Below the pieces are notes generated by a model. That model was not told the DNA's origin, did no database searches, and saw only the letters and a program-made list of their open reading frames with translations. A stretch of 41,650 nucleotides of DNA from Candidatus Buchananbacteria bacterium (lineage in GTDB: Bacteria; Patescibacteriota; Patescibacteriia; 2-01-FULL-39-33). The translations under genes and the position numbers were made by a program. The DNA lies in the NCBI GenBank assembly GCA_903863425.1, contig CAIPBY010000036.1:1-41650 (forward strand). The letters run 5' to 3'. Numbering within the stretch: position 1 is the stretch's first letter; every line of letters starts with the position of its first letter. Positions 1 through 41,650 of the stretch are shown here, piece after piece.

Positions 1-79
1 AATATATATAAATATATTTGTGGTATTAGTTATTTTAAAAAGTATCTAAATTTAACTAATTTATAAATAAAATTTGAAC

Positions 80-108
80 TTGACATAAATTAGATAATAT
101 GATATTAT
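80..108 (+). promoter_or_regulatory. sigma70-type promoter TTGACA-17-TATTAT for GC-rich cassette 1 (gene A)
   Basis: TTGACA at 80-85, 17-nt spacer, TATTAT at 103-108. Lies in AT-rich DNA about 75 nt upstream of ATG 183. Confidence 0.55.
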
Positions 109-182
109 ATTCAATTGATGAATTGTATAGTAATGGCTGAATTTACTGGGCTTTAAGCTCATAATGAAGGGAGTAATGGAAA

Positions 183-1352
183 ATGCGAGTTCTTTACATT
201 GTTGCTGTTGTTTTGTTGTTGTCGGTTAGCGCGTTTGCTGGGAACACGGTTCGTGGTCCTGGTGGACAAGCAAGTAGTCTTCCAGAGGGTGGCGGGGGTG
301 CGATTCTTTCCCTTGATGTCTGGAAAAACATCCAAGAGGGGGAGGATAGTAATTTTCGTGCAGGGTTTGAGGCGGTGTTGGGCACTGCCAAAATAACTGA
401 CGTCCTTGGAAGGTCAATGACGTCGAAAAAACTTCTTCACGTATTGCCATATCTGGATTATGTGAAGAAGTTGGACGACGACTTCGCGTTCTTCGTTAAT
501 CTCTACGCCAAAGACGCCCAAGGGTTCGCCTTCGAGAAAAACTTCGAGCAGTGGGGCTTCGATACGGAAGCACTCATCGCTCGGATAAATGTAGGCGTGG
601 GGTTGTCGTGGAAAGTGGACGACGTCTGGACGTTGGCTCTCGAGGCAGATATTGGTGTCGAGCAATTGAAGTTGGACTACGCTTTCGACATCAACAGGTT
701 CTATTTGCCGATTCTTGCCAAGAGCAGGGCGTATGGAATCGGTATTGGTGCGACCGGAGCAGTAATATGTCAGGCAACTGAGAGGTTGCGACTTGGGCTG
801 CAAGTTTCGAGTCTAATGAACATTTACTGCAAGGGTCGCACTAAGCTGTTGCGAGGAAAGGTTAGTGACACCTGGACAGCCGAGATGCCTTTCCCGATGA
901 GTGTTACCGCAGCGGGATCATATCAGCTAACCGATCGACTCGGAGTTTGTGCCGACGTGAGTTGGTACGACTTCAAGGATGACCCTTTGATACTGAAGTT
1001 CAACCATTGGGGTTTCTCAAAACCTCTGGAGTTAGGCTTCGGCGGTGTCGTTGCAGTGAGGGGCGGGTTTAACTATCAGGCGACTGATTGGTTGAAGTTC
1101 CGCGTTGGCGGTGGTTGGATGACACAGGGGGTGGATCAGAAGTATGCTGATTCCACCACTACGGATTTTCCGGGGTGGTATGGTGCTCTCGGCTTCACTG
1201 CTCAAGTTACGGGGTCAATTGACATCAGTGTGGCTTACACCCACGCTGAGGGTCATAGTCAAGAACAGTCAATCCTGCCAGGAATTTTGCCAGGGAGCAA
1301 GATTGAAGGCGGGATTGAAACTTTGATGATAGAGGGTTGCTGGAAGTTTTAA
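183..1352 (+). CDS. secreted beta-barrel outer-membrane-type protein, tentatively FadL/TodX/OmpP1-like
   Basis: 389-aa ORF with AAGGGAG (167-173) 9 nt upstream of the ATG. Signal peptide MRVLYIVAVVLLLSVSAFA. Alternating hydrophobic beta-strand pattern (IDISVAYTHA, LKFRVGGGW, VVAVRGGFNYQA), rich in Gly and aromatics. Ends in ...GCWKF, a C-terminal Phe as in OMP beta-signals. GC visibly above the backbone. Family assigned by eye only. Confidence 0.75.
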   Translation: MRVLYIVAVVLLLSVSAFAGNTVRGPGGQASSLPEGGGGAILSLDVWKNIQEGEDSNFRAGFEAVLGTAKITDVLGRSMTSKKLLHVLPYLDYVKKLDDDFAFFVNLYAKDAQGFAFEKNFEQWGFDTEALIARINVGVGLSWKVDDVWTLALEADIGVEQLKLDYAFDINRFYLPILAKSRAYGIGIGATGAVICQATERLRLGLQVSSLMNIYCKGRTKLLRGKVSDTWTAEMPFPMSVTAAGSYQLTDRLGVCADVSWYDFKDDPLILKFNHWGFSKPLELGFGGVVAVRGGFNYQATDWLKFRVGGGWMTQGVDQKYADSTTTDFPGWYGALGFTAQVTGSIDISVAYTHAEGHSQEQSILPGILPGSKIEGGIETLMIEGCWKF

Positions 1353-1385
1353 GCTACCCCTAAACAAAAAAGAAAGGAGAATAAT

Positions 1386-1419
1386 GGGTCGTAAACGGAA
1401 TTACGACCCTATTTTATTT
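1386..1419 (+). terminator. intrinsic terminator after the OMP-like gene
   Basis: 9-bp stem GGGTCGTAA (1386-1394) / TTACGACCC (1401-1409), followed by TATTTTATTT. Confidence 0.65.
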
Positions 1420-1437
1420 GAATTATATTGTAATTAA

Positions 1438-1466
1438 TTGACAAAAAACGATATTTATGATATTCT
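1438..1466 (+). promoter_or_regulatory. sigma70-type promoter TTGACA-17-TATTCT for the methyltransferase gene
   Basis: TTGACA at 1438-1443, 17-nt spacer, TATTCT at 1461-1466. Leaves a 5' UTR of roughly 130 nt before ATG 1601. Confidence 0.5.
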
Positions 1467-1600
1467 TATATAAGGTTATTTTGACCTTTTGTACATATAA
1501 AATTGTCTAAAGTTAGCTCTTGACTTGGTAGTCGGGAGTTTGGAATATTGTTTTGAAGTGGAAGCTACTGGACTGACGAAGTCCAAGACGGAGGTATATC

Positions 1601-2515
1601 ATGGCAAGTGTAGTGAGTAGTAAAGTAGAGGCATTGGGAAAACGGGTGGTCCACTTCGGCGACGAGATGGACTTCATTCCGGCACGTATCCGGCAGCTTC
1701 TGGAGACGGATTGGGTCAACGCGGATGTGCGTGATTGTTTTCTCGCCAAGTCGGAAATATGCCGGATATTGCGCAAAAATCCGGCTGATTGGGAGATGCT
1801 GGATATCGTCTACTATGGCGCGTCCCCTCGCGATGGCGTCTCGCTTAGTCGAGCTGACCATTGGCTGTCCGGATCCCTTTCAGGCCAGGCTCTTCGTGAC
1901 CGTCTCAAGGTTGTTAGTTCCTGGACGGCTCGTTACATCACGAAGGCGCTGGAAGTTGATGGACGACTCACGGTGCTCGATTTAGGAGCTGGCCCGGCGC
2001 CGTATGCTCTCGAAGCCCTGAAAGCTATTCCTGATTGTTCGGAGAGGCTGAGTTGGAGGTGTGTTGACCTCGATCAGCTATCGCTTGACGAAGGCGAAAA
2101 GCGGGCACGGGAGCACGGCTTTGAGAGAGTTCTGGAGTTTAAGAACATGGACTTCTTGTCTTCCCGTAACGCCCCGGAAGCTGACGACCCCAGAGCCGAC
2201 TTCGGTCTGCTCGTGGGCATTCTGTGTGGGATGAGTCCGGCGGAAGCGGTCTCCTGCTTGCAGAAGATTAAGATGTTCTTCCGGCCTGGGGCGGAATTGA
2301 TCGTGCCGACGTTGCTCAATCAGGCGTTCGAGGAGGATCCGCAGACGTTTCGCGTCCTCTGCAACGTCCTGGGCTGGCAACTTAAGCCCAAGTCGTTGGA
2401 CGAGGTGCGTGAAGTATTCGTAACGGCGGGGTACATCGTCAACGATATCTTCAGCGAAAGGGAAGGTGGTAACGGCCAGTACGCAATCGTGCATGCGGCC
2501 ATACCTCAACCCTGA
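1601..2515 (+). CDS. class I SAM-dependent methyltransferase, substrate unknown
   Basis: 304-aa ORF with GGAGG (1590-1594) 6 nt upstream of the ATG. Motif I VLDLGAGPAPYA, then downstream acidic-loop patterns (CVDLD, KNMDF) typical of Rossmann-fold SAM methyltransferases. GC-rich like 183-1352. Confidence 0.75.
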   Translation: MASVVSSKVEALGKRVVHFGDEMDFIPARIRQLLETDWVNADVRDCFLAKSEICRILRKNPADWEMLDIVYYGASPRDGVSLSRADHWLSGSLSGQALRDRLKVVSSWTARYITKALEVDGRLTVLDLGAGPAPYALEALKAIPDCSERLSWRCVDLDQLSLDEGEKRAREHGFERVLEFKNMDFLSSRNAPEADDPRADFGLLVGILCGMSPAEAVSCLQKIKMFFRPGAELIVPTLLNQAFEEDPQTFRVLCNVLGWQLKPKSLDEVREVFVTAGYIVNDIFSEREGGNGQYAIVHAAIPQP

Positions 2516-2539
2516 CGCGAAGCCGATACTTCGCGTGGT

Positions 2540-2582
2540 CCGGGAAACTTGTAACAGAGTTTTCCCGGGCCGTATTTTTTTT
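2540..2582 (+). terminator. intrinsic terminator closing GC-rich cassette 1
   Basis: Stem CCGGGAAACT (2540-2549) / AGTTTTCCCGG (2558-2568) with one bulge, followed by a T-run at 2575-2582. A second hairpin ACGCGAAG/CTTCGCGT lies just upstream. Composition switches to AT-rich immediately after. Confidence 0.7.
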
Positions 2583-2615
2583 GTCAAAATTATGTTAAAA
2601 TATAATTATAATATT

Positions 2616-4877
2616 ATGCAGGCATCATATATATTTTTTTCCCTGTCCGCAGTTATAAGTGCTTTTATCAGCACGCTCTTTGGTTTTTTTATTTATTTCC
2701 GCAATAAACAAAGCAAGATGAACAAAACATTTGCTTTGTTTTGTTTTGGGGTTACTATCTGGTCTATTCCCTATATTTTCTGGCCTCTTGCTACCACAGC
2801 CAAGGAAACTTTGCTGGCTTTCCAGTTATTGCATATTGGAGCATGCTATGTTTCTATATTTTATTTCCATTTTACGGTGAGATGGCTGGAAATATTTGAA
2901 AAAAAGAAAAAAATAATTTATGTGGGTTATATTTTGGCTACTCTTTTTGCCCTCTCTATTCCGACGCCTTTTTTTATAAAGGATATAGTGCCAAAATTTT
3001 CTATGAGATATTGGGCAGAGCCGGGAATATTATATCATTTTTTTCTCGTAATGTTTTTTGGATATTTCCTTTATTCTTCCTATCTTTTATTCAAAGCTTA
3101 TAGGGAATCAACGGGAGTAAGGAAATTTCAAATAAAATATATTTTGGTTGGAATGGTCTTGGCTTTCCTGGGTGGTTCAACCAATTATTTTTTGTGGTAT
3201 AACATCAATATACCTCCTTATGGTAATATTTTTTCTTGTTCGTTTGTAATATTCACAGCCTATGCGATTATCAAATATCGTTTCATGGATATCCGTATTA
3301 TTGCCCGTTCATCAGCCATTTATTTTCTAGATGCCTTATATACTTATGCAGTTTTCTCTTTGTTATTAATTATATATAACTTATTTTGGGGGACGGTTTA
3401 TAATAATTATTCCTTGATAGCGGGGATTTTTGTTGCTCCATTTTTTGTCTTAGGATTATTTTGGGTGCATAACACCGCCACAAAATTTTTAAATAAATAT
3501 GTCTTCCATTCACTTTATGATTATCAGTTAGCAATTTCTAAGTTGACGCAGGAGTTAAATCGTTATACTGATTTGAATGGGATTGTAGATCTTATTGTTG
3601 ATACAATCAAGAAAACCATGGACTTGGAGAGGGCGGGAGTTTTACTGATTAACTCCGATATTTTGCCTGTAAAGTTTCAAATTGCCAAAGTGGTCGGATT
3701 TAATGAACATAACGGCATCAGTCTCGTCTCTGATAATTTATTGACCAAACATTTAGAGAGAACGCAGAAGCCTTTAGTCGGAGATGAACTATCTATGATT
3801 TCGCGTGATGCCAAGAATAAAAAAGATTCACAGAGGTTTCTGGAGTTGAGGGATTATATGAAGCACATTGAGGCTGCCCTTTGCCTACCGCTTATTATAA
3901 ATAATAAATTAATAGGCATGGTTGTATTGGGAGGCAAGAATTCTACAGAGCCTTATACTCAGCAGGATTTAGAGTTGTTGTCGATAATGTCTTTTCAGGC
4001 AGCTATTGCCATTGATAAGGCAAGACTGTATAAAAAAGTAAATGATTTTAATAAAACTCTCCAACAAAAAGTTGATGAGCAGACTAAGGATCTAAAAGAT
4101 AAGGCGGCTCATCTCGAAAAACTTCTTCAAATGCGTACGGAATTCCTCGACATTGCATCGCATCAGCTCAAGACGCCAATCTCGGTCATCCGAGGGACGA
4201 TTTCCATGTTTGAAGAGGGAAGCATGGATAAGGTGCCGGAAGCCAAGCGCAAAGAATTCTTCCATAATATCGCGGTTAAGGCAGATAAACTAAATGCAAT
4301 TATTAGTGATATTTTGCGGGCCTCGGAAATGGACACAGATGAATTTAAGCTGGATGATAAGACTTCTTCGCCTGAGCAAATCGAGGATATTGTGAAATCA
4401 GTTGACAGCCAATTGCATGCTTCGGCTAATGCCAAGAATGTGGAATTGATAATTGAGACACCGAAGACAAAATTACCCAAGGTGATGACCAGCGGAGAAT
4501 TCTTGGAGCAGGCCATTTATAATTTAGTGGATAATGGCATTAAATATACACAAAAAGGATTTGTTAAGGTTATCTTGTCGCAAGAGGGTGGCAATGTTAT
4601 TATTAAAGTCCAAGATTCTGGTATTGGTATCCCGACCAAGGAGCAGAAGAAAATATTTGATAAGTTTGCTCGTGGTACCAATGCGGTGAATATGTACACT
4701 GACGGTTCAGGATTGGGATTGTTTATTGTTAAGAAGATTATAGAAGCGCACAAGGGAGGACAAATCAGTGTACAGAGTGAAGAAGGCAAGGGCACGACGT
4801 TTATTGTCAGCTTGCCGGCGGTGGCAAATAGGATTAAAACAAAAACGGTTTTAAAATCGAGGATGAAAGGCAAATAA
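2616..4877 (+). CDS. sensor histidine kinase with polytopic membrane N-terminus, GAF-like domain, HisKA and HATPase_c
   Basis: The tracked ORF starts at 2466 inside the GC-rich terminator region. Realistic starts are ATG 2616 (MQASYIFF, used here) or ATG 2592. Multiple hydrophobic helices occupy the first ~330 aa. H-box SHQLKTPISVIRG, N-box DNGIKYT, G1 DSGIGIP, G2 GSGLGL. Confidence 0.85.
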   Translation: MQASYIFFSLSAVISAFISTLFGFFIYFRNKQSKMNKTFALFCFGVTIWSIPYIFWPLATTAKETLLAFQLLHIGACYVSIFYFHFTVRWLEIFEKKKKIIYVGYILATLFALSIPTPFFIKDIVPKFSMRYWAEPGILYHFFLVMFFGYFLYSSYLLFKAYRESTGVRKFQIKYILVGMVLAFLGGSTNYFLWYNINIPPYGNIFSCSFVIFTAYAIIKYRFMDIRIIARSSAIYFLDALYTYAVFSLLLIIYNLFWGTVYNNYSLIAGIFVAPFFVLGLFWVHNTATKFLNKYVFHSLYDYQLAISKLTQELNRYTDLNGIVDLIVDTIKKTMDLERAGVLLINSDILPVKFQIAKVVGFNEHNGISLVSDNLLTKHLERTQKPLVGDELSMISRDAKNKKDSQRFLELRDYMKHIEAALCLPLIINNKLIGMVVLGGKNSTEPYTQQDLELLSIMSFQAAIAIDKARLYKKVNDFNKTLQQKVDEQTKDLKDKAAHLEKLLQMRTEFLDIASHQLKTPISVIRGTISMFEEGSMDKVPEAKRKEFFHNIAVKADKLNAIISDILRASEMDTDEFKLDDKTSSPEQIEDIVKSVDSQLHASANAKNVELIIETPKTKLPKVMTSGEFLEQAIYNLVDNGIKYTQKGFVKVILSQEGGNVIIKVQDSGIGIPTKEQKKIFDKFARGTNAVNMYTDGSGLGLFIVKKIIEAHKGGQISVQSEEGKGTTFIVSLPAVANRIKTKTVLKSRMKGK

Positions 4878-4970
4878 TTAAAATTATTTGATATATTTAT
4901 CCTTATTATGCTATGATGGGGCAAAGTCAATGAGGCAATAATGGTTGCCATTTATTGTTAATAATCCAAT

Positions 4971-5516
4971 ATGATCAAAAAAATTCCCAAAGATGAATAT
5001 TATTTAAAAATTGCTGAGACGGTGGCGATCAAAAGTCGTTGTTTGTCAGTCGCTTTTGGCTGTATTGTCGTCAAAGATGATCAGATTATTTCCACCGGCT
5101 ATGTCGGGGCGCCTCGAAAGACCATGGATTGTATCGAGTTAGGATATTGCATAAGAAGAAAAAAAATGATTAAGTCCGGAACCGGATATGAGATGTGTCG
5201 TTCTGTCCATGCGGAGATGAACGCCATAATCAATGCGGCTAGAGCAGGAACATCCCTTTTGGGTGCTGACATGTTTTTGTTTACCTTTAAAAGAGAAGGT
5301 GATAATTTAGTGACGGTCGATTCTTATCCTTGCTTGCTTTGCAAAAAAATGATTATTAATGCCGGCATCAGTCGTTTCGTGGGTAATGATATTAATGGAG
5401 ATTCAAAAGTATATCAAGTCAGCGATTGGGTTAATGATTGGCAAACATTGGAGGATTTAACCAAAGATAAAGATCGGTATCATACCAATTATTATGAAAG
5501 CGATAAAAATCAATAA
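4971..5516 (+). CDS. dCMP / deoxycytidylate deaminase family protein
   Basis: Zinc and catalytic motifs VHAEMNAI and PCLLCKKMIINAGI, typical of ComEB/dCMP deaminases. Confidence 0.85.
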   Translation: MIKKIPKDEYYLKIAETVAIKSRCLSVAFGCIVVKDDQIISTGYVGAPRKTMDCIELGYCIRRKKMIKSGTGYEMCRSVHAEMNAIINAARAGTSLLGADMFLFTFKREGDNLVTVDSYPCLLCKKMIINAGISRFVGNDINGDSKVYQVSDWVNDWQTLEDLTKDKDRYHTNYYESDKNQ

Positions 5517-6477
5517 GAATTTAAAATTATTGGGCAGGTTTAGGGATGAAGATTCGACGGAAAAGTTTGTTTTTGACTCTCCGAGAGGCATTATTGAACT
5601 CACTTGGGTAAGAAATAAAAAAGGCATTTCCGTATTTTGTCTGCCCACCCATCATTATTGCAATCTCGGTTGCAAATTTTGCCATTTGACTGAGGAGCAT
5701 GAGGGCATAGATAAAAAGATGATTCCAATCAAGGCAGAAGATTTAAGTGTGGCCCTAGATTATGTAATGGCTAATTATGTAAAAGATAAAAAAATTCTCT
5801 TGTCTTTTATGGGTGTTGGCGAGCCATTTCTAAATTTAGATTTGATATTTAAGATGTTCGATCTTAATAAGCATAAAAAGGGGTTTGTTTTCGGTTATGC
5901 TCTGGCCACCATGATGTTATCACCTACAGGATTTAAAAAGATTTATCAAAGAATAAAACAAGACGACATACCGATTAAAATACATTTTTCCTTGCATTCC
6001 CCAATAGACAAAATTAGACATTCAATTATTCCAAGTTCACGAGATACAATCAGTCAATGCTTGAAACAATTAAAAAAATATCAAATAATTGTTAAAAATA
6101 AAAAAGAAATAACCAACAACTTATCTAAATTTCATAAAACCACAGATCCCGTAGAAATACATTATGCAATCATTAAAGACATAAATGATAGCGAAAAAGA
6201 TTTAATTAAATTGATAAATATAGGGAAGGAATACGAGATACCATTAAAAATTTTGAAATTTAATCCCACTGAGTCATTAGAAAGAAGCCGTCAAGAGCAA
6301 AATTGGATTAAACGATTAAAAGCGGAATATGGAGCTTCGTTTGCATATTATGCCCCTCCAGGACCGAATATAGGAAGTTCTTGTGGTCAATTTACAAAGC
6401 ATTATTATTTAGGGTCTCATAGTAAGGAGCAATTGAAAGAGTTTAATAAATGGAAACTTCAATATGAGGTTAGGTAG
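5494..6477 (+). CDS. radical-SAM enzyme of the RlmN/Cfr methyl-synthase type (divergent)
   Basis: CNLGCKFC (CX3CX2C) cluster motif with an extra Cys 7 residues upstream. Also MGVGEPFLNL, SLHSP and a C-terminal SSCGQF, matching the two mechanistic cysteines of RlmN/Cfr. Overlaps the deaminase gene by 23 nt. Confidence 0.65.
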   Translation: MKAIKINKNLKLLGRFRDEDSTEKFVFDSPRGIIELTWVRNKKGISVFCLPTHHYCNLGCKFCHLTEEHEGIDKKMIPIKAEDLSVALDYVMANYVKDKKILLSFMGVGEPFLNLDLIFKMFDLNKHKKGFVFGYALATMMLSPTGFKKIYQRIKQDDIPIKIHFSLHSPIDKIRHSIIPSSRDTISQCLKQLKKYQIIVKNKKEITNNLSKFHKTTDPVEIHYAIIKDINDSEKDLIKLINIGKEYEIPLKILKFNPTESLERSRQEQNWIKRLKAEYGASFAYYAPPGPNIGSSCGQFTKHYYLGSHSKEQLKEFNKWKLQYEVR

Positions 6478-6527
6478 CTGGTTCAAAAATTAAGACTCGA
6501 TAATATTTGCAGTAATTTAATCTTTTC

Positions 6528-7400
6528 ATGCCGTCAAAGATAAATTTAAAAAAGTTCCAGCCAAAGTGTAGGGTTGGCGCACATGTCTCGTCCGCAGGAG
6601 ATGTGGCTATGACGCCACTTAGAGCTCAAGAGCTGAGATGCGAGTGTTTCCAATTCTTTTCACGACCGCCACAAGGCGGGCCAGCTAAGCCGATTGATAA
6701 GAAGATGGCTGATTTATTTATCTCCAGATGTCAGGATTTGAAAATGGAAGCATACATCCACGCGCCGTATTATATTAATCTTGCTTCGGCCAATAATCGG
6801 ATATATTATGGATCTATTTCGGTAATTAAGGAGGAGCTTGCGCGAGGAAGCCAGCTTGGTGTAAAGTATCTGATGACGCATCTGGGAAGCGCTAAGGAAT
6901 TGGGAGATAAAGAGGGAATTAAAAAAACTATCAAAGGTATTGGAGAAATTTTGAAAGGTTACAAAGGAAACTGTGAATTCTTGATTGAAATGGCGGCTGG
7001 CTCGGGCAGTATTATGGGCGACACTTTTGAGGAAATTGGTAGTATTGTAAATTCCAAAGAGTTGAAAAAATATAATATCGGAATTTGTTTCGACACATGC
7101 CACGGATTTGCTTCGGGCTATGATTTGCGAGACGAGAAAGTAGTGAAAAAGACTTTTTTGCAATTTGATAAAATTTTGGGAATCAAACGATTGAAATTAA
7201 TCCACGCCAATGATTCTATGACTGAATTGAATTCCAAGAAAGACAGGCATGAGCATATTGGAGAGGGGAAGATTGGTTTGGCAGGATTCAAAGCGATTGT
7301 GAAATTAGCTTGTAAGCAGAAAATTAATTTGATTCTCGAGACGCAACATGATGAGAAGTTTGAAAATGATTTGAAAATTTTAAAAAGGTTGAGGAAGTAA
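6528..7400 (+). CDS. nfo: endonuclease IV (AP endonuclease family 2)
   Basis: HAPYYINLAS, THLGS, FDTCH, IHANDS and ILETQ motifs in the order typical of Nfo. Confidence 0.85.
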   Translation: MPSKINLKKFQPKCRVGAHVSSAGDVAMTPLRAQELRCECFQFFSRPPQGGPAKPIDKKMADLFISRCQDLKMEAYIHAPYYINLASANNRIYYGSISVIKEELARGSQLGVKYLMTHLGSAKELGDKEGIKKTIKGIGEILKGYKGNCEFLIEMAAGSGSIMGDTFEEIGSIVNSKELKKYNIGICFDTCHGFASGYDLRDEKVVKKTFLQFDKILGIKRLKLIHANDSMTELNSKKDRHEHIGEGKIGLAGFKAIVKLACKQKINLILETQHDEKFENDLKILKRLRK

Positions 7401-7402
7401 AT

Positions 7403-7909
7403 ATGCTTATCGCAATAATTTCTGATTCCCACGACAACATCTATAATATAGAGAAGTTCTTGGACTGGGCAGAGAAAAATAAAATTGAAATGATCATTCA
7501 TTGCGGAGATATTTGCGCTGCTTCAGTAATGAGATTGTTCGGTGAAAGATTCAATGGCCAGATTTATTTCGTTCTAGGTAATGTCGTCAGTGGTTTAGAA
7601 ACGCTAAAGAAAAAATCGGCTGATTTAAATAACGTTGTAATTTATTATGATGGAGTTGGAGAATTGAAGATTGAAGGACAAAGGATTGGTTTTTGCCATT
7701 ATCCTGATCAAGCCAATGTAATGGCTAGTTCGGGGGAGTATGATTTGGTATTTTATGGCCACGATCATAAACCCTGGATGAAAACATTAGATAATGGATG
7801 CCAGTTGATTAATCCAGGAACCTTGGCTGGCATGTTTAATAAGGCGACGTTTGCGACCTATGATACGGAGAGTAAGAAGATAGAGTTGGTTTTGGTGGAA
7901 AACACATGA
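7403..7909 (+). CDS. YfcE/MJ0936-type metallophosphoesterase
   Basis: ISDSHDN, HCGD and GHDHKP metallophosphoesterase motifs. The start codon lies 3 nt after the nfo stop. Confidence 0.8.
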   Translation: MLIAIISDSHDNIYNIEKFLDWAEKNKIEMIIHCGDICAASVMRLFGERFNGQIYFVLGNVVSGLETLKKKSADLNNVVIYYDGVGELKIEGQRIGFCHYPDQANVMASSGEYDLVFYGHDHKPWMKTLDNGCQLINPGTLAGMFNKATFATYDTESKKIELVLVENT

Positions 7910-7911
7910 TT

Positions 7912-7986
7912 AATTTTCAATTTTCAATTTTTATAATTTTAAAATTAGTGAATTGAAAATTGTTTGTAAATTGAAAATCGAAAATT
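7912..7986. repeat. AT-rich inverted repeat built from AATTTTCAATT / AATTGAAAATT units
   Basis: AATTTTCAATTTTCAATT (7912-7929) is the reverse complement of AATTGAAAATTG (7951-7962) and of AAATTGAAAATCGAAAATT (7968-7986). Related units occur at 35879-35945 and 29209-29224. Confidence 0.6.
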
Positions 7987-7993
7987 AAAAATT

Positions 7994-8218
7994 ATGAAAC
8001 AGATTTTAGTTGAAGCTAGGCCGAACTCATCGAAAGTAAGTATTGAGAAAGTGACAGATCAGGTGTACAAGGTGAAGCTTACTGCTCCACCCGTTGATGG
8101 CAAGGCCAATATTCAGTTGATAAAAGTTCTCGCAGATTATTTTGAGGTGAGTAAGAGTCAAGTAACAATCAAGGCCGGGAAAACGTCAAAAACCAAGGTG
8201 GTGATAATATCTGGATAA
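7994..8218 (+). CDS. DUF167 (YggU-like) small protein
   Basis: 74 aa with the pattern PPVDGKANIQLIKVLADYF ... KSQVTIKAGKTSKTKVV, characteristic of DUF167. Confidence 0.75.
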   Translation: MKQILVEARPNSSKVSIEKVTDQVYKVKLTAPPVDGKANIQLIKVLADYFEVSKSQVTIKAGKTSKTKVVIISG

Positions 8219-8261
8219 GCTGAAGACAATCCTAGTTGAATATAATTAGAAAATAAGCTAT

Positions 8262-8288
8262 AATCCCTTATGCGGCATGGGATTTTTG
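8262..8288 (+). terminator. intrinsic terminator after the DUF167 gene
   Basis: AATCCC (8262-8267) / GGGATT (8279-8284) stem followed by a T-run. Confidence 0.5.
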
Positions 8289-8349
8289 GTTGTTTTTCTG
8301 TAATTTTGCCTAAAATTAGTAAAAATTGTAAATTTTAATCTAATCCAAC

Positions 8350-8378
8350 TTGACAAATAATGGCTCACGTGATAGAAT
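8350..8378 (+). promoter_or_regulatory. sigma70-type promoter TTGACA-17-TAGAAT driving the candidate ncRNA
   Basis: TTGACA at 8350-8355, 17-nt spacer, TAGAAT at 8373-8378. No ORF follows it. Confidence 0.6.
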
Positions 8379-8594
8379 ATTATATTGCGTAAAGGGAGGA
8401 CATTACCATTCATGACTCTGCAGGCACGACAAGCATGGGATTATGACAAGGATTATTTTGGTCCCACAAGACTCGAATTTTACCTTAGAATAATTTCTTG
8501 TCTGCAGGGTTATGAGTAGTATTTAGCAATCTGCGAGCCCGTAAAATTTCAAATTTGTCACCTTCCAATTAAATTTGAGAAAACTTTTATTTCT

Positions 8595-8628
8595 TCCGCC
8601 CAAGGCGGATTAATCCGCCTTGGGCGGA
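8595..8628. repeat. perfect 34-nt palindrome TCCGCCCAAGGCGGATTAATCCGCCTTGGGCGGA inside the ncRNA candidate
   Basis: The two arms 8595-8610 and 8613-8628 are exact reverse complements. Each arm is also its own CCGCC-N3-GGCGG mini-hairpin, the same motif used as a terminator at 15988-16008 and 36300-36314. Confidence 0.85.
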
Positions 8629-8791
8629 TCGCTCGGGTGGGCTGCTACGGTCAGGCACGACAAGCATGGGAATTTCTGTCAGCTTCTTTCGGGCCTCGGC
8701 TCAAAAATTGCTCCTAGAAATTTTCTTGCCTGGCCATAATAGCCCATCCGGGTCGGCTCGCAGTTTAATGAATATTACTGTCTAGCCATCG

Positions 8792-8814
8792 CTCCGCTAA
8801 CGCGGAGTTTTTTT
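8792..8814 (+). terminator. intrinsic terminator of the ncRNA candidate
   Basis: CTCCGC (8792-8797), loop TAAC, GCGGAG (8802-8807), then T7 (8808-8814). Confidence 0.7.
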
Positions 8815-8855
8815 GTTAATTAATTTGCTTGACTTATAATTTTTGTGTTATAATT

Positions 8856-9278
8856 ATGTCATATATGGGAGATAATAAACTACAAAAAAATAATTTTTTT
8901 CTTAATCAACCGGATCAAAAAGATGCGGTCCAAGATTGGTTTAGTGGGGAAGGGCAGTTGTCTTGCGATGTGTATCAGACCAATGACAGTATTGTGGTCA
9001 AATCAACTATCGCCGGCGTTGATCCGAGTAACCTAGACATCTCGGTGAGTAATGATATATTGACCATTCGCGGTTTTCGTGAGATGAGCGAGGAAGTAGC
9101 TGAGGCTGATTTTTTCAGTCGGGAATGCTATTGGGGATCATTTAGTCGGTCGATTGTTTTGCCTCAGGAAATTAATTCCAAGAGAGTTAGTGCTGGCATG
9201 AAAAATGGCGTCTTAACTATTAAATTGCCCAAGAAATACAAAACGACTTCCATCAAGATAAGGCAGTCTAATGACTAA
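8856..9278 (+). CDS. Hsp20 / alpha-crystallin small heat-shock protein
   Basis: Alpha-crystallin domain pattern (VVKSTIAGV, LDISV, LTIRG, FSRSIVLPQEI, GVLTIKLPK). The tracked TTG 8829 is really a -35-like TTGACT. The first ATG is 8856 (used). ATG 8865 is likelier if the mRNA is leaderless from TATAAT 8849-8854. Confidence 0.8.
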   Translation: MSYMGDNKLQKNNFFLNQPDQKDAVQDWFSGEGQLSCDVYQTNDSIVVKSTIAGVDPSNLDISVSNDILTIRGFREMSEEVAEADFFSRECYWGSFSRSIVLPQEINSKRVSAGMKNGVLTIKLPKKYKTTSIKIRQSND

Positions 9279-9286
9279 AATTTCCG

Positions 9287-11194
9287 ATGCTTAATTTTTT
9301 GAAAAAATCCGAACCGTTTCATAAATGGTGGCTACTTCTGGCAGGCGTAGTCGCTTTTTTTGTTGTGGTTGCGATTGTGGCAGTTGCCTGCATATTTTTC
9401 CAGGTGTCCTACAAATATGTTTTTTATCCTGGTACGCGCCTGGGAAATATTCCTATTCAAGGTTTGACTAGAGAGCAGGCTCTCGCCAAGCTTGATCCCA
9501 TAACTGACAAGATTGAGAAGAATGGCATGAAAGTTATTTATCAGGGTGATGGCAGTCTGAATTTGGATTTTACCGGCGCCGTATCGGCTGAGGCTAATCC
9601 TGATTTGGCGCGTAGTATTCTGACTTTTGATAATCATCAGGCCGTATATGATGCTTTTGTCCTCGGCCATAGCAATAATTTTTGGCAGAATATGTCGGCC
9701 GGATGGCAAATATTTGTATCCGGTAAGAATTTTCAGCCATCATTTTATTTGGACGATAATGCATTGAAACAAATGCTTTTTGATAATTTTTCTGCTAAGG
9801 AAATTAAACAGCAGAATGCCAAACCGACTATTGTTTGGCAGGGGAATGATCATACCGTAGCCATAGGTGATGAGAAAAGCGGACAGACTTTTAATTATGA
9901 CAAGGCGATTAGTGATATCAAATTAAACTTAAGCCAATTCAAAAATGATCCTATTATTCTTGAAAGTAAAGTCGCGGAACCGGAAATTACAAGAGTAGAG
10001 ATTGAGGGGTTAGTGCCGAAAATTGACTATGTCTTAGCTTCATCTTTACCAAAGTTTGCTTACAACAGTTCGACTTGGTCCATGGATAAGAAGAAATTAT
10101 CTGCCATGCTGGAATTCAAGAAAGACAATGGAGAAGTTGTGTTGGGCATGAATCATGATTTGTTTATGGCTTGGTTTAATACTGTTATTGCTTCCAAGAT
10201 AGATGTGGAAGCCAAGAATGCGCTTATTGAAATGAAAGATGGGCAATTGCAGAAGATTTCTACTAATTCTGACGGACTCAAAGCTGACGGAGAAAAGGCT
10301 TACGTTGATGCCAATAATGGCTTATCGACAAATCAGTGGCCGGTTCAAATTGCAGTCAACAAAGTTGCGCCTGAGGTGGCCGTGGGAGATATAAATGATT
10401 TGGGGATCAAGGAAATAATCGGCACGGGTGAATCAAATTTTGCGGGGAGTCCTTCGAATCGAAGACACAATATCGCCAACGGCGCTAGTAAAGTGCATGG
10501 CATACTAATTAAGCCGGGCGAGGAATTTTCTTTGATTAAGGCTTTGGGAGATGTAGATGGCTCTACGGGATATTTGCAAGAGTTAGTAATTAAGGGAAAT
10601 AAGACCATGCCAGAATATGGCGGAGGCTTGTGTCAAATCGGTACGACTGTTTTTCGCGCTGCCATGGGTTCAGGTTTGCCTATTACCGAAAGGCGCAATC
10701 ATTCTTACAATGTGACTTATTATCTGGAAAATGGTTTGCCCGGAGTTGATGCTACTATTTATATTCCGCATCCGGATGTAAGATTTATAAATGATACTGG
10801 ACACTATGTCTTGATTCAAGCCAAGATTGTCAAAGACAAATTGACTTTTGAATTTTGGGGAACAAAGGATGGCCGTACCTCCAGTAGGACTACGCCCAAA
10901 GCTTGGGATTGGGTTTCTCCGCCTCCGATGAAGATAGTGCCAACCACTGATTTGAAGCCAGGACAGAAAAAATGCACCGAGAGCGCGCATAAAGGCGTGA
11001 AGGCGTCGTTTGATTATCTTATTACTTATGCGGATGGGACGGTGAAGAAACAGAATTTCTATTCGGTGTACAAGCCGTGGCAGGCCGTGTGCTTGGTGGG
11101 CGCGACTAGTACTCCGGTAGTATCTAGTACGACGAGTGATATTGTTGGTACGCCGGATAATCCGGTTTCTACGACCGCGACCAGCACGCCTTGA
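9287..11194 (+). CDS. VanW-domain membrane-anchored protein
   Basis: N-terminal TM helix (WWLLLAGVVAFFVVVAIVAVACIFF). VanW signature GGGLCQIGTTVFRAAMGSGLPITERRNHSY. Ser/Thr/Pro-rich C-terminal tail. Confidence 0.8.
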   Translation: MLNFLKKSEPFHKWWLLLAGVVAFFVVVAIVAVACIFFQVSYKYVFYPGTRLGNIPIQGLTREQALAKLDPITDKIEKNGMKVIYQGDGSLNLDFTGAVSAEANPDLARSILTFDNHQAVYDAFVLGHSNNFWQNMSAGWQIFVSGKNFQPSFYLDDNALKQMLFDNFSAKEIKQQNAKPTIVWQGNDHTVAIGDEKSGQTFNYDKAISDIKLNLSQFKNDPIILESKVAEPEITRVEIEGLVPKIDYVLASSLPKFAYNSSTWSMDKKKLSAMLEFKKDNGEVVLGMNHDLFMAWFNTVIASKIDVEAKNALIEMKDGQLQKISTNSDGLKADGEKAYVDANNGLSTNQWPVQIAVNKVAPEVAVGDINDLGIKEIIGTGESNFAGSPSNRRHNIANGASKVHGILIKPGEEFSLIKALGDVDGSTGYLQELVIKGNKTMPEYGGGLCQIGTTVFRAAMGSGLPITERRNHSYNVTYYLENGLPGVDATIYIPHPDVRFINDTGHYVLIQAKIVKDKLTFEFWGTKDGRTSSRTTPKAWDWVSPPPMKIVPTTDLKPGQKKCTESAHKGVKASFDYLITYADGTVKKQNFYSVYKPWQAVCLVGATSTPVVSSTTSDIVGTPDNPVSTTATSTP

Positions 11195-11219
11195 CTTTTT
11201 TGATTTAATTCTTTATAAT
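11191..11219 (+). promoter_or_regulatory. sigma70-type promoter TTGACT-17-TATAAT upstream of the tRNA/GIY-YIG unit
   Basis: TTGACT at 11191-11196 (overlaps the VanW stop codon), 17-nt spacer, TATAAT at 11214-11219. Confidence 0.5.
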
Positions 11220-11231
11220 TAGGGCAGATTT

Positions 11232-11251
11232 GTGGTATTTACCACTTTTTT
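11232..11251 (+). terminator. weak intrinsic terminator (VanW) or attenuator just downstream of the 11191 promoter
   Basis: GTGGT-ATTT-ACCAC (11232-11245) followed by T6 (11246-11251). Confidence 0.45.
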
Positions 11252-11296
11252 AATTGATAGTAGTTGTCTCATTTTTGAAAATATAGTTAACAATTT

Positions 11297-11339
11297 GGTC
11301 TCATCGTCTAACGGTTAGGACGCCAGGTTTTTCACCCGG
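11297..11339 (+). pseudogene. truncated tRNA-Glu-like fragment (acceptor 5' strand, D arm, anticodon arm only)
   Basis: GGTCTCATCGTCTAACGGTTAGGACGCCAGGTTTTTCACCCGG aligns with positions 1-43 of the intact tRNA-Glu at 11650. The D arm is identical. The anticodon loop has a 1-nt insertion and the stem has an A-C mismatch. No T arm and no 3' acceptor strand (TGAGACC) follow. Confidence 0.55.
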
Positions 11340-11391
11340 AGGGTGACCAGCCTCTGGCTGGCATCCTGACGAAATATATTGTAAATTAGAT

Positions 11392-11646
11392 ATGTGGTTC
11401 GTATATTTATTAAAAAGCAAGAAAGATGGAACATATTATATAGGTTATACGGAAAATTTAAAGCAAAGATTAATAGATCATAATCAAGGCAAGACAAAAT
11501 CAATTAAGCATAAAGTTCCTCTAATGTTGGTTTATTTTGAGGGGTATGGTAATAAAACCGTTGCTAGGACTAGAGAAATTGAATTAAAAAATAATAGTTA
11601 TAAGAAAAAAGAGATAATTGATAGGATTAAAAATATAGAGCAGTAA
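11392..11646 (+). CDS. small GIY-YIG nuclease-family protein (UPF0213/YhbQ-like)
   Basis: 84 aa. N-terminal WFVYLLKSKKDGTYYIGYTENLKQRLIDHNQG is the GIY-YIG core. Conserved Arg and Glu follow downstream (VARTREIELK). The stop lies 3 nt before tRNA-Glu. Confidence 0.75.
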   Translation: MWFVYLLKSKKDGTYYIGYTENLKQRLIDHNQGKTKSIKHKVPLMLVYFEGYGNKTVARTREIELKNNSYKKKEIIDRIKNIEQ

Positions 11647-11649
11647 TTT

Positions 11650-11721
11650 GGCCCTATCGTCTAACGGTTAGGACACCAGGTTTTCATCCTGGTAATCGGG
11701 GTCCAACTCCCCGTGGGGCTA
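11650..11721 (+). tRNA. tRNA-Glu (anticodon UUC)
   Basis: 72 nt: acceptor GGCCCTA/TGGGGCT (two G-U pairs), D arm GTCT-AACGGTTA-GGAC, anticodon arm CCAGG-TTTTCAT-CCTGG (TTC at 34-36), T arm CGGGG-TCCAACT-CCCCG. CCA is not encoded. Confidence 0.85.
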
Positions 11722-11738
11722 CAAGTTTGGATTAGAAG

Positions 11739-11757
11739 CACTCGAAAGGGTGTTTTT
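11739..11757 (+). terminator. short intrinsic terminator after tRNA-Glu
   Basis: CACTC-GAAA-GGGTG (11739-11752) followed by T5. Confidence 0.45.
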
Positions 11758-11776
11758 AATTTTGATTAAGTAATCA

Positions 11777-11811
11777 AATTAAAACGAGCCCTTGATATTA
11801 TCTCTGGGCTC
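11777..11811 (-). terminator. intrinsic terminator of the Cys-cluster gene (minus strand)
   Basis: GAGCCC (11786-11791) / GGGCTC (11806-11811) stem overlapping the stop codon. On the minus strand it is followed by GTTTTAATTT. Confidence 0.5.
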
Positions 11812-12298
11812 AAATGTCGATGGCCGGATAGGTTTTGATTTCCGTGCCTTCCCGTAGGTATACTTGGCTTGCCTCATCACTTAACTGTACCCATCTAGGC
11901 ACAAATAGGATCATCTTGCCCGAAAGGTACATATAAGCAACGAACACCCTGGAACGGAGTAGTATATCTGTTTCTCTCTTAACCCAGGCACTTGTCAAAG
12001 CGCCTTCCCTCGCTTCCCATATTTGGAGTCGAGGAGTAGCTGACCCTGTCCTGTGCCAATCAAGGATTAAACCACTCTTAGTTGGCTTAAACGACTCATC
12101 GCCGAATCCTTCCCTCCATTCGCAGTTGTATGTCCGACATACTATGTTATGGTTTGGATATAGCGTGCATCTGTGGTTGATGTTATCACAGTGTTCACAC
12201 CAGACACCAGCTGGTTTGATTAACTTTTTGCCAGCACGACTCATCTCCCAGATGTGGTGTGTCAAACAGCACAAAGTGCAATCTCCGCATTCTCTCAT
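11810..12298 (-). CDS. YkgJ-type CxxCxxCC cysteine-cluster (zinc/iron-chelating) protein
   Basis: 162 aa. N-terminal CGDCTLCC motif plus further Cys/His clusters (CEHC, C..YNC). GGAGGA lies 8 nt upstream of the ATG. GC is intermediate to high relative to the backbone. Confidence 0.65.
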   Translation of the reverse strand: MRECGDCTLCCLTHHIWEMSRAGKKLIKPAGVWCEHCDNINHRCTLYPNHNIVCRTYNCEWREGFGDESFKPTKSGLILDWHRTGSATPRLQIWEAREGALTSAWVKRETDILLRSRVFVAYMYLSGKMILFVPRWVQLSDEASQVYLREGTEIKTYPAIDI

Positions 12299-12362
12299 AG
12301 TTTCTTTCCTCCAATGAACTTTTAGTATACTATTATAGTATAATAATTAAGTCAATAAAGCT

Positions 12363-13097
12363 ATGTGGTCCAAACAACAAATTATTTACCATCAGAAAGC
12401 AGCAAAACTGCTCATCAAGATCAAAGATCTGACTTTGAAATATATTCAGAAAAATAAAAATATCTCTGAACATGGCGTTCAGCAATTCATCCTCAAGCAA
12501 TTCGACAAATACAATCTGATTATGGATAATTATAAGCCAATTGTGGCCTTTGGCGAAAACACGGCTTTCATGCATTATTTTCCCAAGAAAAAATCCAAAG
12601 TACTCCAGCCGGAGAATTTGATTCTGCTCGACATTTGGGCAAGATTAAAAATTAGAAATGCGCCATTTGCTGATATTACTTGGATGGCATATTATGGCGA
12701 ATATGTTCCAACAAAAATTCAAAGAGTATTTAAGATAGTGATAAGAGCCAAAGAAAAATCCTTGAGCTATGTTGGGAAGCAATTATTAGAAGGTGTTATG
12801 CCGACAGGAAGAGAAATAGATATGGTAATGGAGAAAGTAGTCACTGATTCCGGTTTTTTCCAGAATATTTTGCATCGCACGGGGCACTCTCTGGGAGTTA
12901 CCAATGATCATGGCAGAGAGCCGGGAATATCCATAAAGAATAAACAGAGGATTCATAAGAATTTGGGCTATACTATAGAGCCGGGGATATATTTGCCAGG
13001 TGATTTCGGTGTGAGAAGCGAGATTGATTTTTATGTTTCATCTGATGATAAATTGATTGTGACTACTGATTCGCAGAAAGAGATTACAATAATTTAA
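12363..13097 (+). CDS. M24-family metallopeptidase (Xaa-Pro aminopeptidase-like catalytic domain only)
   Basis: Metal-ligand pattern HRTGHSLG ... GYTIEPGIY ... VRSEIDFYV of the pita-bread fold. No N-terminal creatinase-like domain. AT-rich with no SD. Confidence 0.8.
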   Translation: MWSKQQIIYHQKAAKLLIKIKDLTLKYIQKNKNISEHGVQQFILKQFDKYNLIMDNYKPIVAFGENTAFMHYFPKKKSKVLQPENLILLDIWARLKIRNAPFADITWMAYYGEYVPTKIQRVFKIVIRAKEKSLSYVGKQLLEGVMPTGREIDMVMEKVVTDSGFFQNILHRTGHSLGVTNDHGREPGISIKNKQRIHKNLGYTIEPGIYLPGDFGVRSEIDFYVSSDDKLIVTTDSQKEITII

Positions 13098-13116
13098 TTT
13101 TTTTGTAATAAAATAT

Positions 13117-13158
13117 GGCCCTGGAGCAAAGCACGCGTGTTGCGCTTTATTCCGGGCC
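13117..13158 (-). terminator. imperfect long hairpin between convergent genes, probable terminator of the 13186-14097 gene
   Basis: GGCCCTGGAGCAAAGC / GCGCTTTATTCCGGGCC arms with a few mismatches. Read on the minus strand it is followed by ATATTTTATT. Confidence 0.45.
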
Positions 13159-13185
13159 AAAACTCCGGATTGGGTTTCGCCGTTG

Positions 13186-14097
13186 CTATCGGTGAGCAAG
13201 ACCTCCTTCATCTGTGATTTGCAACAAGACAGTACCAGGCTGGACGAGACTTATCCATATCTCATCCTCGTCCCCAATTTCATGGTTCATGTACAGGTCG
13301 TCTCTGAGCCAATGGATGACGCAAAAGGCATGCTTAGCACTGTGTTCTCCCTTTAGGATTTTGTCGCACCAGTCCTGCACGCTGTTGCTATTTGCTTCTT
13401 CCAGCCATGATTCCCATTCCTCCCGAGGTATGAGCTTATAGAGCTTCCGAGGGATGAAGTGGCAGTGATTGTCGTCATAGTTTTCAACTGCTGTTCTGAT
13501 GTCGCTCAGGACTTCCAAGTCCTTCCTGATTTTTCCTGCCCGGATGTCTTCGATTATGTCTCTGGCGGCTTCTGTCATCCAGGAAAACCACTTTTCCTTA
13601 GTGAGGAATCCGTTTTCCTCGCTAAAGATCTGTCCGAGTCCCGCCTTTGAGACCAGGATTTGCGCTTCCCGCAAAGTGCGTAGAGTTCGAGCCTTTCTGT
13701 TTGAACATAGCTTGTCTATGACAGGCATAACTGTCTGTCTCCGCTCGACTCGTCTGGCCTCTATCAAGGCGTGCAGGTCATCACACTCTTGTTGAGTCTG
13801 CTCGAATTTCGATATTCGAGCGACTTTTTCTGCATCACTTAGAGGTTTGTCGTCAGTCTCTGTTGCTTTGTCCGTCGATGCCTCTGGGGCGGTTACGGTC
13901 CTAGGCTCGGCCTTGTCCGAATAGGAGCTACCATAGCAGGAACACGATGGTGGCTTGGGTATTGGGGCAGGTAGTGGCGCACTCAACTGCCGAACTTCTG
14001 CTCTCACTTCTTGTTTGTCATGCTGAATCATACCCAACATGAAAGCCAGAATTCCAATAACAATAGCGCTGATGGTTAAGGTACAATTTGTCTTCAT
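13186..14097 (-). CDS. hypothetical membrane-anchored protein (TM anchor, Pro-rich linker, helical C-terminal region)
   Basis: Start reassigned to ATG 14097 (MKTNCTLTISAIVIGILAFMLGM), with GAGGAG exactly 7 nt upstream. The tracked start 14118 is a GTG. No family recognised. GC-rich. Confidence 0.7.
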   Translation of the reverse strand: MKTNCTLTISAIVIGILAFMLGMIQHDKQEVRAEVRQLSAPLPAPIPKPPSCSCYGSSYSDKAEPRTVTAPEASTDKATETDDKPLSDAEKVARISKFEQTQQECDDLHALIEARRVERRQTVMPVIDKLCSNRKARTLRTLREAQILVSKAGLGQIFSEENGFLTKEKWFSWMTEAARDIIEDIRAGKIRKDLEVLSDIRTAVENYDDNHCHFIPRKLYKLIPREEWESWLEEANSNSVQDWCDKILKGEHSAKHAFCVIHWLRDDLYMNHEIGDEDEIWISLVQPGTVLLQITDEGGLAHR

Positions 14098-14157
14098 GTT
14101 GCGTCTCCTCTTCTTCACTAGTTGATGGTCATTTTTCTGATTACGAATTACCCCTGT

Positions 14158-14186
14158 AGTATATTAGATATTTTGTAATTTTTCAA
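14158..14186 (-). promoter_or_regulatory. sigma70-type promoter TTGAAA-17-TATACT (minus strand) for the 13186-14097 gene
   Basis: On the minus strand: TTGAAA (14186-14181), 17-nt spacer, TATACT (14163-14158). Confidence 0.45.
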
Positions 14187-14229
14187 ATAAAAATCCGCCA
14201 ATCCATTGCTCATAACAATGAATTGGCGG
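14187..14229 (-). terminator. intrinsic terminator after the zinc-ribbon gene (minus strand)
   Basis: 14-bp stem, arms 14195-14208 and 14216-14229 (CCGCCAATCCATTG / CAATGAATTGGCGG, one mismatch). Followed on the minus strand by ATTTTTATTT. Confidence 0.65.
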
Positions 14230-14252
14230 TTGGCGCGATACGTAGGAGAAGC

Positions 14253-14456
14253 TTAATCGTAGTAGTCCTCTCCGTAATGTTCTTCACATCTGGATTCGAC
14301 TTCCTTAGCAAAGTGGTGGGTAACTTTCTCGTAACACCCATTTTCTTCGCCGACCCACTCCTCTCCGGTGACTATGAGTGGTTCGCCACAGTGAGGACAA
14401 TCCTTGGCTCGGGGGGAAACCGATCCTTCGCAATTCGGACACGCGTAGTTACTCAT
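14253..14456 (-). CDS. small zinc-ribbon protein with acidic C-terminus
   Basis: Start reassigned to ATG 14456 (MSNYACPNCEGS...), with AAGGAG 7 nt upstream. CPNC...CPHC zinc-ribbon pair. 67 aa. Confidence 0.65.
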   Translation of the reverse strand: MSNYACPNCEGSVSPRAKDCPHCGEPLIVTGEEWVGEENGCYEKVTHHFAKEVESRCEEHYGEDYYD

Positions 14457-14483
14457 GGATGTTCTCCTTTTGTGATCTCGCAT

Positions 14484-15032
14484 CTATTCACAGACATAGG
14501 CCACCAGGGTATTGGGTTGTTTCATCATGTCCTCAGGACAATCGAATCGTAGTTCCCATTTGGGGTCGTCCTGATAGCCGTTACCCCCTTTATGAAAATG
14601 GATAACCGCTATATGCCTGCTGCCATTGTACTCAAACATCGTGCCCAAGAAACAAAGATCAAATTCTTGCAGTTCTGTGGGAACTCCCTGTAGCATGAGC
14701 TTCTCGGCGTGGTGTAGGTTTGCTATTTTTCCCATTTCATCGGCTAGTAGGACGAGGATTTTGCCGACATCTTCTTCTTCGAATCCTATGCCGTCATATA
14801 CCAAATAGTGCCTGCCTTTCCACATCCGAGGGAATATCGGAGTCTCCTCTCGTTTCACTTTCTGGTCATCAAGAACGACCTTTTCGAATCGAAGCGTCTG
14901 TCCGTTTACTGGCGTTGACTCGTCGTGCACCAGAAGCTTCCAGCCCTCTTTCCTCTTGTCGTTTTGGAATATTGGCTGTTGGCCTAGAACTATCACCAAT
15001 GGCTTGGTTTCAACTGCTTGCTGAGTATCCAT
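14484..15032 (-). CDS. hypothetical protein (182 aa), no recognisable family
   Basis: Start reassigned to ATG 15032 (MDTQQAVE...), with GAGGAG 7 nt upstream. It is followed 27 nt later by the zinc-ribbon gene, so the two are probably an operon. GC-rich. Confidence 0.65.
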   Translation of the reverse strand: MDTQQAVETKPLVIVLGQQPIFQNDKRKEGWKLLVHDESTPVNGQTLRFEKVVLDDQKVKREETPIFPRMWKGRHYLVYDGIGFEEEDVGKILVLLADEMGKIANLHHAEKLMLQGVPTELQEFDLCFLGTMFEYNGSRHIAVIHFHKGGNGYQDDPKWELRFDCPEDMMKQPNTLVAYVCE

Positions 15033-15178
15033 GATATTTCTCCTCGATAACTCCAACTCACTCGTTGGAATCGTTGTAAAGGACGATAGTAAGTTCTCCT
15101 CTTGCTTACGGAAGTAATATACCATCCTCACAAATATTGTCTGGAAAAATGTAGCAATTATTTTAATTAATCAAAAAC

Positions 15179-15206
15179 TTGACTAATTTTGCAAAAGATA
15201 TATAAT
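15179..15206 (+). promoter_or_regulatory. sigma70-type promoter TTGACT-16-TATAAT abutting the trmB-like start codon (leaderless-type)
   Basis: TTGACT at 15179-15184 and TATAAT at 15201-15206. ATG 15211 lies only 4 nt after the -10 box. Confidence 0.55.
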
Positions 15207-15210
15207 ATAA

Positions 15211-15975
15211 ATGTTGTCGAAAAATATGTACGATTCTGTTCTCAAACAAGCCGGGTTAGAAGAAAAACAGGCCAAAGTGTATTTGGCTTGCTTGGAATTG
15301 GGGTCTGCCAAAGCGCCAGAAATCGCAAAAACAGCCGAAATCAAGCGTACTACCGCCTATGGAATTCTGGATGAGTTGGCTGGTTTGGGCCTGGTTAATT
15401 ATTCAGAGAAAAACAAGCAGAGACTGTATCGGGCCAATAGCCCGGAAGTTTTGGCGGATATTATGGATAGAAACCGATCGGCTCTGGCCAAGTCTTTGCC
15501 CGGTCTGGAAGATCTTTTTGCCACTCATCATTTGCGCCCCAAGATACAATTTTTTGAAGGAGTGTCTGGGGTCAAACAAATTTATGAAGATGTTTTGAAA
15601 TGCCGGACCAAGAAAATACGCCAGATTGTAAATGAAAGAGCCAATACGGATTTGGTTGGGGAGGAATTCATACTTAATTACATTCGTCGCCGGGTGGCTA
15701 GTGGCATTACCACTTATGACTTGCATCCTAAGTCGGGAGGCATTCAGACTGAGATGAGAGGCCGGGAAGATCCTAAGCTCAAGCGGTATGTGCGCTATCT
15801 GCCGCCTGATGCTTTCTATGCGGCTATGATTATGATTTATGATAATAAAGTGGCCATGGCTTCAAGCAAGAAAGAAAACTTTGGATTCATTATTGAGAGC
15901 AAAGAATTTACCAATACTCTCGCAACTTATTTTGATTTCATGTGGAAGCTGGGATCTCATGAACCGGAGAGGTAA
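15211..15975 (+). CDS. TrmB-family transcriptional regulator
   Basis: N-terminal winged-HTH LEEKQAKVYLACLELGSAKAPEIAKTAEIKRTTAYGILDELAGLGLV, typical of TrmB, plus a C-terminal effector-like domain. Confidence 0.75.
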   Translation: MLSKNMYDSVLKQAGLEEKQAKVYLACLELGSAKAPEIAKTAEIKRTTAYGILDELAGLGLVNYSEKNKQRLYRANSPEVLADIMDRNRSALAKSLPGLEDLFATHHLRPKIQFFEGVSGVKQIYEDVLKCRTKKIRQIVNERANTDLVGEEFILNYIRRRVASGITTYDLHPKSGGIQTEMRGREDPKLKRYVRYLPPDAFYAAMIMIYDNKVAMASSKKENFGFIIESKEFTNTLATYFDFMWKLGSHEPER

Positions 15976-15983
15976 ATATCAAT

Positions 15984-16013
15984 AAAAACATCCGCCTTGG
16001 GCGGATGTTTTTT
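15984..16013. terminator. bidirectional intrinsic terminator between convergent trmB-like and pck genes
   Basis: ACATCCGCC-TTG-GGCGGATGT (15988-16008), flanked by an A-run upstream and a T-run downstream. Confidence 0.75.
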
Positions 16014-16034
16014 AAATTCTATAATTTCCAATCG

Positions 16035-17891
16035 TCAAAATTCAAACGGTGAAACTATTTTTTTACCAAATTTATTTTCAGTCTCTTCTAATCTCTGTCT
16101 TTGCTGATTCAGTTGATTGAAAAATTCTTCTGGTATATCATCTTCTGCTTTGAAAACTGCCTCAACTCGATCTAATTTCCCCATGAGCTTTTCAATTCTA
16201 ATGGAAAATTGTTTCTCATATTCTTCTTTGCTGTAATCTTTGGCAAAAACTTGCTGGAATAAATTTTTCAGATCTTCATATTTTGGAATGCCTCCAACGG
16301 GGGTCTCTATCATCTCGTATTCATTATGCACCCTGCCTTCCATCCACAATACCCAGACTTTTTTGTGAAGTTTGTCATTAAGAAATTTACCTTCTTCTTT
16401 GAGAAAATAATTAGTAGAAAATATTAATGGTTTTTTTTCTACATCTTGACCGAATTTTAAATGATTTTTAATATAAGCGCTCAGTGGCACGGTTAGAAAT
16501 TCAATATTGGACATGGGATTGTGCTTCATTACGCCTTCTTTTTCGGTTGTGCCGGCAACAGTCTCTGATTCAATGATGGCGCCCATGAAAACTCCATGCG
16601 CCCAACTTAGGGTTTGTAACACTGGAACAGAAGTATTCGAATCTCTGCCACCGTAGATAAATCCGCTGACAGGAACGCCGTCAGGAGAATCCGCCTTAGC
16701 ATCAACATTTTTTAGATCATTAATTTTGATAGTATATCTGGCGTTGCTGTGAGCAGGTGATATTTCTTTTCCATTTTTGTCTTGCTTGGTTTTTTGCCAT
16801 TCTCCTGAATAATTTACTCCACTGTCAGGAAGTTCTTGCCCCATGTTTAGCCAATAGGGGACTTCGTCTTTAACTAAAACATTAGAAAAAATAAGCTCTC
16901 TGGGTGTGGTGAGCACATCATAGATAACCGGATCGTCTTCCGGATTAATGTCCTTAATTATTCCAAATATGCCTTGTTCGACATTGACCGCATAAGCCAG
17001 GCCATCTTCGCCAGGTCGGATGTAGGCGATATCGTCGCCAACAATGCTTTGTCCCGAGATCATAGCCGTGGAAGTCTTGCCACAGGCCGTGGGGAAGGCT
17101 CCAGTGAAATAAGTCACTCGATTTTTACCTTCAGGGTGGATACCCATAATAAACATGTGCTCACAGAGCCAGTCCTCATGATTAGCCTTACTAATAGCTA
17201 ATCTCAGGGCCAGTTTTTTTAAGCCCACACTATTGCCGGCGTATTGATTATTGACCGTAAATACTCTTTCGTCCTCAAGATCCATAAATATTCTTCTTTT
17301 GTCGACATCAATGCTGACGCCGTTTTCTACTTCTCCAGCAGAGTGAATAAAATGGAAAAAAGAATTCGAACCGTTTAATTTCTGGAACTGGGAATATCCT
17401 TGGCGGTACAGTAAATCTTCGCTATGAAGCACATAGGCGGAGTCAGTCAATTGCAAAGCGGGAATGGAAAATTTGGAATTAATTGGTCCGAGGCAGTAAA
17501 ATTTCACGTACATGGTTTTGCCCTTCATAATACCATCAAGAATTCTTGTTATTTCTTTGATGCCCTCATCTTTGTCCATGGTTTTTATGGCTTTGCTGAG
17601 TTTGATGCCATCTGGTATGAGTACTCGAGTATTTTCCAGGTCACGGCCCTGATCGTAATATCCATCGAAATGGATAGTGTGCCCCGCCATCTTGAGTGGT
17701 GATTCTTCGCCGTTTTTTATCGCTTGATCCCTAATCAGTTGAAGAGACTCCTCGCTGTCGTCAAGTACAATAATTTTTTCTGGTTGGCAAAGAGTGGCAT
17801 ATTTTTCAATGATAGCTTCAACATGCTCATTTTTAATGGAGTCTAATATTTTTTGGCCTTTCTCGTCCATCAAGGAGGCAGAATTTTTCAT
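16035..17891 (-). CDS. pck: phosphoenolpyruvate carboxykinase (GTP)
   Basis: 618 aa with the kinase-1a-like GAFPTACGKTS motif. Overall length and motif order match GTP-dependent PEPCK. Confidence 0.85.
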   Translation of the reverse strand: MKNSASLMDEKGQKILDSIKNEHVEAIIEKYATLCQPEKIIVLDDSEESLQLIRDQAIKNGEESPLKMAGHTIHFDGYYDQGRDLENTRVLIPDGIKLSKAIKTMDKDEGIKEITRILDGIMKGKTMYVKFYCLGPINSKFSIPALQLTDSAYVLHSEDLLYRQGYSQFQKLNGSNSFFHFIHSAGEVENGVSIDVDKRRIFMDLEDERVFTVNNQYAGNSVGLKKLALRLAISKANHEDWLCEHMFIMGIHPEGKNRVTYFTGAFPTACGKTSTAMISGQSIVGDDIAYIRPGEDGLAYAVNVEQGIFGIIKDINPEDDPVIYDVLTTPRELIFSNVLVKDEVPYWLNMGQELPDSGVNYSGEWQKTKQDKNGKEISPAHSNARYTIKINDLKNVDAKADSPDGVPVSGFIYGGRDSNTSVPVLQTLSWAHGVFMGAIIESETVAGTTEKEGVMKHNPMSNIEFLTVPLSAYIKNHLKFGQDVEKKPLIFSTNYFLKEEGKFLNDKLHKKVWVLWMEGRVHNEYEMIETPVGGIPKYEDLKNLFQQVFAKDYSKEEYEKQFSIRIEKLMGKLDRVEAVFKAEDDIPEEFFNQLNQQRQRLEETENKFGKKIVSPFEF

Positions 17892-17894
17892 AAT

Positions 17895-19193
17895 TTATTT
17901 TGTATTGATTAATTCTTCGCAGGCTGAATATATGTTTTCAAATAATTGCGGAATATTGTCTTTGCTTGTCGATGAATAGGCGACCCGCAACAGATTGCCG
18001 ACGGTAATTATGCCGGTATCATATTTTGATAATAATAGCTGTCTGATTTTTTCAGCATCTAATCCCTTTTTTAATCCCACGCACAAGAAATAGCCGGAAT
18101 TATATGGCAAAGGATAAAAATATTTTTGGAATTTTTTATTTACCAAGACTTCTTTCACTTTTTCATATCTAGATTTCAAAAGGTCATATTTTTCTCCCTT
18201 TTCTTGGGTGTAAGTTTCTGAGCTGTAGGCCTTTAGCAGAAGGAGTTGGGATAAATTAGATGAACACGATATGTCTCCTCTGATGGCGCCAGCAGTTTTG
18301 GCTTCAAGCGCGCTATATAATTCTTTATTTCCATTTTTAATGCCATAAGTGATGAATCCAATCCTAAATCCCCAGACATAATCTTCCTTGGTAGGCCCGT
18401 CTACCTTAACGGCCAAGACATTTTCGTGCAAGTCGCAGAGCCAGGTGAAGATGGATTGCTTCTCAATTTCATCTTCATAGACTAGTCCGAAATAGGCATC
18501 GTCTACTATTACCAATATTTTGTTGCCTAGGTCGGCAGATTTTTTTATAATTTTTACAATTTCTTGCATTTCAGTTGTACTTGGTGTGTATCCGGCTGGA
18601 TTATTGGGAAAATTAAGTAATAATATTTTTTTGCCTGCACCTTTGGACAATTTTGATTTGAGTGAGGCAATATCAAATTTATTGTTTTTGAATAATTTGA
18701 AAAATACTGACTTGGCGCCATAGCCGTTGCCAAAAATTAATTCATAATTTTCCCAGAAAAGATCGGGAATAATAATTTTGTCATTACTATCTGCAAACAT
18801 ATAGGCCACCATGTTCAGACCATGTGTAAGTGCGCTAGTAACTATGGGCAAGCTGATTTCTTTGCCTTGAAGATCAGGATTTTTATCATAAATCATTTGT
18901 CGCCATTTTTCTCTAATATCCGGCCTGCCGTGGCTTGGAGCGTAATTAAAAGCTCCCGAAGAAATATTTATTTGATTTTCCAGGGATTTGAGACGCATAG
19001 CCGTGCCATCGTCTTCGAGCGCGATTCCAATAGTGGCGTTTATTTTTTTATCTTTGGCATCCGCGCTTTGAGCCGGGACGCCTTTTTTGGGAAAATAAAT
19101 AGCCGAGCCCTTTTTTGATAGAAGATGATAGACGGTTGGCGACTCGGACTTGATAATGTTGTTTAATTGTTCGGCTTCTGTATTTAACGGCAT
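17895..19193 (-). CDS. class I/II PLP-dependent aminotransferase
   Basis: NFPNNPAGYTP substrate/PLP motif, DDAYFGLVYE, a Lys-containing PTKE segment, and a 432-aa fold-type I layout. Confidence 0.75.
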   Translation of the reverse strand: MPLNTEAEQLNNIIKSESPTVYHLLSKKGSAIYFPKKGVPAQSADAKDKKINATIGIALEDDGTAMRLKSLENQINISSGAFNYAPSHGRPDIREKWRQMIYDKNPDLQGKEISLPIVTSALTHGLNMVAYMFADSNDKIIIPDLFWENYELIFGNGYGAKSVFFKLFKNNKFDIASLKSKLSKGAGKKILLLNFPNNPAGYTPSTTEMQEIVKIIKKSADLGNKILVIVDDAYFGLVYEDEIEKQSIFTWLCDLHENVLAVKVDGPTKEDYVWGFRIGFITYGIKNGNKELYSALEAKTAGAIRGDISCSSNLSQLLLLKAYSSETYTQEKGEKYDLLKSRYEKVKEVLVNKKFQKYFYPLPYNSGYFLCVGLKKGLDAEKIRQLLLSKYDTGIITVGNLLRVAYSSTSKDNIPQLFENIYSACEELINTK

Positions 19194-19336
19194 TAATTTC
19201 AGTGGTTAATTTCTTAATGATTCCTTGTCAGATTATACAGGATTTAGAGGATTTTTTCAACTCTTTTGCTTTTATTTTTTTTCTGTTATAATGTTTGATA
19301 TAATAAGAGACAATAAAATAAATAATAATAAAACGT

Positions 19337-20338
19337 ATGGATGAAAATTCAAAAAAGAATTTTTTCAAAGACAAAAATTTCTGGGTAGGACTTATTGTCG
19401 GCGTGGTGGTAATCGCCGTAGTTCTGCTCGTTGCCTTCTCGGTTCAGGCCATGATGAGTGGTGGCTTGTCTGTTGAGAAAGCCAAAACCACAGTCACTAA
19501 GTATGTAAATACTGAATTGCTTGGTGGCCAAGCTACAGCCACTCTTGACCAGATAACTGATTGGAGTAAGGATATTTATAAGTTGAAATTTACCATCAAT
19601 GGTAGGTCGATTGATTCTTACATGACCAAGAATGGCAAGTTGTTTTTTCCAGAAGCTTATGAGATGGCTAGCACCACGGCCAGCAGTACGGCTACAGCTG
19701 CTACAGCAAATACAGCTCAGCAAGCAGCTCCGGCCAATGTTCCTAAAAATGATAAACCAAAGGTAGAAGCGTTTGTCATGAGCTATTGTCCTTATGGCAC
19801 TCAAATTGAGAAAGGACTTATCCCTGTGGCTCAAGCTTTGGGCAATAAAATTGATTTCAGTTTGAAGTTTGTTTCTTACACTATGCATGGAGACAAAGAA
19901 AATCAAGAGAATTTACGTCAGTATTGCATTGAGAAAGAACAGAATGGCAAATACTTTTCTTATCTGACTTGTTTCTTGAAAGCGTCTGATTCTCCTGGCT
20001 GTTTGCAATCAACCGGAATTGATCAGAAAAAATTAGATGCTTGCACAACCGCGACTGCTAAACAGTTTGATGTTACTGGAACTAATTTTGCAGTGCAAAA
20101 AGCGGATAATGATAAATATGGCGTGCAAGGTTCCCCAACTTTGGTTATCAATGGCGCTCAGGCCGAATCAGCCAGAGATAGCGCCAGCTTGCTCAAGACG
20201 ATTTGTGGTGCCTTTAATAAACAACCGGATATCTGCACAACTGCTAAGTTATCTAGTGCTAGTCCTTCCGCCGGTTTCGGCGAAGGAACTGCACCAGCTT
20301 CAAGTGGAGCAGCGGCTGCAGGATGCGCCACCAACTAG
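19337..20338 (+). CDS. membrane-anchored thioredoxin-fold (DsbA-like) protein, tentative
   Basis: N-terminal TM helix, Thr/Ala-rich linker, then KVEAFVMSYCPYGTQ and GSPTLVING patterns reminiscent of the thioredoxin/DsbA fold. Several further Cys residues. Confidence 0.5.
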   Translation: MDENSKKNFFKDKNFWVGLIVGVVVIAVVLLVAFSVQAMMSGGLSVEKAKTTVTKYVNTELLGGQATATLDQITDWSKDIYKLKFTINGRSIDSYMTKNGKLFFPEAYEMASTTASSTATAATANTAQQAAPANVPKNDKPKVEAFVMSYCPYGTQIEKGLIPVAQALGNKIDFSLKFVSYTMHGDKENQENLRQYCIEKEQNGKYFSYLTCFLKASDSPGCLQSTGIDQKKLDACTTATAKQFDVTGTNFAVQKADNDKYGVQGSPTLVINGAQAESARDSASLLKTICGAFNKQPDICTTAKLSSASPSAGFGEGTAPASSGAAAAGCATN

Positions 20339-20363
20339 TTTCTGTATTTCAAATAGTCAAAAT

Positions 20364-20399
20364 AAAAAAACGTCCCGATGCAATATTGGGACGTTTTTT
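20364..20399 (+). terminator. intrinsic terminator
   Basis: ACGTCCC (20370-20376) / GGGACGT (20388-20394) stem flanked by an A-run and a T-run. Confidence 0.7.
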
Positions 20400-20425
20400 A
20401 TTAGACAGTTGATACTTTAGGTAAA

Positions 20426-21001
20426 ATGTTGTATATTTCAACAATGTCAGAATGCTTAGATGAAGAATTAGTTCATAAATATTTATTAGGGGATGAAAAA
20501 TCCTTGGAAATTTTAATTCAGAGATATCTGAAGCCGATATATAATTTTGTTTATAGATATGCCGGAGGCATGGCTAATGCTGAAGATTTAACTCAAGAAG
20601 TTTTTGTTAAAGTTTGGAAAAATATCAAGAAGTTTGATCGAAAAAGAAGTTTTAAAACTTGGATTTTTCGTATCGCTAGAAATACTTCATACGATTATTT
20701 GAGAAAGAAAAAAAATATTCCCTTGTCATATTTTGAAGACTTAGAAGGAAATAATATTTTAATTGATTCTTTAGAAGATCCGGCGCCTTTGCCTTCTGAA
20801 TTATTTGATCAAAGTAATATCGCTCAAAAAATTAATACGGCTTTGGATAAGCTGTCTTTGAATTATCGCCTAGTTATCTCGCTCCGCCATAATGATCATT
20901 TTAAATTTAGAGAAATAGCAGAATCCCTTAATGAGTCAATTGATACGGTGAAAAGTAGATACAGGAGAGGGCTTATTGAATTAAGAAAATTTTTAGAATA
21001 A
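20426..21001 (+). CDS. ECF-type sigma-70 family RNA polymerase sigma factor
   Basis: Region 2 (AEDLTQEVFVKVWKNIKKFD ... FKTWIFRIARNTSYDYLRKKK) and region 4 (YRLVISLRHNDHFKFREIAESLNESIDTVKSRYRRGL). The start could instead be ATG 20444. Confidence 0.85.
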   Translation: MLYISTMSECLDEELVHKYLLGDEKSLEILIQRYLKPIYNFVYRYAGGMANAEDLTQEVFVKVWKNIKKFDRKRSFKTWIFRIARNTSYDYLRKKKNIPLSYFEDLEGNNILIDSLEDPAPLPSELFDQSNIAQKINTALDKLSLNYRLVISLRHNDHFKFREIAESLNESIDTVKSRYRRGLIELRKFLE

Positions 21002-21007
21002 TAATTT

Positions 21008-21089
21008 ATCCAGCACTAAATTTAAGGTGGCAATGTAAATTATAATTTTTTAGTATTCTATTAAGATAAGGTAGAAATTAGTGCTGGAT
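21008..21089. repeat. long inverted repeat between the sigma and putative anti-sigma genes
   Basis: ATCCAGCACTAAATTT (21008-21023) pairs with AAATTAGTGCTGGAT (21075-21089), 15 of 16 positions, with a ~51-nt AT-rich loop. Confidence 0.6.
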
Positions 21090-21168
21090 TTATCTAATTT
21101 AAGATAAAAAAGTATTTAATTTAAATAAATTGCACCAAAATTAGCTTTTTTATCGTATATATTATTAT

Positions 21169-21579
21169 ATGGTCAAAGACTATGAACAACTTTTCAACCA
21201 GATTGAGGCTCTAGAGCCACCACAGGCCCTTTTGGGCAAGATTATGTTGCGCCTTGAGCAGGAGAAAAAGCTGGTGATTATTAAGCGCAGGGTGGCTTTT
21301 TTTTCTGCGGGTTTGATATTTTCCGTGCTCGCCTTAATTCCGGCCTTTAAGATGGTTTGGGATGGAGTTGCTTCTTCCGGATTTACTCAATTTCTATCAT
21401 TATTATTTACTGATTCAGGAGTGGTGATGGCATATTGGCAGAGTTTTGGGCTGACTCTTTTGGAGTCATTGCCAGTGTTCAGTATTATAATATTTTTAGT
21501 AATTATTTTTACTTTACTTGAGTCAGTAAGATTTTTATCAAAAAATATTAAAATTATTCACAACCTAAAGCTAATTTAA
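21169..21579 (+). CDS. small membrane protein, putative anti-sigma factor (by position only)
   Basis: 136 aa. Cytoplasmic N-terminus followed by 2-3 hydrophobic helices. Located directly downstream of the ECF sigma gene. Confidence 0.45.
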   Translation: MVKDYEQLFNQIEALEPPQALLGKIMLRLEQEKKLVIIKRRVAFFSAGLIFSVLALIPAFKMVWDGVASSGFTQFLSLLFTDSGVVMAYWQSFGLTLLESLPVFSIIIFLVIIFTLLESVRFLSKNIKIIHNLKLI

Positions 21580-21584
21580 AATAT

Positions 21585-22124
21585 ATGGATTCGAATAAAT
21601 TATTTCAATCAAAATCTTTTATGGCGGTTATCTGGATAGTGGCCGTCATAGCTCTTTTTCTGCTAGTTTTTTTGGCTGGCATGTATGTAGGATTTAAGAA
21701 GGCTGGGTTTTCTTACCAGTGGGGAGAAAATTACCACCGTAATTTTGCCGGTCCTAAGCAGGGTTTTGGTGATGAATTTGGTGGGAAGGATCTCATAGAT
21801 GCTCATGGCACTTTTGGGCAGATTTTGAAAATAGATAATTCCGCTTTGATAGTAAAGGGTATAAATAACGTAGAAAAGATAATTTTGGTGAATAATAAGA
21901 CTATTATTAATAGATTTAGAGATAATATTAAATTATCTGATCTTAAGGTGGATGAAAAAATTGTAACCATAGGCGATCCCGATAATTCAGGACAGATAGT
22001 GGCTAAGTTGATAAGAGTTTTGCCTGATCAACCGCCACTTCCTCCGAATGTAGGTAATAATCCTCTGCCAGGTGGAATTCCGGGAGTTGTTCCTACAATT
22101 AATACAACAACTACTCAGAAATAA
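21585..22124 (+). CDS. membrane-anchored secreted protein with DUF5666-like beta domain (tentative)
   Basis: N-terminal TM helix. The domain GQILKIDNSALIVKG...KLSDLKVDEKIVTIGDPDNSGQIVAKLIRVLP is paralogous by eye to 26010-26492. Pro-rich tail. Confidence 0.55.
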   Translation: MDSNKLFQSKSFMAVIWIVAVIALFLLVFLAGMYVGFKKAGFSYQWGENYHRNFAGPKQGFGDEFGGKDLIDAHGTFGQILKIDNSALIVKGINNVEKIILVNNKTIINRFRDNIKLSDLKVDEKIVTIGDPDNSGQIVAKLIRVLPDQPPLPPNVGNNPLPGGIPGVVPTINTTTTQK

Positions 22125-22139
22125 TTATTAAAATAGAAT

Positions 22140-24029
22140 ATGTTAAAAAAAATTATAAAATTCTTGGGTCGGCATAAAATTATAACAACGATTCTTGTAA
22201 TAGTTATTATTGTTGCTGGTTATTTCGGATATAAATCATTGAACGGCGCAACAGGTGAAACTAGATATGTGTTAGCGGCAGTCGAAAAGGGAACTATTTC
22301 GCAAATTGTTTCTGGTACGGGACAGGTGTCTGCTTCTGATCAGTTGGATATTAAGCCGAGTGTTTCTGGTAATATTACTAAATCTTATGTAGTCGATGGT
22401 CAAGCCGTAAAATCTGGTGATTTGCTTTTTCAAATTGACAGTCAGGATGCGCAAAAGGCGGTTAAGGATGCTTCGGCTAGCTTGGAAAATGCCAAAATTA
22501 GTTTGGCTAAGTTGGAGCAGGGATCAACAGCTCAAGATATCGCCAATTCACAACTGCAAGTCGATAGCGCTCAAAATAGTTTAGTTGATGCCCAAAATAA
22601 TTTGGAAATAGTTAATAATAAAGCTAATTTAGATTTAAGTAATGCCTATGATGATGCTAGAACTCTTTTGCAAGATACATATGGGGATATTAATGATATT
22701 CTTAATCGGCAGGTAAGTGGTATGTTTACTGACTATGGAAATAGTTTGGTTTATTTGACGGCCGATTCCCAGGCGCAAATTGATGCCTTGTCAGGAAGAA
22801 GCCGGGCTTTTGATGCTCTGGAAAAATTAAAGAATATAGCAGATAATTTGCCAACTGATAATTCTGGGGTGGACGAAGCTTTGGTTAAAGCGGAGAATTA
22901 TCTGGTAATCATACAGGATTTCGCCAGCAGTTTGACAGATAGTCTTAATTCAGCGATTACTTCGAGCGACATGACTCAATCAACTATCAATGGATATAAA
23001 AGTACGGCTAGTTCAGCGAGAAGTAGTGCGGGGTCTGCTAAAAGCGCTATAAATACTAAGAGGCAGGCAATAGTTAATCAAGTGACAACAAATAATAGTA
23101 ATATTTTGACTGCCAAAAATAAAATTATTAGCTCTCAAAATTCTCTCGCGCAAGCCCAGAACAATCTAACAATTAAAAAGGCGGGTGCTGATCAGCTTGA
23201 CTTGAGAACTAAACAGATTTCTGTAAGCCAAGCAGCCACTTCTCTAGCTAATGCACAATCAAAATTATCTGATTATACAATTAAGGCCACTTTTGATGGA
23301 ATCGTAACCGGTATAGTTTCTGTTTCTGGATATACAGCTTCAGCCAATACAGTTCTAGCTACTGTAATTACCAAACAACAAATAGCTAATATTTCTCTTA
23401 ACGAAGTTGACGCTACCAATGTCAAGGTGGGACAGAAAGCGACTTTAACTTTTGATGCGGTTAGTGATTTAAGTATCACTGGTAATGTAGTGCAAATGGA
23501 TGCTATTGGTACAGTCAGCCAGGGAGTGGTCAGCTATGGCGCAAAAATAGCTTTAGATACGCAAGATGACAGGATTAAGCCGGGAATGAGCGCTTCCGCT
23601 AATATTATTTTAAATGCTAAGGCCGATATTGTGCTTGTGCCGAGTTCAGCTATTAAGACTTCAGGTAGTTCAAGCTATGTTGAGGTATTGAAGGGAGTAA
23701 CTTCTTCTATGCCGATAGCTAGCGATGGAAGCGTGTCCGCTAACGCGGGAAATCTTACTCAAGCAACTATTGAGACAGGGATCTCTGATGATACTTATAC
23801 TGAAGTTATAAGCGGACTTAATGTTGGTGATTTGGTAGTGACCAAAATTGTTATTTCTACTGCAAGTACGGCGACTAGTCAGACCAAGAGTTTGATGCAA
23901 TTATTCGGTGGTGGCGGTAGAACGAGTGGCAGTTCCAGCGGAATAAAGAGTAGTTCCGGTACTACCAATAAAAGCAGTAGCGGATCTAGTTCTGGCGGAG
24001 ATTTTAGCGGACCACCCCCAGGCATGTAA
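22140..24029 (+). CDS. HlyD/MacA-type periplasmic adaptor (membrane fusion) protein with very long coiled coil
   Basis: TM anchor, lipoyl-like [25 protein letters not shown], extended Ala/Gln/Asn/Ser coiled-coil region, beta-barrel segment ([10 protein letters not shown]), Ser/Gly-rich C-terminal tail. Confidence 0.75.
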
Positions 24030-24043
24030 TTCATCTTAATTTC

Positions 24044-24748
24044 ATGATTGAAATAAAAAATATAACCAAAATTTACAATACCGGATCGGTGGAATTTTTT
24101 GCCCTTAACGGAGTGAGTTTTAAAATTAATGATGGCGAGTATTTGGCTATTATGGGACCATCAGGATCTGGTAAATCCACGCTTATGCATATTCTGGGCG
24201 CTTTAGATACGCCTAGTGGAGGTACATATTTTCTCGATGGCAAGGATGTTTCAACTTTAAGTGATGATGAGCTGGCAGACATAAGACGTGAAAAAATTGG
24301 ATTTGTCTTTCAGGCCTTTAATCTTTTGCCTCGAGCAACCGTACTTCGCAATGTCATGTTGCCTCTGGTATACGAAGGAATAGACAGGGAGGAAAGGGAA
24401 AAAAGAGCCAGAGAGGCGCTTATAGCATCTGGCTTGGATGAAGAGCATTTTGTTCATCTTTCTAACCAGTTGTCCGGAGGACAAATTCAACGCGTGGCCA
24501 TTGCTAGAGCCTTGGTAAATAATCCTTCATTAATTTTAGCTGATGAGCCGACAGGAAATCTAGACACAAAGACCGGAGAAATAGTGTTGGCCACATTTCA
24601 AAGACTAAATAGGGAACAGGGGAAGACTATAATCCTTATTACTCATGAACCGGACGTAGCCCAGCATGCAGATCGAGTTATTGTAATCCGCGATGGCAAG
24701 ATTGTAAGCGACGAAAAGAATATTAAGAAGAGGATGCTCGAAAAATAA
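24044..24748 (+). CDS. ABC transporter ATP-binding protein (MacB/LolD-like)
   Basis: Walker [10 protein letters not shown], signature [15 protein letters not shown], Walker [13 protein letters not shown]. Confidence 0.9.
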
Positions 24749-24758
24749 TTTTGCAACT

Positions 24759-25979
24759 ATGAAATTATTTGATTTTTTAGAAGAAACATATTTGGCTTTG
24801 TCAGCCAATAAAGCCAGGTCAGGATTGACCGTGCTGGGTATTGTTATTGGCATTAGTTCGGTTATTGCTATGCTTGCCATAGGAACCGGGGCTCAGAATT
24901 CAATCAAATCTAGTATTCAATCTATAGGATCTAATCTAATTATGGTGACTCCAGGAACACAAAGAGGTCCAGGAGTGACGGTTTCTGCTGGCAGGGGATC
25001 GGCTAAGACATTGACTCTTGATGATGCTAATGCCTTGAAAATCATTGCTTCAGTCAAGGCGGTAGCGTCGGAAGTCAGTGGCAGATATCAGTTGGCGGCG
25101 AAAGGACAGAATACTAATACTCAAGTTGTGGGAACGGTTCCTATTTATACTGAAGTGAAAAATATCCAGGTTGATTCTGGTAATTTTATCACAGATCCTA
25201 ATGTTAATGGCGCTTCCAAGGTAGCCGTATTGGGGCCTGCCGTCGCTGAGGATATCTTCGGCACCGGAGTTAACCCGGTCGGACAGACTATCCGCATAAA
25301 CAAAATAGATTTCAAGATTATCGGGATTACCAAAGCTAAGGGCGGATCAGGGATGAGCAATTCCGATGACATGGTTTACGTGCCAATCAGTACGGCTCAA
25401 AGACTTCTTTCTGGCAATAAATATGTAACTACCATTAATGTGGAAGCGGAAAATTCCGATGCCATGACTACGGTTCAGGCAGATATTACCGCTTTGCTTC
25501 TCTCCAGGCATCATATAACCGATTCTACTAAGGCGGATTTCAGTACCATGAATCAAGCCGACATAATTTCTACCATGTCCAGTGTTACTGGCACCTTTAC
25601 TATGCTACTTGGCGCGGTGGCCGGCATTTCTTTGATAGTAGGTGGCATTGGAATTATGAATATGATGCTTACCACCGTAACGGAAAGAACTAGGGAAATT
25701 GGTTTGCGCAAGGCCATTGGCGCCAAAGGCAAGGATATTAGTATTCAGTTTTTAATTGAGGCCATCGCCTTGACTTTTATTGGCGGTTTTATTGGTATTA
25801 TTCTTGGCTGGGCGATAGCGGCTGGTATGACTTATTTTAATGTGATGCAGGCCCAAGTGTCTTGGTCCTCAGTGTTATTGGCTTTTGGAGTTTCGGCAGT
25901 CATTGGAATCGTGTTTGGTTATTATCCGGCACGGAGAGCGGCCAAGCTTAATCCGATTGAAGCTTTGAGATTCGAATAA
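24759..25979 (+). CDS. ABC transporter permease, MacB-type (periplasmic core domain plus FtsX domain)
   Basis: 406 aa. N-terminal TM helix, large extracytoplasmic domain, C-terminal FtsX-like TM helices (ERTREIGLRKAIGA motif). Confidence 0.85.
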   Translation: MKLFDFLEETYLALSANKARSGLTVLGIVIGISSVIAMLAIGTGAQNSIKSSIQSIGSNLIMVTPGTQRGPGVTVSAGRGSAKTLTLDDANALKIIASVKAVASEVSGRYQLAAKGQNTNTQVVGTVPIYTEVKNIQVDSGNFITDPNVNGASKVAVLGPAVAEDIFGTGVNPVGQTIRINKIDFKIIGITKAKGGSGMSNSDDMVYVPISTAQRLLSGNKYVTTINVEAENSDAMTTVQADITALLLSRHHITDSTKADFSTMNQADIISTMSSVTGTFTMLLGAVAGISLIVGGIGIMNMMLTTVTERTREIGLRKAIGAKGKDISIQFLIEAIALTFIGGFIGIILGWAIAAGMTYFNVMQAQVSWSSVLLAFGVSAVIGIVFGYYPARRAAKLNPIEALRFE

Positions 25980-26009
25980 AAATTAATCAATTATTAACAA
26001 ACAAAAATT

Positions 26010-26492
26010 ATGAAAAAAGCATTAGTACCGATTTTAGTCGTTTTAATTGTCGTTGTCGGGGCGGGAGCGTTCTATGGAGGTATGATTTATGGCAAGAGCC
26101 AGAGCAAATCAGCTATCGGGCAACGTTTTGGGCAAATGGGCGGGCCAGGCGGAACAGCCACAGGAATAAATCGCAAGGCAGGTGGTCAGAATGTGGGTTT
26201 TGTCAATGGTGAAATTTTGTCCAATGACGGCAAGACCATGACCGTAAAAATTAATACCGGAGGATCCAAGATTGTATTTTTATCTGACGCTACGGAAATT
26301 GGAAAAATGGCTAGTGGTACGCAGAGTGATTTAACTGCAGGGCAGAATGTCATGGTGACCGGCAAGACCAATACTGATGGCAGTGTGACGGCTTCTACGG
26401 TACAAATAAGGCCTAATGTGCCGGTTGGAGCAGGCGGACCTGGAGGCAATGGACAAACTCAGGCTCAGCCAGTGCCGACTCCAGGTCAATAA
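26010..26492 (+). CDS. secreted Gly-rich protein with DUF5666-like beta domain (tentative)
   Basis: Signal/anchor MKKALVPILVVLIVVVGAGAFY. The domain GEILSNDGKTMTVKI...TQSDLTAGQNVMVTGKTNTDGSVTASTVQIRP parallels 21585-22124. Confidence 0.55.
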   Translation: MKKALVPILVVLIVVVGAGAFYGGMIYGKSQSKSAIGQRFGQMGGPGGTATGINRKAGGQNVGFVNGEILSNDGKTMTVKINTGGSKIVFLSDATEIGKMASGTQSDLTAGQNVMVTGKTNTDGSVTASTVQIRPNVPVGAGGPGGNGQTQAQPVPTPGQ

Positions 26493-26752
26493 TATATTTA
26501 TATTTAATACCGTTCCATTTTGGGGCGGTATTTTGTTTGAGTATTTCAATACTCCTTATGGTCGCATCTGAATTCCTTCCTTTGTATATGAGGAAGGAAG
26601 TGGACGAGATCATGGCTTTTTTAAGGAATATAAGGGGTATTATTGGATACCTCAAATTTGAGTAGGTATATTGAAATCATAATTGTATATTTGTTTTTAC
26701 ATAGGTAAAGTGTTAAAATTAAGTTAAATAAATTCATCAATAAATTATAAAT

Positions 26753-27343
26753 ATGAAAAGATATTTATTTATTTTCTCTTTATTGGGTTTGATTGTTATT
26801 TTGTCAGGGTGCTTAAATAATCAGGCATCTGAGCAGTTAAAAAGTCAAAATTATGCTACCAGTCAACAGCCTGTGAATTGTGGAACAGTTACTGGTATTT
26901 ACAATGATTCAAAGCATGATTTTGCCAATTCGGATGAAAATAAAGGAGGATTTACTTGCTTGGCAGAAAAATTTATGAATAATTGTCAACCCATTAAGCT
27001 GTCTGTTAGAAATGTTTATACCAAGAATTTTGCGATTGTGGATAAGGAAATTGAGTTATTTACAAGTGATTTTGATGTCGTTAATATTACGGGAAATGAA
27101 AAGGAGGGATGCTTGGTAACAGTATCTGATATTAAAACAAAATTAGAATATTCTTGCAGGTTTGCCCCAGATTCTTTTATCCAGCAACAGAAGCAGTTTT
27201 ATAAAGATATTAAGACTAACTATGGATGCCTTTTAGTTAGTGAAATTATATCAGCAGCTGAACAGACAGGTAGCGGTGAGGCAAATTTATGCTCTGGACC
27301 ATATATTGATCAAGTAAGGAGAGAAGTTCAAGCTCACAAATAG
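26753..27343 (+). CDS. lipoprotein, function unknown
   Basis: Signal peptide with lipobox LSGC (MKRYLFIFSLLGLIVILSGC). Cys-rich mature part. Confidence 0.65.
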   Translation: MKRYLFIFSLLGLIVILSGCLNNQASEQLKSQNYATSQQPVNCGTVTGIYNDSKHDFANSDENKGGFTCLAEKFMNNCQPIKLSVRNVYTKNFAIVDKEIELFTSDFDVVNITGNEKEGCLVTVSDIKTKLEYSCRFAPDSFIQQQKQFYKDIKTNYGCLLVSEIISAAEQTGSGEANLCSGPYIDQVRREVQAHK

Positions 27344-27364
27344 TAAATTTAGATCTGATCAATA

Positions 27365-27853
27365 ATGAATTTATGCCAAATAAATATGAATAATAAAAAA
27401 AGCAAGCCGACTTGGCTTTTAGTCGTGTTACTTTGCCTCATAGCTGGATTTATCTTTCCGTTTGTTTTTACATTCGTTGCAGATATTTTTGAGTATATTA
27501 TATTTTTCTTTATTGATGCCTCTAAATTTAATACTGGTATGTTGCCTTTACTGAATTTATTTTTAGGAATTTTAACGAATTTTATTGGTATTATAGGTGT
27601 TATCTTCGGTGTTAAACTCTCTGCAAGGATTATAAATAAACATTTCTTAGTTAAAGATGGAAAATTATTAGTAAATAGCTCATTGATCTTACTAATAATT
27701 TTTAAAATTGGTTATATCATTAACGAATTATTTGGAGTTAAAACCTCTTTATTTTATTGGGGGATTTTATCGGATGTTGTTATCTTGATTATCTTCACTG
27801 TTATATTTTATATATTCAGTTACGGGTCATTTGTGAAGAGTAAAGATAAATAA
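27365..27853 (+). CDS. polytopic small membrane protein, function unknown
   Basis: Four hydrophobic helices. The start may instead be ATG 27386. Confidence 0.55.
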   Translation: MNLCQINMNNKKSKPTWLLVVLLCLIAGFIFPFVFTFVADIFEYIIFFFIDASKFNTGMLPLLNLFLGILTNFIGIIGVIFGVKLSARIINKHFLVKDGKLLVNSSLILLIIFKIGYIINELFGVKTSLFYWGILSDVVILIIFTVIFYIFSYGSFVKSKDK

Positions 27854-28044
27854 TTCAATATCCATAGCTCGGCTCGTTTCTGTCCTGTTCGTGTCCTCCG
27901 ATCAATTTAATAAATAAAAAATACTCCTTGAAGGGGCTGTCCCAAAATGGGAGCTTTTTTGGAAAATGCGGGGAAGAAAATGCCTTAATTTCACATTTTG
28001 GCATTTTTGTATTAGAATAAACTAACCATATCAATTATATAACT

Positions 28045-29076
28045 ATGATAATTTTAGCCATCGAAACATCATGTGATGAAACTTCCGCTTCAGTGCTTAA
28101 ATCCACTGGAGGCAGGTTAGAATTGCTCTCAAATGTGGTTTCTTCACAGATTGATATCCATAAGCAATACGGCGGAGTGGTGCCGGAAGTGGCCGCTCGT
28201 CATCATGTACAGAATATTAATCCTGTCATCATGGAAGCATTAGAAACGGCCAAAATCAAGCCGCAAAAGTTGAGCTATTTAGCGGTGGTTTCCGGTCCTG
28301 GACTTATTACTTCTTTAATTGTGGGTGTAGAGGCGGCCAAGGCCTTGAGCGTGGCTTGGCAAAAACCTTTGATAAATGTTAATCATATGTATTCTCATAT
28401 TGCTGGCAACTTTTTAAGCAAAGTTGAATTTCCAGCTGTGTGCCTGGTTGTTTCCGGCGGGCATACAGAATTAGTATTGCTCAAAAATTATTCTCAATTC
28501 AAGAAAATTGGACAAACGGTTGATGATGCGGCTGGAGAGGCTTTTGATAAGGTGGCCAAGTTACTTGGTTTAGGTTATCCTGGAGGACCAGCCGTTGCCT
28601 TGAAGGCAACGGAATTTCTAATTTCTAATTTCCAATTTTCAAAAATTAGCCTTCCGCGTCCCTTAATAAATTCCGGAGATTTCAATTTTAGTTTTTCCGG
28701 ATTGAAGACGGCCGTGCTTTATACGGCACAGAAAATGAAGAAGAAAGAATTAGAGCAAAGGACCTCCGAAATTTGTTATGAATTTCAACAGGCCGTAGTT
28801 GATGTTCTGGTGGGAAAAACCATGAAAGCAGCACAGAAGCATAAGGTGAAAACCGTGCTTATGGCTGGTGGTGTGGCCGCTAATAAAAAACTTAGAGAAA
28901 GCTTGAGGGAATCCGTAGAAGCCAAGGGATTAAAATTTGGAGTCCCGGAATTCAGGCTTTGTACGGATAATGCGGCCATGGTAGCGATTGCTGGGTACTA
29001 TTTGGCGAAGAAGAAAAGGCCATCAAGAGATGATTGGAAAAAGGTTAAGGTAAACCCAAATTGGGAACTCAAATAA
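28045..29076 (+). CDS. tsaD: tRNA N6-adenosine threonylcarbamoyltransferase TsaD
   Basis: ILAIETSCDETS N-terminus, VNHMYSHI metal site, GYPGGP, FSFSGLKT and MAGGVAAN motifs of Kae1/TsaD. Confidence 0.9.
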   Translation: MIILAIETSCDETSASVLKSTGGRLELLSNVVSSQIDIHKQYGGVVPEVAARHHVQNINPVIMEALETAKIKPQKLSYLAVVSGPGLITSLIVGVEAAKALSVAWQKPLINVNHMYSHIAGNFLSKVEFPAVCLVVSGGHTELVLLKNYSQFKKIGQTVDDAAGEAFDKVAKLLGLGYPGGPAVALKATEFLISNFQFSKISLPRPLINSGDFNFSFSGLKTAVLYTAQKMKKKELEQRTSEICYEFQQAVVDVLVGKTMKAAQKHKVKTVLMAGGVAANKKLRESLRESVEAKGLKFGVPEFRLCTDNAAMVAIAGYYLAKKKRPSRDDWKKVKVNPNWELK

Positions 29077-29086
29077 GGTGTTAAGT

Positions 29087-29207
29087 TGTCATTGCGAGCG
29101 TAGCCGTAATCGGCGAAGCGTAGCAATCCCGCGGAACAAAGACGCACGCATTATTCCACGGGATCCCCACGGTCGTCCGCTTGGGGGCGGACTCCCTCGG
29201 GATGACA
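29087..29207. repeat. GC-rich 121-bp MITE/REP-like element with imperfect terminal inverted repeats
   Basis: Ends TGTCATTGCGAG (29087-29098) and CTCGGGATGACA (29196-29207) are inverted repeats with 2 mismatches in 12. The interior is GC-rich with hairpin GTCCGC-TTGGGG-GCGGAC. It sits exactly between tsaD and tsaE. Confidence 0.6.
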
Positions 29208-29224
29208 GTTGATAATTGAAAATT

Positions 29225-29647
29225 ATGAAATATATTACTAAATCAGAACGCGAAACGCTTAATGTGGCTGAGAAGTTCGTCCAACGGTTAAAGGGCGGCG
29301 AAGTTCTTTGTCTTATTGGCGATCTAGGATCAGGTAAAACCGCTTTTACTAAGGGCTTGGCTAAAGGTTTGGGAGTCAAGAATATTATAACCAGCCCTAC
29401 TTTTGTTTTACTCAAATCATATACGGCTAAATTAAAAAATATTAATAAGTTGGTTCATATTGATGCTTATCGTTTAGATAGCGGAGCAGAGTTGGATTAT
29501 ATTGGAGTGGAAGAATATTTCAGCGATAAAAATTGCATCACTGTAATTGAGTGGGCAGATAGGGTTAAGGATATTTGGCCGGTAAACGCCATTGAAATAA
29601 AATTCAAAGTTTTGAAAGGGAATAAAAGAGAAATTCACATAAAATAA
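29225..29647 (+). CDS. tsaE: tRNA threonylcarbamoyladenosine biosynthesis ATPase TsaE
   Basis: P-loop GDLGSGKTAFTKG, SPTF, HIDAYR and EWA motifs of YjeE/TsaE. The first ATG is 29225 (the tracked start 29216 is TTG). Confidence 0.85.
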   Translation: MKYITKSERETLNVAEKFVQRLKGGEVLCLIGDLGSGKTAFTKGLAKGLGVKNIITSPTFVLLKSYTAKLKNINKLVHIDAYRLDSGAELDYIGVEEYFSDKNCITVIEWADRVKDIWPVNAIEIKFKVLKGNKREIHIK

Positions 29648-29672
29648 AACTCCGGGATAATCCGGAGTTTTT
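29646..29672. terminator. bidirectional intrinsic terminator between tsaE and pilB
   Basis: ACTCCGG-GATAAT-CCGGAGT stem-loop flanked by an A-run and a T-run. Confidence 0.7.
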
Positions 29673-29688
29673 AGATATGATTATTTTT

Positions 29689-31389
29689 TTATTCCGCCAC
29701 CCTGAATATTTCCTTGATAGAGGTTAGTCCATCGAGAGCCTTTAGGATTCCGTCTTGAGCCATAGTAATAATTCCGTCTTCAAAGGCTAACTTTTTTATG
29801 TCATATTCGGAAATATTTCCAGTCGTCATTAACTGCTTCATCTTGTCATTGATAGGCATGATTTCAAAGATTCCGATTCTGCCCAGGTAGCCGATATTTT
29901 GGCAAGATTGACATCCTTCGCCCATGTAGAATTTCAGATTATTCATGTCTGTCTTGTAACCGCAATTCGGAGGCAGTGATTCTAAAAGTTTTTTGACTTT
30001 TTCCATTTCTGTCGTTTCAAGCTGTATTTCTTTTTTACAACTCTCGCATATTTTTCTAACCAGCCTTTGTCCTATAGAGACGTTAAGCGCCGGAGCTAGC
30101 AGGAAGGGCTTAGAGCCCATGGACATGAATCGGGGGATAGCGCCAAAAGCATCATTGGTGTGGATGGTAGAAAGTACCAGGTGGCCTGTCAGGGCGGCTT
30201 GAATAGCGATTTCGGCTGTTTCCAGATCTCTAATTTCTCCAACCATGACAATATCCGGATCTTGCCTGATGATGGAACGTAATCCTTTGGAAAAAGTGTA
30301 TTGCTCGCTGACTTGGCTTTGATTGATGCCCTTGAGCTGATATTCGATAGGGTCTTCAATGGTAATAATTTTTATTTCTGGATTATTTAATCTTCGAAGT
30401 ATCGCATAAAGAGAAGTGGTTTTTCCTGAACCGGTCGGACCGGTGGTGACAATCATACCGTTTGGTCTGGTAATTTCTTTGGCTAGGATTTCCATAGCCT
30501 GCCCGCGAAGGCCGAGTTCTTCGAAGCTAAGGCCGTCAAAAGAAGCGCGAAGAAGCCTCATGACCACGCTTTCTCCGAAGGCGGTGGGCAGACAAGAAAC
30601 TCTGACATCAATACGATCATCTTTCAAGTGGATAGAAAATCTGCCATCTTGAGGCCGATCATTTATATTTATTTTGAGTTTAGAAAGCTGTTTTATTCTG
30701 GAAATGACTCTGGGCCAATTCGCCTTATCTATGCTGGCGACATCGTTTAAAACGCCGTCAATACGGTACCTTACCTTGATGGCGTTTTCTTCGCCTTCAA
30801 TATGGATGTCGGAAGCGCGCGATTTGATGGCTGCAGCAATGATTAAGGTAACCATTTCCGTGATAGTTACCTTTTTTATAATTTCATCTAATTGGTGGAA
30901 GTTTTTTATTTCATTTTCCAATCTATTCAGGTCTTCCTCTTTGATATCTACTCCGCCTCTGAATTTTCTAGCCTTGGGCAGAGTGTCATAGAGCTTGTAT
31001 GACTGTTCAAAGCTATTTTGAGAAATCAGATAGGTCGAAACCTCGGCGAAATATTTTTCGGCCATTTCTTTTTCTAACTTTTTTATCTCATCAGTATAAG
31101 AGGTGGTTCCCAGTCTGATGTCTTTGCCGGTATTGAGAAAACAAATAATTCCCAGTTTTTTGGATATTTCTTGTTTAATAAGAACAAAAGCGTCGGGACT
31201 TATAGGAAATCCGACTAAATTAATATATGGCAAGCCAGCAACTTGAGCTTGGGTTTCTATCTCCTGCTCCTTCTCTAGCAGATTTATCTCTTGCATCTTC
31301 TGTTTCAATTTTGATTGGGCAGAGCTATCTTTCTGGCTGGATTCGCTGTCAGGCAAAAGATCTTCTAATGAGGAACCTAGATCGGACAT
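29689..31389 (-). CDS. pilB: type IV pilus / type II secretion assembly ATPase (GspE/PilB family)
   Basis: Walker A GPTGSGKTT, Asp box, Walker B IMVGEIRD, His box, tetracysteine CESC...CQSC zinc motif. Confidence 0.85.
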   Translation of the reverse strand: MSDLGSSLEDLLPDSESSQKDSSAQSKLKQKMQEINLLEKEQEIETQAQVAGLPYINLVGFPISPDAFVLIKQEISKKLGIICFLNTGKDIRLGTTSYTDEIKKLEKEMAEKYFAEVSTYLISQNSFEQSYKLYDTLPKARKFRGGVDIKEEDLNRLENEIKNFHQLDEIIKKVTITEMVTLIIAAAIKSRASDIHIEGEENAIKVRYRIDGVLNDVASIDKANWPRVISRIKQLSKLKININDRPQDGRFSIHLKDDRIDVRVSCLPTAFGESVVMRLLRASFDGLSFEELGLRGQAMEILAKEITRPNGMIVTTGPTGSGKTTSLYAILRRLNNPEIKIITIEDPIEYQLKGINQSQVSEQYTFSKGLRSIIRQDPDIVMVGEIRDLETAEIAIQAALTGHLVLSTIHTNDAFGAIPRFMSMGSKPFLLAPALNVSIGQRLVRKICESCKKEIQLETTEMEKVKKLLESLPPNCGYKTDMNNLKFYMGEGCQSCQNIGYLGRIGIFEIMPINDKMKQLMTTGNISEYDIKKLAFEDGIITMAQDGILKALDGLTSIKEIFRVAE

Positions 31390-31398
31390 GGATTTTTA

Positions 31399-32433
31399 TT
31401 ATTGTTTAATAAAATAACGAGGAAGGTTCTGTAATTGCTGAGCAGTTCTTTCTATCTTGCTTATTTCCTCTCCGGAATTAATTCTAACAAATAGGGCAGT
31501 CCAGGAAACCCATTGGAAAGTCGTGACAAAGGCGGCTATGAAAAGGATGATTACCGCCATTAAAATAAAGCAAACGATGGCTATTAAGTAGGAGACCAGT
31601 ACTGGCAGGAAGGTGAAATATAGGGGCAAGATTACGATGGGGATGGCGGAAAGAATGGTGGAACAGAGCAGGCTGATGAATCCAGACACAATGTAGACTA
31701 GGAATAAAGCTAGGGCCATTTCCAGAGAGATGAGCCAATTTTTAATAAATAGCTGATAAGCGGATTTGAAGGAGGGAAAGAATTTACCATTATTTAAGAG
31801 AACGTAGAAAATTTGATATTTAATAATAAAGGAGATAATTAAGACAGCAAAGATGAAAACAATAAAAGAAAGATAATAGAGGATAGTAAGAGCGATATTC
31901 CCGCCGTTAGTTAGGATCATTTCTTGACCCAGGAGAAGAAAAAGAATAAAAAGGATGACCTTCAGAATAATATCGGATCCTATGACCGGCCAGAATTTTT
32001 TGACGCCGAAATCAATACCTTCATTAATAGAAGGCTTTTTATTCTTCATAATCAAGGAGATGTTTTTGATAATGCCGATTTGAGAGGTGATAGAAATCCA
32101 AACAAAGAATAATCCGATGGCTAGAGCAATTATAAAAATTAAGAGTGCAATTAAGCTCTGTATCGGATATTTCAGAATAGATTGCCATATGTTGAGCCAG
32201 ACATTTCCTCCAACAGACATGGCTGAATCCGTAATTGTTTTCAGGCTGTCGCCGATAATAGTGAGCCATCCGCCAGAATTGGTGGGATCGTAGATGCCCC
32301 TGGAGATAATTTCATATTCTCCGCCACTACTTATAATAGTGGCAAATAATCCAAAAAACCATAAGCTTTTGTAGCGTTTGGAAATGTCCCAGGCCTTTTT
32401 CAGGATCGGACGATATAAAGACATATTAGCCAT
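31399..32433 (-). CDS. polytopic membrane protein, function unknown
   Basis: 344 aa with about 7 long hydrophobic helices. No catalytic motif recognised. Confidence 0.6.
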   Translation of the reverse strand: MANMSLYRPILKKAWDISKRYKSLWFFGLFATIISSGGEYEIISRGIYDPTNSGGWLTIIGDSLKTITDSAMSVGGNVWLNIWQSILKYPIQSLIALLIFIIALAIGLFFVWISITSQIGIIKNISLIMKNKKPSINEGIDFGVKKFWPVIGSDIILKVILFILFLLLGQEMILTNGGNIALTILYYLSFIVFIFAVLIISFIIKYQIFYVLLNNGKFFPSFKSAYQLFIKNWLISLEMALALFLVYIVSGFISLLCSTILSAIPIVILPLYFTFLPVLVSYLIAIVCFILMAVIILFIAAFVTTFQWVSWTALFVRINSGEEISKIERTAQQLQNLPRYFIKQ

Positions 32434-32504
32434 ATTTTTATAAGTTAATTTTAATATGTTGGTGCTATTATACCATAAATTAAAGAAACAAGAAAATATT
32501 AAAA

Positions 32505-32545
32505 TAAAACTCCGCCCCGACGTTGTGTCGGGGCGGAGTTTTTGG
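32505..32545 (-). terminator. intrinsic terminator after ftsH (usable in both directions)
   Basis: ACTCCGCCCCGA-CGTTGTG-TCGGGGCGGAGT stem-loop flanked by an A-run and a T-run. Confidence 0.75.
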
Positions 32546-32555
32546 GTAATTCAAT

Positions 32556-34457
32556 TTATGCTTTTGTTTCTTCGATTTCTTCTTCTTTTATTTCTTCAGT
32601 TTTAATCCCCTCAGATTTGGGTTCTGCTTTGACCGTTATAGCGGTTGGTTTAAATATCGCTTCAAATTCATCAGTTTCTAATGTTTCTTTGTGTAGCAAT
32701 TCCTCAGCTATTTTGTCTAGGTAGAACTTTTTATCTGTTAGTATTTGTCTGGCACATTCGGCGGCTTCCTTGGTTAATTTGCTTATTTCATCATCGATCA
32801 TCTCAGCGCTTTTTTCAGAATAATCCTTTTGCTCATGAAGTTCCCGACCCAAAAATATCATTTCTTCGCGTTGTCCGAAAGTTCGCAGACCTAGTTTTTC
32901 ATTCATACCGTATTCGGTAATAATTTTTTTGGCTAATGAGGTGGCAACACGTAAGTCATTCTGGGCGCCGGTAGTCACTTCATTAAACATTTCTTCTTCA
33001 GCGATACGTCCGGCCAAAAGCACTGATAATTCTTCGATAAATTCAGTTTTGGTATGAAGTTTCTTGTCTTCATCGGGAAGTTTCAGGGTAAAGCCGGCGG
33101 CTGTTCCTCTGGCAATGATGGAAACTTTTCTGACTTTATCCATATTAGGAAGTTCATGCGCTACTAGGGCGTGGCCAGCCTCATGATAGGCAGTGACCTT
33201 TTTTTCTTTATCATTAAGGATATGGCTTTTTCTTTCCGGTCCAAGAATGATTTTGTATATGCTCTTAAGGATGTCGTCGAGAAAAATTTCTTTTTGATTT
33301 TTTAAGGCGGCTAGGATAGCAGATTCATTAAGAAGATTGGATAAGTCTGCTCCGGAAAATCCGGGAGTCATTTCACCAATCCTTCTCATGCTTACGTCTT
33401 TGCTTATGGGCTTATTTCTGGCGTGAACACTGAGTATGGCTTCGCGATCATTTATATCCGGCAAGTCAAGAGTAACTCGTCTATCAAATCTTCCTGGTCG
33501 AAGTAGCGCTGTATCGAGCACGTCCGGTCTATTAGTTGCCGCCATGACTATAACATTGGTATTTTGTTCAAATCCGTCCATTTCCACTAATATCTGATTG
33601 AGAGTTTGTTCTCTTTCGTCATGCGATCCACCAAGTCCGGCTCCGCGTTGTCTTCCGACTGCATCGATTTCATCAATAAAGATGATACAAGGAGCACTCT
33701 TTTTGGCTTTTTTGAAAAGATCCCGAACTCTTGAGGCTCCAACTCCGACAAACATTTCTACGAATTCTGAGCCGGAAATGCTGAAAAAGGGAACATTGGC
33801 TTCACCGGCCACAGCTTTGGCCAAAAGTGTTTTGCCAGTTCCAGGAGCGCCGAGAAGCAGAACGCCTTTGGGAATAGTGGCGCCGAGTGAAAGAAATTTG
33901 TTGGGATTTTTCAAAAAATCTACAACCTCAATTAATTCTTGCTTGGCTTCTTTGACGCCGGCAATATCTTTGAAAGAGGTTTTGACTTTTTTGTTCAGAT
34001 TGAATTCTTTGGCTCCGCTTTGCCCGAAACTCATAGCCTTGCTGTTGGCTCCTTGAGCTTGCCTCATAAAAAACCAGAAGAAAGCGACGATAAGAACCAG
34101 TGGAATTAAGAAGGGGAGCAGAGTTATGGCCCAGAATTCAAAACCGTCTTGGCTTTTTACTTCTATGGCCACGGCTTTGAATTTAACAGGATCGACCCCG
34201 AAATTTTTCAGCAAAGAATCAACACTGCTATTGGCTTCTTTGCGAAAAGTCTGTTTGGAGCCGTCCTTGAGGGTGAGATCAATCTGGCTGTCCTTGATGA
34301 CGGCAGATTGGATTTGGCCAGCTTCAATTTCACTGATAAAAGTAGTGATATTGATATCTTTGACCTTACTCTCTGAGGTGTTAAACAAGCTGAAGGCAAT
34401 GGAAATTAGCAGGAATATAACAATAGCAATTATTATATTCCTAGTTAAATTTTTCAT
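32556..34457 (-). CDS. ftsH: ATP-dependent zinc metalloprotease FtsH
   Basis: Two N-terminal TM helices, Walker [19 protein letters not shown], Walker [12 protein letters not shown] region, HEAGHAL zinc site. Glu/Lys-rich tail. Confidence 0.95.
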
Positions 34458-34463
34458 ATGGTA

Positions 34464-35711
34464 TTACTTTTTTGCTTCTTTTTTCTTTTTCTTTTTTTCT
34501 TCTTTGGTTTCCTCTGGGGCTTTCTCGGTTGCTTCTTCGGCTGGTTTTTCCGTAACTTCTTCCGTCGCCTCAGTTGTTTTGGTTTCTACAGTTTCTTTAA
34601 CTTCCGGAATAGATTTTTCTTCCTTTGGTTTTACGGCGCTAAGTCCTAAACGATGATTTCTAGGATCCATAGACACAACATAGAGATCAATTTCTTCTCC
34701 GGCCTTGGCGAAGTCATTGATATTGGCTATTGGCTTTTCGCTGAGTTGGGAAATGTGGGCTAAGCCGTGGATGTTCTTGTCTAGTTCGACAAATAAGCCG
34801 AAAGGATTAATCTTGATAATTTTACCTTTAACCTTTTGTCCGATTTTGTATTTCTTTTCAATTCCATCCCAAGGATCTTTCTGCATCTTTTTCATGGATA
34901 AGAAGATTTTGGAATTCTCAATACCGATAATTTCAGCGGTTATCCGTTGTCCGACTTTGACGAAGTCATTTGGGTTATCAATTCTTTGCCAAGCGATTTC
35001 AGAAATATGAATAAGTCCTTCTAATTTGTCATCAAATTCTACGAAGATGCCGAAGTCCGTGACGGCAGTAACTATACCTTCAACTTGCTGTCCGACTTGG
35101 TATTTGCCGAGCACGTCTTTTTGGGTTTCTTCCCAAGCTGCTTTTTCGGAAACAATAAGTTTCTCTTCTTCTTCATTAATATCCATGACTTTGACTTCGA
35201 ATTTTTTGCCGATATAGCCTTTCAAAATTTCCAAAATTCTATTCTTGTCACCGCCAGGAATTCTAGGATAATGCTCTGGTGATAGTTGAGATACTGGCAA
35301 AAATCCGTTGAGATTTTCTACGCGTACCATAAGTCCGCCTTTATTGGCATCAGTAATTTGAGCAGAAATAATGGAAGTAGTTGTTTCCAAATCACGAAGC
35401 GCTTGCCAGGCTTTTTGTTTGCCGGCATATTGGAAGGACAATTCAACTTCTCCATTTTCATTTTCTAATTCTAGGACAGTGGCCTGAATTGTATCACCAG
35501 GTTTCAAATTTTTGTATTCGTCGGATTCGTCATATCTTTCTCTGCCTCGGACAATGCCGGTGGCTACTCCTCCGAGATCTATGTGAACTTCATTTTTGTT
35601 GCAGGAAATAACTACTCCTGTAACTAGTTCTCCAGTTTTTGGCAAATTAAAATACTGCTTTTCTTCGAGCAGTTTTGACATTACGGAATCCTTGTTTTCT
35701 TTGGTGGTCAT
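34464..35711 (-). CDS. rpsA: 30S ribosomal protein S1 (four S1 domains) with Lys/Glu-rich tail
   Basis: Repeated S1 OB-fold motifs (GxxVxGxV ... GLIHISE / GLAHISQ). C-terminal KEEKKKKKKEAKK tail. Confidence 0.85.
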   Translation of the reverse strand: MTTKENKDSVMSKLLEEKQYFNLPKTGELVTGVVISCNKNEVHIDLGGVATGIVRGRERYDESDEYKNLKPGDTIQATVLELENENGEVELSFQYAGKQKAWQALRDLETTTSIISAQITDANKGGLMVRVENLNGFLPVSQLSPEHYPRIPGGDKNRILEILKGYIGKKFEVKVMDINEEEEKLIVSEKAAWEETQKDVLGKYQVGQQVEGIVTAVTDFGIFVEFDDKLEGLIHISEIAWQRIDNPNDFVKVGQRITAEIIGIENSKIFLSMKKMQKDPWDGIEKKYKIGQKVKGKIIKINPFGLFVELDKNIHGLAHISQLSEKPIANINDFAKAGEEIDLYVVSMDPRNHRLGLSAVKPKEEKSIPEVKETVETKTTEATEEVTEKPAEEATEKAPEETKEEKKKKKKEAKK

Positions 35712-35800
35712 ATATTTACACTTTAACCTTCGGATTGCTCCAAAAGTCCCGCTTTTTATTAATTAAATTTAGGTCTGCGGGGATTACTTAAATTTAGATT

Positions 35801-35829
35801 AGTATAATATATTGACAATAGTTTGTCAA
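35801..35829 (-). promoter_or_regulatory. sigma70-type promoter TTGACA-17-TATACT (minus strand) for rpsA
   Basis: Minus strand: TTGACA (35829-35824), 17-nt spacer, TATACT (35806-35801). Confidence 0.5.
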
Positions 35830-35840
35830 GAGTGTAAGAT
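35812..35840 (+). promoter_or_regulatory. sigma70-type promoter TTGACA-17-TAAGAT (plus strand) for the RNHCP gene
   Basis: TTGACA at 35812-35817, 17-nt spacer, TAAGAT at 35835-35840. Its -35 box and the rpsA -35 box form the palindrome TTGACA-N6-TGTCAA. Confidence 0.5.
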
Positions 35841-35849
35841 ATAGGAAAA

Positions 35850-35947
35850 TTTACAATTATCAATTTACAATTATCAAACAATTTTCAATTTTTAATTTCT
35901 AAATTTAGATATTATCTGAAAATTGATAATTGGAAATTGAAAATTAT
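35850..35947. repeat. AT-rich tandem and inverted repeats in the RNHCP-gene 5' leader
   Basis: Perfect tandem TTTACAATTATCAA x2 (35850-35863, 35864-35877). CAATTATCAA is complementary to TTGATAATTG (35923-35932). CAATTTTCAATTT (35879-35891) is complementary to AAATTGAAAATT (35934-35945). Confidence 0.65.
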
Positions 35948-35954
35948 ATGGTTT

Positions 35955-36269
35955 ATGTCTTTTATTAGGGTTAAAGAAAATTTTATTTGTGAGCATTGCG
36001 GGAAAGAGATTCAGGGAAATGGTTATACCAACCATTGCCCGGTTTGTTTGTGGTCCAAACATGTGGATATTGAGCCAGGAGATAGGAAGGACGAATGTGG
36101 GGGTATGATGGAGCCGGTGGATATTTATTTCCGCAAGCAGGATTGGATTATCACGCATAGGTGTCAGACTTGCGGACACAAGAGAAATAATAGAGTTGGA
36201 GAAAATGATAACTTCGATGAAGTGATAAGATTGGAGAAAGAGATAAATGAGAAGAAGATAAAAAAGTAA
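35955..36269 (+). CDS. RNHCP-domain zinc-binding protein
   Basis: CEHCG ... YTNHCPVCLWSKHVD ... HRCQTCGH pattern of the RNHCP domain. The first ATG is 35955 (the tracked start 35937 is TTG). Confidence 0.7.
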   Translation: MSFIRVKENFICEHCGKEIQGNGYTNHCPVCLWSKHVDIEPGDRKDECGGMMEPVDIYFRKQDWIITHRCQTCGHKRNNRVGENDNFDEVIRLEKEINEKKIKK

Positions 36270-36298
36270 TTTTATTTTAATTTATTGTTATTGAAATA

Positions 36299-36320
36299 GT
36301 CCGCCTTGGGCGGATTTTTT
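36299..36320 (+). terminator. intrinsic terminator (CCGCC-TTG-GGCGG type)
   Basis: TCCGCC-TTG-GGCGGA (36300-36314) followed by T6. Confidence 0.75.
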
Positions 36321-36334
36321 GGTGGAAAAATTTA

Positions 36335-36364
36335 TTGACATGGTTACTTAATTTTACGTATAAT
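36335..36364 (+). promoter_or_regulatory. sigma70-type promoter TTGACA-18-TATAAT for GC-rich cassette 4
   Basis: TTGACA at 36335-36340, 18-nt spacer, TATAAT at 36359-36364. Confidence 0.55.
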
Positions 36365-36429
36365 ATAAGTGACTGGACGGCTTACCCAAATTCGGGAAAA
36401 GCAAAGATTCCAGCAAGGAGGTTACCTGT

Positions 36430-36873
36430 ATGCGTTGGATTTCGATGTTGGTAGTGGTATGTGCTGTAGTCGCGATGGCCTCGATGGCAGGCTTGACCGG
36501 CGTGGTTCAGGATGGTTCGGTCGCAGCGCTCGCGGTCGGTCAAACTTCGGCTCCCGCCGTTGTTGGGTTCGAAGGGACGATGCCGACGTGTGCCGCCGCG
36601 AATGTCGCTGGCTCGGTTTTTGCCTCTGCGACGCCGGCCCAAGAACGGGTTGGTTACGAAATGGCCAAAGTGCAAGAGATGCAGGCCAGCAAAGCAGCGA
36701 ATGACAGCGAAGTGGCGTTTGCGGCGAAGACAAGTGCTGAAAAGATCGACATGGCGATGACGGACGAACACGCGCGCGCCAGCGGTGTTTCGGTGGCCTT
36801 CATCAATGATCCCTGCGTCTCCAAGCCGATTGCCGATGTCAAGCCGATTACTGCCGAAGTCGCGTACCTCTAA
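36430..36873 (+). CDS. small secreted Ala-rich protein, function unknown
   Basis: 147 aa with AAGGAGG (36415-36421) 8 nt upstream of the ATG. Signal peptide MRWISMLVVVCAVVAMASMA. It is the only one of several overlapping GC-rich ORFs with both an SD and a signal peptide. Confidence 0.65.
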   Translation: MRWISMLVVVCAVVAMASMAGLTGVVQDGSVAALAVGQTSAPAVVGFEGTMPTCAAANVAGSVFASATPAQERVGYEMAKVQEMQASKAANDSEVAFAAKTSAEKIDMAMTDEHARASGVSVAFINDPCVSKPIADVKPITAEVAYL

Positions 36874-36998
36874 ACCGTACAGGTCAAGGTTGCGCGAGTA
36901 GTACGTTCCATGTCCGCAGATCGTGCGGACAATATCCCAAGTTAAGGGGCACTTCTGGGGAAGAAATATATAAACAAACAGGAGGACCCTGCAGTTCC

Positions 36999-37044
36999 GA
37001 GCGAGAGCGTTAGCATCAGCTGACCCCTCTCGCTCATTTTATTT
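36999..37044 (+). terminator. intrinsic terminator closing cassette 4
   Basis: GAGCGAGAG (36999-37007) / CTCTCGCTC (37027-37035) 9-bp stem, followed by ATTTTATTT. Confidence 0.6.
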
Positions 37045-37084
37045 AATTAGTATTTCCCCACTTGTATTTTTTAAATGGTCCTAT

Positions 37085-37113
37085 TTGTTGGTTATCTGAA
37101 TTTTTGTTATAAT
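37085..37113 (+). promoter_or_regulatory. sigma70-type promoter TTGTTG-17-TATAAT for the cysteine desulfurase gene
   Basis: TTGTTG at 37085-37090, 17-nt spacer, TATAAT at 37108-37113. Confidence 0.45.
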
Positions 37114-37174
37114 ATAATAAATTAATGCGACATGTTTTTGTTGTCTTTTCGGAGGTGACTTTGTAAAATAAATT

Positions 37175-38503
37175 ATGATTAAAACAAATAAGATAAGAAA
37201 ATATTTTCCAGCTGTAAAGTCTGGTAGAATGGTTTCCAATAATGCGGCTAGTACGCAGGTGCCGATACAGCTAGTGAAATTATTGAAGAAGCTTATTGTG
37301 CAGTATGACAATGTCCATCGGGGACAGTCTCGCGCTTCCATGCTCACTACCGCAAAGTTCGAAGCTTCTTATGATACTATTGCGCAATTTATTGGAGCTC
37401 CCTCAAGGGAAAATATTATTTTATACCGCAATACTACCGAGGCCATTAATTCAGTCATGTATTCTTTGATGACTGAATTCAAGGACGGGGATAATATCGT
37501 GACGACATTTATGGAGCATAATTCCAATTATGTGCCGTGGTATGGATTGTGCAAGGATATTTTGTCGAAATTCGGAATCAAGGTAGAGTGCTGGCTGGCG
37601 AAATTCAATCAGAAAACAGGAGAGTTGGATTTAGTCCATTTGAAATCGTTAGTGGATAAAAGGACAAAATTGATATGTTGTACGGGTGCTTCAAATTTTT
37701 TGGGAACAAAAACACCAATTAAAAAAATAAGGGAAATTGCAAATTTAAGTGGATACGTACAGCCGACAGGCGAGAAAAAATCTTATTTATTAATTGATGG
37801 CGCGCAGTTGGTGCCGAATAAATTTATTGATGTCAAGGAATTAGATGTGGATTTTCTGGCCTGGTCATTTCACAAAATGATGGCCCCTTTCGGTGTTGGC
37901 GTTTTGTATGCGCGGGAAGGATTATTGGAAAAGATGAGGCCGTTTCTCTACGGCGGGGATATGATTGCCGAAGGAAAGGTTTCTCCGGAGAAAGTGGAAT
38001 ACAATGTTTTGCCTTGGAAATTTACGGCTGGAACGCCGAATATTTTGGGGACGATTCTTTCGGCCGAAGCTATAAGGTTACTGATGGATTTTTCCTTGAA
38101 TCCCGGGCAGTATAAATATTTTATGACAGATAAAAAATTAGAAAGTTCTGACGTGAAAAGGGCTATGGAGAATATTGAAGATCATGAAAAAATCTTGATT
38201 GAGGAAGCGTTGAAAATATTAGATGAGATTCAGACTTTAAAGATTTATGGACCGAAGAATTCTGAAAATAGGACTCCTTTAATTTCTTTCAACTGCGCCA
38301 ATAAAAGTCCATTTGAAATCGCCGAAGGTTTAGATAAATTGGGCGTAGAATCTAGGGCTGGCTGTCATTGCGCAACTTTGGCGCATCATTATTATAAATT
38401 GGATCCCCCTGCCAGTTGCCGGTTGAGTTTTTATATCTATAATAACATTAATGATGTAAGACGGGCTTGTCTAGCAGTTAAAAAAGTATGTTCAGTCAAA
38501 TAA
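37175..38503 (+). CDS. class V aminotransferase / cysteine desulfurase (SufS/CsdA-like)
   Basis: PLP-lysine motif SFHKMMAPFGVGVLYA and C-terminal active-site loop RAGCHCA. Confidence 0.8.
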   Translation: MIKTNKIRKYFPAVKSGRMVSNNAASTQVPIQLVKLLKKLIVQYDNVHRGQSRASMLTTAKFEASYDTIAQFIGAPSRENIILYRNTTEAINSVMYSLMTEFKDGDNIVTTFMEHNSNYVPWYGLCKDILSKFGIKVECWLAKFNQKTGELDLVHLKSLVDKRTKLICCTGASNFLGTKTPIKKIREIANLSGYVQPTGEKKSYLLIDGAQLVPNKFIDVKELDVDFLAWSFHKMMAPFGVGVLYAREGLLEKMRPFLYGGDMIAEGKVSPEKVEYNVLPWKFTAGTPNILGTILSAEAIRLLMDFSLNPGQYKYFMTDKKLESSDVKRAMENIEDHEKILIEEALKILDEIQTLKIYGPKNSENRTPLISFNCANKSPFEIAEGLDKLGVESRAGCHCATLAHHYYKLDPPASCRLSFYIYNNINDVRRACLAVKKVCSVK

Positions 38504-38574
38504 ATAATATTTTTATTTTTTTTGTTATACTTAATATATGCTTATTCAAGCATTTTATTATTCTATTTTAGAGT

Positions 38575-40293
38575 ATGATTGCAGAAGGCACTATCGTAGA
38601 GAGTTTCCGAAAAGTAGTCAGGAAATACGGTCACAAGAAAGCACTGATGTACAAAGAAAACGGGGTTTACCGCTCTATTCGGTTTGATGAACTCTGGGAG
38701 AGGGTGAGAATTGTCGCCGCTTTGCTCCAAGAACTCGGAATCAAGAGGGGCGACAAGGTGGCTATACTCGCCAACAATCGGCCGGAATGGGCAATTACGG
38801 ATTTGGCTACTATGATGCTTGGGGCCGTGGTCGTGCCCATACACCTGAATTTAAGCGCCAAAATTATCCACTACATCCTCAACCACTGCGAAGCCAAGAT
38901 TATCGTTGTCTCAGATCATGACCAGTTAACCAAGATTTCTCAAGCTGAATTAAATTCTCTTGAGAATTTTATTTTTTTAGACCAAGTTACGGATGAGATG
39001 AAAAATGTTTGGAAGCCGATTATTGCTTGGAAAGAATTTATGGCCAAGGGTGGTAAGGGGTTAGATAAAAATTTTAAATCTGATATAAAAGAAAATGACG
39101 TTTGCAGCATTATTTATACTTCTGGCACGACTGGATTGCCCAAGGGAGTAGAGTTGACACATAAGAATTTTCTTAGCAATGTGTCTTCGACCTATTTGGC
39201 TGTGCCAATTAAAGAGACGGATATCTTCTTGTCTTTTCTGCCCTTATCTCATATTTTGGAGAGAATGGCGGGTTATTATATCCCTTTGCTTTGCGGAGCA
39301 ACCATTGCTTATGCTGAAAGCGTGAAGAAATTAGCTGAAAATTTGAAAGAAGTTAAACCGACTATGATTATTTGCGTACCCAGAATATTTGAGAAATTCC
39401 ATGGAGCCATTTGGGATCGGGTGAGAAAAAATAAAATGCAGAAGATCATATTCCATTGGTCGCTTAAGCAGAAGAAAGGTTTAGGAAAATGGCTAGCTCA
39501 AATAATCGTTTTTGGGAAAATAAGGAAATCATTCGGCGGAAGATTACGGTTGGCTATTTCCGGAGGTGCCTGTCTCAATGAAAGAATGGCCAAGTTTTTC
39601 TATAAAATGGGAATTTTAATTCTTGAAGGTTATGGCTTGACTGAGACATCCCCAGTAGTATCAGTTAATCGGGAAAATAATTATAAATTTGGGACAGTGG
39701 GCAAGCCATTGGATGGAGTAGAAGTAAAGATGACGGCGGAGAAAGAGATTTTGGTCAAAGGAGATAATGTGATGCGAGCTTATTACAAAAATTCTCAAGA
39801 AACTGCGGACGCTATCGATGGCGAGGGTTGGTTTCATACCGGAGATTTCGGATTTATAGACTCTTACGGATTCTTGGTGGTCATAGGGCGCAAGAAGGAA
39901 ATGATTGTGACTTGTGGCGGGAAGAATATTTGGCCGGAGCATATTGAAATAGAGCTTAATTATGATCGTTTTATTTCTCAATCTGTAATTATAGGGCACA
40001 AGCAGAAATTTATTTCTGTATTAATCGTTCCTAATCACATGGAGCTATCGCAATATTTGAAAGAAAAGGGGATAGATAAGTATGATCTAGGCGATTCCAC
40101 GGTTCAGCAAATATACAATAGATGTCTAGATAAGGTGAACTGCAATCTTTCCGATTATGAAAAAATCAGGAAATTTGTTTTGTTGCCCAGGGAATTTTCT
40201 CAAGAGTTGGATGAGATGACCCCGACGCTTAAAATTAAGAGAAACGCCATAGAATATCATTTCCAAAGAGAGATTGACAAAATATATAACTAA
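38575..40293 (+). CDS. AMP-dependent synthetase/ligase (long-chain acyl-CoA synthetase-like)
   Basis: AMP-binding motif IIYTSGTTGLPKGVELTH, then EGYGLTET, HTGD and the C-terminal TPTLKIKR motif. Confidence 0.85.
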   Translation: MIAEGTIVESFRKVVRKYGHKKALMYKENGVYRSIRFDELWERVRIVAALLQELGIKRGDKVAILANNRPEWAITDLATMMLGAVVVPIHLNLSAKIIHYILNHCEAKIIVVSDHDQLTKISQAELNSLENFIFLDQVTDEMKNVWKPIIAWKEFMAKGGKGLDKNFKSDIKENDVCSIIYTSGTTGLPKGVELTHKNFLSNVSSTYLAVPIKETDIFLSFLPLSHILERMAGYYIPLLCGATIAYAESVKKLAENLKEVKPTMIICVPRIFEKFHGAIWDRVRKNKMQKIIFHWSLKQKKGLGKWLAQIIVFGKIRKSFGGRLRLAISGGACLNERMAKFFYKMGILILEGYGLTETSPVVSVNRENNYKFGTVGKPLDGVEVKMTAEKEILVKGDNVMRAYYKNSQETADAIDGEGWFHTGDFGFIDSYGFLVVIGRKKEMIVTCGGKNIWPEHIEIELNYDRFISQSVIIGHKQKFISVLIVPNHMELSQYLKEKGIDKYDLGDSTVQQIYNRCLDKVNCNLSDYEKIRKFVLLPREFSQELDEMTPTLKIKRNAIEYHFQREIDKIYN

Positions 40294-40396
40294 GTGACGA
40301 AAATTTTGGCGGTATTCTTTGTGCCGTCTTTTATTTTTTATAATAGTTGTGTTTTGTGTTATAATATTATCATTAGAATTAATTATTAATACAAAT

Positions 40397-40945
40397 ATGA
40401 AAGACAAAAAGATACTATTGTGCGTTACCGGAGGAATAGCCGCCTATAAGGCGTGTTCCCTGGTTGGTTACTTTGTAAAGAATGGCGCTGATGTCAAAGT
40501 TATTATGTCCAAAGCAGCCACCGAATTCGTCGGTCCTTTGACCTTTCAGGCCTTGACCAATCATGCAGTCTACATAGATATGTTTGAAATTATTAATAAG
40601 GAGGAGGTAGAACATATTTCTTTGGCGACTTGGTGCGATGTGGCGGTGATTGCCCCGGCAACGGCCAATACGATTGGCAAAATAGCCGGCGGGATTGCGG
40701 ATAATCTGCTGACCACAGTCATAGCCGCCTTGCCTCAAAAGAAAAAAGTGGTCATCGCTCCGGCCATGAATAAGGAAATGTGGAATAATCCCATTACCCA
40801 GGATAATATCAAGAAATTGAAGAAATATAGCCGATATATTTTTGTTGAACCGCGCAAGGGCATGTTGGCTTGCCGGGTTGAGGGTGCAGGTAAGATCGCC
40901 GATACGGAAACAATTGTAGAGACGGTAAAGAAGGCTTTGAAATAA
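40397..40945 (+). CDS. coaC: flavoprotein, phosphopantothenoylcysteine decarboxylase-like (CoaC / HFCD family)
   Basis: KKILLCVTGGIAAYKA FMN-binding N-terminus, IAPATANTIGKIAGGIADNLL, PAMNKEMW. ATG 40397 is preferred over the tracked TTG/GTG-type start at 40319. Confidence 0.8.
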   Translation: MKDKKILLCVTGGIAAYKACSLVGYFVKNGADVKVIMSKAATEFVGPLTFQALTNHAVYIDMFEIINKEEVEHISLATWCDVAVIAPATANTIGKIAGGIADNLLTTVIAALPQKKKVVIAPAMNKEMWNNPITQDNIKKLKKYSRYIFVEPRKGMLACRVEGAGKIADTETIVETVKKALK

Positions 40946-40954
40946 CCCACGAAG

Positions 40955-41650
40955 ATGCAAAATATCAAAGATTTTTTGCAAGAAACTGAGTTTTGTGATT
41001 TTTCTAATCCGAAAATAAAAAAGATTGCCAAGGAAATTGCTTTGAAGCATAAGAATTCGAATGATCGCGCTGTTGAGGCCTTTTATTTTGTTAAAGATGG
41101 TATTAAATACAGGATTGGTATTTGGAATAGGAAGGCTTCGCAGACGTTAGTTGATGGAGAAGGGACTTGTACCAACAAAGCGAATTTATTTGTGGCGATT
41201 CTTCGCGCTTGCGGTATTCCCGCCGGTTATGGAGTAATGAAAGTGAACGGCCGGGAATATTTCGGGACGGCCATGTTGGCCATGTTTAGGAAAAGAGTAG
41301 CCAAAATATCCACTCATATTTATGCTTATGCGTATTTGGATGGTAAATACCTGAAAATCGATCCTTCAGATGATAAAAAGCTTTGTCAGAATACCAATTA
41401 TTTTAATTATGTAACAAAATTAGTAGATTTTGATGGGCATAGGGATGCAAAATTAAATCTTAAGCCGGAGCATATTTTGGAAGATAGGGGTCCGATTGCC
41501 GATATTGATTATATATTTAAGAAAAAACCCAAAAACGCCAAAGGAGTAAATGTGAAAGTGGGTAATTTATATATTTCTTTTTTAAGAGATACTGAAAAAA
41601 GATTTGAAACGTCTCAAGAATTAGAAAAAGAATTTAAGCTGTGGCTTAGG
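40955..41650 (+). CDS. transglutaminase-like cysteine protease superfamily protein (3' end truncated by window end)
   Basis: Not in the ORF track because there is no stop before the window end. From ATG 40955 the frame stays open to 41650 (232 codons). Catalytic-core pattern GEGTCTNKANLFVAILRACGIPAGY, then THIYAYAYL ... IDPSD (Cys-His-Asp). Confidence 0.7.
   Translation, partial: MQNIKDFLQETEFCDFSNPKIKKIAKEIALKHKNSNDRAVEAFYFVKDGIKYRIGIWNRKASQTLVDGEGTCTNKANLFVAILRACGIPAGYGVMKVNGREYFGTAMLAMFRKRVAKISTHIYAYAYLDGKYLKIDPSDDKKLCQNTNYFNYVTKLVDFDGHRDAKLNLKPEHILEDRGPIADIDYIFKKKPKNAKGVNVKVGNLYISFLRDTEKRFETSQELEKEFKLWLR

Follow-up and report, generated by a model that had tools for sequence, protein, structure and literature searches.

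A GC-richer gene class led by Shine-Dalgarno sites probably coexists with a largely Shine-Dalgarno-less majority in a clade of CPR bacteria

INTRODUCTION

The phage "moron" was reportedly defined by Juhala and Hendrix in 2000, and the amelioration of horizontally acquired genes is said to follow a model of Lawrence and Ochman. In Bacteroidia such as Flavobacterium johnsoniae, most genes lack a Shine-Dalgarno (SD) site (PMC6847099, PMC7797042, PMC9976891). Leaders of the F. johnsoniae type are A-rich and weakly structured with A at -3 and -6, and few genes have a strong SD (PMC6847099). SDs are likewise already reported to be few in Patescibacteria and Parcubacteria, and the anti-SD motif is reportedly missing from about half of the Parcubacteria 16S genes (PMC9297842).

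The window, by which we mean the whole stretch of 41,650 nucleotides analyzed here (mean GC, 0.397), resembles both groups. It too has few strong-SD genes, and its SD-less majority and A-rich, Kozak-like start context are those of SD-blind translation in Bacteroidia, while its backbone lineage lies within or near the SD-poor CPR affected by anti-SD loss. The backbone was Patescibacteria/Parcubacteria-like, with the closest M24 and PilB-type relatives found in CPR metagenome-assembled genomes, and the SD fraction was 0 to 0.2 in the nearest M24/PilB-type CPR loci versus 0.65 in a Bacillus control. As one part of the joint explanation developed below, we somewhat favor assigning the window to the chromosome of a Parcubacteria-like member of the Patescibacteria (CPR).

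RESULTS

Seven genes in four GC-rich cassettes carry canonical SDs

GC-rich blocks were found at positions 250-1250 (GC, 0.50 to 0.52), 1500-2500 (0.53 to 0.57), 11750-12250 (0.45), 13250-15000 (0.46 to 0.52), and 36250-37000 (0.50 to 0.57). An earlier note on this DNA had spoken of eight ORFs in these cassettes but listed seven, across four blocks, and the starts of all seven agree with database calls in other assemblies (389, 304, 162, 303, 67, 182, and 147 amino acids). GC3 was 0.48 to 0.65 in the cassette genes versus a backbone mean of 0.38 (Mann-Whitney P = 2e-7), in line with the contrast first seen by eye. SD strength was scored as the duplex energy of the -20 to -4 leader with CACCUCCUUU. 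All seven cassette genes had a canonical SD 6 to 9 nt upstream with a duplex energy of -8.2 to -12.4 kcal/mol, whereas all 33 backbone genes scored at or above -6.3 kcal/mol (mean, 0.0; P = 4e-5), such that SD strength separated the two sets perfectly. The claim that backbone starts lack SDs was thus borne out, with a canonical SD in 0 of 33 genes, against a background in which 3% of all ATGs in the window reach -8. Alternative in-frame start candidates of the backbone genes had an SD in only 1 of 120 cases, an internal TTG in tsaD. Backbone leaders were instead G-depleted and weakly structured, A-rich from -7 to -3 with A favored at -3 and -6, and had a strong T at -1.

The preference for C- and G-ending codons was a real shift, as codon fractions in cassette versus backbone genes were 0.65 versus 0.15 for AAC, 0.56 versus 0.24 for GAC, 0.65 versus 0.31 for TTC, and 0.60 versus 0.36 for AAG. 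The rise in GC3 was not uniform and lay mostly in 2-fold codons, where NNC was strongly preferred over NNT; C did not rise in 4-fold (SSN) families, and the G-ending codons NCG and AAG were also raised. The same 2-fold shift was seen in cassette orthologs.

The four promoters quoted in the earlier note were all located. Those of genes C1a, C1b, C3a, and C4 matched the consensus at 10 to 12 of 12 positions, and a candidate upstream of C2 did so at 9 of 12. Moreover, the cassettes share this sigma70-like type with the backbone, where 11/12 matches lie upstream of rpsA, the aminotransferase gene at 19193, and trmB, consistent with the description of the promoters as recipient type. Hairpins followed by a T-run were found after C1a, C1b, C3b, and C4. 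The view that the products are mostly secreted or membrane proteins fell short, since a signal peptide or transmembrane anchor was present in only three of the seven (C1a, C3a, and C4). We conclude that the cassettes form self-contained units of transcription that differ from the backbone in both composition and translation.

Cassette 1 encodes a predicted FadL-type barrel and a methyltransferase

C1a (183 to 1352, plus strand) encodes a 389-amino-acid FadL/TodX-type beta-barrel protein by Pfam and fold match, with an SD of AGGGAG at 9-nt spacing, a GC of 0.50, and a GC3 of 0.55. Upstream lies a predicted TG-extended sigma70-like promoter, TTGACA-17-TATTAT (80 to 108, plus strand; 11/12 match), and downstream a hairpin terminator (1386 to 1409, plus strand) that is kept with compensatory changes in the related locus L086. 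The protein scored 36.1 bits against PF03349, above the curated cutoff of 29.7, and its orthologs are annotated likewise. It has an N-terminal signal peptide and ends in WKF, and its model superposed on FadL structures with TM scores of 0.65 to 0.69 (E = 1e-17), the model itself being of low confidence (pLDDT, 54; pTM, 0.56) with the hatch region, residues 1 to 43, outside it.

C1b (1601 to 2515, plus strand) encodes a class I SAM methyltransferase of 304 amino acids, as indicated by Pfam, AF2, and Foldseek, with an SD of GGAGG at 6-nt spacing, a GC of 0.56, and a GC3 of 0.63. Its predicted promoter, TTGACA-17-TATTCT (1438 to 1466, plus strand), lies in a region highly conserved in L086, and its terminator (2540 to 2582, plus strand), a hairpin followed by T8, also shows compensatory changes there. 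The AF2 model (pLDDT, 95.6) resembles small-molecule O- or C-methyltransferases, with Foldseek matches to DnrK, BchU, TleD, and RebM. Directly after the terminator lies an SD-less gene for a 7TM-GAF histidine kinase (2592 to 4877). Cassette 1 may therefore encode a hydrophobic-compound channel of FadL type together with a small-molecule methyltransferase, a prediction from the models to which we lean as part of the joint explanation.

Genes of cassettes 2 to 4 and searches for their relatives

C2 (11810 to 12298, minus strand) encodes a 162-amino-acid CxxCxxCC-like Cys-rich protein with an SD of GGAGGA at 8-nt spacing and a GC3 of 0.48; its candidate promoter is at 12355 to 12327 (minus strand). 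A gap of 88 nt separates a tRNA-Glu(UUC) gene (11650 to 11722, plus strand) from the cassette's 3' end, and the equivalent tRNA in the related locus L104 has no C2 behind it. Homologs comprised 1,871 representatives (best, 44%), and relatives occur on 235 IMG/VR contigs, the family being common in viral or phage contigs. Elsewhere in the window, a tRNA-fragment repeat flanks an AT-rich GIY-YIG ORF and not any cassette.

Cassette 3 contains three minus-strand genes, and their identical 7-nt SD spacing, remarked on earlier, was exact. C3a (13186 to 14097; SD, GAGGAG) encodes an N-terminally anchored protein of 303 amino acids from its own predicted promoter, a consensus match at 14186 to 14158. 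C3b (14253 to 14456; SD, AAGGAG) encodes a zinc-ribbon protein of 67 amino acids, C3c (14484 to 15032; SD, GAGGAG) encodes a protein of 182 amino acids, and a 16-bp hairpin terminator (14195 to 14229, minus strand) closes the C3c-C3b operon. When JGI metagenome contigs were scanned by pattern, no relative of C3a emerged, and an IMG/VR scan gave none of C3c. C4 (36430 to 36873, plus strand; SD, AAGGAGG at 7-nt spacing; GC, 0.59; GC3, 0.65) encodes a predicted secreted, Ala/Val-rich orphan of 147 amino acids for which searches gave no homolog. It is flanked by a weak 22-nt promoter-like repeat and preceded by a perfect 12/12 predicted promoter, TTGACA-18-TATAAT (36335 to 36364, plus strand), and the GC-rich block ends in a terminator (36999 to 37045, plus strand) with the hairpin GAGCGAGAG...CTCTCGCTC followed by ATTTTATTT.

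Cassette 1 is old and syntenic

The FadL-methyltransferase-kinase block was syntenic in L103/L086 (69 to 72% amino acid identity), L104 (54%), and L193 (51%). In L108 (50%), the methyltransferase gene abuts the kinase gene, with the FadL-like gene at a distance of about 4 kb. In L190 (38%), what remains is the methyltransferase-kinase pair alone, with a small GC surplus and no SD. Methyltransferase orthologs (50 to 70% amino acid identity) carried an SD in 4 of 4 cases (L103/L086, L104, L193, and L108; -7.5 to -8.9), and FadL orthologs had SDs of -9.3 to -5.3, weaker in L108 and L193. In these four relatives, the FadL and methyltransferase orthologs exceeded the adjacent kinase by 0.07 to 0.22 in GC, and the kinase had an SD at none of the loci compared. 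GC3 of the methyltransferase varied widely by lineage (0.63, 0.56, 0.49, and 0.37) and is nearly ameliorated in L108. Between the window and L086, identity at 4-fold sites was 0.32 to 0.45, where composition alone would give 0.26 to 0.30, indicating near saturation, and the kinase is no older than the cassette. The divergence of cassette 1 equals or exceeds that of the backbone, and its promoter is conserved. Thus, at least four diverged relatives keep cassette 1 beside the same kinase and with the contrast seen in the window. The earlier note had named this pattern as marking ancient rather than acquired genes, and recent import is not supported for cassette 1.

That the SDs and the GC and codon surplus outlasted near-saturation of silent sites suggests, on a rough two-state amelioration estimate, that the contrast may be maintained rather than decaying as a fading scar of import. 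Conservation of the SDs also points to a functional anti-SD in the source organism. The FadL barrel is a diderm invention, and cassette 1 was probably once foreign because its barrel is of diderm type; the CPR lineage of the host is usually described as having no outer membrane. By the synteny, cassette 1 would be an old, clade-specific module kept beside a 7TM-GAF sensor kinase, a reading that shares the modest lead of the joint explanation.

The best-surviving alternative, which we consider unlikely, is that each of the four cassettes was imported separately and rather recently from a GC-richer, SD-using host or partner, came to lie behind promoters of recipient type, and has yet to ameliorate. 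Besides distinct GC and codon usage, it has in its favor GC1, GC2, and GC3 values that match genomes of about 46 to 58% GC, the diderm origin of the barrel, the tRNA adjacency of C2, its absence from the L104 locus, and the viral distribution of its family, the lack of relatives of C3a, C3c, and C4 in the searches above, and the repeat flanking C4. Against it stand the age and synteny of cassette 1 and the concentration of the GC shift in 2-fold codons. Moreover, homolog searches for all cassettes found no GC-rich donor or host lineage, and among 5.8 billion proteins, the FadL-like protein had two non-self homologs, which share its lineage and lie in a like AT-rich context. Neither an integrase nor a transposase turned up in Pfam, PHROGs, and PADLOC scans of the window, and att-like repeats were absent around the cassettes. 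Judged as genomic islands, the cassettes show atypical composition and codon usage but no mobility genes, att repeats, or donor with close homologs, and cassette 1 occupies the same locus in L103/L086, L104, L193, and partly L108. The earlier proposal of repeated import from a GC-rich partner is therefore unsupported for cassette 1 and is plausible but unproven for cassettes 2 to 4. These probably entered later; we lean toward regarding them as accessory units that are specific to the species and built in the same way, no retrieved relative covering the C3 and C4 loci.

Two gene classes across the clade

SD energies of 95 genes from six related loci were bimodal with few intermediates. SD-led genes made up 23 of the 95, none of them ribosomal, compared with 7 of 40 in the window. 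GC3 was offset by +0.10 in SD-led genes and -0.02 in the others (95 genes; P = 4e-8), and the association held in relatives only (P = 2e-4) and without the FadL and methyltransferase orthologs (P = 0.002). L058, the closest M24 relative, had three unrelated clusters that were SD led and GC-richer. Exceptions were the L103 gene epim2, with a GC of 0.52 and no SD, and the L108 EPSP synthase gene, with an SD and low GC3. Initiation mode was conserved gene by gene across orthologs, and start-region folding of -8.1 versus -4.2 kcal/mol (P = 0.004) also counted toward two classes. On balance, we conclude that two gene classes probably coexist in the clade and are inherited gene by gene, with cassette 1 old and cassettes 2 to 4 later.

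The majority would be AT-rich genes whose translation begins without an SD from A-rich, weakly structured leaders. The minority would be stand-alone units with a sigma70-like promoter, a 20- to 130-nt leader, a canonical SD at 6 to 9 nt, a GC-richer coding sequence favoring C/G-ending 2-fold codons, and a hairpin terminator. GC-richer mRNAs likely need SD pairing because they fold more around the start codon; AU-rich backbone mRNAs would have no such need.

Two further explanations appear improbable to about the same degree. In the first, the cassettes hold native genes with very high expression, and efficient translation has been selected for through strong promoters, strong SDs, and C-ending 2-fold codons, as in major envelope proteins of other bacteria. 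The strong promoter matches agree with this, and the preference for NNC over NNT without a rise of C in 4-fold families, shared by the orthologs, is a pattern known from highly expressed genes. However, the genes for which the highest expression is expected, rpsA and ftsH in the window and, in relatives, those for L17, L13, S9, DnaK, GrpE, RpoA, and trigger factor, lack both an SD and the codon shift, the rise of NCG and AAG is unusual for translational selection, and strong codon selection is not expected in tiny-genome CPR bacteria. In the second, SD-led genes would form a separately switchable translation regulon, with ribosomes normally ignoring SDs because, as in Bacteroidia, their anti-SD is occluded or heterogeneous, until the anti-SD is exposed. 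Bimodal SD strength, the gene-by-gene conservation of initiation mode, and a backbone A-richness near -3 and -6 that F. johnsoniae shares (PMC6847099) would fit, and SD use controlled by bS21 has precedent (PMC9976891, PMC7797042), but the SD-led set of Bacteroidia is essentially rpsU and prfB, not some 20% of genes, and a plain mixed-usage genome fits the same data. Neither the window nor the retrieved clade loci contained the genes for 16S rRNA or for bS21, bS18, and bS6, the proteins that sequester the anti-SD in Bacteroidia. An assembly chimera of GC-rich fragments stitched into an AT-rich contig, suggested only by the compositional contrast itself and by the break of many assemblies near window position 1, was ruled out for practical purposes (a simple mis-assembly had already seemed a poor fit in the earlier note), since every cassette recurs with both flanks in 16 to 22 independent contigs from several samples (99.86 to 100% identity) and three assembler styles (scaffolds, k141 contigs, and Logan), and diverged relatives share the arrangement.

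DISCUSSION

Under the two-class explanation, a CPR bacterium that is mostly SD-less would retain a GC-richer minority of genes with classic sites, at least one block of which is old and inherited. C1a is like the FadL/TodX channels (PF03349; PDB 1T16 and 3BS0) in its Pfam match, predicted long-stranded barrel, signal peptide, and C-terminal aromatic residue, but identity is only 12 to 15% and the gene is fixed beside a methyltransferase and a 7TM sensor kinase. The cassettes also resemble phage morons and genomic islets, being single ORFs or short operons with their own sigma70 promoter, factor-independent terminator, and composition unlike that of their neighbors, and they sit between genes that in relatives are adjacent or enclose other content, with the C2 family in many viral contigs. 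Unlike morons, they lie in a cellular chromosome rather than a prophage, as their neighbors are housekeeping genes (ftsH, rpsA, tsaD, and pckG) with no phage structural genes among them, and cassette 1 was fixed long ago, with its synteny kept across the clade. With ameliorating acquired genes, they share atypical GC and codons, orphan or narrow products, and, in one cassette, tRNA adjacency, but the contrast lasts in orthologs past near-saturation of silent sites, with neither mobility genes nor a donor. Finally, in contrast to the SD-poor systems of Bacteroidia and Parcubacteria, about a fifth of the genes here are SD led, none ribosomal, with GC3 raised by 0.1 to 0.3 and a strong T at -1, and SD-led genes extend beyond the autoregulated rpsU/prfB type of Bacteroidia to nearly a quarter of the clade genes surveyed.

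RESULTS

Seven genes of the window, arranged in four cassettes, differ from the AT-rich backbone in composition and in Shine-Dalgarno (SD) sites: C1a (183-1352) and C1b (1601-2515) in cassette 1; C2 (11810-12298, minus strand) in cassette 2; C3a (13186-14097), C3b (14253-14456), and C3c (14484-15032), all on the minus strand, in cassette 3; and C4 (36430-36873, plus strand) in cassette 4. The window has a GC content of 39.7%, and windowed GC was 0.50-0.57 at 250-2500 and 36250-37000 and 0.45-0.52 at 11750-12250 and 13250-15000. Forty window genes were scored for GC at third codon positions (GC3) and for the duplex energy of the −20 to −4 leader with the canonical 16S tail, CACCUCCUUU. The cassette genes had GC3 values of 0.48-0.65 and duplex energies of −8.2 to −12.4 kcal/mol, whereas the 33 backbone genes averaged 0.38 and 0.0, respectively, with 0/33 below −6.3. 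Separation of the two groups was perfect (Mann-Whitney p=4e-5 for SD and p=2e-7 for GC3), and −8 was reached by just 3% of all window ATGs. As a control for circularity in start choice, all 120 alternative in-frame starts of backbone genes were scored, and one, the internal TTG that forms codon 26 of tsaD, reached −8; the cassette starts used in the earlier note coincide with gene calls stored with independent assemblies. That note's description of GC-richer, SD-bearing ORFs in a backbone without SD sites was therefore borne out, and the N7 spacing of cassette 3, the four promoters it quoted, and the terminators were all present; its count of eight ORFs should read seven, the number listed.

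The preference for C- or G-ending codons was also recovered. Cassette and backbone fractions were 0.65 versus 0.15 for AAC, 0.56 versus 0.24 for GAC, 0.65 versus 0.31 for TTC, 0.63 versus 0.26 for CAC, 0.60 versus 0.36 for AAG, and 0.04 versus 0.26 for TTA. The shift lay mostly in 2-fold codons, with no rise of C in the Ala, Pro, Thr, and Gly families. Strand bias was ruled out as its source, as minus-strand backbone genes were at 0.33-0.44 and cassettes were higher on both strands. Structured RNA was likewise rejected as a source of GC-richness, tRNA-Glu being the sole Rfam match. When cassettes were taken together with orthologs in the related loci L103, L104, L087, and L193, the shift peaked at the NAC/NAT codons of Asn, Asp, His, and Tyr, the queuosine-tRNA families, and at Phe and Ile, and it was weak or missing at 4-fold C; in L193, cassette and backbone were equal at 4-fold sites, yet 2-fold sites still differed. 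We conclude that the contrast in GC, codon usage, and SD sites is confirmed as real and that the cassettes are autonomous units of distinct make-up.

The backbone has a start context of its own. Among the 33 backbone starts, T occupied −1 in 73%, A was at 0.55-0.64 from −7 to −3, and G was at or below 0.18 throughout −20 to −1, a marked non-SD type. The A-rich leaders recall the A-3/A-6 start context of Flavobacterium (PMC6847099). The M24 peptidase (≤57% identity) and the PilB-type ATPase (~60%) had their nearest relatives in metagenome-assembled genomes (MAGs) labelled Patescibacteria, Parcubacteria, Moranbacteria, Liptonbacteria, and similar, and the loci of those relatives had SD fractions of 0-0.2 versus 0.65 for a Bacillus locus analyzed alongside, all from a crude gene caller. 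Tsurumaki et al. (PMC9297842) reported that roughly half of the 16S genes of Parcubacteria show no anti-SD motif. Because of these low fractions and the Parcubacteria report, we regard the SD-poor backbone as a lineage trait. Sigma70-like promoters with 11/12 matches were found upstream of backbone and cassette genes alike, so the earlier proposal of recipient-type promoters is reasonable. Upstream of the trmB-family regulator gene, the promoter TTGACT-16-TATAAT ends 5 nt 5′ of the ATG (15179-15211), such that the mRNA is probably leaderless.

The earlier note interpreted the cassettes as repeated acquisitions from a GC-richer donor. Cassette 1, the best documented, is ancient and fixed. Searched against 5.8 billion proteins, the FadL-like protein C1a yielded just two homologs besides itself; the methyltransferase (MTase) C1b had 25, at 38-69% identity. 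The order FadL-MTase-7TM/GAF kinase of the window (kinase, 2592-4877) was found in the related loci L103/L086 (MTase identity, 69%) and L104/L105 (54%), and as FadL-MTase-kinase in L193 (51%) amid rpoA, rplQ, dnaK, and similar genes. MTase-kinase was found in L108/L109 (50%), where a FadL-like gene lies ~4 kb off, and in L190 (38%). In all relatives recovered, the most distant at 38% identity, the MTase gene directly preceded a HisKA_7TM sensor kinase gene, and a FadL-type barrel gene usually adjoins the pair (window 183-4877, L103, L104, L108, L190, and L193). The longest kinase ORF of the window begins at a GTG inside the MTase gene (2466-2592); relatives and other gene calls support a start downstream of the C1b terminator, near 2592.

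The distinct make-up of cassette 1 was conserved along with its order. In L103/L086, L104, L193, and L108, both FadL and MTase carried a purine-rich GGAG-type motif 6-9 nt upstream of the ATG. Duplex energies were −7.5 to −8.9 for the four MTase orthologs and −9.3 (L104), −6.2 (L108), and −5.3 (L193) for FadL; for L086/L103 FadL, inspection by eye at the ATG start gave the motif GGGAG N7. GC for the FadL/MTase pair versus the adjacent kinase was 0.46/0.52 versus 0.35, 0.48/0.49 versus 0.33, 0.53/0.53 versus 0.40, and 0.46/0.41 versus 0.34, and the kinase had no SD in any of these loci. The L190 MTase had no SD and a small GC surplus (0.39 versus 0.33). When conserved residues of the window and L086 were compared, the identity of their 4-fold sites was 0.40 (FadL), 0.32 (MTase), and 0.45 (kinase), against 0.26-0.30 expected from composition alone; silent sites are therefore near saturation, and the cassette has diverged at least as much as its neighbor. 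The C1b promoter region was conserved far above silent sites, and both cassette 1 terminator stems had compensatory substitutions. These elements are functional, vertically inherited units. At 4-fold sites, the MTase exceeded the backbone by ~0.3 in both the window and L086 lineages. By a rough two-state calculation, as opposed to a fitted model, neutral decay would have been expected to erase about two-thirds of any initial GC contrast since their split. As the contrast persists, some force would have to maintain it.

Acquisition as an explanation thus keeps the distinct, autonomous character of the cassettes, but no GC-rich donor was found for any of them, and for cassette 1 the same kinase neighbor and GC contrast recur across diverged relatives. 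We conclude that the earlier interpretation is partly right and is wrong for cassette 1.

The coupling of SD and GC3 extended to other genes. Database gene calls from the window, L103, L104, L108/L109, and L087 were pooled (95 genes). SD energy was bimodal, with 21 genes at or below −8, 60 above −2, and few between, and the offset from the locus median GC3 was +0.10 for SD-led genes and −0.02 for the rest (p=4e-8). The association held without the window (p=2e-4) and likewise without the FadL/MTase orthologs (p=0.002). Exceptions were epim2 of L103, GC-rich without an SD, and the EPSP synthase gene of L108, which has an SD and low GC3. On the minus strand of L058, the locus of the closest M24 relative, unrelated small membrane proteins formed three clusters that were SD-led, with GC3 of 0.38-0.45 versus 0.17-0.28 for its backbone. 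Strong SD sites and shifted codons could both reflect simple selection for high expression. In L193, the FadL and MTase genes had the codon shift (the MTase SD was moderate, at −7.5, and the FadL-like motif weaker, at −5.3), but the genes for ribosomal proteins, DnaK, GrpE, and RpoA had neither trait, which argues against that explanation. We conclude that the better description is a CPR (Patescibacteria) clade in which two heritable gene classes differ in how translation is initiated and in codon make-up, with a small number of species-specific additions built in the same way.

Three of the seven cassette products were exported or membrane anchored, fewer than the "mostly" of the earlier note. 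C1a matched PF03349 above cutoff, with a signal peptide and a C-terminal WKF. Its low-confidence model (pLDDT 54) superposed on FadL/TodX structures (E 1e-17; TM 0.65-0.69), and a sequence search of PDB returned noise alone. An outer-membrane-type channel is odd here, as this lineage is generally considered to lack an outer membrane. The confident C1b model (pLDDT 95.6) resembled the small-molecule O-/C-methyltransferases DnrK, BchU, TleD, and RebM. Together with the kinase, the models suggest that a hydrophobic compound is taken up, modified, and sensed. C2, 88 nt from tRNA-Glu, belongs to a large CxxCxxCC-like family (1871 representatives; best identity, 44%) with relatives on 235 IMG/VR contigs; in L104, the tRNA follows VanW and C2 is absent there. 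C3a-c and C4 had no family match in Pfam, PHROGs, PADLOC, or NCBIfam beyond weak zinc-ribbon hits for C3b. No relative of C4 was found in the big protein database, none of C3a in the JGI contig scan, and none of FadL, MTase, C3c, or C4 in IMG/VR scans. Synteny via the M24 peptidase in GTDB and JGI scans gave relatives of ≤57% identity alone, with little shared context. An SD-led, GC-richer pair in L058 (14663-16079, minus strand; 181 and 303 aa) has the lengths and order of C3c/C3a, and it was rejected as homologous because similarity was not significant (pairwise E 0.03-0.06). A phage or defense origin was rejected, as PHROGs gave just weak function-unknown hits for C2 and C3b, PADLOC returned a generic methyltransferase-domain match, and NCBIfam gave nothing.

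Assembly chimerism, which the earlier note already considered a poor fit, was excluded by recurrence: exact-protein look-ups returned 18 (C4), 22 (C1b), and 16 (C2) contigs from many samples (BUCK21-1 series, ERZ14265xx-ERZ14268xx, ERZ273135xx, and Logan ERR4194688) with identical neighbors on both sides, five C4-bearing contigs were 99.86-100% identical to the window, and one 16.6-kb contig spanned cassettes 1 to 3. Many independent assemblies stop within ~200 nt upstream of the FadL-like gene, where the window starts (1-182; contigs L089-L095). L089 runs on into an EsV_1_7_cys gene, and in relatives the interval between an epimerase gene and FadL holds differing genes; the site is probably strain variable.

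Further features lie along the window. A 29-nt copy of the tRNA-Glu 5′ part (11303-11331, 97% identical to 11656-11684) sits upstream of a GIY-YIG endonuclease ORF (11392-11646; GC, 0.26) that abuts the intact tRNA-Glu. The arrangement (11297-11722) resembles a small mobile GIY-YIG insertion by which the 5′ half of the tRNA was duplicated or restored; a promoter, TTGACT-17-TATAAT, lies at 11191-11219. Upstream of hsp20, a strong promoter (TTGACA-17-TAGAAT with TG, 8350-8378) and a terminator (8791-8808) bracket ~420 nt (8350-8810) with no convincing ORF and no Rfam match even at E≤1. Within it lie a perfect palindrome (8598-8629) and two copies of a 20-mer, caggcacgacaagcatggga, at 8421 and 8654; this region may be an unknown noncoding RNA or a long regulatory leader. 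Cassette 4 is flanked by a 22-nt repeat, 82% identical, over −10 regions (36347-36368 and 37096-37117), which may record an insertion by promoter duplication or may have arisen by chance. GGAGGTnAC occurs in both leaders (36417 and 37151); the aminotransferase copy, 19 nt from the ATG, is too far to act as an SD.

DISCUSSION

Folding energy from −30 to +30 was −8.1 kcal/mol for cassette genes versus −4.2 for the backbone (p=0.004). Unstructured AU-rich leaders could recruit ribosomes without an SD, and GC-richer messages plausibly cannot, which would couple the need for an SD to GC. A more elaborate possibility, to which we give little credence, is that the SD-led, GC-richer genes form a translation regulon of envelope and host-interaction functions, the FadL lipid channel included, that ribosomes, otherwise SD independent, would read only in certain conditions, owing to exposure of the anti-SD or to heterogeneity among ribosomes, with NAC-centered codon usage as part of the same control.

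If confirmed genome-wide, two heritable gene classes would offer a natural setting in which to study why an SD is needed by some mRNAs of a genome that otherwise does without. They would also caution against calling GC-rich, SD-bearing genes in CPR MAGs contamination or recent transfer. Moreover, the FadL-like channel, MTase, and sensor kinase would be a candidate lipid or hydrophobic-compound uptake module in bacteria unable to make their own lipids.

Genomes poor in SD sites and islands of odd composition are both familiar, and the window resembles known kinds of both, the SD-poor lineages and moron-like islets. What appears to be new is that SD and GC-richness are coupled gene by gene and that this coupling is inherited across a CPR clade even after silent-site turnover.

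What the first reader, a model, noticed from the sequence alone, without database searches (positions are those of the whole stretch)
80..2582. Outer-membrane-type beta-barrel (FadL/TodX-like, C-terminal Phe) plus methyltransferase cassette in a genome that otherwise looks monoderm/CPR-like
ORF 183-1352 has a cleavable signal peptide, amphipathic beta-strand periodicity and the terminal aromatic residue (…CWKF) that BAM-dependent OMPs use as a beta-signal. Nothing else in the window points to an outer membrane, and the backbone gene set resembles Patescibacteria, which are thought to lack one. Several readings are possible. The recipient may have an unexpected envelope. The gene may be a non-functional recent import. 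Speculatively, the protein may be destined for a partner cell's outer membrane. Each of the two genes has its own consensus promoter and long 5' UTR (about 75 and 130 nt) plus its own terminator.
Basis: partly seen in the sequence, partly recalled or inferred. Interest (0 to 1): 0.65.

Follow-up and report, generated by a model that had tools for sequence, protein, structure and literature searches.

The report
FadL-type barrel conserved in Patescibacteria
A lake-water Patescibacterium, from a phylum thought to have no outer membrane, carries a well-conserved outer-membrane-type channel for greasy molecules next to a methyltransferase, and this is an inherited, selected feature of its lineage rather than a recent foreign import.

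Summary
ORF 183-1352 encodes a FadL/TodX-family beta-barrel: Pfam Toluene_X is above its cut-off, hhalign to E. coli FadL gives 99.5%, and an AlphaFold model (pLDDT 85) matches FadL at TM 0.80. It has a signal peptide and a terminal ...WKF. ORF 1601-2515 is a class I SAM methyltransferase.

The backbone is Patescibacterial. Flanking genes are 80-86% identical to a MAG titled "Patescibacteria group bacterium".

The "non-functional recent import" reading is refuted:
- The barrel, the methyltransferase and the downstream 7TM-GAF histidine kinase recur together in at least six divergent Patescibacterial lineages.
- Barrel groupings match kinase groupings.
- dN/dS is far below 1 with synonymous sites saturated.
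- The regulatory spacer is 80% conserved.
- Independent assemblies span every GC junction.

The high GC and GC3 of these genes is itself conserved across lineages, so it is maintained and not a relic. I cannot explain it.

Still open is which lipid layer holds the barrel: a cryptic outer layer of the cell itself or a host membrane. No BamA, Skp or LpxD turned up in the 364 kb I could search, but whole genomes could not be scanned. I found no paper describing this family.

The parts
80..108 (+). Sigma-70-type promoter of the barrel gene: TTGACA, 17 nt, TG-TATTAT
   Evidence: 11 of 12 matches with an extended -10. The same -35/-10 layout is present upstream of the L003/L001 orthologue.
167..173 (+). 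Shine-Dalgarno sequence AAGGGAG, 9 nt before the ATG at 183
   Evidence: Read directly from the sequence.
183..1352 (+). FadL/TodX-family 14-stranded beta-barrel gene (389 aa). The signal peptide is aa 1-19, the putative N-terminal plug is aa 20-55, and the C-terminus is ...CWKF.
   Evidence: Pfam Toluene_X scores 36.1 bits, above its cut-off. hhalign against E. coli FadL gives 99.5%, E 5.7e-23 over 372 columns. The AlphaFold model has pLDDT 85.2 and pTM 0.82. Foldseek matches FadL at TM 0.80, E 2e-20, with TodX and TbuX next. dN/dS is far below 1 against L003.
1386..1419 (+). Intrinsic terminator of the barrel gene: a 9-bp stem followed by a T-run
   Evidence: In L003 the loop-proximal part of the stem differs in sequence and still pairs.
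1438..1466 (+). Promoter of the methyltransferase gene: TTGACA, 17 nt, TG-TATTCT
   Evidence: It is almost identical in L003.
1467..1600 (+). Conserved leader of about 128 nt for the methyltransferase mRNA. It holds a small hairpin, AAGGT-N7-ACCTT followed by TTTTG, at 1472-1492.
   Evidence: The spacer 1345-1610 is 80% identical to L003. Third codon positions of the flanking genes are only 40-45% identical. No Rfam family reaches its gathering score.
1601..2515 (+). Class I SAM-dependent methyltransferase (304 aa), small-molecule O-methyltransferase-like, substrate unknown
   Evidence: Pfam Methyltransf_20 scores 26.8 bits against a cut-off of 21. D127, G129 and G131 of motif I (LDLGAGPAP) are invariant in 25 homologues. 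The best solved-structure relatives are small-molecule O-methyltransferases, at E 3.5e-4 and weaker.
2537..2582 (+). Intrinsic terminator of the methyltransferase gene: a GC-rich hairpin followed by U8
   Evidence: the 91-nt stretch 2510-2600, which holds this hairpin and a second one, folds at -34.8 kcal/mol with z = -5.1.
2616..4877 (+). HisKA_7TM-GAF-HisKA-HATPase sensor histidine kinase. It is the nearly constant downstream neighbour of the methyltransferase and has its own promoter-like site at 2581-2609.
   Evidence: Pfam domains. Promoter-like site. The methyltransferase-then-kinase order is seen in almost all loci with enough flank.

Best explanation
**What it is.** Gene 183-1352 encodes a working member of the FadL/TodX family.
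- The protein is exported through Sec.
- It folds into a 14-stranded barrel whose N-terminal 35 residues sit inside as a plug.
- It lets hydrophobic molecules cross a lipid barrier outside the cytoplasmic membrane. The most plausible cargo is fatty acids or other lipid-like compounds that the cell must scavenge.

**Where it comes from.** It belongs to a compact (385-400 aa) FadL clade that has been inherited vertically within a branch of Patescibacteria.

**Its neighbours.** In that branch the barrel gene sits, in varying orientation, beside a gene pair that is almost always adjacent.
- One is a class I SAM methyltransferase that probably modifies the same hydrophobic cargo or a related lipid.
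- The other is a 7TM-GAF sensor kinase.
- All three genes have separate promoters and terminators.
- The methyltransferase has a conserved long leader, so each gene is regulated on its own.

**What is shown and what is inferred.**
- Shown: family and fold, Patescibacterial host, conserved synteny, purifying selection, no chimerism.
- Inferred: the cargo, the functional link to the methyltransferase, and the location.
- My preferred location is an outer lipid layer of the Patescibacterium itself. The conserved terminal aromatic signal argues for insertion by an Omp85-type machine that is still unidentified.

**Composition.** The high GC of these genes is a maintained property of the genes and does not mark foreign origin.
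For: **Family and fold.**
- Pfam Toluene_X is above its cut-off.
- hhalign to E. coli FadL gives 99.5%, running from the signal-peptide cleavage site to the terminal Phe.
- The AlphaFold model has pLDDT 85.2 and matches FadL at TM 0.80, followed by TodX, TbuX and CymD.
- Strands show an amphipathic dyad pattern.

**Host.**
- L003 is a MAG titled 'Patescibacteria group bacterium' and has the same gene order.
- NCBI names the orthologue 'outer membrane protein transport protein [Patescibacteria group bacterium]'.

**Conservation of the arrangement.**
- The barrel recurs beside the methyltransferase and kinase in several divergent lineages and in three different arrangements.
- All Patescibacterial anchors fall in one neighbour-joining clade of 43 of 136 tips, which excludes E. 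coli FadL.
- Barrel groups match kinase groups, and methyltransferase and kinase identities correlate at r = 0.73.

**Selection.**
- dN is 0.21 and dS is at least 2.9.
- The promoter, terminator and leader are conserved at 80%.

**Not an artefact and not mobile.**
- Contigs from four runs span the junctions.
- There are no plasmid or phage matches.

**A possible fate for imported fatty acids.** A FadD11-like fatty-acid-CoA ligase lies at 38575-40293.
Against: **Evidence against an own outer layer.**
- Patescibacteria are treated as monoderm in the literature, and cryo-tomography of a cultured member is described with a cytoplasmic membrane only.
- No BamA, Skp or LpxD homologue (phmmer, E up to 1) is present in the 364 kb of loaded Patescibacterial loci.
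- In those loci only the FadL-like proteins combine a signal peptide with a terminal aromatic residue.

**Departures from FadL.**
- The FadL NPA plug motif is lost in the window's subclade.
- FadL D348, the residue mutated in PDB entries 3pf1 and 3pgr, has no acidic counterpart.
- The plug region of the model has low confidence (pLDDT 26-54).

**A looser link than it first appears.**
- The barrel-methyltransferase link is frequent but not obligatory. Many methyltransferase-kinase loci have no barrel within 7-10 kb.
- L002 has the barrel without the methyltransferase.

**No expression data.** None could be found.
Confidence: 0.5

Rival explanations
1. The barrel is made by the Patescibacterium but works in the outer membrane of a diderm host or partner cell. 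It would be delivered at the contact site and inserted by the host's BAM machine through its conserved C-terminal signal. There it would open a route for host lipids or hydrophobic metabolites towards the attached symbiont.
For: - No sign of the cell's own outer-membrane machinery in 364 kb.
- The phylum is regarded as monoderm and dependent on partners.
- The terminal aromatic residue is conserved across most of the clade.
- From my own knowledge, not tested here: CPR bacteria generally lack fatty-acid synthesis. Neisserial PorB is a precedent for a bacterial barrel inserted into a foreign (mitochondrial) membrane through a shared beta-signal.
Against: - No delivery system is linked to the gene. 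It has only an ordinary Sec signal peptide.
- A normally oriented FadL in a host outer membrane would import into the host periplasm, not into the symbiont.
- No bacterium-to-bacterium precedent is known to me.
- The host of this lake-water lineage is unknown.
Confidence: 0.2
2. This Patescibacterial clade is simply diderm in the ordinary sense. It would have a full BAM/Lpt/Lol set elsewhere in the genome, and the FadL-like protein would be one of many outer-membrane proteins.
For: - A canonical signal peptide and terminal Phe.
- The literature notes that envelope data for most CPR are missing.
Against: - No other candidate outer-membrane protein and no BamA, Skp or LpxD in 364 kb of loaded loci.
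- The window's HlyD-MacB ABC exporter has no TolC-like gene beside it.
- The type IV pilus ATPase locus shows no Pfam-annotated secretin in either the window or L011, although the adjacent 343-aa and 339-aa proteins have no Pfam hit.
- Surveys place CPR in a monoderm clade.
Confidence: 0.15
3. This is a recent horizontally acquired GC-rich island from a diderm donor. It would be non-functional or on its way to being lost. This was one of the first reader's readings.
For: - GC is 50-56% against 39.7% for the whole window.
- Codon preferences are reversed: AAG over AAA, GAG over GAA, TTC over TTT.
- The genes sit at the contig end.
Against: - The same genes sit in the same place upstream of the same kinase in relatives whose backbone proteins are 58-86% identical.
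- Barrel groups are congruent with kinase groups.
- dN/dS is far below 1 with saturated dS, so third positions have turned over and still remain GC-rich in both lineages.
- The methyltransferase shows elevated GC3 in 17 of 18 lineages.
- The regulatory DNA is conserved and AT-rich.
- No mobility genes are seen in L003, L004 or L009.
- No plasmid or phage matches.
Confidence: 0.03
4. Assembly chimera or binning error: the first 2.5 kb does not belong to the Patescibacterial contig.
For: - There is an abrupt GC change at 2515-2616.
- The genes lie at the contig's 5' end.
Against: - One Logan contig of run X2 runs from 64 to 2874. Contigs of runs X1, X3 and X4 overlap across all junctions at similar depth with no differences.
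- The same junction is present in L003, L001, L012 and L004 from other samples.
Confidence: 0.01

Closest known systems
E. coli FadL, the long-chain fatty acid outer-membrane channel (PDB 1T16/1T1L; Pfam PF03349 Toluene_X)
   Same: - 14-stranded barrel with an N-terminal segment inside. Foldseek TM 0.78-0.81, E about 1e-20.
- Full-length profile alignment at 99.5%.
- The signal-peptide cleavage site and the terminal Phe align.
- The strand-3 break falls at the position of the FadL S3 kink.
- The P-D motif (window D328) is conserved.
   Different: - Only 14-15% identical.
- About 50 residues shorter, with shorter loops.
- The NPA plug motif is replaced by D45-V46-W47.
- F3 corresponds to N21.
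- D348 corresponds to M313/T314.
- It is encoded in a phylum regarded as lacking an outer membrane.
- It is linked to a methyltransferase and a sensor kinase, not to fad genes.
TodX / TbuX / CymD, channels for monoaromatic hydrocarbons (PDB 3BS0, 3BRY, 6Z34)
   Same: - Same fold, TM 0.66-0.74.
- Like these, the gene sits beside an enzyme gene that may act on the hydrophobic cargo.
   Different: - No catabolic operon is present.
- The neighbouring enzyme is a methyltransferase of unknown substrate.
- The genes are transcribed separately.
FadL-like subunits of Bacteroidota BAM complexes (PDB 9HJM chain F, 9N2D chain B)
   Same: The fold matches more distantly, TM 0.58-0.61.
   Different: - A much weaker match than to FadL itself.
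- No BamA partner was seen here.
Bacterial porins inserted into a foreign membrane through a shared beta-signal, for example neisserial PorB in mitochondria. This is recalled from my own knowledge, not tested here.
   Same: It is an analogy for the rival reading in which a partner cell's machinery inserts the barrel.
   Different: - A different barrel family.
- The target is a eukaryotic organelle.
- Nothing here shows delivery of the protein.

Membership tests
FadL/TodX family (Pfam PF03349 Toluene_X) | Sequence match to the family profile above the curated cut-off | tested here: met
   The score is 36.1 bits against a cut-off of 29.7, E 3.4e-9, covering profile positions 89-383 of 421. hhalign of the 29-sequence profile against E. 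coli FadL gives 99.5%, E 5.7e-23.
FadL/TodX family (Pfam PF03349 Toluene_X) | 14-stranded antiparallel beta-barrel | tested here: met
   This is a prediction only. The AlphaFold model has pLDDT 85.2 and pTM 0.82, and I read about 14 long strands from its DSSP. Foldseek matches FadL at TM 0.80, with TodX, TbuX and CymD next.
FadL/TodX family (Pfam PF03349 Toluene_X) | N-terminal hatch (plug) domain with the conserved NPA motif | tested here: not met
   A segment of the right length (aa 20-55) is present, with the G-rich 'GGGGAIL' stretch. NPA aligns to D45-V46-W47, and the model is of low confidence there. Other members of the same Patescibacterial clade keep 'YYNPAG'.
FadL/TodX family (Pfam PF03349 Toluene_X) | Kink in strand S3 that opens the barrel wall laterally | tested here: inconclusive
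   The modelled strand breaks at 114-115. FadL S100-A105 aligns to A109-G114. G114 is one of seven invariant columns in 29 sequences.
FadL/TodX family (Pfam PF03349 Toluene_X) | Sec signal peptide and a C-terminal aromatic residue (beta-signal) | tested here: met
   The cleavage site is AFA|GN and the terminus is ...CWKF. Most clade members end in F or W. A few carry a short basic tail after it.
FadL/TodX family (Pfam PF03349 Toluene_X) | Residence in an outer membrane, inserted by BAM | not testable with these tools
   Whole genomes could not be scanned. The weak negative evidence is no BamA, Skp or LpxD in 364 kb of loaded loci and no other outer-membrane-like ORFs.
FadL/TodX family (Pfam PF03349 Toluene_X) | Transport of long-chain fatty acids or other hydrophobic compounds | not testable with these tools
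   This is inferred from the family only. A FadD11-like ligase lies in the same window at 38575-40293.
Class I SAM-dependent methyltransferases | Rossmann-type SAM-binding motif I (D/E-x-G-x-G-x-G) and a match to the family profile | tested here: met
   D127, G129 and G131 of LDLGAGPAP are invariant in 25 homologues. Methyltransf_20 scores above its cut-off, and Methyltransf_31 and Methyltransf_25 match in 22-23 of 25 members.
Recently acquired genomic island | Atypical composition, absence from close relatives, and mobility genes or an insertion site | tested here: not met
   The composition is atypical. The genes are nonetheless present at the same position in relatives. The anomaly is conserved. 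Synonymous sites are saturated. No integrase or transposase appears among the neighbours in L003, L004 or L009.

The most novel reading that the evidence does not exclude
A branch of Patescibacteria has kept, under selection, a BAM-type lipid-channel barrel, although the phylum is taken to have a single membrane. Two readings would explain this. Either these cells have a so far unseen outer lipid layer and a way to insert barrels into it, or they place a FadL-type channel in a partner's outer membrane to obtain lipids. In addition, the barrel and methyltransferase genes keep a GC-rich codon usage opposite to that of the genome even though synonymous sites have turned over. That points to selection, or a biased process, acting on the nucleotide composition of specific genes.
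Probability: 0.35. Interest if true: 0.85.

Novelty: new variant of a known kind. Interest (0 to 1): 0.62.

Why it matters
Patescibacteria (CPR) make up a large share of bacterial diversity and mostly live attached to other cells. They are believed to be monoderm and to depend on partners for lipids.

A conserved, selected outer-membrane-type channel for hydrophobic molecules in this phylum bears on two open questions: what their envelope really looks like, and how they obtain lipids.

It offers a concrete, testable handle. There is one protein to localise, one set of genomes to scan for Omp85-type machinery, and one complementation assay.

The conserved gene-specific GC enrichment also warns against reading atypical composition in these genomes as evidence of recent transfer.

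Tried and rejected
1. **Single-sequence searches.** Searches of the solved-structure sequences gave only chance-level lipocalin hits. NCBIfam gave nothing for the barrel.
2. **First AlphaFold run.** With a 3-sequence alignment it was poor (pLDDT 53.6). The 29-sequence alignment fixed this.
3. **Word-indexed protein search.** It found only 3 and then 8 relatives of the barrel. The full HMMER scan showed the family is larger: 368 representatives at E up to 1e-3 and 53 at up to 1e-10.
4. **Metagenome scan with the barrel alignment.** I used the methyltransferase alignment instead.
5. **Looking for a donor.** The contexts of the nearest classical FadL-like proteins, P0179 and P0182, were uninformative.
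6. **Expression.** No RNA run could be listed for the gene.
7. **A shared riboswitch-like leader upstream of the methyltransferase.** Leaders are long in several lineages but not alignable beyond close relatives. Rfam finds nothing.
8. **Highly expressed-gene codon bias as an explanation for the GC3.** Rejected, because S1, FtsH, trigger factor and TsaD have ordinary GC3.
9. **Amino-acid composition alone as an explanation for the GC.** Rejected, because GC3 is the most elevated position.
10. **Plasmid or phage origin.** No matches.
11. **Literature.** Searches for FadL or outer-membrane barrels in CPR/Patescibacteria found nothing on this family.
Full report
**1. What is in the sequence**

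The stretch 80-2582 holds two plus-strand genes.

ORF 183-1352 (389 aa) starts with a typical Sec signal peptide, MRVLYIVAVVLLLSVSAFA|GN, and ends in ...EGCWKF. ORF 1601-2515 (304 aa) follows it.

The consensus scan finds two promoters and one terminator:
- TTGACA-17-TATTAT with an extended TG at 80-108.
- TTGACA-17-TATTCT at 1438-1466.
- A hairpin at 1386-1409 followed by a T-run.

A second terminator lies at 2537-2571, followed by U8. The scan missed it. The 91-nt stretch 2510-2600 that holds it folds at -34.8 kcal/mol, z = -5.1.

The implied leaders are about 68 and 128 nt.

Both genes are GC-rich: 50% and 56%, with GC3 of 0.55 and 0.63. The whole window is 39.7% GC, and the 13 backbone genes pooled have GC3 of about 0.40. 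The spacers between the genes are AT-rich.

**2. The barrel is a real FadL-family protein**

- Pfam Toluene_X scores 36.1 bits against a cut-off of 29.7.
- A full HMMER scan of 1.84 billion representatives, using a profile of the three closest sequences, found 368 relatives at E up to 1e-3 and 53 at up to 1e-10.
- With a 29-sequence alignment of these, AlphaFold gave a confident model, pLDDT 85.2 and pTM 0.82.
- Foldseek places that model on E. coli FadL at TM 0.78-0.81, E about 1e-20. TodX, TbuX and CymD follow.
- hhalign of the alignment against E. coli FadL (sequence) gives 99.5%, E 5.7e-23 over 372 columns. The alignment runs from the signal-peptide cleavage site to the terminal Phe.
- Predicted strands have one hydrophobic and one polar face.

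There are differences from FadL:
- The protein is about 50 residues shorter.
- The NPA plug motif aligns to D45-V46-W47.
- F3 aligns to N21.
- D348 has no acidic counterpart.

The break in strand 3 at 114-115 falls where FadL has its S3 kink. G114 is one of only seven invariant columns.

**3. The second gene is a class I SAM methyltransferase**

- Methyltransf_20 scores above its cut-off, and motif I (LDLGAGPAP) has an invariant D127-x-G129-x-G131 core.
- The nearest solved structures are small-molecule O-methyltransferases, at weak E-values of 3.5e-4 and above.
- The substrate is unknown.

**4. The host is Patescibacterial and the assembly is sound**

A scan of one genome per species found one relative, in JBAZBX010000006.1, titled 'MAG: Patescibacteria group bacterium' (L003).
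- It has the same order of barrel, methyltransferase and kinase.
- Upstream lie ordinary housekeeping genes: iPGM, pyrophosphatase, trigger factor and epimerases.
- Identity to the window is 70% for the barrel, 69% for the methyltransferase, 80% for the kinase and 86% for the AP endonuclease.
- NCBI names the L003 protein 'outer membrane protein transport protein [Patescibacteria group bacterium]'.

The rest of the window fits such a genome. It encodes PilB, FtsH, S1, TsaD, VanW, a HlyD-MacB ABC exporter, GTP-dependent PEPCK and an ECF sigma factor.

The window's sequence is present in four lake-water metagenome runs. Their independently built contigs cross all GC junctions at even depth with no differences, and one contig spans 64-2874. 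Three of the four runs' contigs stop at about 62-72, inside a very AT-rich stretch. That explains why the gene sits at the contig end.

**5. It is not a recent import**

I used the methyltransferase as a handle (26 homologues; 28 metagenome loci) and profile searches of all loaded loci.

Methyltransferase followed by the HisKA_7TM kinase is the nearly constant pair.

The FadL-like gene lies next to that pair in several lineages, in three arrangements:
- Upstream on the same strand: the window, L003/L001/L012, and L004-L006.
- Upstream and divergent: L009/L010/L013, L015 and L016.
- Downstream: L014.

Three further cases differ:
- In L007 it lies about 4 kb away and is split between two reading frames.
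- In L011 it sits beside a different methyltransferase, a 3-hydroxyacyl-CoA dehydrogenase, two radical SAM enzymes, epimerases, a cupin and the same type of kinase. The window's S1-FtsH-PilB-TsaD block is on its other side.
- In L002 it has no methyltransferase.

Many more distant methyltransferase-kinase loci have no barrel within 7-10 kb. The barrel link is therefore frequent but not obligatory.

Evidence for vertical inheritance:
- Barrel identities group the lineages exactly as kinase identities do: {window, L003}, {L004, L007}, {L009, L016}.
- Methyltransferase and kinase identities correlate at r = 0.73 over 120 pairs, which are not independent.
- In a neighbour-joining tree of 136 sequences, all Patescibacterial anchors fall in one clade of 43 tips that excludes E. 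coli FadL. This is a crude method.

Evidence for selection, window against L003:
- The barrel has dN 0.21 and dS 2.9.
- The methyltransferase has dN 0.23 with dS saturated.
- The 266-nt spacer that holds the terminator, the promoter and the start of the leader is 80% identical, with the loop-proximal part of the terminator stem differing in sequence yet still pairing. Third codon positions are only 40-45% identical.

No plasmid or phage carries a relative.

**6. The GC anomaly is conserved**

In every lineage examined, the barrel gene has GC3 of 0.46-0.62. The methyltransferase has GC3 of up to 0.78. The kinase, which starts about 100 bp downstream, has GC3 of 0.19-0.47. The methyltransferase exceeds the kinase in 17 of 18 non-redundant lineages.

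Codon preferences are reversed relative to the backbone: AAG, GAG and TTC are preferred, and TTA and AGA are avoided.

Synonymous sites between the window and L003 are saturated, so neutral drift would have erased a foreign signature. The bias must be maintained.

Highly expressed housekeeping genes do not share it. GC3 is the most shifted position, so amino-acid content alone does not explain it. I have no tested explanation.

Three other ORFs without annotation in the window are also GC-rich: 13186-14118, 14484-15131 and 36430-36873.

**7. How it most likely works**

Shown:
- A Sec-exported FadL-fold barrel.
- Conserved under purifying selection in a Patescibacterial clade.
- Separately transcribed from a conserved methyltransferase and sensor kinase.

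Inferred from the family:
- It lets hydrophobic molecules cross a lipid layer outside the cytoplasmic membrane.

Inferred from context:
- The cargo is a lipid-like compound that the methyltransferase also acts on.
- A FadD11-like fatty-acid-CoA ligase in the same window could activate imported fatty acids.

Not resolved is which lipid layer holds the barrel.
- The literature treats CPR as monoderm.
- In the 364 kb of Patescibacterial loci loaded here there is no BamA, Skp or LpxD.
- No protein other than the FadL-likes has a signal peptide plus a terminal aromatic residue.
- These are weak negatives, because the loci are fragments.

I rank the possibilities as follows:
- An unrecognised outer lipid layer of the cell itself comes first.
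- A partner's outer membrane comes second.
- An ordinary diderm envelope comes third.

**8. Comparison and novelty**

By sequence and predicted fold the protein is a member of the FadL/TodX family. It lacks the NPA motif, and its cellular location cannot be tested here.

Automated annotation already names an orthologue as an outer-membrane transport protein. Seven full-text searches found no paper that discusses FadL-type barrels in CPR/Patescibacteria.

I rate it a new variant of a known kind: a compact FadL clade specific to, or at least centred on, a phylum regarded as monoderm. It has its own gene neighbourhood and a conserved compositional oddity.

**9. Verdict**

Interest is 0.62.

Noticed in passing
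window 183-2515; also L001-L030 (methyltransferase, barrel and kinase genes): The gene-specific GC and GC3 elevation of the methyltransferase and barrel genes is conserved across about 18 divergent lineages. Methyltransferase GC3 reaches 0.78 while the adjacent kinase has 0.19-0.47. Synonymous sites are saturated, so the bias is maintained rather than inherited from a donor. The cause is unknown.
   Followed up: partly
window 1345-1610 against L003 11160-11425: The barrel-methyltransferase spacer is 80% identical between genomes whose third codon positions are only 40-45% identical. It holds the terminator, the promoter and the start of the leader. The stretch 1468-1500 is almost invariant and includes a small hairpin, AAGGT-N7-ACCTT followed by TTTTG, at 1472-1492. 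This may be a regulatory leader. There is no Rfam match.
   Followed up: partly
window 13186-14118 (-), 14484-15131 (-), 36430-36873 (+): Three more GC-rich ORFs (GC 0.46-0.59, GC3 0.53-0.65) have no Pfam or NCBIfam match. The 310-aa protein has an N-terminal membrane anchor. The 147-aa protein is Ala-rich, has a signal-peptide-like start, and lies in a region with overlapping ORFs on both strands.
   Followed up: partly
L007 735-1899: The FadL-like gene of this relative is split into two reading frames (735-1661 and 1597-1899). It lies about 4 kb from the methyltransferase. In this lineage the methyltransferase is not GC-rich (GC3 0.36). This could be a frameshift error or a decaying copy.
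   Followed up: no
L002 3175-4383; L009 4574-5779; P0030, P0031, P0065, P0089: Several clade members carry a short basic tail after the terminal aromatic residue, for example ...KFGFGGHKRR and ...YFGGRKK. I do not recall such tails in classical FadL proteins.
   Followed up: no
L011 1-9215: In GCA_964558935.1 the FadL-like gene faces a larger GC-rich cluster: a 354-aa methyltransferase, a 3-hydroxyacyl-CoA dehydrogenase, two radical SAM/SPASM enzymes, epimerases, a cupin and a HisKA_7TM kinase. This suggests a lipid- or sugar-modifying pathway tied to the barrel. In L002 a CER1-like_C short-chain dehydrogenase follows the barrel.
   Followed up: partly
window 38575-40945: A FadD11-like fatty-acid-CoA ligase (E 3e-97, below the curated cut-off) is followed by a CoaC-type flavoprotein. 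The ligase is a possible partner for imported fatty acids and lies 37 kb from the barrel.
   Followed up: partly
window 1-72: Contigs from three of the four lake-water runs stop at 62-72, inside an extremely AT-rich stretch. A separate ENA contig carrying the same gene pair starts about 19 nt inside the window. The left neighbour of the barrel gene in this population is therefore unknown. In L003 it is a radical SAM gene on the opposite strand.
   Followed up: partly
window 22140-25979: A HlyD-like adaptor, an ABC ATPase and a MacB-type permease lie together with no TolC-like outer-membrane partner nearby. As I recall it, monoderms have MacB-type exporters arranged this way.
   Followed up: no

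What the first reader, a model, noticed from the sequence alone, without database searches (positions are those of the whole stretch)
8385..8814. About 430 nt of promoter-to-terminator, GC-enriched, highly structured RNA with no recognisable family
The 610-bp gap between the DUF167 gene and hsp20 is the largest ORF-free stretch in a genome whose other intergenic regions are short and AT-rich. It is visibly GC-enriched. It has its own near-consensus promoter (TTGACA-17-TAGAAT, 8350-8378) and its own intrinsic terminator (CTCCGC-TAAC-GCGGAG-T7, 8792-8814). hsp20 has separate promoter-like boxes after that terminator, so this looks like a stand-alone transcript and not a 5' leader. By hand I can draw a 13-bp helix (8411-8423/8502-8514) and a ~21-bp helix (8635-8657/8727-8749). 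A long-range helix, CUGCGAGCC/GGCUCGCAG (8531-8539/8755-8763), extends through GUAGUAUU/AAUAUUAC (8516-8523/8771-8778) and encloses the second domain. An AT-rich hairpin (about 8546-8580) has a loop CCUUCC that could pair with GGGAGG in the 5' leader (8394-8399). I could not find the signature motifs of RNase P, tmRNA, SRP, 6S or any riboswitch I know.
Basis: partly seen in the sequence, partly recalled or inferred. Interest (0 to 1): 0.85.

Follow-up and report, generated by a model that had tools for sequence, protein, structure and literature searches.

The report
New two-domain noncoding RNA in CPR bacteria
The gap between the DUF167 and hsp20 genes holds a real, separately transcribed, about 430-nt structured RNA made of two copies of a roughly 100-nt domain; that domain occurs as a small RNA in at least 200 CPR/Patescibacteria sequences fetched here, matches no catalogued RNA family, and has no known function.

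Summary
Window 8385-8814 (+) has a near-consensus promoter, an intrinsic terminator, 45% GC against 18-33% in other intergenic DNA, and an exceptional fold (z = -11.4; antisense -6.3).

The RNA is two homologous ~100-nt domains (8410-8515 and 8631-8753) sharing an exact 20-mer. Each domain has an invariant 10-nt bulge, CGACAAGCAU, between helices with conserved G·U pairs.

The same domain occurs as a single-domain small RNA (about 120-210 nt) in Falkow-, Uhr-, Kerfeld- and Buchananbacteria-type genomes. Of 164 distinct genes, 94.5% have TTGAC-N17-20-TAnnnT upstream and 98% a T-run downstream. The tandem form is found in a Buchananbacteria-like group (13 distinct sequences).

Covariation is strong: 95.5% of cells paired, 49 of 100 pairs compensatory, 0 of 500 shuffles as good. 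No Rfam family matches even at E ≤ 10, there is no conserved ORF, and literature searches found nothing.

In nearly all other lineages the downstream gene is convergent, so this is not an hsp20 leader. The proposed CCUUCC/GGGAGG pseudoknot is not conserved.

Function is inferred only. My best guess is a bivalent docking RNA for a conserved partner, with an anti-Shine-Dalgarno-like loop.

The parts
8350..8378 (+). Sigma-70-type promoter: TTGACA, 17 nt, TAGAAT, with a TG extension. The transcription start is predicted near 8385.
   Evidence: 11 of 12 matches, TG present. TTGACA and the TGATA..AT box are invariant in six relatives. TTGAC-N17-20-TAnnnT lies upstream of 94.5% of 164 homologous genes, against 0.6% in the control.
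8385..8409 (+). 5' leader. It contains a 9-nt insertion with GGGAGG (8394-8399) that close relatives lack.
   Evidence: Alignments. The insertion is absent from L001, L002 and L004, and the leader is not conserved among the other relatives.
8410..8515 (+). Domain 1. P1 is 8410-8426/8499-8515. The invariant 10-nt bulge CGACAAGCAU is 8427-8436. P2 is 8437-8444/8490-8497. The apical helices are 8448-8463/8470-8486.
   Evidence: MFE. Covariance model R1 scores 86.8 bits. Covariation in helices 2-4. D1 is closest to the Uhrbacteria-type single-domain RNAs.
8516..8539 (+). 5' arm of the long-range helix that encloses the linker hairpins and domain 2.
   Evidence: Pairs with 8755-8778 (21 pairs). 17 of 21 pairs show changes on both sides among 13 sequences (helix 5).
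8541..8590 (+). A+U-rich hairpin. Its loop holds UUGUCACCUUCCA (8555-8567), which resembles the anti-Shine-Dalgarno sequence.
   Evidence: The core UCACCUUCC is invariant in all 13 tandem RNAs, and the full 13-mer is identical in 12 of them. The motif is wholly unpaired in single-sequence folds of 10 of 13 and is duplicated in L100.
8595..8628 (+). Variable hairpin. In this window it is a perfect 17+17-nt palindrome.
   Evidence: I2. L001, L002 and L004 have a UUCG-capped hairpin here instead. The same 16-mer occurs as a terminator at 36300-36320.
8631..8753 (+). Domain 2. P0/P1 is 8631-8657/8727-8753. The invariant bulge CGACAAGCAU is 8658-8667. P2/P3 is 8668-8683/8710-8725. P4 is 8687-8694/8699-8706.
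   Evidence: R1 scores 96.0 bits. Covariation in helices 7-11. D2 is closest to the Falkowbacteria-type single-domain RNAs.
8755..8778 (+). 3' arm of the long-range helix.
8791..8814 (+). Intrinsic terminator: GCUCCGC-UAAC-GCGGAGU followed by a U7 run.
   Evidence: Most of the 13 tandem RNAs show a hairpin plus T-run at the same place. A T5+ run lies downstream of 161 of 164 homologous genes.
7994..8218 (+). Context: upstream DUF167/YggU gene. It has its own terminator-like hairpin at about 8264-8288.
   Evidence: Pfam PF02594, E = 1.9e-22. DUF167 lies upstream on the same strand in every Buchananbacteria-type locus whose upstream flank was fetched.
8846..9278 (+). Context: hsp20, with its own extended -10 box TGTTATAAT (8846-8854) and likely ATG at 8865.
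   Evidence: The -10 box is conserved in L001 and L002. The database protein P0002 starts at the 8865 ATG.

Best explanation
**What it is (confidence about 0.9).** This is a stand-alone noncoding RNA gene. It is transcribed from its own strong sigma-70 promoter (about 8385) to its own intrinsic terminator (8814).

The RNA is the tandem form of an undescribed RNA family of CPR/Patescibacteria. The family's core is a roughly 95-nt irregular hairpin:
- P1 (AGGCA/UGCCU)
- an invariant 10-nt bulge, CGACAAGCAU
- P2, which opens with conserved G·U pairs
- P3 and P4, with an invariant G·U/G-C step
- a variable apex

Most lineages carry one domain per transcript. The Buchananbacteria-like group carries two divergent copies. 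A covarying 21-bp long-range helix ties them together by enclosing the linker and domain 2. The linker holds an invariant single-stranded UCACCUUCC motif.

**How it most likely works (inferred; about 0.4).** Each bulge with its G·U-flanked helices is a rigid docking site for a conserved partner, most likely a protein. The RNA would then act in trans as a ribonucleoprotein scaffold or titrator. The tandem form would present two sites. The anti-Shine-Dalgarno-like loop would add a second activity: pairing with ribosome-binding sites, or binding a factor that recognises the 16S 3' tail.

**Shown versus inferred.** Shown: structure, conservation, strand, distribution, and conserved promoter and terminator signals that mark a separate transcription unit. 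Inferred: the partner, trans action and multivalency.
For: **Real structured RNA on the + strand**
- Fold z = -11.4 on the + strand against -6.3 on the antisense strand.
- Covariance-model hits score 49-128 bits on the sense strand against 19-33 bits on the antisense strand.
- Conserved G·U pairs would be C·A mismatches on the other strand.

**Covariation**
- Full length, 13 sequences: 95.5% of cells paired against 87.1% shuffled. 49 of 100 pairs have changes on both sides, against 22 in shuffles and 10-19 in slid controls. 0 of 500 shuffles reach the observed values.
- Domain, 112 copies: 95.5% paired against 78.7% shuffled. 439 doubly changed cells against 133 shuffled. Covariation score 0.481 against 0.186.

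**The bulge is invariant even where the search did not select for it**
- Synteny-derived loci L001-L008 all carry it.
- Second domains found only by the covariance model carry it.
- 86 of 86 complete metagenomic copies, found through the 3'-strand motif alone, carry it.

**Independent, strongly transcribed gene**
- 94.5% of 164 genes have TTGAC-N17-20-TAnnnT upstream, 91% have an extended -10 box, and 98% have a downstream T-run.
- The downstream gene is convergent in essentially all non-window arrangements.

**Consistent with a docking site and multivalency**
- The helices covary while the bulge and its closing pairs stay fixed.
- The apex tolerates insertions of 30 to about 100 nt (hits of 170-216 nt).
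- A differently built tandem plus a third copy occurs in L125.
- D1 and D2 belong to two old subtypes.
- The UCACCUUC motif is unpaired in 10 of 13 folds and duplicated in L100.
Against: - No partner is identified, and no RNA-binding protein gene is consistently adjacent. The neighbours are hsp20/VanW, DAGK/bactofilin, RNase J or DUF167, depending on lineage.
- An invariant bulge would fit a ligand pocket, a catalytic core or a pairing seed equally well.
- There are no expression data.
Diversity outside that pattern was therefore not sampled.
- I could not check whether these genomes have canonical 6S or SRP RNAs elsewhere.
Confidence: 0.45

Rival explanations
1. It is a classical base-pairing small RNA. 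The exposed 10-nt bulge (complement AUGCUUGUCG, which starts with AUG) and/or the UCACCUUCC loop would act as seeds that pair with start regions or Shine-Dalgarno sequences of mRNAs and repress translation.
For: - The bulge and the C/U loop are single-stranded and invariant.
- UCACCUUCC resembles the 16S 3' tail UCACCUCC. This comparison rests on my own knowledge of rRNA.
- Uhrbacteria-type RNAs have a C/U-rich 5' leader.
- The start of the nearby Metallophos gene reads ATGCTTATCG, a 9 of 10 match.
Against: - Complements of the core are not enriched in 785 kb of neighbouring DNA from about 110 genomes: 45 nine-mer hits against about 60 expected from my own arithmetic, with no conserved position.
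- Window matches to the loop complement are at chance level: 8 found against 7.2 expected.
- The conserved G·U closing pairs and the fixed geometry go beyond what a pairing seed needs.
- Falkowbacteria-type RNAs lack an obvious C/U loop.
Confidence: 0.2
2. It is a cis-acting 5' leader of hsp20: a tandem riboswitch or RNA thermosensor that ends in an attenuator terminator.
For: - In this window the RNA lies directly upstream of hsp20 on the same strand, and a terminator precedes the gene.
- Singlet and tandem architectures recall the glycine riboswitch.
- The G·U-rich P2 could melt with heat.
Against: - VanW or DAGK lies downstream on the opposite strand in 98 and 87 of 207 loci. hsp20/VanW lies downstream on the same strand in only 6.
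- hsp20 has its own extended -10 box after the terminator.
- In L006 and L008 the RNA is not next to the 5' end of hsp20 at all.
Confidence: 0.05
3. It is a highly diverged version of a housekeeping RNA, such as a 6S-like RNA that binds RNA polymerase or a 4.5S/SRP-like RNA, which the Rfam models fail to recognise.
For: - It has a consensus strong promoter.
- It is single-copy in most of the 8-kb loci fetched.
- It is conserved across several CPR candidate phyla.
- It is a rod-like hairpin, and the hairpin itself spans about 100-110 nt.
- It has a conserved unpaired segment on the 5' strand.
Against: - No 6S or SRP match appears even at E ≤ 10.
- The strand opposite the bulge is fully paired, with covariation, so there is no 6S-type two-strand bubble.
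- The apex is variable and tolerates insertions. In SRP RNA the apex is the conserved part.
- No GNRA tetraloop or AGCA/GGAA-type SRP loops are present.
- Tandem forms are unknown for either family.
Confidence: 0.08
4. It is a trans-acting ligand sensor or a ribozyme, and the invariant bulge is the binding pocket or catalytic core.
For: - The nucleotide invariance in an asymmetric junction, flanked by covarying helices, is at the level typical of riboswitch aptamers and small ribozymes.
- Tandem arrangements are known for aptamers.
Against: - There is no expression platform and no regulated downstream gene.
- It is a single-copy chromosomal gene with a strong promoter, not the multi-copy or mobile context usual for small self-cleaving ribozymes.
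- No Rfam riboswitch or ribozyme matches.
Confidence: 0.07
5. It mainly serves as a bidirectional terminator or antisense module for the convergent hsp20-VanW operon. The RNA's long hairpin would terminate, and pair with, the 3' end of the VanW mRNA.
For: - In 98 of 207 loci the RNA abuts the 3' end of a convergent VanW gene.
- Falkowbacteria-type basal stems are flanked by an A-run and a U-run, as in AAAAGACCG...CGGUCUUUUUUU.
Against: - A terminator needs neither an invariant bulge nor conserved G·U pairs.
- Uhrbacteria-type RNAs use a separate terminator hairpin.
- The RNA persists where the neighbour is DAGK/bactofilin, and where, as in this window, the operon is inverted.
Confidence: 0.05
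6. The conservation reflects a small protein-coding gene.
For: The window has ORFs of 44, 39 and 39 codons in the region. An AUG sits at the 3' edge of each bulge.
Against: - The ORF from that AUG ranges from 3 to more than 100 codons in 189 copies. 34 copies have fewer than 10 codons (3 codons in L001's domain 1, whose sequence the window's domain 1 shares). The reading frame to the 3' motif is not kept (106/46/37 by residue mod 3).
- The ATG at 8412 is missing in L001 and L004.
- Substitutions are compensatory in helices rather than at codon third positions.
Confidence: 0.02

Closest known systems
Glycine riboswitch (singlet and tandem aptamer architectures)
   Same: A conserved domain of about 100 nt occurs singly in some lineages and as two homologous copies in one transcript in others. 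Invariant junction nucleotides sit between covarying helices.
   Different: No sequence or covariance-model similarity. It is not in a 5' UTR, has no expression platform, and the downstream gene is convergent in nearly all lineages.
Orphan structured bacterial ncRNAs with their own promoter and terminator (raiA motif RNA, OLE, ROOL, GOLLD)
   Same: It is a stand-alone, strongly structured, phylogenetically restricted RNA of unknown function. It was recognised through GC-rich intergenic DNA and covariation. At about 430 nt with long-range helices it is in the same size range.
   Different: None of these Rfam families matches. The host clade (CPR) and the architecture are different. This RNA is built from a duplicated module.
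6S RNA and 4.5S/SRP RNA (abundant rod-shaped housekeeping RNAs)
   Same: The single-domain form is a hairpin of about 100-110 nt, inside a transcript of roughly 120-210 nt. It has a consensus promoter, usually one copy per locus, and a conserved unpaired element on the 5' strand.
   Different: The bulge has no unpaired opposite strand, so there is no 6S bubble. The apex is variable, whereas the SRP apex is conserved. There is no covariance-model match.
Protein-titrating small RNAs (CsrB/RsmZ type)
   Same: It works like this in my preferred model: repeated copies of one binding module in a single trans-acting RNA, with paralogous copies in some genomes (L125).
   Different: The module is a 10-nt bulge in a long helix, not GGA hairpin loops. 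There are only one to three modules. No partner is known.

Membership tests
Any Rfam 15 family (4227 models) | The covariance model scores at or above the family's gathering threshold. | tested here: not met
   The whole window gives only a tRNA at 11650-11721. 18 related loci give only tRNAs and one SSU rRNA fragment.
Any Rfam 15 family (4227 models) | A sub-threshold match (E ≤ 10, permissive filters) overlaps the element. | tested here: not met
   Window 8200-8900 gives four chance-level hits (E 2.6-8.7), none inside the two domains. L081 540-780, a single-domain form, gives 0 hits.
6S RNA | A large central bubble with both strands unpaired, mimicking an open promoter. | tested here: not met
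   The 3' strand opposite the bulge pairs continuously. P1 AGGCA/UGCCU is paired in 100% of cells and P2 in 99%, with G·U to A-U and G-C changes.
6S RNA | Binds the sigma-70 holoenzyme and templates product RNA (pRNA). | not testable with these tools
   This requires biochemistry.
SRP RNA (4.5S, small bacterial type) | A conserved apical domain IV: a GNRA-type tetraloop with a symmetric and an asymmetric loop that bind Ffh. | tested here: not met
   The apex is the least conserved part and carries insertions of 30 to about 100 nt. RF00169 does not match.
Riboswitch or cis-regulatory leader (including tandem aptamers) | Located in the 5' UTR of the regulated gene, with an expression platform. 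| tested here: not met
   The downstream gene is on the opposite strand in the large majority of 207 loci: VanW in 98 and DAGK in 87. It is on the same strand in only 6. hsp20 has its own -10 box.
Riboswitch or cis-regulatory leader (including tandem aptamers) | A conserved ligand-binding core with covarying helices. | tested here: inconclusive
   An invariant bulge between covarying helices is present. Ligand binding cannot be tested here.
CsrB/RsmZ-type protein sponge | Many GGA motifs presented in hairpin loops or single-stranded spacers. | tested here: not met
   By eye on the sequence and MFE structure, no predicted hairpin loop carries GGA; the GGA triplets lie in helices or the 5' leader. 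The repeated unit is the CGACAAGCAU bulge.
Independent bacterial sRNA gene (generic) | Has its own promoter and Rho-independent terminator, conserved across homologs. | tested here: met
   for the window. 94.5% of 164 genes have a promoter pattern, against 0.6% in the control, and 98% have a T-run.
Independent bacterial sRNA gene (generic) | A discrete transcript is detected. | not testable with these tools
Small protein gene | A conserved open reading frame. | tested here: not met
   ORF lengths range from 3 to more than 100 codons and the frame is not preserved. The start codon is absent in close relatives.

The most novel reading that the evidence does not exclude
The CGACAAGCAU-bulge domain is the RNA subunit of a previously unknown ribonucleoprotein, conserved across several CPR candidate phyla (Falkow-, Uhr-, Kerfeld- and Buchananbacteria types). 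These organisms have tiny genomes and few known regulators, so such a particle could be a new housekeeping or global regulatory system. It might be tied to envelope or heat stress, given the persistent linkage to the hsp20-VanW operon and the G·U-rich, potentially heat-labile helix next to the bulge. The Buchananbacteria tandem form would be a bivalent version that also carries an anti-Shine-Dalgarno mimic.
Probability: 0.3. Interest if true: 0.85.

Novelty: categorically new. Interest (0 to 1): 0.78.

Why it matters
CPR/Patescibacteria make up a large share of bacterial diversity. They are mostly uncultivated, have genomes of about 1 Mb, and have almost no described regulatory RNAs.

This RNA is conserved across several of their candidate phyla and carries a consensus promoter. 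Its 10-nt core is absolutely conserved, which marks a strongly selected function that current annotation misses.

The result gives three usable things:
- a defined family with a seed alignment and a covariance-supported structure, ready for Rfam
- two natural architectures, singlet and tandem, to compare
- a compact target for pull-downs, ligand screens or cryo-EM

If the partner is a protein, it may reveal a new ribonucleoprotein. If the RNA instead proves to be a diverged 6S-like or other known functional class, it still fills a gap in CPR annotation.

Tried and rejected
1. **Rfam.** I searched at gathering score and at E ≤ 10 on the window, on 18 related loci and on a single-domain example. 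Nothing relevant turned up.
2. **Viral contigs.** A scan for the 18-mer gave 0 hits.
3. **Literature.** Eight full-text searches combined CPR, Patescibacteria, Falkowbacteria or Uhrbacteria with ncRNA, SRP, 6S, structured RNA or Rfam. None found a description.
4. **CCUUCC/GGGAGG pseudoknot.** Rejected, because GGGAGG lies in an insertion that close relatives lack.
5. **hsp20 leader or riboswitch.** Rejected on synteny.
6. **Conserved small ORF.** Rejected.
7. **Local mRNA targets of the bulge.** Complements are not enriched in 785 kb of neighbouring DNA. The 9 of 10 match at the Metallophos start codon is taken as chance.
8. **Pairing of the core with 16S rRNA.** For the only available ABY1-type 16S fragment (L009, nt 1-441) the duplex energy is -16.8 kcal/mol, against a shuffled mean of -15.7 ± 2.4. 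Resemblances to the universal 16S segments near positions 55 and 1055, recalled from memory, have central mismatches and were dropped.
9. **Targets of the C/U loop in the window.** Matches are at chance level.
10. **Second GC-rich region, 36369-36873.** I checked it as a possible second RNA. It is not structured (z = -0.28) and looks like a small secreted-protein gene.
11. **A consistent RNA-binding protein neighbour.** None was found.
Full report
**1. The observation**

The 610-nt gap between the DUF167 gene (7994-8218; Pfam PF02594) and hsp20 is real. A sigma-70-type promoter, TTGACA-17-TAGAAT with a TG extension, lies at 8350-8378. An intrinsic terminator lies at 8791-8808 and is followed by T7.

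The stretch 8385-8814 has 45.3% GC. Seven other intergenic stretches I measured have 18-40% (six of them 18-33%), and the window as a whole has 39.7%.

As RNA the + strand folds to -185.7 kcal/mol. Shuffles average -116.5, giving z = -11.4. The opposite strand gives z = -6.3.

The gap ties with 11195-11809 as the longest in the window rather than being uniquely the longest.

**2.

The RNA is an internal duplication. An exact 20-mer, CAGGCACGACAAGCATGGGA, occurs at 8421 and 8652 and nowhere else in the window, with 0 expected by chance.

Around each copy the fold is the same:
- a closing helix ending in AGGCA/UGCCU (UGUCU in domain 1)
- a 10-nt bulge, CGACAAGCAU, with no unpaired base opposite
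- a helix that opens with G·U pairs (GGGA.../...UUUC)
- two apical helices

Domain 1 is 8410-8515 and domain 2 is 8631-8753. A 21-pair long-range helix (8516-8539/8755-8778) encloses three things:
- an A+U-rich hairpin whose loop is UUGUCACCUUCCA (8555-8567)
- a variable hairpin (8595-8628)
- domain 2

**3. Relatives found through synteny, independent of the motif**

hsp20 homologs led to contigs from Buchananbacteria-like CPR bacteria.

In L001, L002 and L004 the order is DUF167, RNA, hsp20, VanW, as in the window. In L006 and L008 the RNA still follows DUF167 on the same strand, but it lies at the 3' end of a convergent hsp20-DUF3006-VanW operon.

The promoter boxes, both domains, the C/U loop and a terminator are conserved. 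The helices change by compensatory substitution; for example, CUGCGAGCC/GGCUCGCAG becomes CUGUAGGC/GCCUACAG.

The three closest relatives lack it, and it has no conserved counterpart in the 13-sequence alignment.

**4. The domain is widespread as a single-domain small RNA**

About a dozen were chance hits in unrelated bacteria and lacked the rest of the domain.

The remaining loci are CPR genomes labelled Falkowbacteria, Uhrbacteria, Kerfeldbacteria, Buchananbacteria, Parcubacteria or Patescibacteria. They also include many TPA bins labelled 'uncultured Gammaproteobacteria'. Many of those bins carry hsp20-VanW homologs beside the RNA, so they are probably mislabelled.

nhmmer and a covariance model (R1) show three things:
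- The full tandem RNA is confined to a Buchananbacteria-like group of 13 distinct sequences.
- L125 (isolate BM507) has a differently built head-to-tail pair plus a third copy.
- The other loci carry one domain per locus.

There are two singlet styles. In the Falkowbacteria type, a long basal stem flanked by an A-run and a U-run doubles as the terminator. The Uhrbacteria type has a C/U-rich 5' leader and a separate terminator hairpin.

Domain 1 is closer to the Uhrbacteria-type singlets (63.6% identity) than to domain 2 (58.0%). Domain 2 is closer to the Falkowbacteria-type singlets (66.0%). The two subtypes are therefore older than, or independent of, the tandem.

**5. Structure is supported by covariation**

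For the 13 full-length RNAs, 95.5% of cells form standard pairs, against 87.1% when shuffled. 49 of 100 pairs show changes on both sides, against 22 when shuffled and 10-19 when the partner is slid by 1-3 columns. 0 of 500 shuffles reach any of the observed measures. The long-range helix has 17 of 21 compensatory pairs.

For 112 domain copies, 95.5% of cells are paired against 78.7% shuffled. There are 439 doubly changed cells against 133, and the covariation score is 0.481 against 0.186.

This alignment was fitted to the model, which favours the structure. However, the independent MAFFT alignment gives the same pairs.

Three observations fix the strand:
- Sense hits score 49-128 bits and antisense hits 19-33 bits.
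- Several pairs are invariant G·U.
- Promoters lie on the sense side.

**6. The bulge is invariant**

Because the genome scan required the 17-mer, I checked invariance in three ways that did not select for it:
- Both domains in every synteny-derived locus have CGACAAGCAU.
- Second domains found only by the covariance model have it, although their flanks differ. For example, GCAUAGGA is paired with UUCUUUG, a G·U to A-U change.
- A metagenome scan for the 3'-strand motif AAATTTTCTTGCCTACCCG returned 99 contigs. 86 of 86 distinct complete copies have the exact bulge, and the other 3 are cut by contig ends. This last test covers only the Falkowbacteria-type subgroup.

**7. It is an independent gene, not an hsp20 leader**

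Among 164 distinct genes:
- 94.5% have TTGAC-N17-20-TAnnnT upstream, against 0.6% downstream and 0% on the reverse strand.
- 90.9% have an extended -10 box, which mostly ends 40-60 nt before GGCA.
- 161 of 164 have a T5+ run downstream.

Gene contexts in 207 loci (Pfam names):

| Neighbour | Position relative to the RNA | Loci |
|---|---|---|
| VanW | downstream, opposite strand | 98 |
| hsp20 | beyond VanW, opposite strand | 79 |
| DAGK | downstream, opposite strand | 87 |
| bactofilin | beyond DAGK, opposite strand | 79 |
| RNase J | upstream, same strand | 72 |
| DUF167 | upstream, same strand | 14 |
| hsp20/VanW | downstream, same strand | 6 |

The six same-strand loci are the window's close relatives. 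The metagenome pattern over-represents the DAGK/RNase J subgroup.

hsp20 in the window has its own extended -10 box, TGTTATAAT (8846-8854), conserved in L001 and L002.

**8. It is not coding**

The window ORFs of 44, 39 and 39 codons are not conserved. The ATG at 8412 is absent in L001 and L004.

The AUG at the edge of the bulge opens ORFs of 3 to more than 100 codons in 189 copies. The frame to the 3' motif is not preserved (106/46/37).

**9. Comparison with known families**

No Rfam 15 family matches at gathering score or at E ≤ 10.

- **6S RNA.** It requires a two-strand central bubble. Here the opposite strand is fully paired and covaries.
- **SRP RNA.** It is conserved at its apex. Here the apex is variable and accepts insertions of 30 to about 100 nt, seen as hits of 170-216 nt.
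- **Riboswitch.** It needs a downstream gene on the same strand, which is absent in nearly all lineages.
- **CsrB-type sponges.** They use GGA loops, which are absent here.

Eight literature searches found no description. The library is incomplete, so an existing description cannot be fully excluded.

**10. Mechanism (inferred)**

The following features together suggest that the bulge region is a rigid recognition site, while the rest of the RNA serves as scaffold:
- a bulge and closing pairs, including tandem G·U pairs, that never vary
- covarying helices around them
- a dispensable apex
- a consensus promoter
- usually one gene per locus
- independent multi-domain arrangements (the Buchananbacteria tandem; the L125 pair plus a third copy)

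I favour a trans-acting ribonucleoprotein scaffold or titrator, with probability about 0.4.

In the tandem RNA the linker loop core UCACCUUCC is invariant in all 13 sequences. The motif is unpaired in 10 of 13 single-sequence folds and duplicated in L100. From my own knowledge, it resembles the 16S 3' tail UCACCUCC. It could therefore pair with Shine-Dalgarno sequences or bind a factor that recognises that tail.

Tests of simple base-pairing models gave nothing above chance. They were limited to neighbouring DNA and a partial 16S sequence.

The persistent position at the 3' end of hsp20-VanW may reflect a shared bidirectional terminator or a functional link to stress. I cannot tell which.

**11. 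Verdict**

The element is the tandem member of a previously uncatalogued CPR RNA family with strong evidence for structure and unknown function.

Confidence in the identity is about 0.9. Confidence in the proposed mechanism is about 0.4.

Noticed in passing
window 183-2515: This stretch has GC 0.50-0.56, against 0.39 for the rest of the window. It encodes a FadL/TodX-like outer-membrane beta-barrel (183-1352) and a methyltransferase (1601-2515). An outer-membrane barrel is unexpected in a CPR bacterium, so this may be horizontal transfer or a chimeric contig end.
   Followed up: partly
window 36270-37174: The GC 0.59 island at 36369-36873 is not a structured RNA (z = -0.28, no Rfam hit). It has a TTGACA/TATAAT promoter, an AAGGAGG ribosome-binding site and a 147-codon ORF (36430-36873) with a signal-peptide-like N-terminus and no Pfam match.
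   Followed up: yes
window 36300-36320 and 8595-8628: The terminator TCCGCCTTGGGCGGATTTTTT after the RNHCP-domain gene uses the same 16-mer that forms the 3' arm of the perfect palindrome inside the RNA (8614-8629); the 5' arm is its complement. Relatives have a UUCG-capped hairpin at that position instead. The palindrome therefore looks like a recent lineage-specific replacement.
   Followed up: partly
L001 about 3830-4000; L002 about 1620-1800: Close relatives carry a long inverted-repeat leader of about 170 nt (AACTTAACCCTGTTAAAT ... ATTTAACAGGGTAAATGGG) between the RNA terminator and hsp20. The window lacks it. In the window hsp20 appears nearly leaderless, with its -10 box at 8846-8854 and ATG at 8865.
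   Followed up: no
L018, L029, L049, L052, L080, L094 and others (alignment A4): In Uhrbacteria-type loci a conserved block, GATCTTACG...GCAAG...TGTGGATAA, follows the RNA terminator. TGTGGATAA matches the DnaA-box consensus, which I recall from memory.
   Followed up: no
L125 2420-2680 (-) and 466-605 (-): The Parcubacteria isolate BM507 has a simple head-to-tail pair of domains under one promoter, plus a third separate copy about 2 kb away. The flanks of the bulge are altered (GCAUAGGG, GCAUGAGG).
   Followed up: partly
L101, L103, L035, L013, L042, L050, L053, L069, L105, L120: Some single-domain RNAs carry insertions of 30 to about 100 nt at the apex of the domain, giving model hits of 170-216 nt. 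I did not examine what is inserted.
   Followed up: no
window 11195-11649: A 455-nt A+T-rich stretch (GC 0.30) with no ORF of 90 codons or more lies upstream of the tRNA at 11650-11721. With the tRNA, this gap is as long as the one in the finding.
   Followed up: no
L011, L014, L016, L019-L021 and many other genome-contig loci: Many TPA assemblies titled 'uncultured Gammaproteobacteria bacterium' carry this RNA, and many of them also carry hsp20-VanW homologs next to it. The organism label in those records is probably wrong.
   Followed up: partly

What the first reader, a model, noticed from the sequence alone, without database searches (positions are those of the whole stretch)
8411..8749. 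The RNA candidate is an internal duplication: two homologous domains with an identical 20-nt core and compensatory stem changes
CAGGCACGACAAGCATGGGA occurs identically at 8421-8440 and 8652-8671. In both copies it forms the distal end of, and the junction after, a long closing stem. The 3' strands also share a motif, yTAGAA(w)ATTTyCTTGyCTG (8486-8504 and 8714-8732). The closing stems have completely different sequences yet both pair fully: CAUGACUCUGCAG/CUGCAGGGUUAUG versus GGGUGGGCUGCUACGGUCAGGCA/UGCCUGGCCAUAAUAGCCCAUCC. An inner helix also changes in a compensatory way: AUUAU/AUAAU in domain 1 versus AAUUUCU/AGAAAUU in domain 2. This within-molecule covariation supports selection on structure. 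Tandem homologous domains are reminiscent of cooperative two-aptamer riboswitches or pseudo-symmetric RNAs.
Basis: seen in the sequence. Interest (0 to 1): 0.7.

Follow-up and report, generated by a model that had tools for sequence, protein, structure and literature searches.

The report
New two-module small RNA in Patescibacteria
The repeat is real: it marks two copies of a roughly 105-nt RNA module fused into one free-standing small RNA, which belongs to an uncatalogued, strongly conserved RNA family of candidate-phyla-radiation bacteria whose function is still unknown.

Summary
The 20-mer occurs exactly twice in the window (none expected by chance), each time inside a roughly 105-nt hairpin module (D1 8410-8515, D2 8631-8754). 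Both modules lie in one transcript of about 430 nt (about 8385-8815, + strand), which has its own near-consensus promoter and terminator.

Rfam 15 has no match. I found the same module in about 109 Patescibacteria genomes. It also turned up in 55 of 80 metagenome loci that were fetched only because they encode a VanW protein. Covariation is very strong (88% of cells paired, against 66% in shuffles and 33-49% when partners are slid). Three G.U pairs that are invariant or nearly so fix the strand.

Single-module genes are the rule. About a quarter of the genomes found, including the window's relatives, carry the fused two-module form, which has a covarying long-range helix and an invariant anti-Shine-Dalgarno-like loop.

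The gene is almost always tail-to-tail with an hsp20-vanW operon; in the window that operon is inverted. Its position, long closing stems and separate promoter argue against a tandem riboswitch.

My best guess is an abundant scaffold or decoy RNA whose invariant internal loop (CACGACAAGCAYGG / YUCUUG) docks a conserved partner. That mechanism is inferred, not shown.

The parts
8350..8378 (+). Promoter of the RNA gene: TTGACA, 17-nt spacer, TG-extended TAGAAT
   Evidence: scores it 11 of 12 with the TG extension. An equivalent promoter lies upstream of the RNA in nearly all relatives. In the independent metagenome set, 40 of 53 loci score at least 10/12, against 7% of control windows.
8385..8815 (+). 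Inferred transcript of the two-module small RNA (about 430 nt)
   Evidence: The ends are inferred from the promoter and terminator positions. The fold has z = -11.9. Homologous two-module RNAs from 21 species align over the full length. The ends have not been mapped experimentally.
8410..8515 (+). Module D1: closing stem 8410-8426/8499-8515, unpaired loop CGACAAGCAU 8427-8436, inner helices, and the conserved GG/CU step 8460-8461 with 8472-8473
   Evidence: The covariance model hits 8409-8516 at 76.8 bits. Structure is from the MFE. Covariation is shown.
8421..8440 (+). Core copy 1, CAGGCACGACAAGCATGGGA
8516..8539 (+). 5' arm of the long-range helix that encloses the linker and D2
   Evidence: Inverted repeat I1 and MFE. 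In 21 species the main helix has 15 pairs, 12 of them with changes on both sides, and 93% of cells are paired (helices 7 and 8).
8541..8590 (+). Linker hairpin presenting the invariant loop GUCACCUUCCA (8557-8567), followed by the invariant UUGAGAAAA (8575-8583)
   Evidence: GTCACCTTCCA and TTGAGAAA are invariant in all 21 aligned two-module RNAs. The motif CACCTTCC occurs in two-module loci and in no single-module locus. The hairpin itself is only predicted; its pairs show little covariation (helices 9-12).
8595..8628 (+). Perfect 17-bp G+C-rich palindromic hairpin in the junction, a lineage-variable insert
   Evidence: Inverted repeat I2, 100% complementary. Relatives carry other hairpins, or none, at this position (columns 470-525).
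8631..8754 (+). Module D2: closing stem 8631-8657/8728-8754, unpaired loop 8658-8667, inner helices, and a UCGG-type tip
   Evidence: The covariance model hits 8640-8744 at 80.8 bits. Structure is from the MFE. Covariation is shown, helices 16-19.
8652..8671 (+). Core copy 2, CAGGCACGACAAGCATGGGA
8756..8779 (+). 3' arm of the long-range helix
8791..8815 (+). Intrinsic terminator: 7-bp stem followed by a run of T
   Evidence: A hairpin with a T run sits at the same place in the 21 two-module relatives (columns 700-750).
7994..8218 (+). Upstream neighbour, a DUF167/YggU gene. It is the constant upstream neighbour of the two-module form.
   Evidence: Pfam match. Found upstream in 22 loci, counting the window.
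8865..11194 (+). hsp20 (8865-9278) and vanW/PG_binding_4 (9287-11194) operon, the conserved neighbour of the RNA gene. Here it is co-directional; in most relatives it is convergent.
   Evidence: Pfam matches. vanW lies next to the RNA in 91 of 109 loci, convergent in 88. hsp20 lies upstream of vanW in 78 loci.

Best explanation
What it is (well supported). Positions about 8385-8815 (+) encode a free-standing structured small RNA of about 430 nt, with its own strong promoter and terminator. It belongs to an RNA family that is absent from Rfam 15 and found in Patescibacteria (CPR) lineages: Uhr-, Buchanan-, Kerfeld-, Falkow- and Veblenbacteria and relatives.

The family's unit is a hairpin module of about 105 nt. 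It has four parts:
- a long covarying closing stem;
- an invariant asymmetric internal loop, 5'-CA|CGACAAGCAY|GG on one strand and YUCUUG on the other;
- covarying inner helices;
- an invariant G.U/G-C step below a tip of variable length.

Most species have one module in an RNA of about 150-190 nt. The window's clade has two modules fused by an old tandem duplication. The order is D1, then a covarying long-range helix that encloses a linker hairpin with an invariant anti-Shine-Dalgarno-like loop, then D2.

How it works (inferred). The module is a docking site for a conserved trans-acting partner, most likely a protein or another universal cellular component. The RNA would act as an abundant scaffold or decoy, and the fused form would offer two sites plus an extra mRNA-like or rRNA-like contact loop. 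It is not a cis-acting riboswitch.

The gene is packed tail-to-tail against the hsp20-vanW operon. VanW domains are L,D-transpeptidases (PMC11348318). The hairpin therefore probably also serves as the terminator between two convergent transcription units.
For: Family and structure:
109 of them are true loci, and nearly all with informative labels are Patescibacteria.
- 115 module copies measure 103-114 nt.
- 86-88% of cells are paired, against 66% in shuffles and 33-50% when partners are slid. Of 40 pairs, 30-33 show changes on both sides.
- The GCAUAGG variants are compensated on the opposite strand (pair 31-157: GC 106, AU 9).
- Three G.U pairs invariant or nearly so, and G.U 639 against A.C 185 in helices overall, fix the strand.

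Independent test:
- 80 metagenome loci were chosen by VanW homology alone. The model hit 55 of them, and 54 of the 70 that have at least 350 nt downstream. Every hit is convergent with vanW.
- In this unbiased set CACGACAAGCA, the apical GG/CU and UUCUUG are conserved in at least 90-97% of copies, while the top pair of the closing stem covaries.

Own transcription unit:
- TTGACA-17-TAnnnT promoters, often TG-extended, are found upstream of the RNA.

Modularity, which favours a binding-site reading:
- One module in most species, two fused modules in about 25 species, and independent tandem gene duplicates in L061, L087 and L099.
- The two-module architecture is conserved; its long-range helix has 12 of 15 pairs covarying.

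Against cis-regulation:
- The downstream gene is convergent in 88 of 91 loci and in all 55 metagenome loci.
- Closing stems are typically about 25 bp.
Against: No partner has been identified, and none of this is experimental.

An invariant loop could equally be a ligand pocket, a seed for base pairing, or a tertiary contact.

The very constant adjacency to hsp20-vanW hints at a role tied to that operon, which a general scaffold or decoy model does not explain.

Expression level is inferred only from promoter quality.

The anti-SD-like loop exists only in the two-module form, so it cannot be part of the family's core function.
Confidence: 0.4

Rival explanations
1. The RNA is a convergent (cis-antisense) partner and shared terminator of the hsp20-vanW operon. 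Its hairpin stops both transcription units. Because the vanW 3' end and the RNA would be complementary, the RNA would control the stability of the operon's mRNA.
For: vanW lies immediately downstream and convergent in 88 of 91 genome loci and in all 55 metagenome loci that have the RNA. The vanW stop codon is within 50 nt of the RNA model's 3' edge in 18 of 55 loci and within 100 nt in 35 of 55. In some loci it abuts or overlaps the closing stem. Some subfamilies have a run of A before the stem and a run of T after it, which makes the hairpin a bidirectional terminator. The reverse strand still folds well (z = -5.8).
Against: A cis-antisense pair is complementary by construction, so it gives no reason for an 11-14 nt loop to stay invariant across lineages whose VanW proteins are only 32-60% identical. 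In the window, L025 and L071 the operon is inverted and co-directional, so there is no overlap, yet both modules are fully conserved. The invariant G.U pairs would be A.C mismatches on the other strand.
Confidence: 0.2
2. The RNA is a trans-acting base-pairing small RNA. The unpaired CGACAAGCAY loop would be the seed that pairs with target mRNAs. In the two-module form the GUCACCUUCCA loop would add a second seed that occludes Shine-Dalgarno sequences.
For: The loop is single-stranded in the consensus structure and invariant. GUCACCUUC can pair with GGAGGUGAC through 8 Watson-Crick pairs and one G.U (read directly from the sequence). GGAGGTGAC-like sites occur upstream of ORFs in the window, for example at 37149. 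The complement of the loop contains AUG, and vanW in the window begins ATGCTT.
Against: Predicted pairing of the loop with the hsp20 or vanW translation-initiation regions is no better than with other genes: mean -7.9 and -7.4 against -8.5 kcal/mol. Complementary sites in the window are not enriched. A seed buried in an internal loop between two long helices is unusual. The anti-SD-like loop is absent from single-module members.
Confidence: 0.13
3. The RNA is a tandem, cooperative ligand-sensing RNA (riboswitch-like). Each module would be an aptamer whose pocket is the invariant internal loop.
For: The conservation pattern, invariant junction nucleotides between covarying helices, is the pattern typical of aptamers. 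Singlet and tandem forms coexist, as they do for glycine riboswitches (the comparison is from general knowledge; the counts are).
Against: No Rfam riboswitch model matches, even at E up to 10. The RNA has its own promoter and terminator. The downstream gene is convergent in nearly all loci. Closing stems of 17-31 bp or more, with no competing terminator/antiterminator pairing, leave no expression platform. Ligand binding by a trans-acting RNA cannot be excluded.
Confidence: 0.07
4. The RNA mimics ribosomal RNA and acts as a decoy for a ribosome-associated factor. The two strands of the internal loop would imitate the 23S rRNA strands that flank helix 71, and the linker loop would imitate the 16S 3' tail.
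For: E. coli 23S 1936-1947, AAAUUCCUUGUC, matches the D1 3' strand at 11 of 12 positions and is the single best match in 16S plus 23S. 23S 1964-1973, GCACGAAUGG, equals the 5' core with CAAGC removed. Both segments flank H71 and are unpaired in the Rfam LSU consensus. GUCACCUUCC resembles the 16S sequence GAUCACCUCC.
Against: Only part of the match is family-invariant: YUCUUG and CACGA..AYGG. The AAAUU part belongs to the covarying helix P2. The register relative to the helix differs by 4 nt, and a 5-nt insertion has to be assumed. The strand order is circularly permuted. In this RNA the 3' strand pairs with GGGAUUU, which is not the case in 23S.
Confidence: 0.05

Closest known systems
Orphan, widely conserved structured bacterial ncRNAs of unknown or recently emerging function (raiA motif, OLE, ROOL, GOLLD)
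   Same: It is a free-standing gene, with strong covariation, invariant loop nucleotides and a lineage-wide distribution, and comparative genomics gives no obvious function.
   Different: There is no sequence or structure match to any of them in Rfam 15. It is much simpler, a single irregular hairpin module of about 105 nt. It is restricted to Patescibacteria. It has natural one-module and fused two-module forms.
Modular protein-sequestering sRNAs (CsrB/RsmY/RsmZ, CrcZ) and 6S RNA
   Same: The promoter suggests an abundant trans-acting RNA. A recognition module is repeated, and its copy number differs between species (one, two fused, or tandem genes). The single-module RNAs are about the size of 6S RNA.
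   Different: There are no GGA-loop or CA-motif repeats, and no two-sided central bubble like that of 6S (the loop is 10 nt opposite 1 nt). The Rfam 6S, CsrB and Rsm models do not match. The partner is unknown.
Tandem (glycine-type) riboswitches
   Same: Two homologous structured domains lie in one RNA, singlet relatives exist, and the conserved nucleotides sit at helix junctions.
   Different: It is not in a 5' UTR, has no expression platform, has very long closing stems, faces a convergent downstream gene, and matches no covariance model.
Convergent cis-antisense RNAs and bidirectional intrinsic terminators
   Same: It is packed tail-to-tail with the 3' end of vanW, and in some subfamilies the hairpin is flanked by a run of A and a run of T.
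   Different: Its sequence is conserved far beyond what a terminator or a cis-antisense pair needs. The module is also kept where the operon is inverted, as in the window.

Membership tests
Tandem glycine-type or other known riboswitch | Matches the family's covariance model | tested here: not met
   Rfam 15 finds only a tRNA in the window at gathering scores, and nothing relevant at E up to 10 over 8150-8950. The same holds for relatives.
Tandem glycine-type or other known riboswitch | Lies in the 5' UTR of a co-directional regulated gene and has an expression platform | tested here: not met
   The next gene is convergent in 88 of 91 genome loci and in all 55 metagenome loci. In the window a terminator (8791-8815) and separate promoter-like sites precede hsp20. 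No alternative pairing competes with the 17-31 bp closing stems.
Tandem glycine-type or other known riboswitch | Binds a specific small-molecule ligand | not testable with these tools
   This needs in-line probing or ITC.
6S RNA | Rod-like RNA of about 180 nt with a large central bubble open on both strands, mimicking an open promoter | tested here: not met
   The conserved loop is 10 nt on one strand and 1 nt on the other. The 6S models do not match at E up to 10. Only the size and the strong promoter are alike.
Bacterial SRP (4.5S) RNA | GNRA-type tetraloop, with the conserved symmetric and asymmetric loops of domain IV next to the tip | tested here: not met
   The tip varies in sequence and in length, from 4 to about 150 nt. 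The invariant loop lies roughly 25 bp from the tip. No SRP model matches.
Cis-encoded antisense RNA | Transcribed opposite to its target and overlapping it | tested here: inconclusive
   Convergent, tight packing is the rule, but transcript ends are unknown. In the window, L025 and L071 the operon is on the same strand, so there is no overlap.
Modular protein-sequestering sRNA (Csr/Rsm type) | Repeated GGA-containing hairpin loops bound by CsrA/RsmA | tested here: not met
   The repeated unit is a 105-nt module with the loop CGACAAGCAY. No Rfam CsrB or Rsm model matches.
Modular protein-sequestering sRNA (general kind, not a family) | The number of repeated recognition modules varies between species | tested here: met
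   There is one module in about 80 loci, two fused modules in about 25, and tandem gene copies in L061, L087 and L099.
   The window has two copies only, both inside the RNA. Matches outside the RNA context were isolated chance hits in coding sequence of unrelated phyla.

The most novel reading that the evidence does not exclude
The module is a new RNA fold, specific to CPR bacteria, that serves as the receptor of a housekeeping-type ribonucleoprotein or sensor, comparable in rank to 6S or SRP RNA for a large part of the Patescibacteria. Single-module species would use it as a homodimer or with a dimeric partner. The window's RNA would be the covalently fused, pseudo-symmetric version of that dimer, extended by an rRNA-like (anti-SD) loop and functionally coupled to the cell-wall L,D-transpeptidase (hsp20-vanW) operon.
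Probability: 0.2. Interest if true: 0.85.

Novelty: categorically new. Interest (0 to 1): 0.68.

Why it matters
Patescibacteria (CPR) make up a large share of bacterial diversity, are mostly uncultured, and have tiny genomes in which little is dispensable. A single-copy RNA gene with a near-perfect promoter and an 11-14 nt loop that stays invariant while neighbouring proteins drop to about 35% identity is likely to do something central.

It adds a new, simple and well-defined RNA fold with more than 150 natural sequence variants, which suits structure determination and covariation benchmarks. It also provides a natural experiment, one module against a fused pair, on how RNA domains duplicate.

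Its constant association with an operon encoding a small heat-shock protein and a VanW-type L,D-transpeptidase gives a concrete starting point for studying envelope biology in CPR bacteria.

'Categorically new' refers here to the family. No known family or mechanism could be assigned, and a new mechanism has not been demonstrated.

Tried and rejected
- **Known RNA families.** Rfam 15 at gathering scores found only a tRNA in the window. At E up to 10 it gave noise on the element and generic miRNA-hairpin noise on two relatives. Eighteen related loci gave only tRNAs and one unrelated sRNA. ARAGORN found no tmRNA.
- **Phage origin.** The core 18-mer has no match in IMG/VR.
- **Pairing with hsp20 or vanW start regions.** No enrichment over other genes.
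- **Pseudoknot partner for the loop.** No recurrent complementary segment lies within -150 to +350 nt. The recurrent CTTGTC is simply the module's own 3' strand.
- **Targets in the window.** No excess for either conserved loop.
- **Loop-loop kissing through the palindrome CAUG.** Rejected because many members have CACG instead.
- **Pairing of the 5' leader with the 3' tail in the MFE.** Not conserved; only 30-35% of cells are paired (helices 1 and 2).
- **rRNA mimicry.** Real at the level of the window's sequence, but weakened by the family-wide invariants and the register. I kept it only as a low-probability rival.
- **Literature.** Four searches found no description of this RNA. A search for the core sequence as text timed out. 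One possibly relevant 2026 preprint could not be opened.
- **A first gene-context script** used a wrong regular expression and was redone.

Full report
**1. The observation**

The 20-mer CAGGCACGACAAGCATGGGA occurs exactly twice in the window, at 8421-8440 and 8652-8671. There are no further matches even with three mismatches, and none in 100 shuffles.

The region 8219-8864 is intergenic. It lies between a DUF167/YggU gene (7994-8218) and an hsp20 gene (8865-9278), which is followed by a VanW/PG_binding_4 gene (9287-11194).

A near-consensus promoter sits at 8350-8378 (TTGACA, 17 nt, TG-extended TAGAAT; 11 of 12). An intrinsic terminator sits at 8791-8815. Together they bracket a transcript of about 430 nt.

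Folded as RNA, 8385-8815 gives -185.7 kcal/mol with z = -11.9 on the + strand. The - strand gives z = -5.8.

CAGGCA closes a long stem, CGACAAGCAU is unpaired opposite a single U, and GGGA opens an inner helix. The two closing stems differ in sequence. D1 pairs 8410-8426 with 8499-8515. D2 pairs 8631-8657 with 8728-8754, with two mismatches. The inner helices differ in a compensatory way.

**2. It is a member of a large RNA family that Rfam does not hold**

Rfam 15 gives nothing for the element, either at gathering scores or at E up to 10.

Ten were isolated hits in unrelated contexts, mostly coding sequence of other phyla. 109 loci (108 from the scan plus the window itself) carry the same hairpin.

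The informative record titles are Candidatus Uhr-, Buchanan-, Kerfeld-, Falkow- and Veblenbacteria, 'Parcubacteria group' and 'Patescibacteria group'. Many TPA MAGs are labelled 'uncultured Gammaproteobacteria' but have the same gene context, so they are probably mislabelled.

115 distinct module copies measure 103-114 nt. On the MAFFT alignment, a 40-pair structure is 85.8% paired. Shuffles give 66.3%, and sliding the 3' partners gives 34-50%. Thirty pairs show changes on both sides. On an alignment of 124 copies made with the model, the figures are 88.1% and 33 pairs.

The variant GCAUAGG is compensated on the other strand (pair 31-157: GC 106, AU 9).

Two G.U pairs are invariant and a third nearly so (G.U in 107 of 115 copies, G-C in the rest). 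Overall, G.U outnumbers A.C in helices by 639 to 185. This identifies the + strand as the RNA. The model finds exactly two hits in the window, at 80.8 and 76.8 bits, while the opposite strand scores 16 bits.

**3. An independent test without ascertainment bias**

The first set was selected by an exact core match, so I fetched 80 metagenome loci by homology to the neighbouring VanW protein alone.

The model hits 55 of them. Among the 70 loci with at least 350 nt downstream of vanW, it hits 54. Every hit is on the strand convergent with vanW, just past its 3' end.

In these 58 distinct sequences the real invariants are as follows:
- CACGACAAGCA, in at least 97%;
- the following GG, in at least 90%;
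- UUCUUG on the 3' strand, in at least 90%;
- an apical GG/CU step (G.U followed by G-C), in at least 97%.

The pair just outside CA/UG covaries: GGCA/UGCC, GUCA/UGAC, GACA/UGUC and CUCA/UGAG.

The tip tolerates insertions of 75 to about 150 nt.

**4. It is an independent gene**

Nearly every genome locus has a TTGACA-17-TAnnnT promoter, usually TG-extended, upstream of the core, most often 45-110 nt away. In the unbiased set, 40 of 53 loci score at least 10/12, against 7% of control windows.

In several subfamilies the closing stem is followed directly by a run of U. The RNA is then a short leader plus a 120-140 nt hairpin, about 150 nt in all. Uhrbacteria-type RNAs are about 190 nt and have a separate terminator.

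Where contigs are large (0.57-0.88 Mb), the scan returned only one true locus.

**5. One module is the rule; the window has the fused two-module form**

About 80 of the 109 loci have a single module. About 25 have two.

The two-module RNAs of 21 species align over their whole length. Their order is:
- a TG-extended -10 element;
- a short leader;
- D1, usually with CAUAGG or CAUGGG;
- a long-range helix;
- a linker with the invariant GUCACCUUCCA (window 8557-8567) and UUGAGAAAA (8575-8583);
- a variable G+C-rich hairpin, which in the window is the perfect palindrome 8595-8628;
- D2;
- the return strand of the long-range helix;
- a terminator.

Mapping the window's MFE onto this alignment gives these results:
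- D1 and D2 are 89-98% paired.
- The long-range helix (window 8516-8539 with 8756-8779) is 93% paired, with 12 of 15 pairs changed on both sides.
- The pairing of the 5' leader with the 3' tail in the MFE is not conserved (30-35%).

The CACCUUCC loop occurs only in two-module loci. These loci always follow the same upstream genes, Metallophos and DUF167. The fusion is therefore an old event in one clade, to which the window belongs. Its closest relative is L025, a Candidatus Buchananbacteria MAG.

L061, L087 and L099 carry tandem copies of the module instead; in L061 these are two near-identical genes, each with its own run of T.

**6. Genomic context**

The upstream gene differs by clade: ClpP, TsaD, a metallo-beta-lactamase-fold protein, NAGPA or DUF167.

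The downstream neighbour is constant. A VanW/PG_binding_4 gene of about 630 aa is found in 91 of 109 loci; about half of the 18 loci without it end within a few hundred bases of the RNA, so a neighbour could not have been seen. It is convergent in 88. hsp20 lies upstream of vanW in 78 loci, so the two form an hsp20-vanW operon.

The window, L025 and L071 have that operon inverted, so the order reads RNA, then hsp20, then vanW on one strand.

The vanW stop codon lies within 100 nt of the model's 3' edge in 35 of 55 unbiased loci and within 50 nt in 18. In some loci it touches the closing stem.

VanW domains were recently shown to be L,D-transpeptidases (PMC11348318, found).

**7. What it most likely does**

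The riboswitch reading fails on four counts: the gene's position, the length of its stems, the presence of its own promoter and terminator, and the absence of any model match.

A pure cis-antisense or terminator role does not explain a loop that stays invariant while VanW falls to 32-60% identity. Nor does it explain why both modules are kept where the operon is inverted.

A seed-pairing role finds no support at the hsp20 or vanW start regions or elsewhere in the window.

What remains is an abundant trans-acting RNA whose invariant asymmetric loop, together with the apical G.U/G-C step about two helical turns away, forms a recognition surface for a highly conserved partner. The varying number of modules (one, two fused, tandem genes) fits a binding-site logic.

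I put about 0.4 on this scaffold/decoy reading. The existence, strand, structure and family membership of the RNA are near certain. The mechanism is inference.

**8. Leads that are not established**

The window's two loop strands resemble the 23S rRNA segments that flank helix 71. 23S 1936-1947 matches at 11 of 12 positions, and 1964-1973 matches exactly once CAAGC is removed. Both segments are unpaired in the LSU consensus. The linker loop resembles the 16S anti-SD tail.

The family-wide invariants and the register weaken this resemblance, so I give it about 0.05.

**9. Verdict**

The finding opens onto a previously uncatalogued, widespread CPR small-RNA family with natural one-module and two-module forms.

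Noticed in passing
L019:5272-5319 and the equivalent positions in 37 Uhrbacteria/ClpP-type loci (for example L004, L011, L018); absent from the window: Between the small RNA's terminator and the vanW stop codon lies a conserved block, GATCTTAC...GCAAG...TGTGGATAA. On the minus strand it reads as a DnaA-box-like TTATCCACA followed by a promoter-like TTGCnn-17-TAAGAT that points back into the RNA gene. This could be an antisense promoter.
   Followed up: partly
window 8557-8567 (and 8575-8583): The loop GUCACCUUCCA is invariant and present in two-module RNAs but in no single-module RNA. It resembles the 16S anti-Shine-Dalgarno tail and can pair with GGAGGUGAC. An invariant UUGAGAAAA follows it.
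   Followed up: partly
window 8595-8628: A perfect 17-bp G+C-rich palindrome (TCCGCCCAAGGCGGATT/AATCCGCCTTGGGCGGA) sits in the multi-helix junction of the RNA. Relatives have different hairpins, or none, at this spot. It looks like a lineage-specific insertion.
   Followed up: partly
window 8490-8504 and 8423-8439, compared with E. coli 23S rRNA 1936-1973 (L200): The two strands of the conserved internal loop resemble the 23S segments flanking helix 71: AAAUUCCUUGUC, and GCACGAAUGG once a 5-nt insert is removed.
   Followed up: partly
L038:4456-4720 and L156 (minus strand, around 6237): These members carry an expansion of about 150 nt inside the apical hairpin. L169 and L199 carry about 75 nt, and L166-L170, L189 and L190 about 40 nt. 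The tip is a variable-length region, while the GG/CU step below it is kept.
   Followed up: partly
L061:4124-4388, L087:2386-2666, L099:3975-4242: The module is repeated in tandem rather than fused. In L061 the copies are two near-identical genes, each followed by a run of T; the second copy is weaker in L087 (59 bits) and L099 (39 bits). Duplication of this gene has happened more than once.
   Followed up: partly
L001, L002, L006 and many other loci: About 40 TPA MAGs titled 'uncultured Gammaproteobacteria bacterium' carry the same RNA and the same ClpP/TsaD/DUF167-RNA-vanW-hsp20 context as named Patescibacteria MAGs. Their organism labels are probably wrong or placeholders.
   Followed up: no
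window 8865-11194; also 78 related loci: hsp20 and a VanW/PG_binding_4 gene form a conserved two-gene operon across these lineages. In the window, L025 and L071 the operon is inverted relative to the RNA gene.
   Followed up: yes
window 8426-8438 (and 8657-8669): In the invariant loop an A recurs every third nucleotide (A-CG-A-CA-A-GC-A-UG). This (ANN)4 periodicity may or may not be meaningful (read from the sequence; invariance).
   Followed up: no
window 8262-8290: The terminator-like hairpin after the DUF167 gene (AATCCC...GGGATTTTT) contains GCATGGGATTTT, a third partial copy of the core's 3' end. It lacks the rest of the module and is probably a chance match.
   Followed up: no
window 11650-11722: A tRNA-Glu(UUC) gene follows vanW. 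A tRNA sits at the corresponding place in L025 and next to the operon in L036, so local synteny extends beyond the RNA gene.
   Followed up: no

What the first reader, a model, noticed from the sequence alone, without database searches (positions are those of the whole stretch)
13098..15190. GC-rich three-gene island of unknown function: 182-aa protein plus zinc-ribbon operon, and a separately transcribed membrane-anchored protein
All three genes are on the minus strand with an identical SD geometry (GAGGAG or AAGGAG, N7, ATG). The 182-aa gene and the 67-aa CPNC/CPHC zinc-ribbon gene are 27 nt apart and end in a strong 14-bp terminator (14187-14229). The 303-aa gene (TM anchor, Pro-rich linker, helical C-terminal region) has its own TTGAAA-17-TATACT promoter and terminator. 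I recognise no family for any of the three. The island lies about 1.4 kb downstream of a tRNA-Glu locus that shows signs of rearrangement, and it is bracketed by AT-rich backbone genes. A small unknown protein paired with a zinc ribbon beside a membrane protein is a layout often seen in accessory or conflict-type modules, but that reading is only an analogy.
Basis: partly seen in the sequence, partly recalled or inferred. Interest (0 to 1): 0.65.

Follow-up and report, generated by a model that had tools for sequence, protein, structure and literature searches.

The report
Orphan retroelement-target gene plus two ORFans
The three genes are real, but the 182-aa one is not family-less: it is a diverged, apparently retired copy of the small proteins that tiny Patescibacteria normally hypermutate with a diversity-generating retroelement, while its zinc-ribbon and membrane-protein neighbours have no relatives anywhere and are never found with that family elsewhere.

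Summary
There are three minus-strand genes (182, 67 and 303 aa) with identical SD-N7-ATG geometry. The first two are 27 nt apart. Strong terminators follow genes 2 and 3, gene 3 has its own promoter, and G+C is raised. The claim of no recognisable family fails for the 182-aa protein (A). Exhaustive HMMER plus a profile search placed it in a Patescibacteria-only family of about 130-200-aa proteins; a model built without A scores it E=1e-9. In 12 of 51 family loci the last ~125 nt of the gene is repeated downstream. 192 of 205 mismatches fall at adenines of that copy, and Avd and reverse-transcriptase genes follow. This is the signature of a diversity-generating retroelement (DGR) variable protein. 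The window copy lacks every DGR feature. There is no template repeat, RT or Avd in 41.6 kb and no post-stop hairpin. Its scaffold tryptophans are decayed, and the consensus sequence is identical in every contig examined from other samples. High G+C is a family-wide trait of these target genes (+13 points on average) and is not shared by the adjacent RT and Avd genes, so for A it does not indicate an island. The zinc-ribbon and membrane proteins are ORFans and never co-occur with the family elsewhere. Verdict: an orphan member of a known kind beside two lineage-specific genes. Interest is modest.

The parts
14484..15032 (-). Gene A, 182 aa: diverged orphan member of the Patescibacteria DGR variable-protein family
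14487..14660 (-). Part of A (residues ~125-182) equivalent to the variable region (VR) of canonical family members
   Evidence: Alignments; VR/TR maps of canonical loci. In A the scaffold residues W/W/W/W are F/F/C/M, one W is kept, an 8-aa insertion (NGYQDDPK) is present, and the terminal RLVRPRK is replaced by TLVAYVCE. No TR-like copy exists anywhere in the window.
14784..14867 (-). Lineage-specific ~28-aa insertion in A (residues ~56-83), absent from all other family members
   Evidence: Alignments. pLDDT is below 50 for residues 67-84.
15040..15045 (-). SD GAGGAG of A, 7 nt before the ATG
   Evidence: Read.
14253..14456 (-). Gene B, 67 aa: CPNC-x10-CPHC zinc ribbon with an acidic C-terminal tail (pI 4.6). 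ORFan, probably co-transcribed with A.
   Evidence: Pfam Zn_ribbon_3 E=1.1e-5, 25.1 bits, below the cut-off of 27. pI. No relatives in 130 loci. 27-nt gap to A with no structure between them (z=-0.5).
14464..14469 (-). SD AAGGAG of B, 7 nt before the ATG
   Evidence: Read.
14185..14229 (-). Intrinsic terminator of the A-B transcription unit (16-bp stem, 3-nt loop, U-run)
   Evidence: dG -23.9 kcal/mol, z=-3.8. Assemblies of other samples break or carry an N-gap here.
14158..14186 (-). Sigma-70-like promoter TTGAAA-17-TATACT of gene C
   Evidence: 10 of 12 matches. A consensus match only.
13186..14097 (-). Gene C, 303 aa: N-terminal TM anchor, Pro-rich linker, Cys- and Trp-containing helical region with a repeated [KE]EW.SW..EA motif. 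ORFan.
   Evidence: Only itself is found among 5.8 billion proteins by the word-index search. No Pfam, NCBIfam, PADLOC or PHROG hit. No PDB sequence hit better than E=0.3. No phage, viral or metagenome relatives.
14026..14082 (-). TM segment of C (residues 6-24)
   Evidence: Kyte-Doolittle 19-residue window mean 2.38.
14105..14110 (-). SD GAGGAG of C, 7 nt before the ATG
   Evidence: Read.
13105..13158 (-). Terminator hairpin plus U-rich tail after C, in the convergent gap to the M24 peptidase gene
   Evidence: z=-2.5.

Best explanation
Gene A encodes a diverged, orphan member of a Patescibacteria-restricted family of small, apparently cytoplasmic proteins. In canonical loci these proteins are the variable (target) proteins of diversity-generating retroelements. 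There, a template repeat (TR) is transcribed and reverse-transcribed with errors at adenines, and the cDNA replaces the last ~125 nt of the gene, rewriting about 10-14 Asn-coded positions of a ligand-binding surface.

The window's copy has lost, or never had, everything needed for that process: a TR, an RT, an Avd and the structured element after the stop codon. Its variable-region scaffold has decayed, and it is invariant at consensus level across samples. It most likely works today as a fixed-sequence binding protein. It is co-transcribed with a small acidic zinc-ribbon protein (B) from an unidentified promoter and terminated at 14229-14195.

Gene C is a separately transcribed, N-terminally membrane-anchored protein whose stalk and helical domain are probably outside the cell. 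B and C are lineage-specific ORFans. Nothing links the three genes functionally beyond adjacency, shared strand and similar composition.

Shown: family membership of A; the DGR nature of the family; absence of DGR parts in the window; the gene signals.

Inferred: ligand binding by A; loss of diversification; co-transcription of A and B; topology of C.
For: Family:
- 3 hits among 1.84 billion representative proteins.
- 30 members, none with a Pfam domain.
- 41 further loci, all in Patescibacteria-type MAGs.
- a model built without A scores A at E=1.1e-9 over its full length.

DGR nature of the family:
- Searches show a VR/TR pair in 12 of 51 distinct loci.
- 192 of 205 mismatches lie at TR adenines, and TR codes Asn at the variable positions.
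- bAvd and RVT_1 genes follow the TR.
- A's closest subgroup includes two canonical targets, P0007 in L097 and P0008 in L141.

Orphan status in the window:
- No TR-like copy, including in a scan that tolerates adenine positions.
- No RT or Avd by tblastn with 4 RT and 4 Avd queries, and no second family member (Pfam).
- No structure after the stop codon, against a conserved nested hairpin after many family genes.
- 100% nucleotide identity of the gene in 7 ENA contigs and in Logan contigs of 4 lake runs.
- Decayed scaffold residues and two insertions.

Literature:
- CPR DGRs form their own clade, and their targets typically have no TM or known domain (PMC8144416).
- CPR VR classes are unassigned (PMC5758913).
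- Homologues of a DGR variable protein outside DGRs are known (PMC5006420).
Against: - Only 41.6 kb of the genome is visible, so a DGR acting from a remote site cannot be excluded.
- The population data are consensus contigs at 3-13x depth and would miss minority variants.
- About three quarters of family loci also lack a nearby TR, so being an orphan is common in this family and need not mean being retired.
- B and C share A's raised G+C and SD geometry. This could reflect joint acquisition and joint function.
Confidence: 0.65

Rival explanations
1. A is still an active DGR target, diversified in trans by a DGR cassette located outside the 41.6-kb window.
For: - Most family loci (39 of 51) have no TR within the flanks held. 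Many of those orphans keep the conserved post-stop hairpin, so remote targeting probably exists in this family.
- Remote targets are acknowledged in the literature (PMC8144416).
Against: - A lacks the post-stop hairpin. B's SD starts 15 nt after A's stop codon.
- The VR-equivalent region has an 8-aa insertion and has lost most scaffold Trp residues and the RLVRPRK end.
- The consensus sequence is identical in all contigs from at least 10 samples or runs.
Confidence: 0.1
2. The three genes form one horizontally acquired accessory or conflict module: for example a sensor or binder (A), a zinc-ribbon partner (B) and a membrane effector (C).
For: - They share strand, SD geometry and raised G+C and GC3.
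- All three are ORFans or near-ORFans.
- The left junction is polymorphic among co-occurring strains at window 15224.
- DGR-diversified putative conflict systems have been described in other bacteria (PMC10907252, abstract).
Against: - No PADLOC model matches.
- No co-occurrence of A-family genes with B or C homologues in about 50 family loci, or in the 80 M24-peptidase loci of relatives.
- Family members are usually solitary genes among housekeeping genes.
- No integrase, flanking repeats or direct tRNA adjacency.
- G+C of A is explained by the family trait.
- C has its own promoter and terminator.
Confidence: 0.15
3. B and/or C are not real genes, and the ORFs are chance open frames in a GC-richer stretch.
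For: - No homologues, so no conservation evidence.
- No RNA runs are available.
Against: - A 303-codon ORF.
- Canonical SD-N7-ATG on all three genes.
- A matching promoter and two significant terminators placed exactly at the gene ends.
- A TM anchor and a clean CxxC-x10-CxxC motif.
- Codon-position G+C pattern GC1>GC3>GC2, typical of coding sequence.
Confidence: 0.05

Closest known systems
Variable (target) proteins of Patescibacteria/CPR diversity-generating retroelements (DGR clade 2 of Roux et al. 2021, PMC8144416; CPR set with unassigned 'UVR' VR classes of Wu et al. 2018, PMC5758913)
   Same: - Full-length sequence homology of A to the family.
- Small size, with no signal peptide, TM segment or known domain.
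- Raised G+C.
- Same predicted secondary-structure order: two helices, then a C-terminal antiparallel sheet that carries the VR in canonical members.
   Different: - No TR, RT or Avd within 41.6 kb.
- No post-stop hairpin.
- Decayed VR scaffold and two insertions.
- No variation between samples.
- Followed by a co-transcribed zinc-ribbon gene, which no other family member has.
AvpA-like and other C-type-lectin-fold DGR variable proteins (Mtd, TvpA, TaqVP, AvpA; PMC5006420)
   Same: - Role as a DGR-diversified C-terminal binding surface in canonical family members.
- AAY-coded variable positions in the TR.
- Homologues outside DGR cassettes exist (PMC5006420).
   Different: - No sequence match to any PDB chain.
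- Whether the fold is a CLec variant is therefore open.
Stand-alone small zinc-ribbon proteins (Pfam Zn_ribbon_3/DZR type)
   Same: B has CPNC-x10-CPHC and matches Zn_ribbon_3 over its 26 positions.
   Different: The score is below the Pfam cut-off. The 40-aa acidic tail has no relatives. No functional inference is possible.

Membership tests
Patescibacteria DGR variable-protein family (sequence family) | Significant full-length similarity to a family profile built without the candidate | tested here: met
Functional DGR target | A template repeat matching the 3' end of the gene, with mismatches confined to TR adenines | tested here: not met
   no copy in 41,650 nt on either strand, including a scan that ignores mismatches where the other copy has A. 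Positive controls: 12 family loci, 192 of 205 mismatches at TR adenines.
Functional DGR target | DGR reverse transcriptase and Avd accessory gene in the neighbourhood | tested here: not met
   tblastn with 4 RT and 4 Avd proteins from canonical cassettes gave nothing below E=0.6. Pfam of window ORFs shows no RVT_1 or bAvd. Only the window is visible, so a remote cassette is not excluded.
Functional DGR target | Structured inverted repeat immediately downstream of the VR/stop codon | tested here: not met
   Family genes carry a conserved nested hairpin in which 10 of 11 pairs show compensatory changes. After A's stop codon the fold is not better than shuffles (z=-0.53), and B's SD follows.
Functional DGR target | Hypervariability of the VR within and between populations | tested here: inconclusive
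   Zero differences in 7 ENA contigs and in contigs of 4 lake-water runs. These are consensus contigs at 3-13x depth. No raw reads were available.
C-type-lectin-fold DGR variable proteins | CLec fold (beta1, two helices, four-stranded sheet, beta5) carrying the VR | tested here: inconclusive
Known anti-phage defence or toxin-antitoxin systems | Match of any component to a defence-system profile | tested here: not met
   PADLOC: no hit for A or C. B gave only E=0.03-0.05 zinc-ribbon noise.
Known anti-phage defence or toxin-antitoxin systems | Conserved co-occurrence of the component genes across genomes | tested here: not met
   No B or C homologue in about 50 family loci or 80 M24-peptidase loci. 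C finds only itself in 5.8 billion proteins.
Horizontally acquired genomic island | Composition deviating from the backbone | tested here: met
   G+C is 0.47-0.50 against 0.397, and GC3 is 0.52-0.53. For A this is ambiguous: family genes average +13 G+C points over their loci, while adjacent RT and Avd genes are host-like.
Horizontally acquired genomic island | Integration signatures (integrase, flanking direct repeats, direct tRNA adjacency) | tested here: not met
   No flanking repeats. No integrase among the neighbours. The tRNA-Glu is 1.4 kb away with two genes in between.
Horizontally acquired genomic island | Presence/absence polymorphism among close relatives | not testable with these tools
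   The closest genome in the species-representative collection shares only 57% identity in the flanking M24 peptidase. All other contigs carrying the island are 100% identical. Only a left-junction variant at 15224 was seen.
Zinc-ribbon proteins (Pfam Zn_ribbon_3) | Two CxxC knuckles and a profile match above the gathering score | tested here: inconclusive
   CPNC and CPHC are present. The score of 25.1 bits is below the cut-off of 27.

The most novel reading that the evidence does not exclude
A is a domesticated ex-DGR variable protein, locked onto one ligand. It has been recruited into a new lineage-specific unit with a zinc-ribbon partner (B) and a surface-anchored protein (C), for example for host attachment or self/non-self recognition in an episymbiotic Patescibacterium.

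More broadly, the family-wide, gene-confined G+C excess of these DGR targets (+13 points, including the non-templated N-terminal part, while RT and Avd stay AT-rich) may reflect an undescribed compositional constraint or process acting on DGR target genes.
Probability: 0.12. Interest if true: 0.6.

Novelty: new member of a known kind. Interest (0 to 1): 0.33.

Why it matters
For genome annotation, the work turns a 'hypothetical' gene into a recognisable class. It yields a usable profile for a Patescibacteria DGR-target family that no Pfam, NCBIfam or PHROG model covers.

It also shows that raised G+C in such a gene should not be read as a foreign island. These target genes are GC-rich everywhere, whereas their own retroelement genes are not.

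Orphan copies like this one are natural 'frozen' variants of a hypervariable binding scaffold. They could help identify what CPR DGR targets bind, which the literature states is still open (PMC8144416).

The island itself, as a three-gene unit, has no support as a system.

Tried and rejected
- Profile libraries: Pfam, NCBIfam, PADLOC and PHROGs scans of A, B and C gave nothing except generic zinc-ribbon noise for B.
- Word-index homology search with A and with C returned only the proteins themselves.
- Single-sequence AF2 of A gave pLDDT 38 and was unusable.
- A profile of the family against PDB sequences, and C against PDB, gave nothing significant. A 38-residue local match of C to AcrIIC5 (E=0.31) was rejected as chance level.
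- Synteny through the M24 peptidase: the nearest genome is only 57% identical, so the island junctions could not be compared with relatives.
- B/C were searched for in all 130 fetched loci by tblastn, tblastx and blastn. The result was negative.
- I tested whether B might be a conserved ORF in the ~290-nt target-TR spacer of canonical cassettes. No such ORF exists there.
- Phage records, IMG/VR and JGI metagenome contigs gave no relatives of C. The A-family is not found in viral contigs.
- RNA runs: none are listed, so operon structure is inferred from sequence only.
- The search for related loci with the 30-sequence alignment failed because the alignment was too divergent. It was redone with 10 closer members.
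- Paul et al. 2017 (the primary CPR DGR paper) is not held in the library.
Full report
**1. Observation**

The window region 13098-15190 holds three minus-strand ORFs:
- A: 15032..14484, 182 aa.
- B: 14456..14253, 67 aa, with CPNC-x10-CPHC.
- C: 14097..13186, 303 aa.

Each ATG is preceded by GAGGAG or AAGGAG and exactly 7 nt, read. A and B are 27 nt apart.

A 16-bp hairpin plus U-run follows B at 14229-14195. Its dG is -23.9 kcal/mol and z is -3.8. TTGAAA-17-TATACT lies at 14186-14158. This is a consensus match only, because promoter-like sites are not enriched over shuffles. A second hairpin plus U-rich tail follows C at about 13158-13117 (z -2.5).

C has a clear N-terminal TM segment and a Pro-rich linker.

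G+C is 0.47, 0.50 and 0.49 for A, B and C, against 0.397 for the window. GC3 is 0.52-0.53. The description is therefore confirmed.

**2. Source organism**

The flanking genes are an M24 peptidase, a TrmB-like regulator, GTP-PEPCK, VanW and HSP20, among others. Their nearest relatives are Patescibacteria/CPR MAGs and, by the labels on the records, some DPANN MAGs, at no more than 57% identity.

The same DNA occurs 100% identical in about 21 contigs from several ENA metagenome assemblies. It also occurs in lake-water metagenome runs.

**3. Gene A has a family**

The standard libraries gave nothing, and the word-index search found only A itself.

The exhaustive phmmer search of 1.84 billion representatives found three distant relatives of 142-148 aa at 33-36% identity. 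A profile of these four sequences retrieved 30 proteins of 129-204 aa, all unnamed and without Pfam domains.

An HMM built from the family without A scores A at 54.1 bits. That is E=1.1e-9 for a 1.8-billion-sequence search space, aligned over almost the whole model. Membership is robust.

A carries a private ~28-aa insertion (residues ~56-83) and an 8-aa insertion in the C-terminal part.

**4. The family is a DGR variable-protein family**

In locus L097 the last ~135 nt of the family gene is repeated 490 nt downstream. In 16 of 17 substitutions the downstream copy has A, and a bAvd gene follows.

A scan of the species-representative genomes gave 41 more loci, all in Patescibacteria-type MAGs. 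Ten of them show the same repeat. L141 does as well, with bAvd and RVT_1 genes and a second target on the other strand.

Over ten of these loci, 192 of 205 VR/TR mismatches lie at TR adenines. The TR reads W.D.NGN.NVPYLNWNG.RWYLNFNWLDNDWNSNDRLVRPR, with Asn codons at the positions that vary.

The cassette order is: target, then ~290 nt, then TR, then Avd on the minus strand, then RT.

This is the defining signature of diversity-generating retroelements. It agrees with the literature on three points:
- CPR DGRs form their own clade whose targets usually lack a TM or any known domain (PMC8144416).
- Their VR classes are unassigned (PMC5758913).
- Homologues of DGR variable proteins outside cassettes occur (PMC5006420).

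Twelve of 51 distinct family loci have a TR within the DNA held. The others sit as single genes among housekeeping genes. Some occur as tandem paralogues.

**5. The window copy is an orphan and looks retired**

- No TR-like copy of A's 3' region exists in 41,650 nt. This includes a scan that tolerates any mismatch where the other copy has A.
- No RT or Avd is present, by tblastn with eight cassette proteins or by Pfam, and there is no second family member.
- Many family genes, both canonical and orphan, are followed directly after the stop codon by a conserved nested hairpin with CTTGG-type internal bulges. Ten of its 11 pairs show compensatory changes.
- After A's stop codon there is no structure (z -0.53), and B's ribosome-binding site starts 15 nt later.
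- In the VR-equivalent region, four of five scaffold tryptophans are replaced and the C-terminal RLVRPRK is gone.
- The gene is identical in every contig from every sample examined. These are low-depth consensus contigs, so minority variants cannot be excluded.

**6. Structure**

With the 30-sequence alignment, AF2 gives a confident model (pLDDT 76.7, pTM 0.73). It has two helices followed by a four-stranded C-terminal sheet.

**7. G+C re-interpreted**

Family genes average G+C 0.560, against 0.426 for their loci. In 40 of 44 cases the excess is more than 5 points. The non-templated N-terminal part is also about 11 points higher, and GC3 is 0.69. The Avd genes (0.32-0.38) and RT genes (0.27-0.37) of the same cassettes are host-like.

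A's raised G+C is therefore a trait of this gene family and not evidence of recent import.

B and C are equally GC-rich and have no family, so horizontal origin remains possible for them. The window also holds other GC-rich genes: 183-2515, 11810-12298 and 36430-36873.

**8. B and C**

B matches only generic zinc-ribbon profiles below the cut-off.

C finds only itself in 5.8 billion proteins. It has no match in phage records, IMG/VR or JGI metagenome contigs. Neither B nor C has any relative in the 130 fetched loci.

No PADLOC model matches. A 38-residue match of C to AcrIIC5 has E=0.31 and is not evidence. No ORF comparable to B lies in the target-TR spacer of canonical cassettes.

The three genes thus never co-occur elsewhere.

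**9. Mechanism, best estimate**

A is a frozen descendant of a DGR-diversified binding protein. It acts as a fixed-specificity, probably cytoplasmic binder and is expressed in one transcript with the acidic zinc-ribbon protein B. C is an independently expressed, membrane-anchored protein, probably surface-exposed.

Overall confidence in this account is 0.65, and for family membership alone about 0.9.

Rivals:
- A is a live remote target (0.10).
- The three genes are a joint accessory or conflict module (0.15).
- The ORFs are spurious (0.05).

**10. Verdict**

This is a new, diverged member of a known kind (CPR DGR variable proteins) beside two lineage-specific ORFans. It is not a new system, and interest is modest.

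The family-level by-products may deserve separate follow-up. They are the gene-confined G+C excess of the targets and the conserved post-stop nested hairpin.

Noticed in passing
Loci L088-L141 (e.g. L105 9845-12226; L127 9836-10300): Genes of the DGR-target family are on average 13 G+C points richer than their host loci (up to +30; GC3 0.69). The excess includes the N-terminal part that is not templated by the TR. The Avd and RT genes of the same cassettes have host-like low G+C. I know of no explanation.
   Followed up: partly
Immediately after the stop codon of family genes, e.g. L129 10352-10415, L115 6565-6625, L105 10391-10440: A conserved nested hairpin (6-bp plus 5-bp helices separated by CTTGG-type bulges). 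Ten of its 11 pairs show compensatory changes. It is present in canonical and in many orphan loci. It is probably the DGR target-recognition inverted repeat, which suggests that many 'orphans' are remote targets.
   Followed up: partly
window 11292-11331 and 11645-11684: A 40-nt copy (90% identical) of the 5' half of tRNA-Glu lies 353 nt upstream of the intact tRNA. A very AT-rich (G+C 0.26) GIY-YIG nuclease gene (11392-11646) sits between them. This looks like an insertion of a GIY-YIG element into or next to the tRNA gene.
   Followed up: no
window 15224/15225 (L006 1-76; run X4 loose end): In two independent data sets the sequence diverges from the window exactly 14 nt into the TrmB-like ORF. 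It continues into a different gene (MLSKKGQIGIVTAQDGKPISGG...). This is a strain-level structural variant at the island's left junction.
   Followed up: partly
window 19296 (L002 1-151): A second strain-level breakpoint, in the intergenic region between the aminotransferase (17895-19193) and the 19337-20338 gene. The contig from another sample continues into unrelated sequence.
   Followed up: no
window 183-1352 and 1601-2515: Two further GC-rich genes (G+C 0.50 and 0.56). One is a FadL/TodX-like outer-membrane beta-barrel protein with a signal peptide, and the other is a methyltransferase. An outer-membrane transporter is unexpected in a presumed Patescibacterium. It may be foreign DNA, or the taxonomic assignment may need checking.
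   Followed up: no
window 36430-36873: The most GC-rich ORF of the window (G+C 0.59). It encodes 147 aa, is Ala-rich, has an N-terminal signal-like segment and has no Pfam hit.
   Followed up: no
window 14195-14285: Assemblies of other samples end at 14285 (L002, L004) or carry an N-gap exactly over the terminator hairpin (L005). The 16-bp hairpin seems to break short-read assembly.
   Followed up: no
window 13315-13428 (C residues 224-261): A local 38-residue similarity (about 37% identity) of C to the anti-CRISPR AcrIIC5 (8jb9), at E=0.31 against PDB sequences. It is not significant and is recorded only as a lead.
   Followed up: no
L092 6926-8434; L117; L125 9249-10389; L132; L141 397-801 and 2855-3259: Several genomes carry two family genes side by side, or flanking the cassette. 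Their 3' regions are 80-89% identical and their mismatches are not adenine-specific, as expected for two VRs diversified from one TR.
   Followed up: partly
L141 1685-2759: The DGR reverse transcriptase is called as two overlapping ORFs (228 and 133 aa, both RVT_1). This is a frameshift or an assembly error in an otherwise canonical cassette.
   Followed up: no
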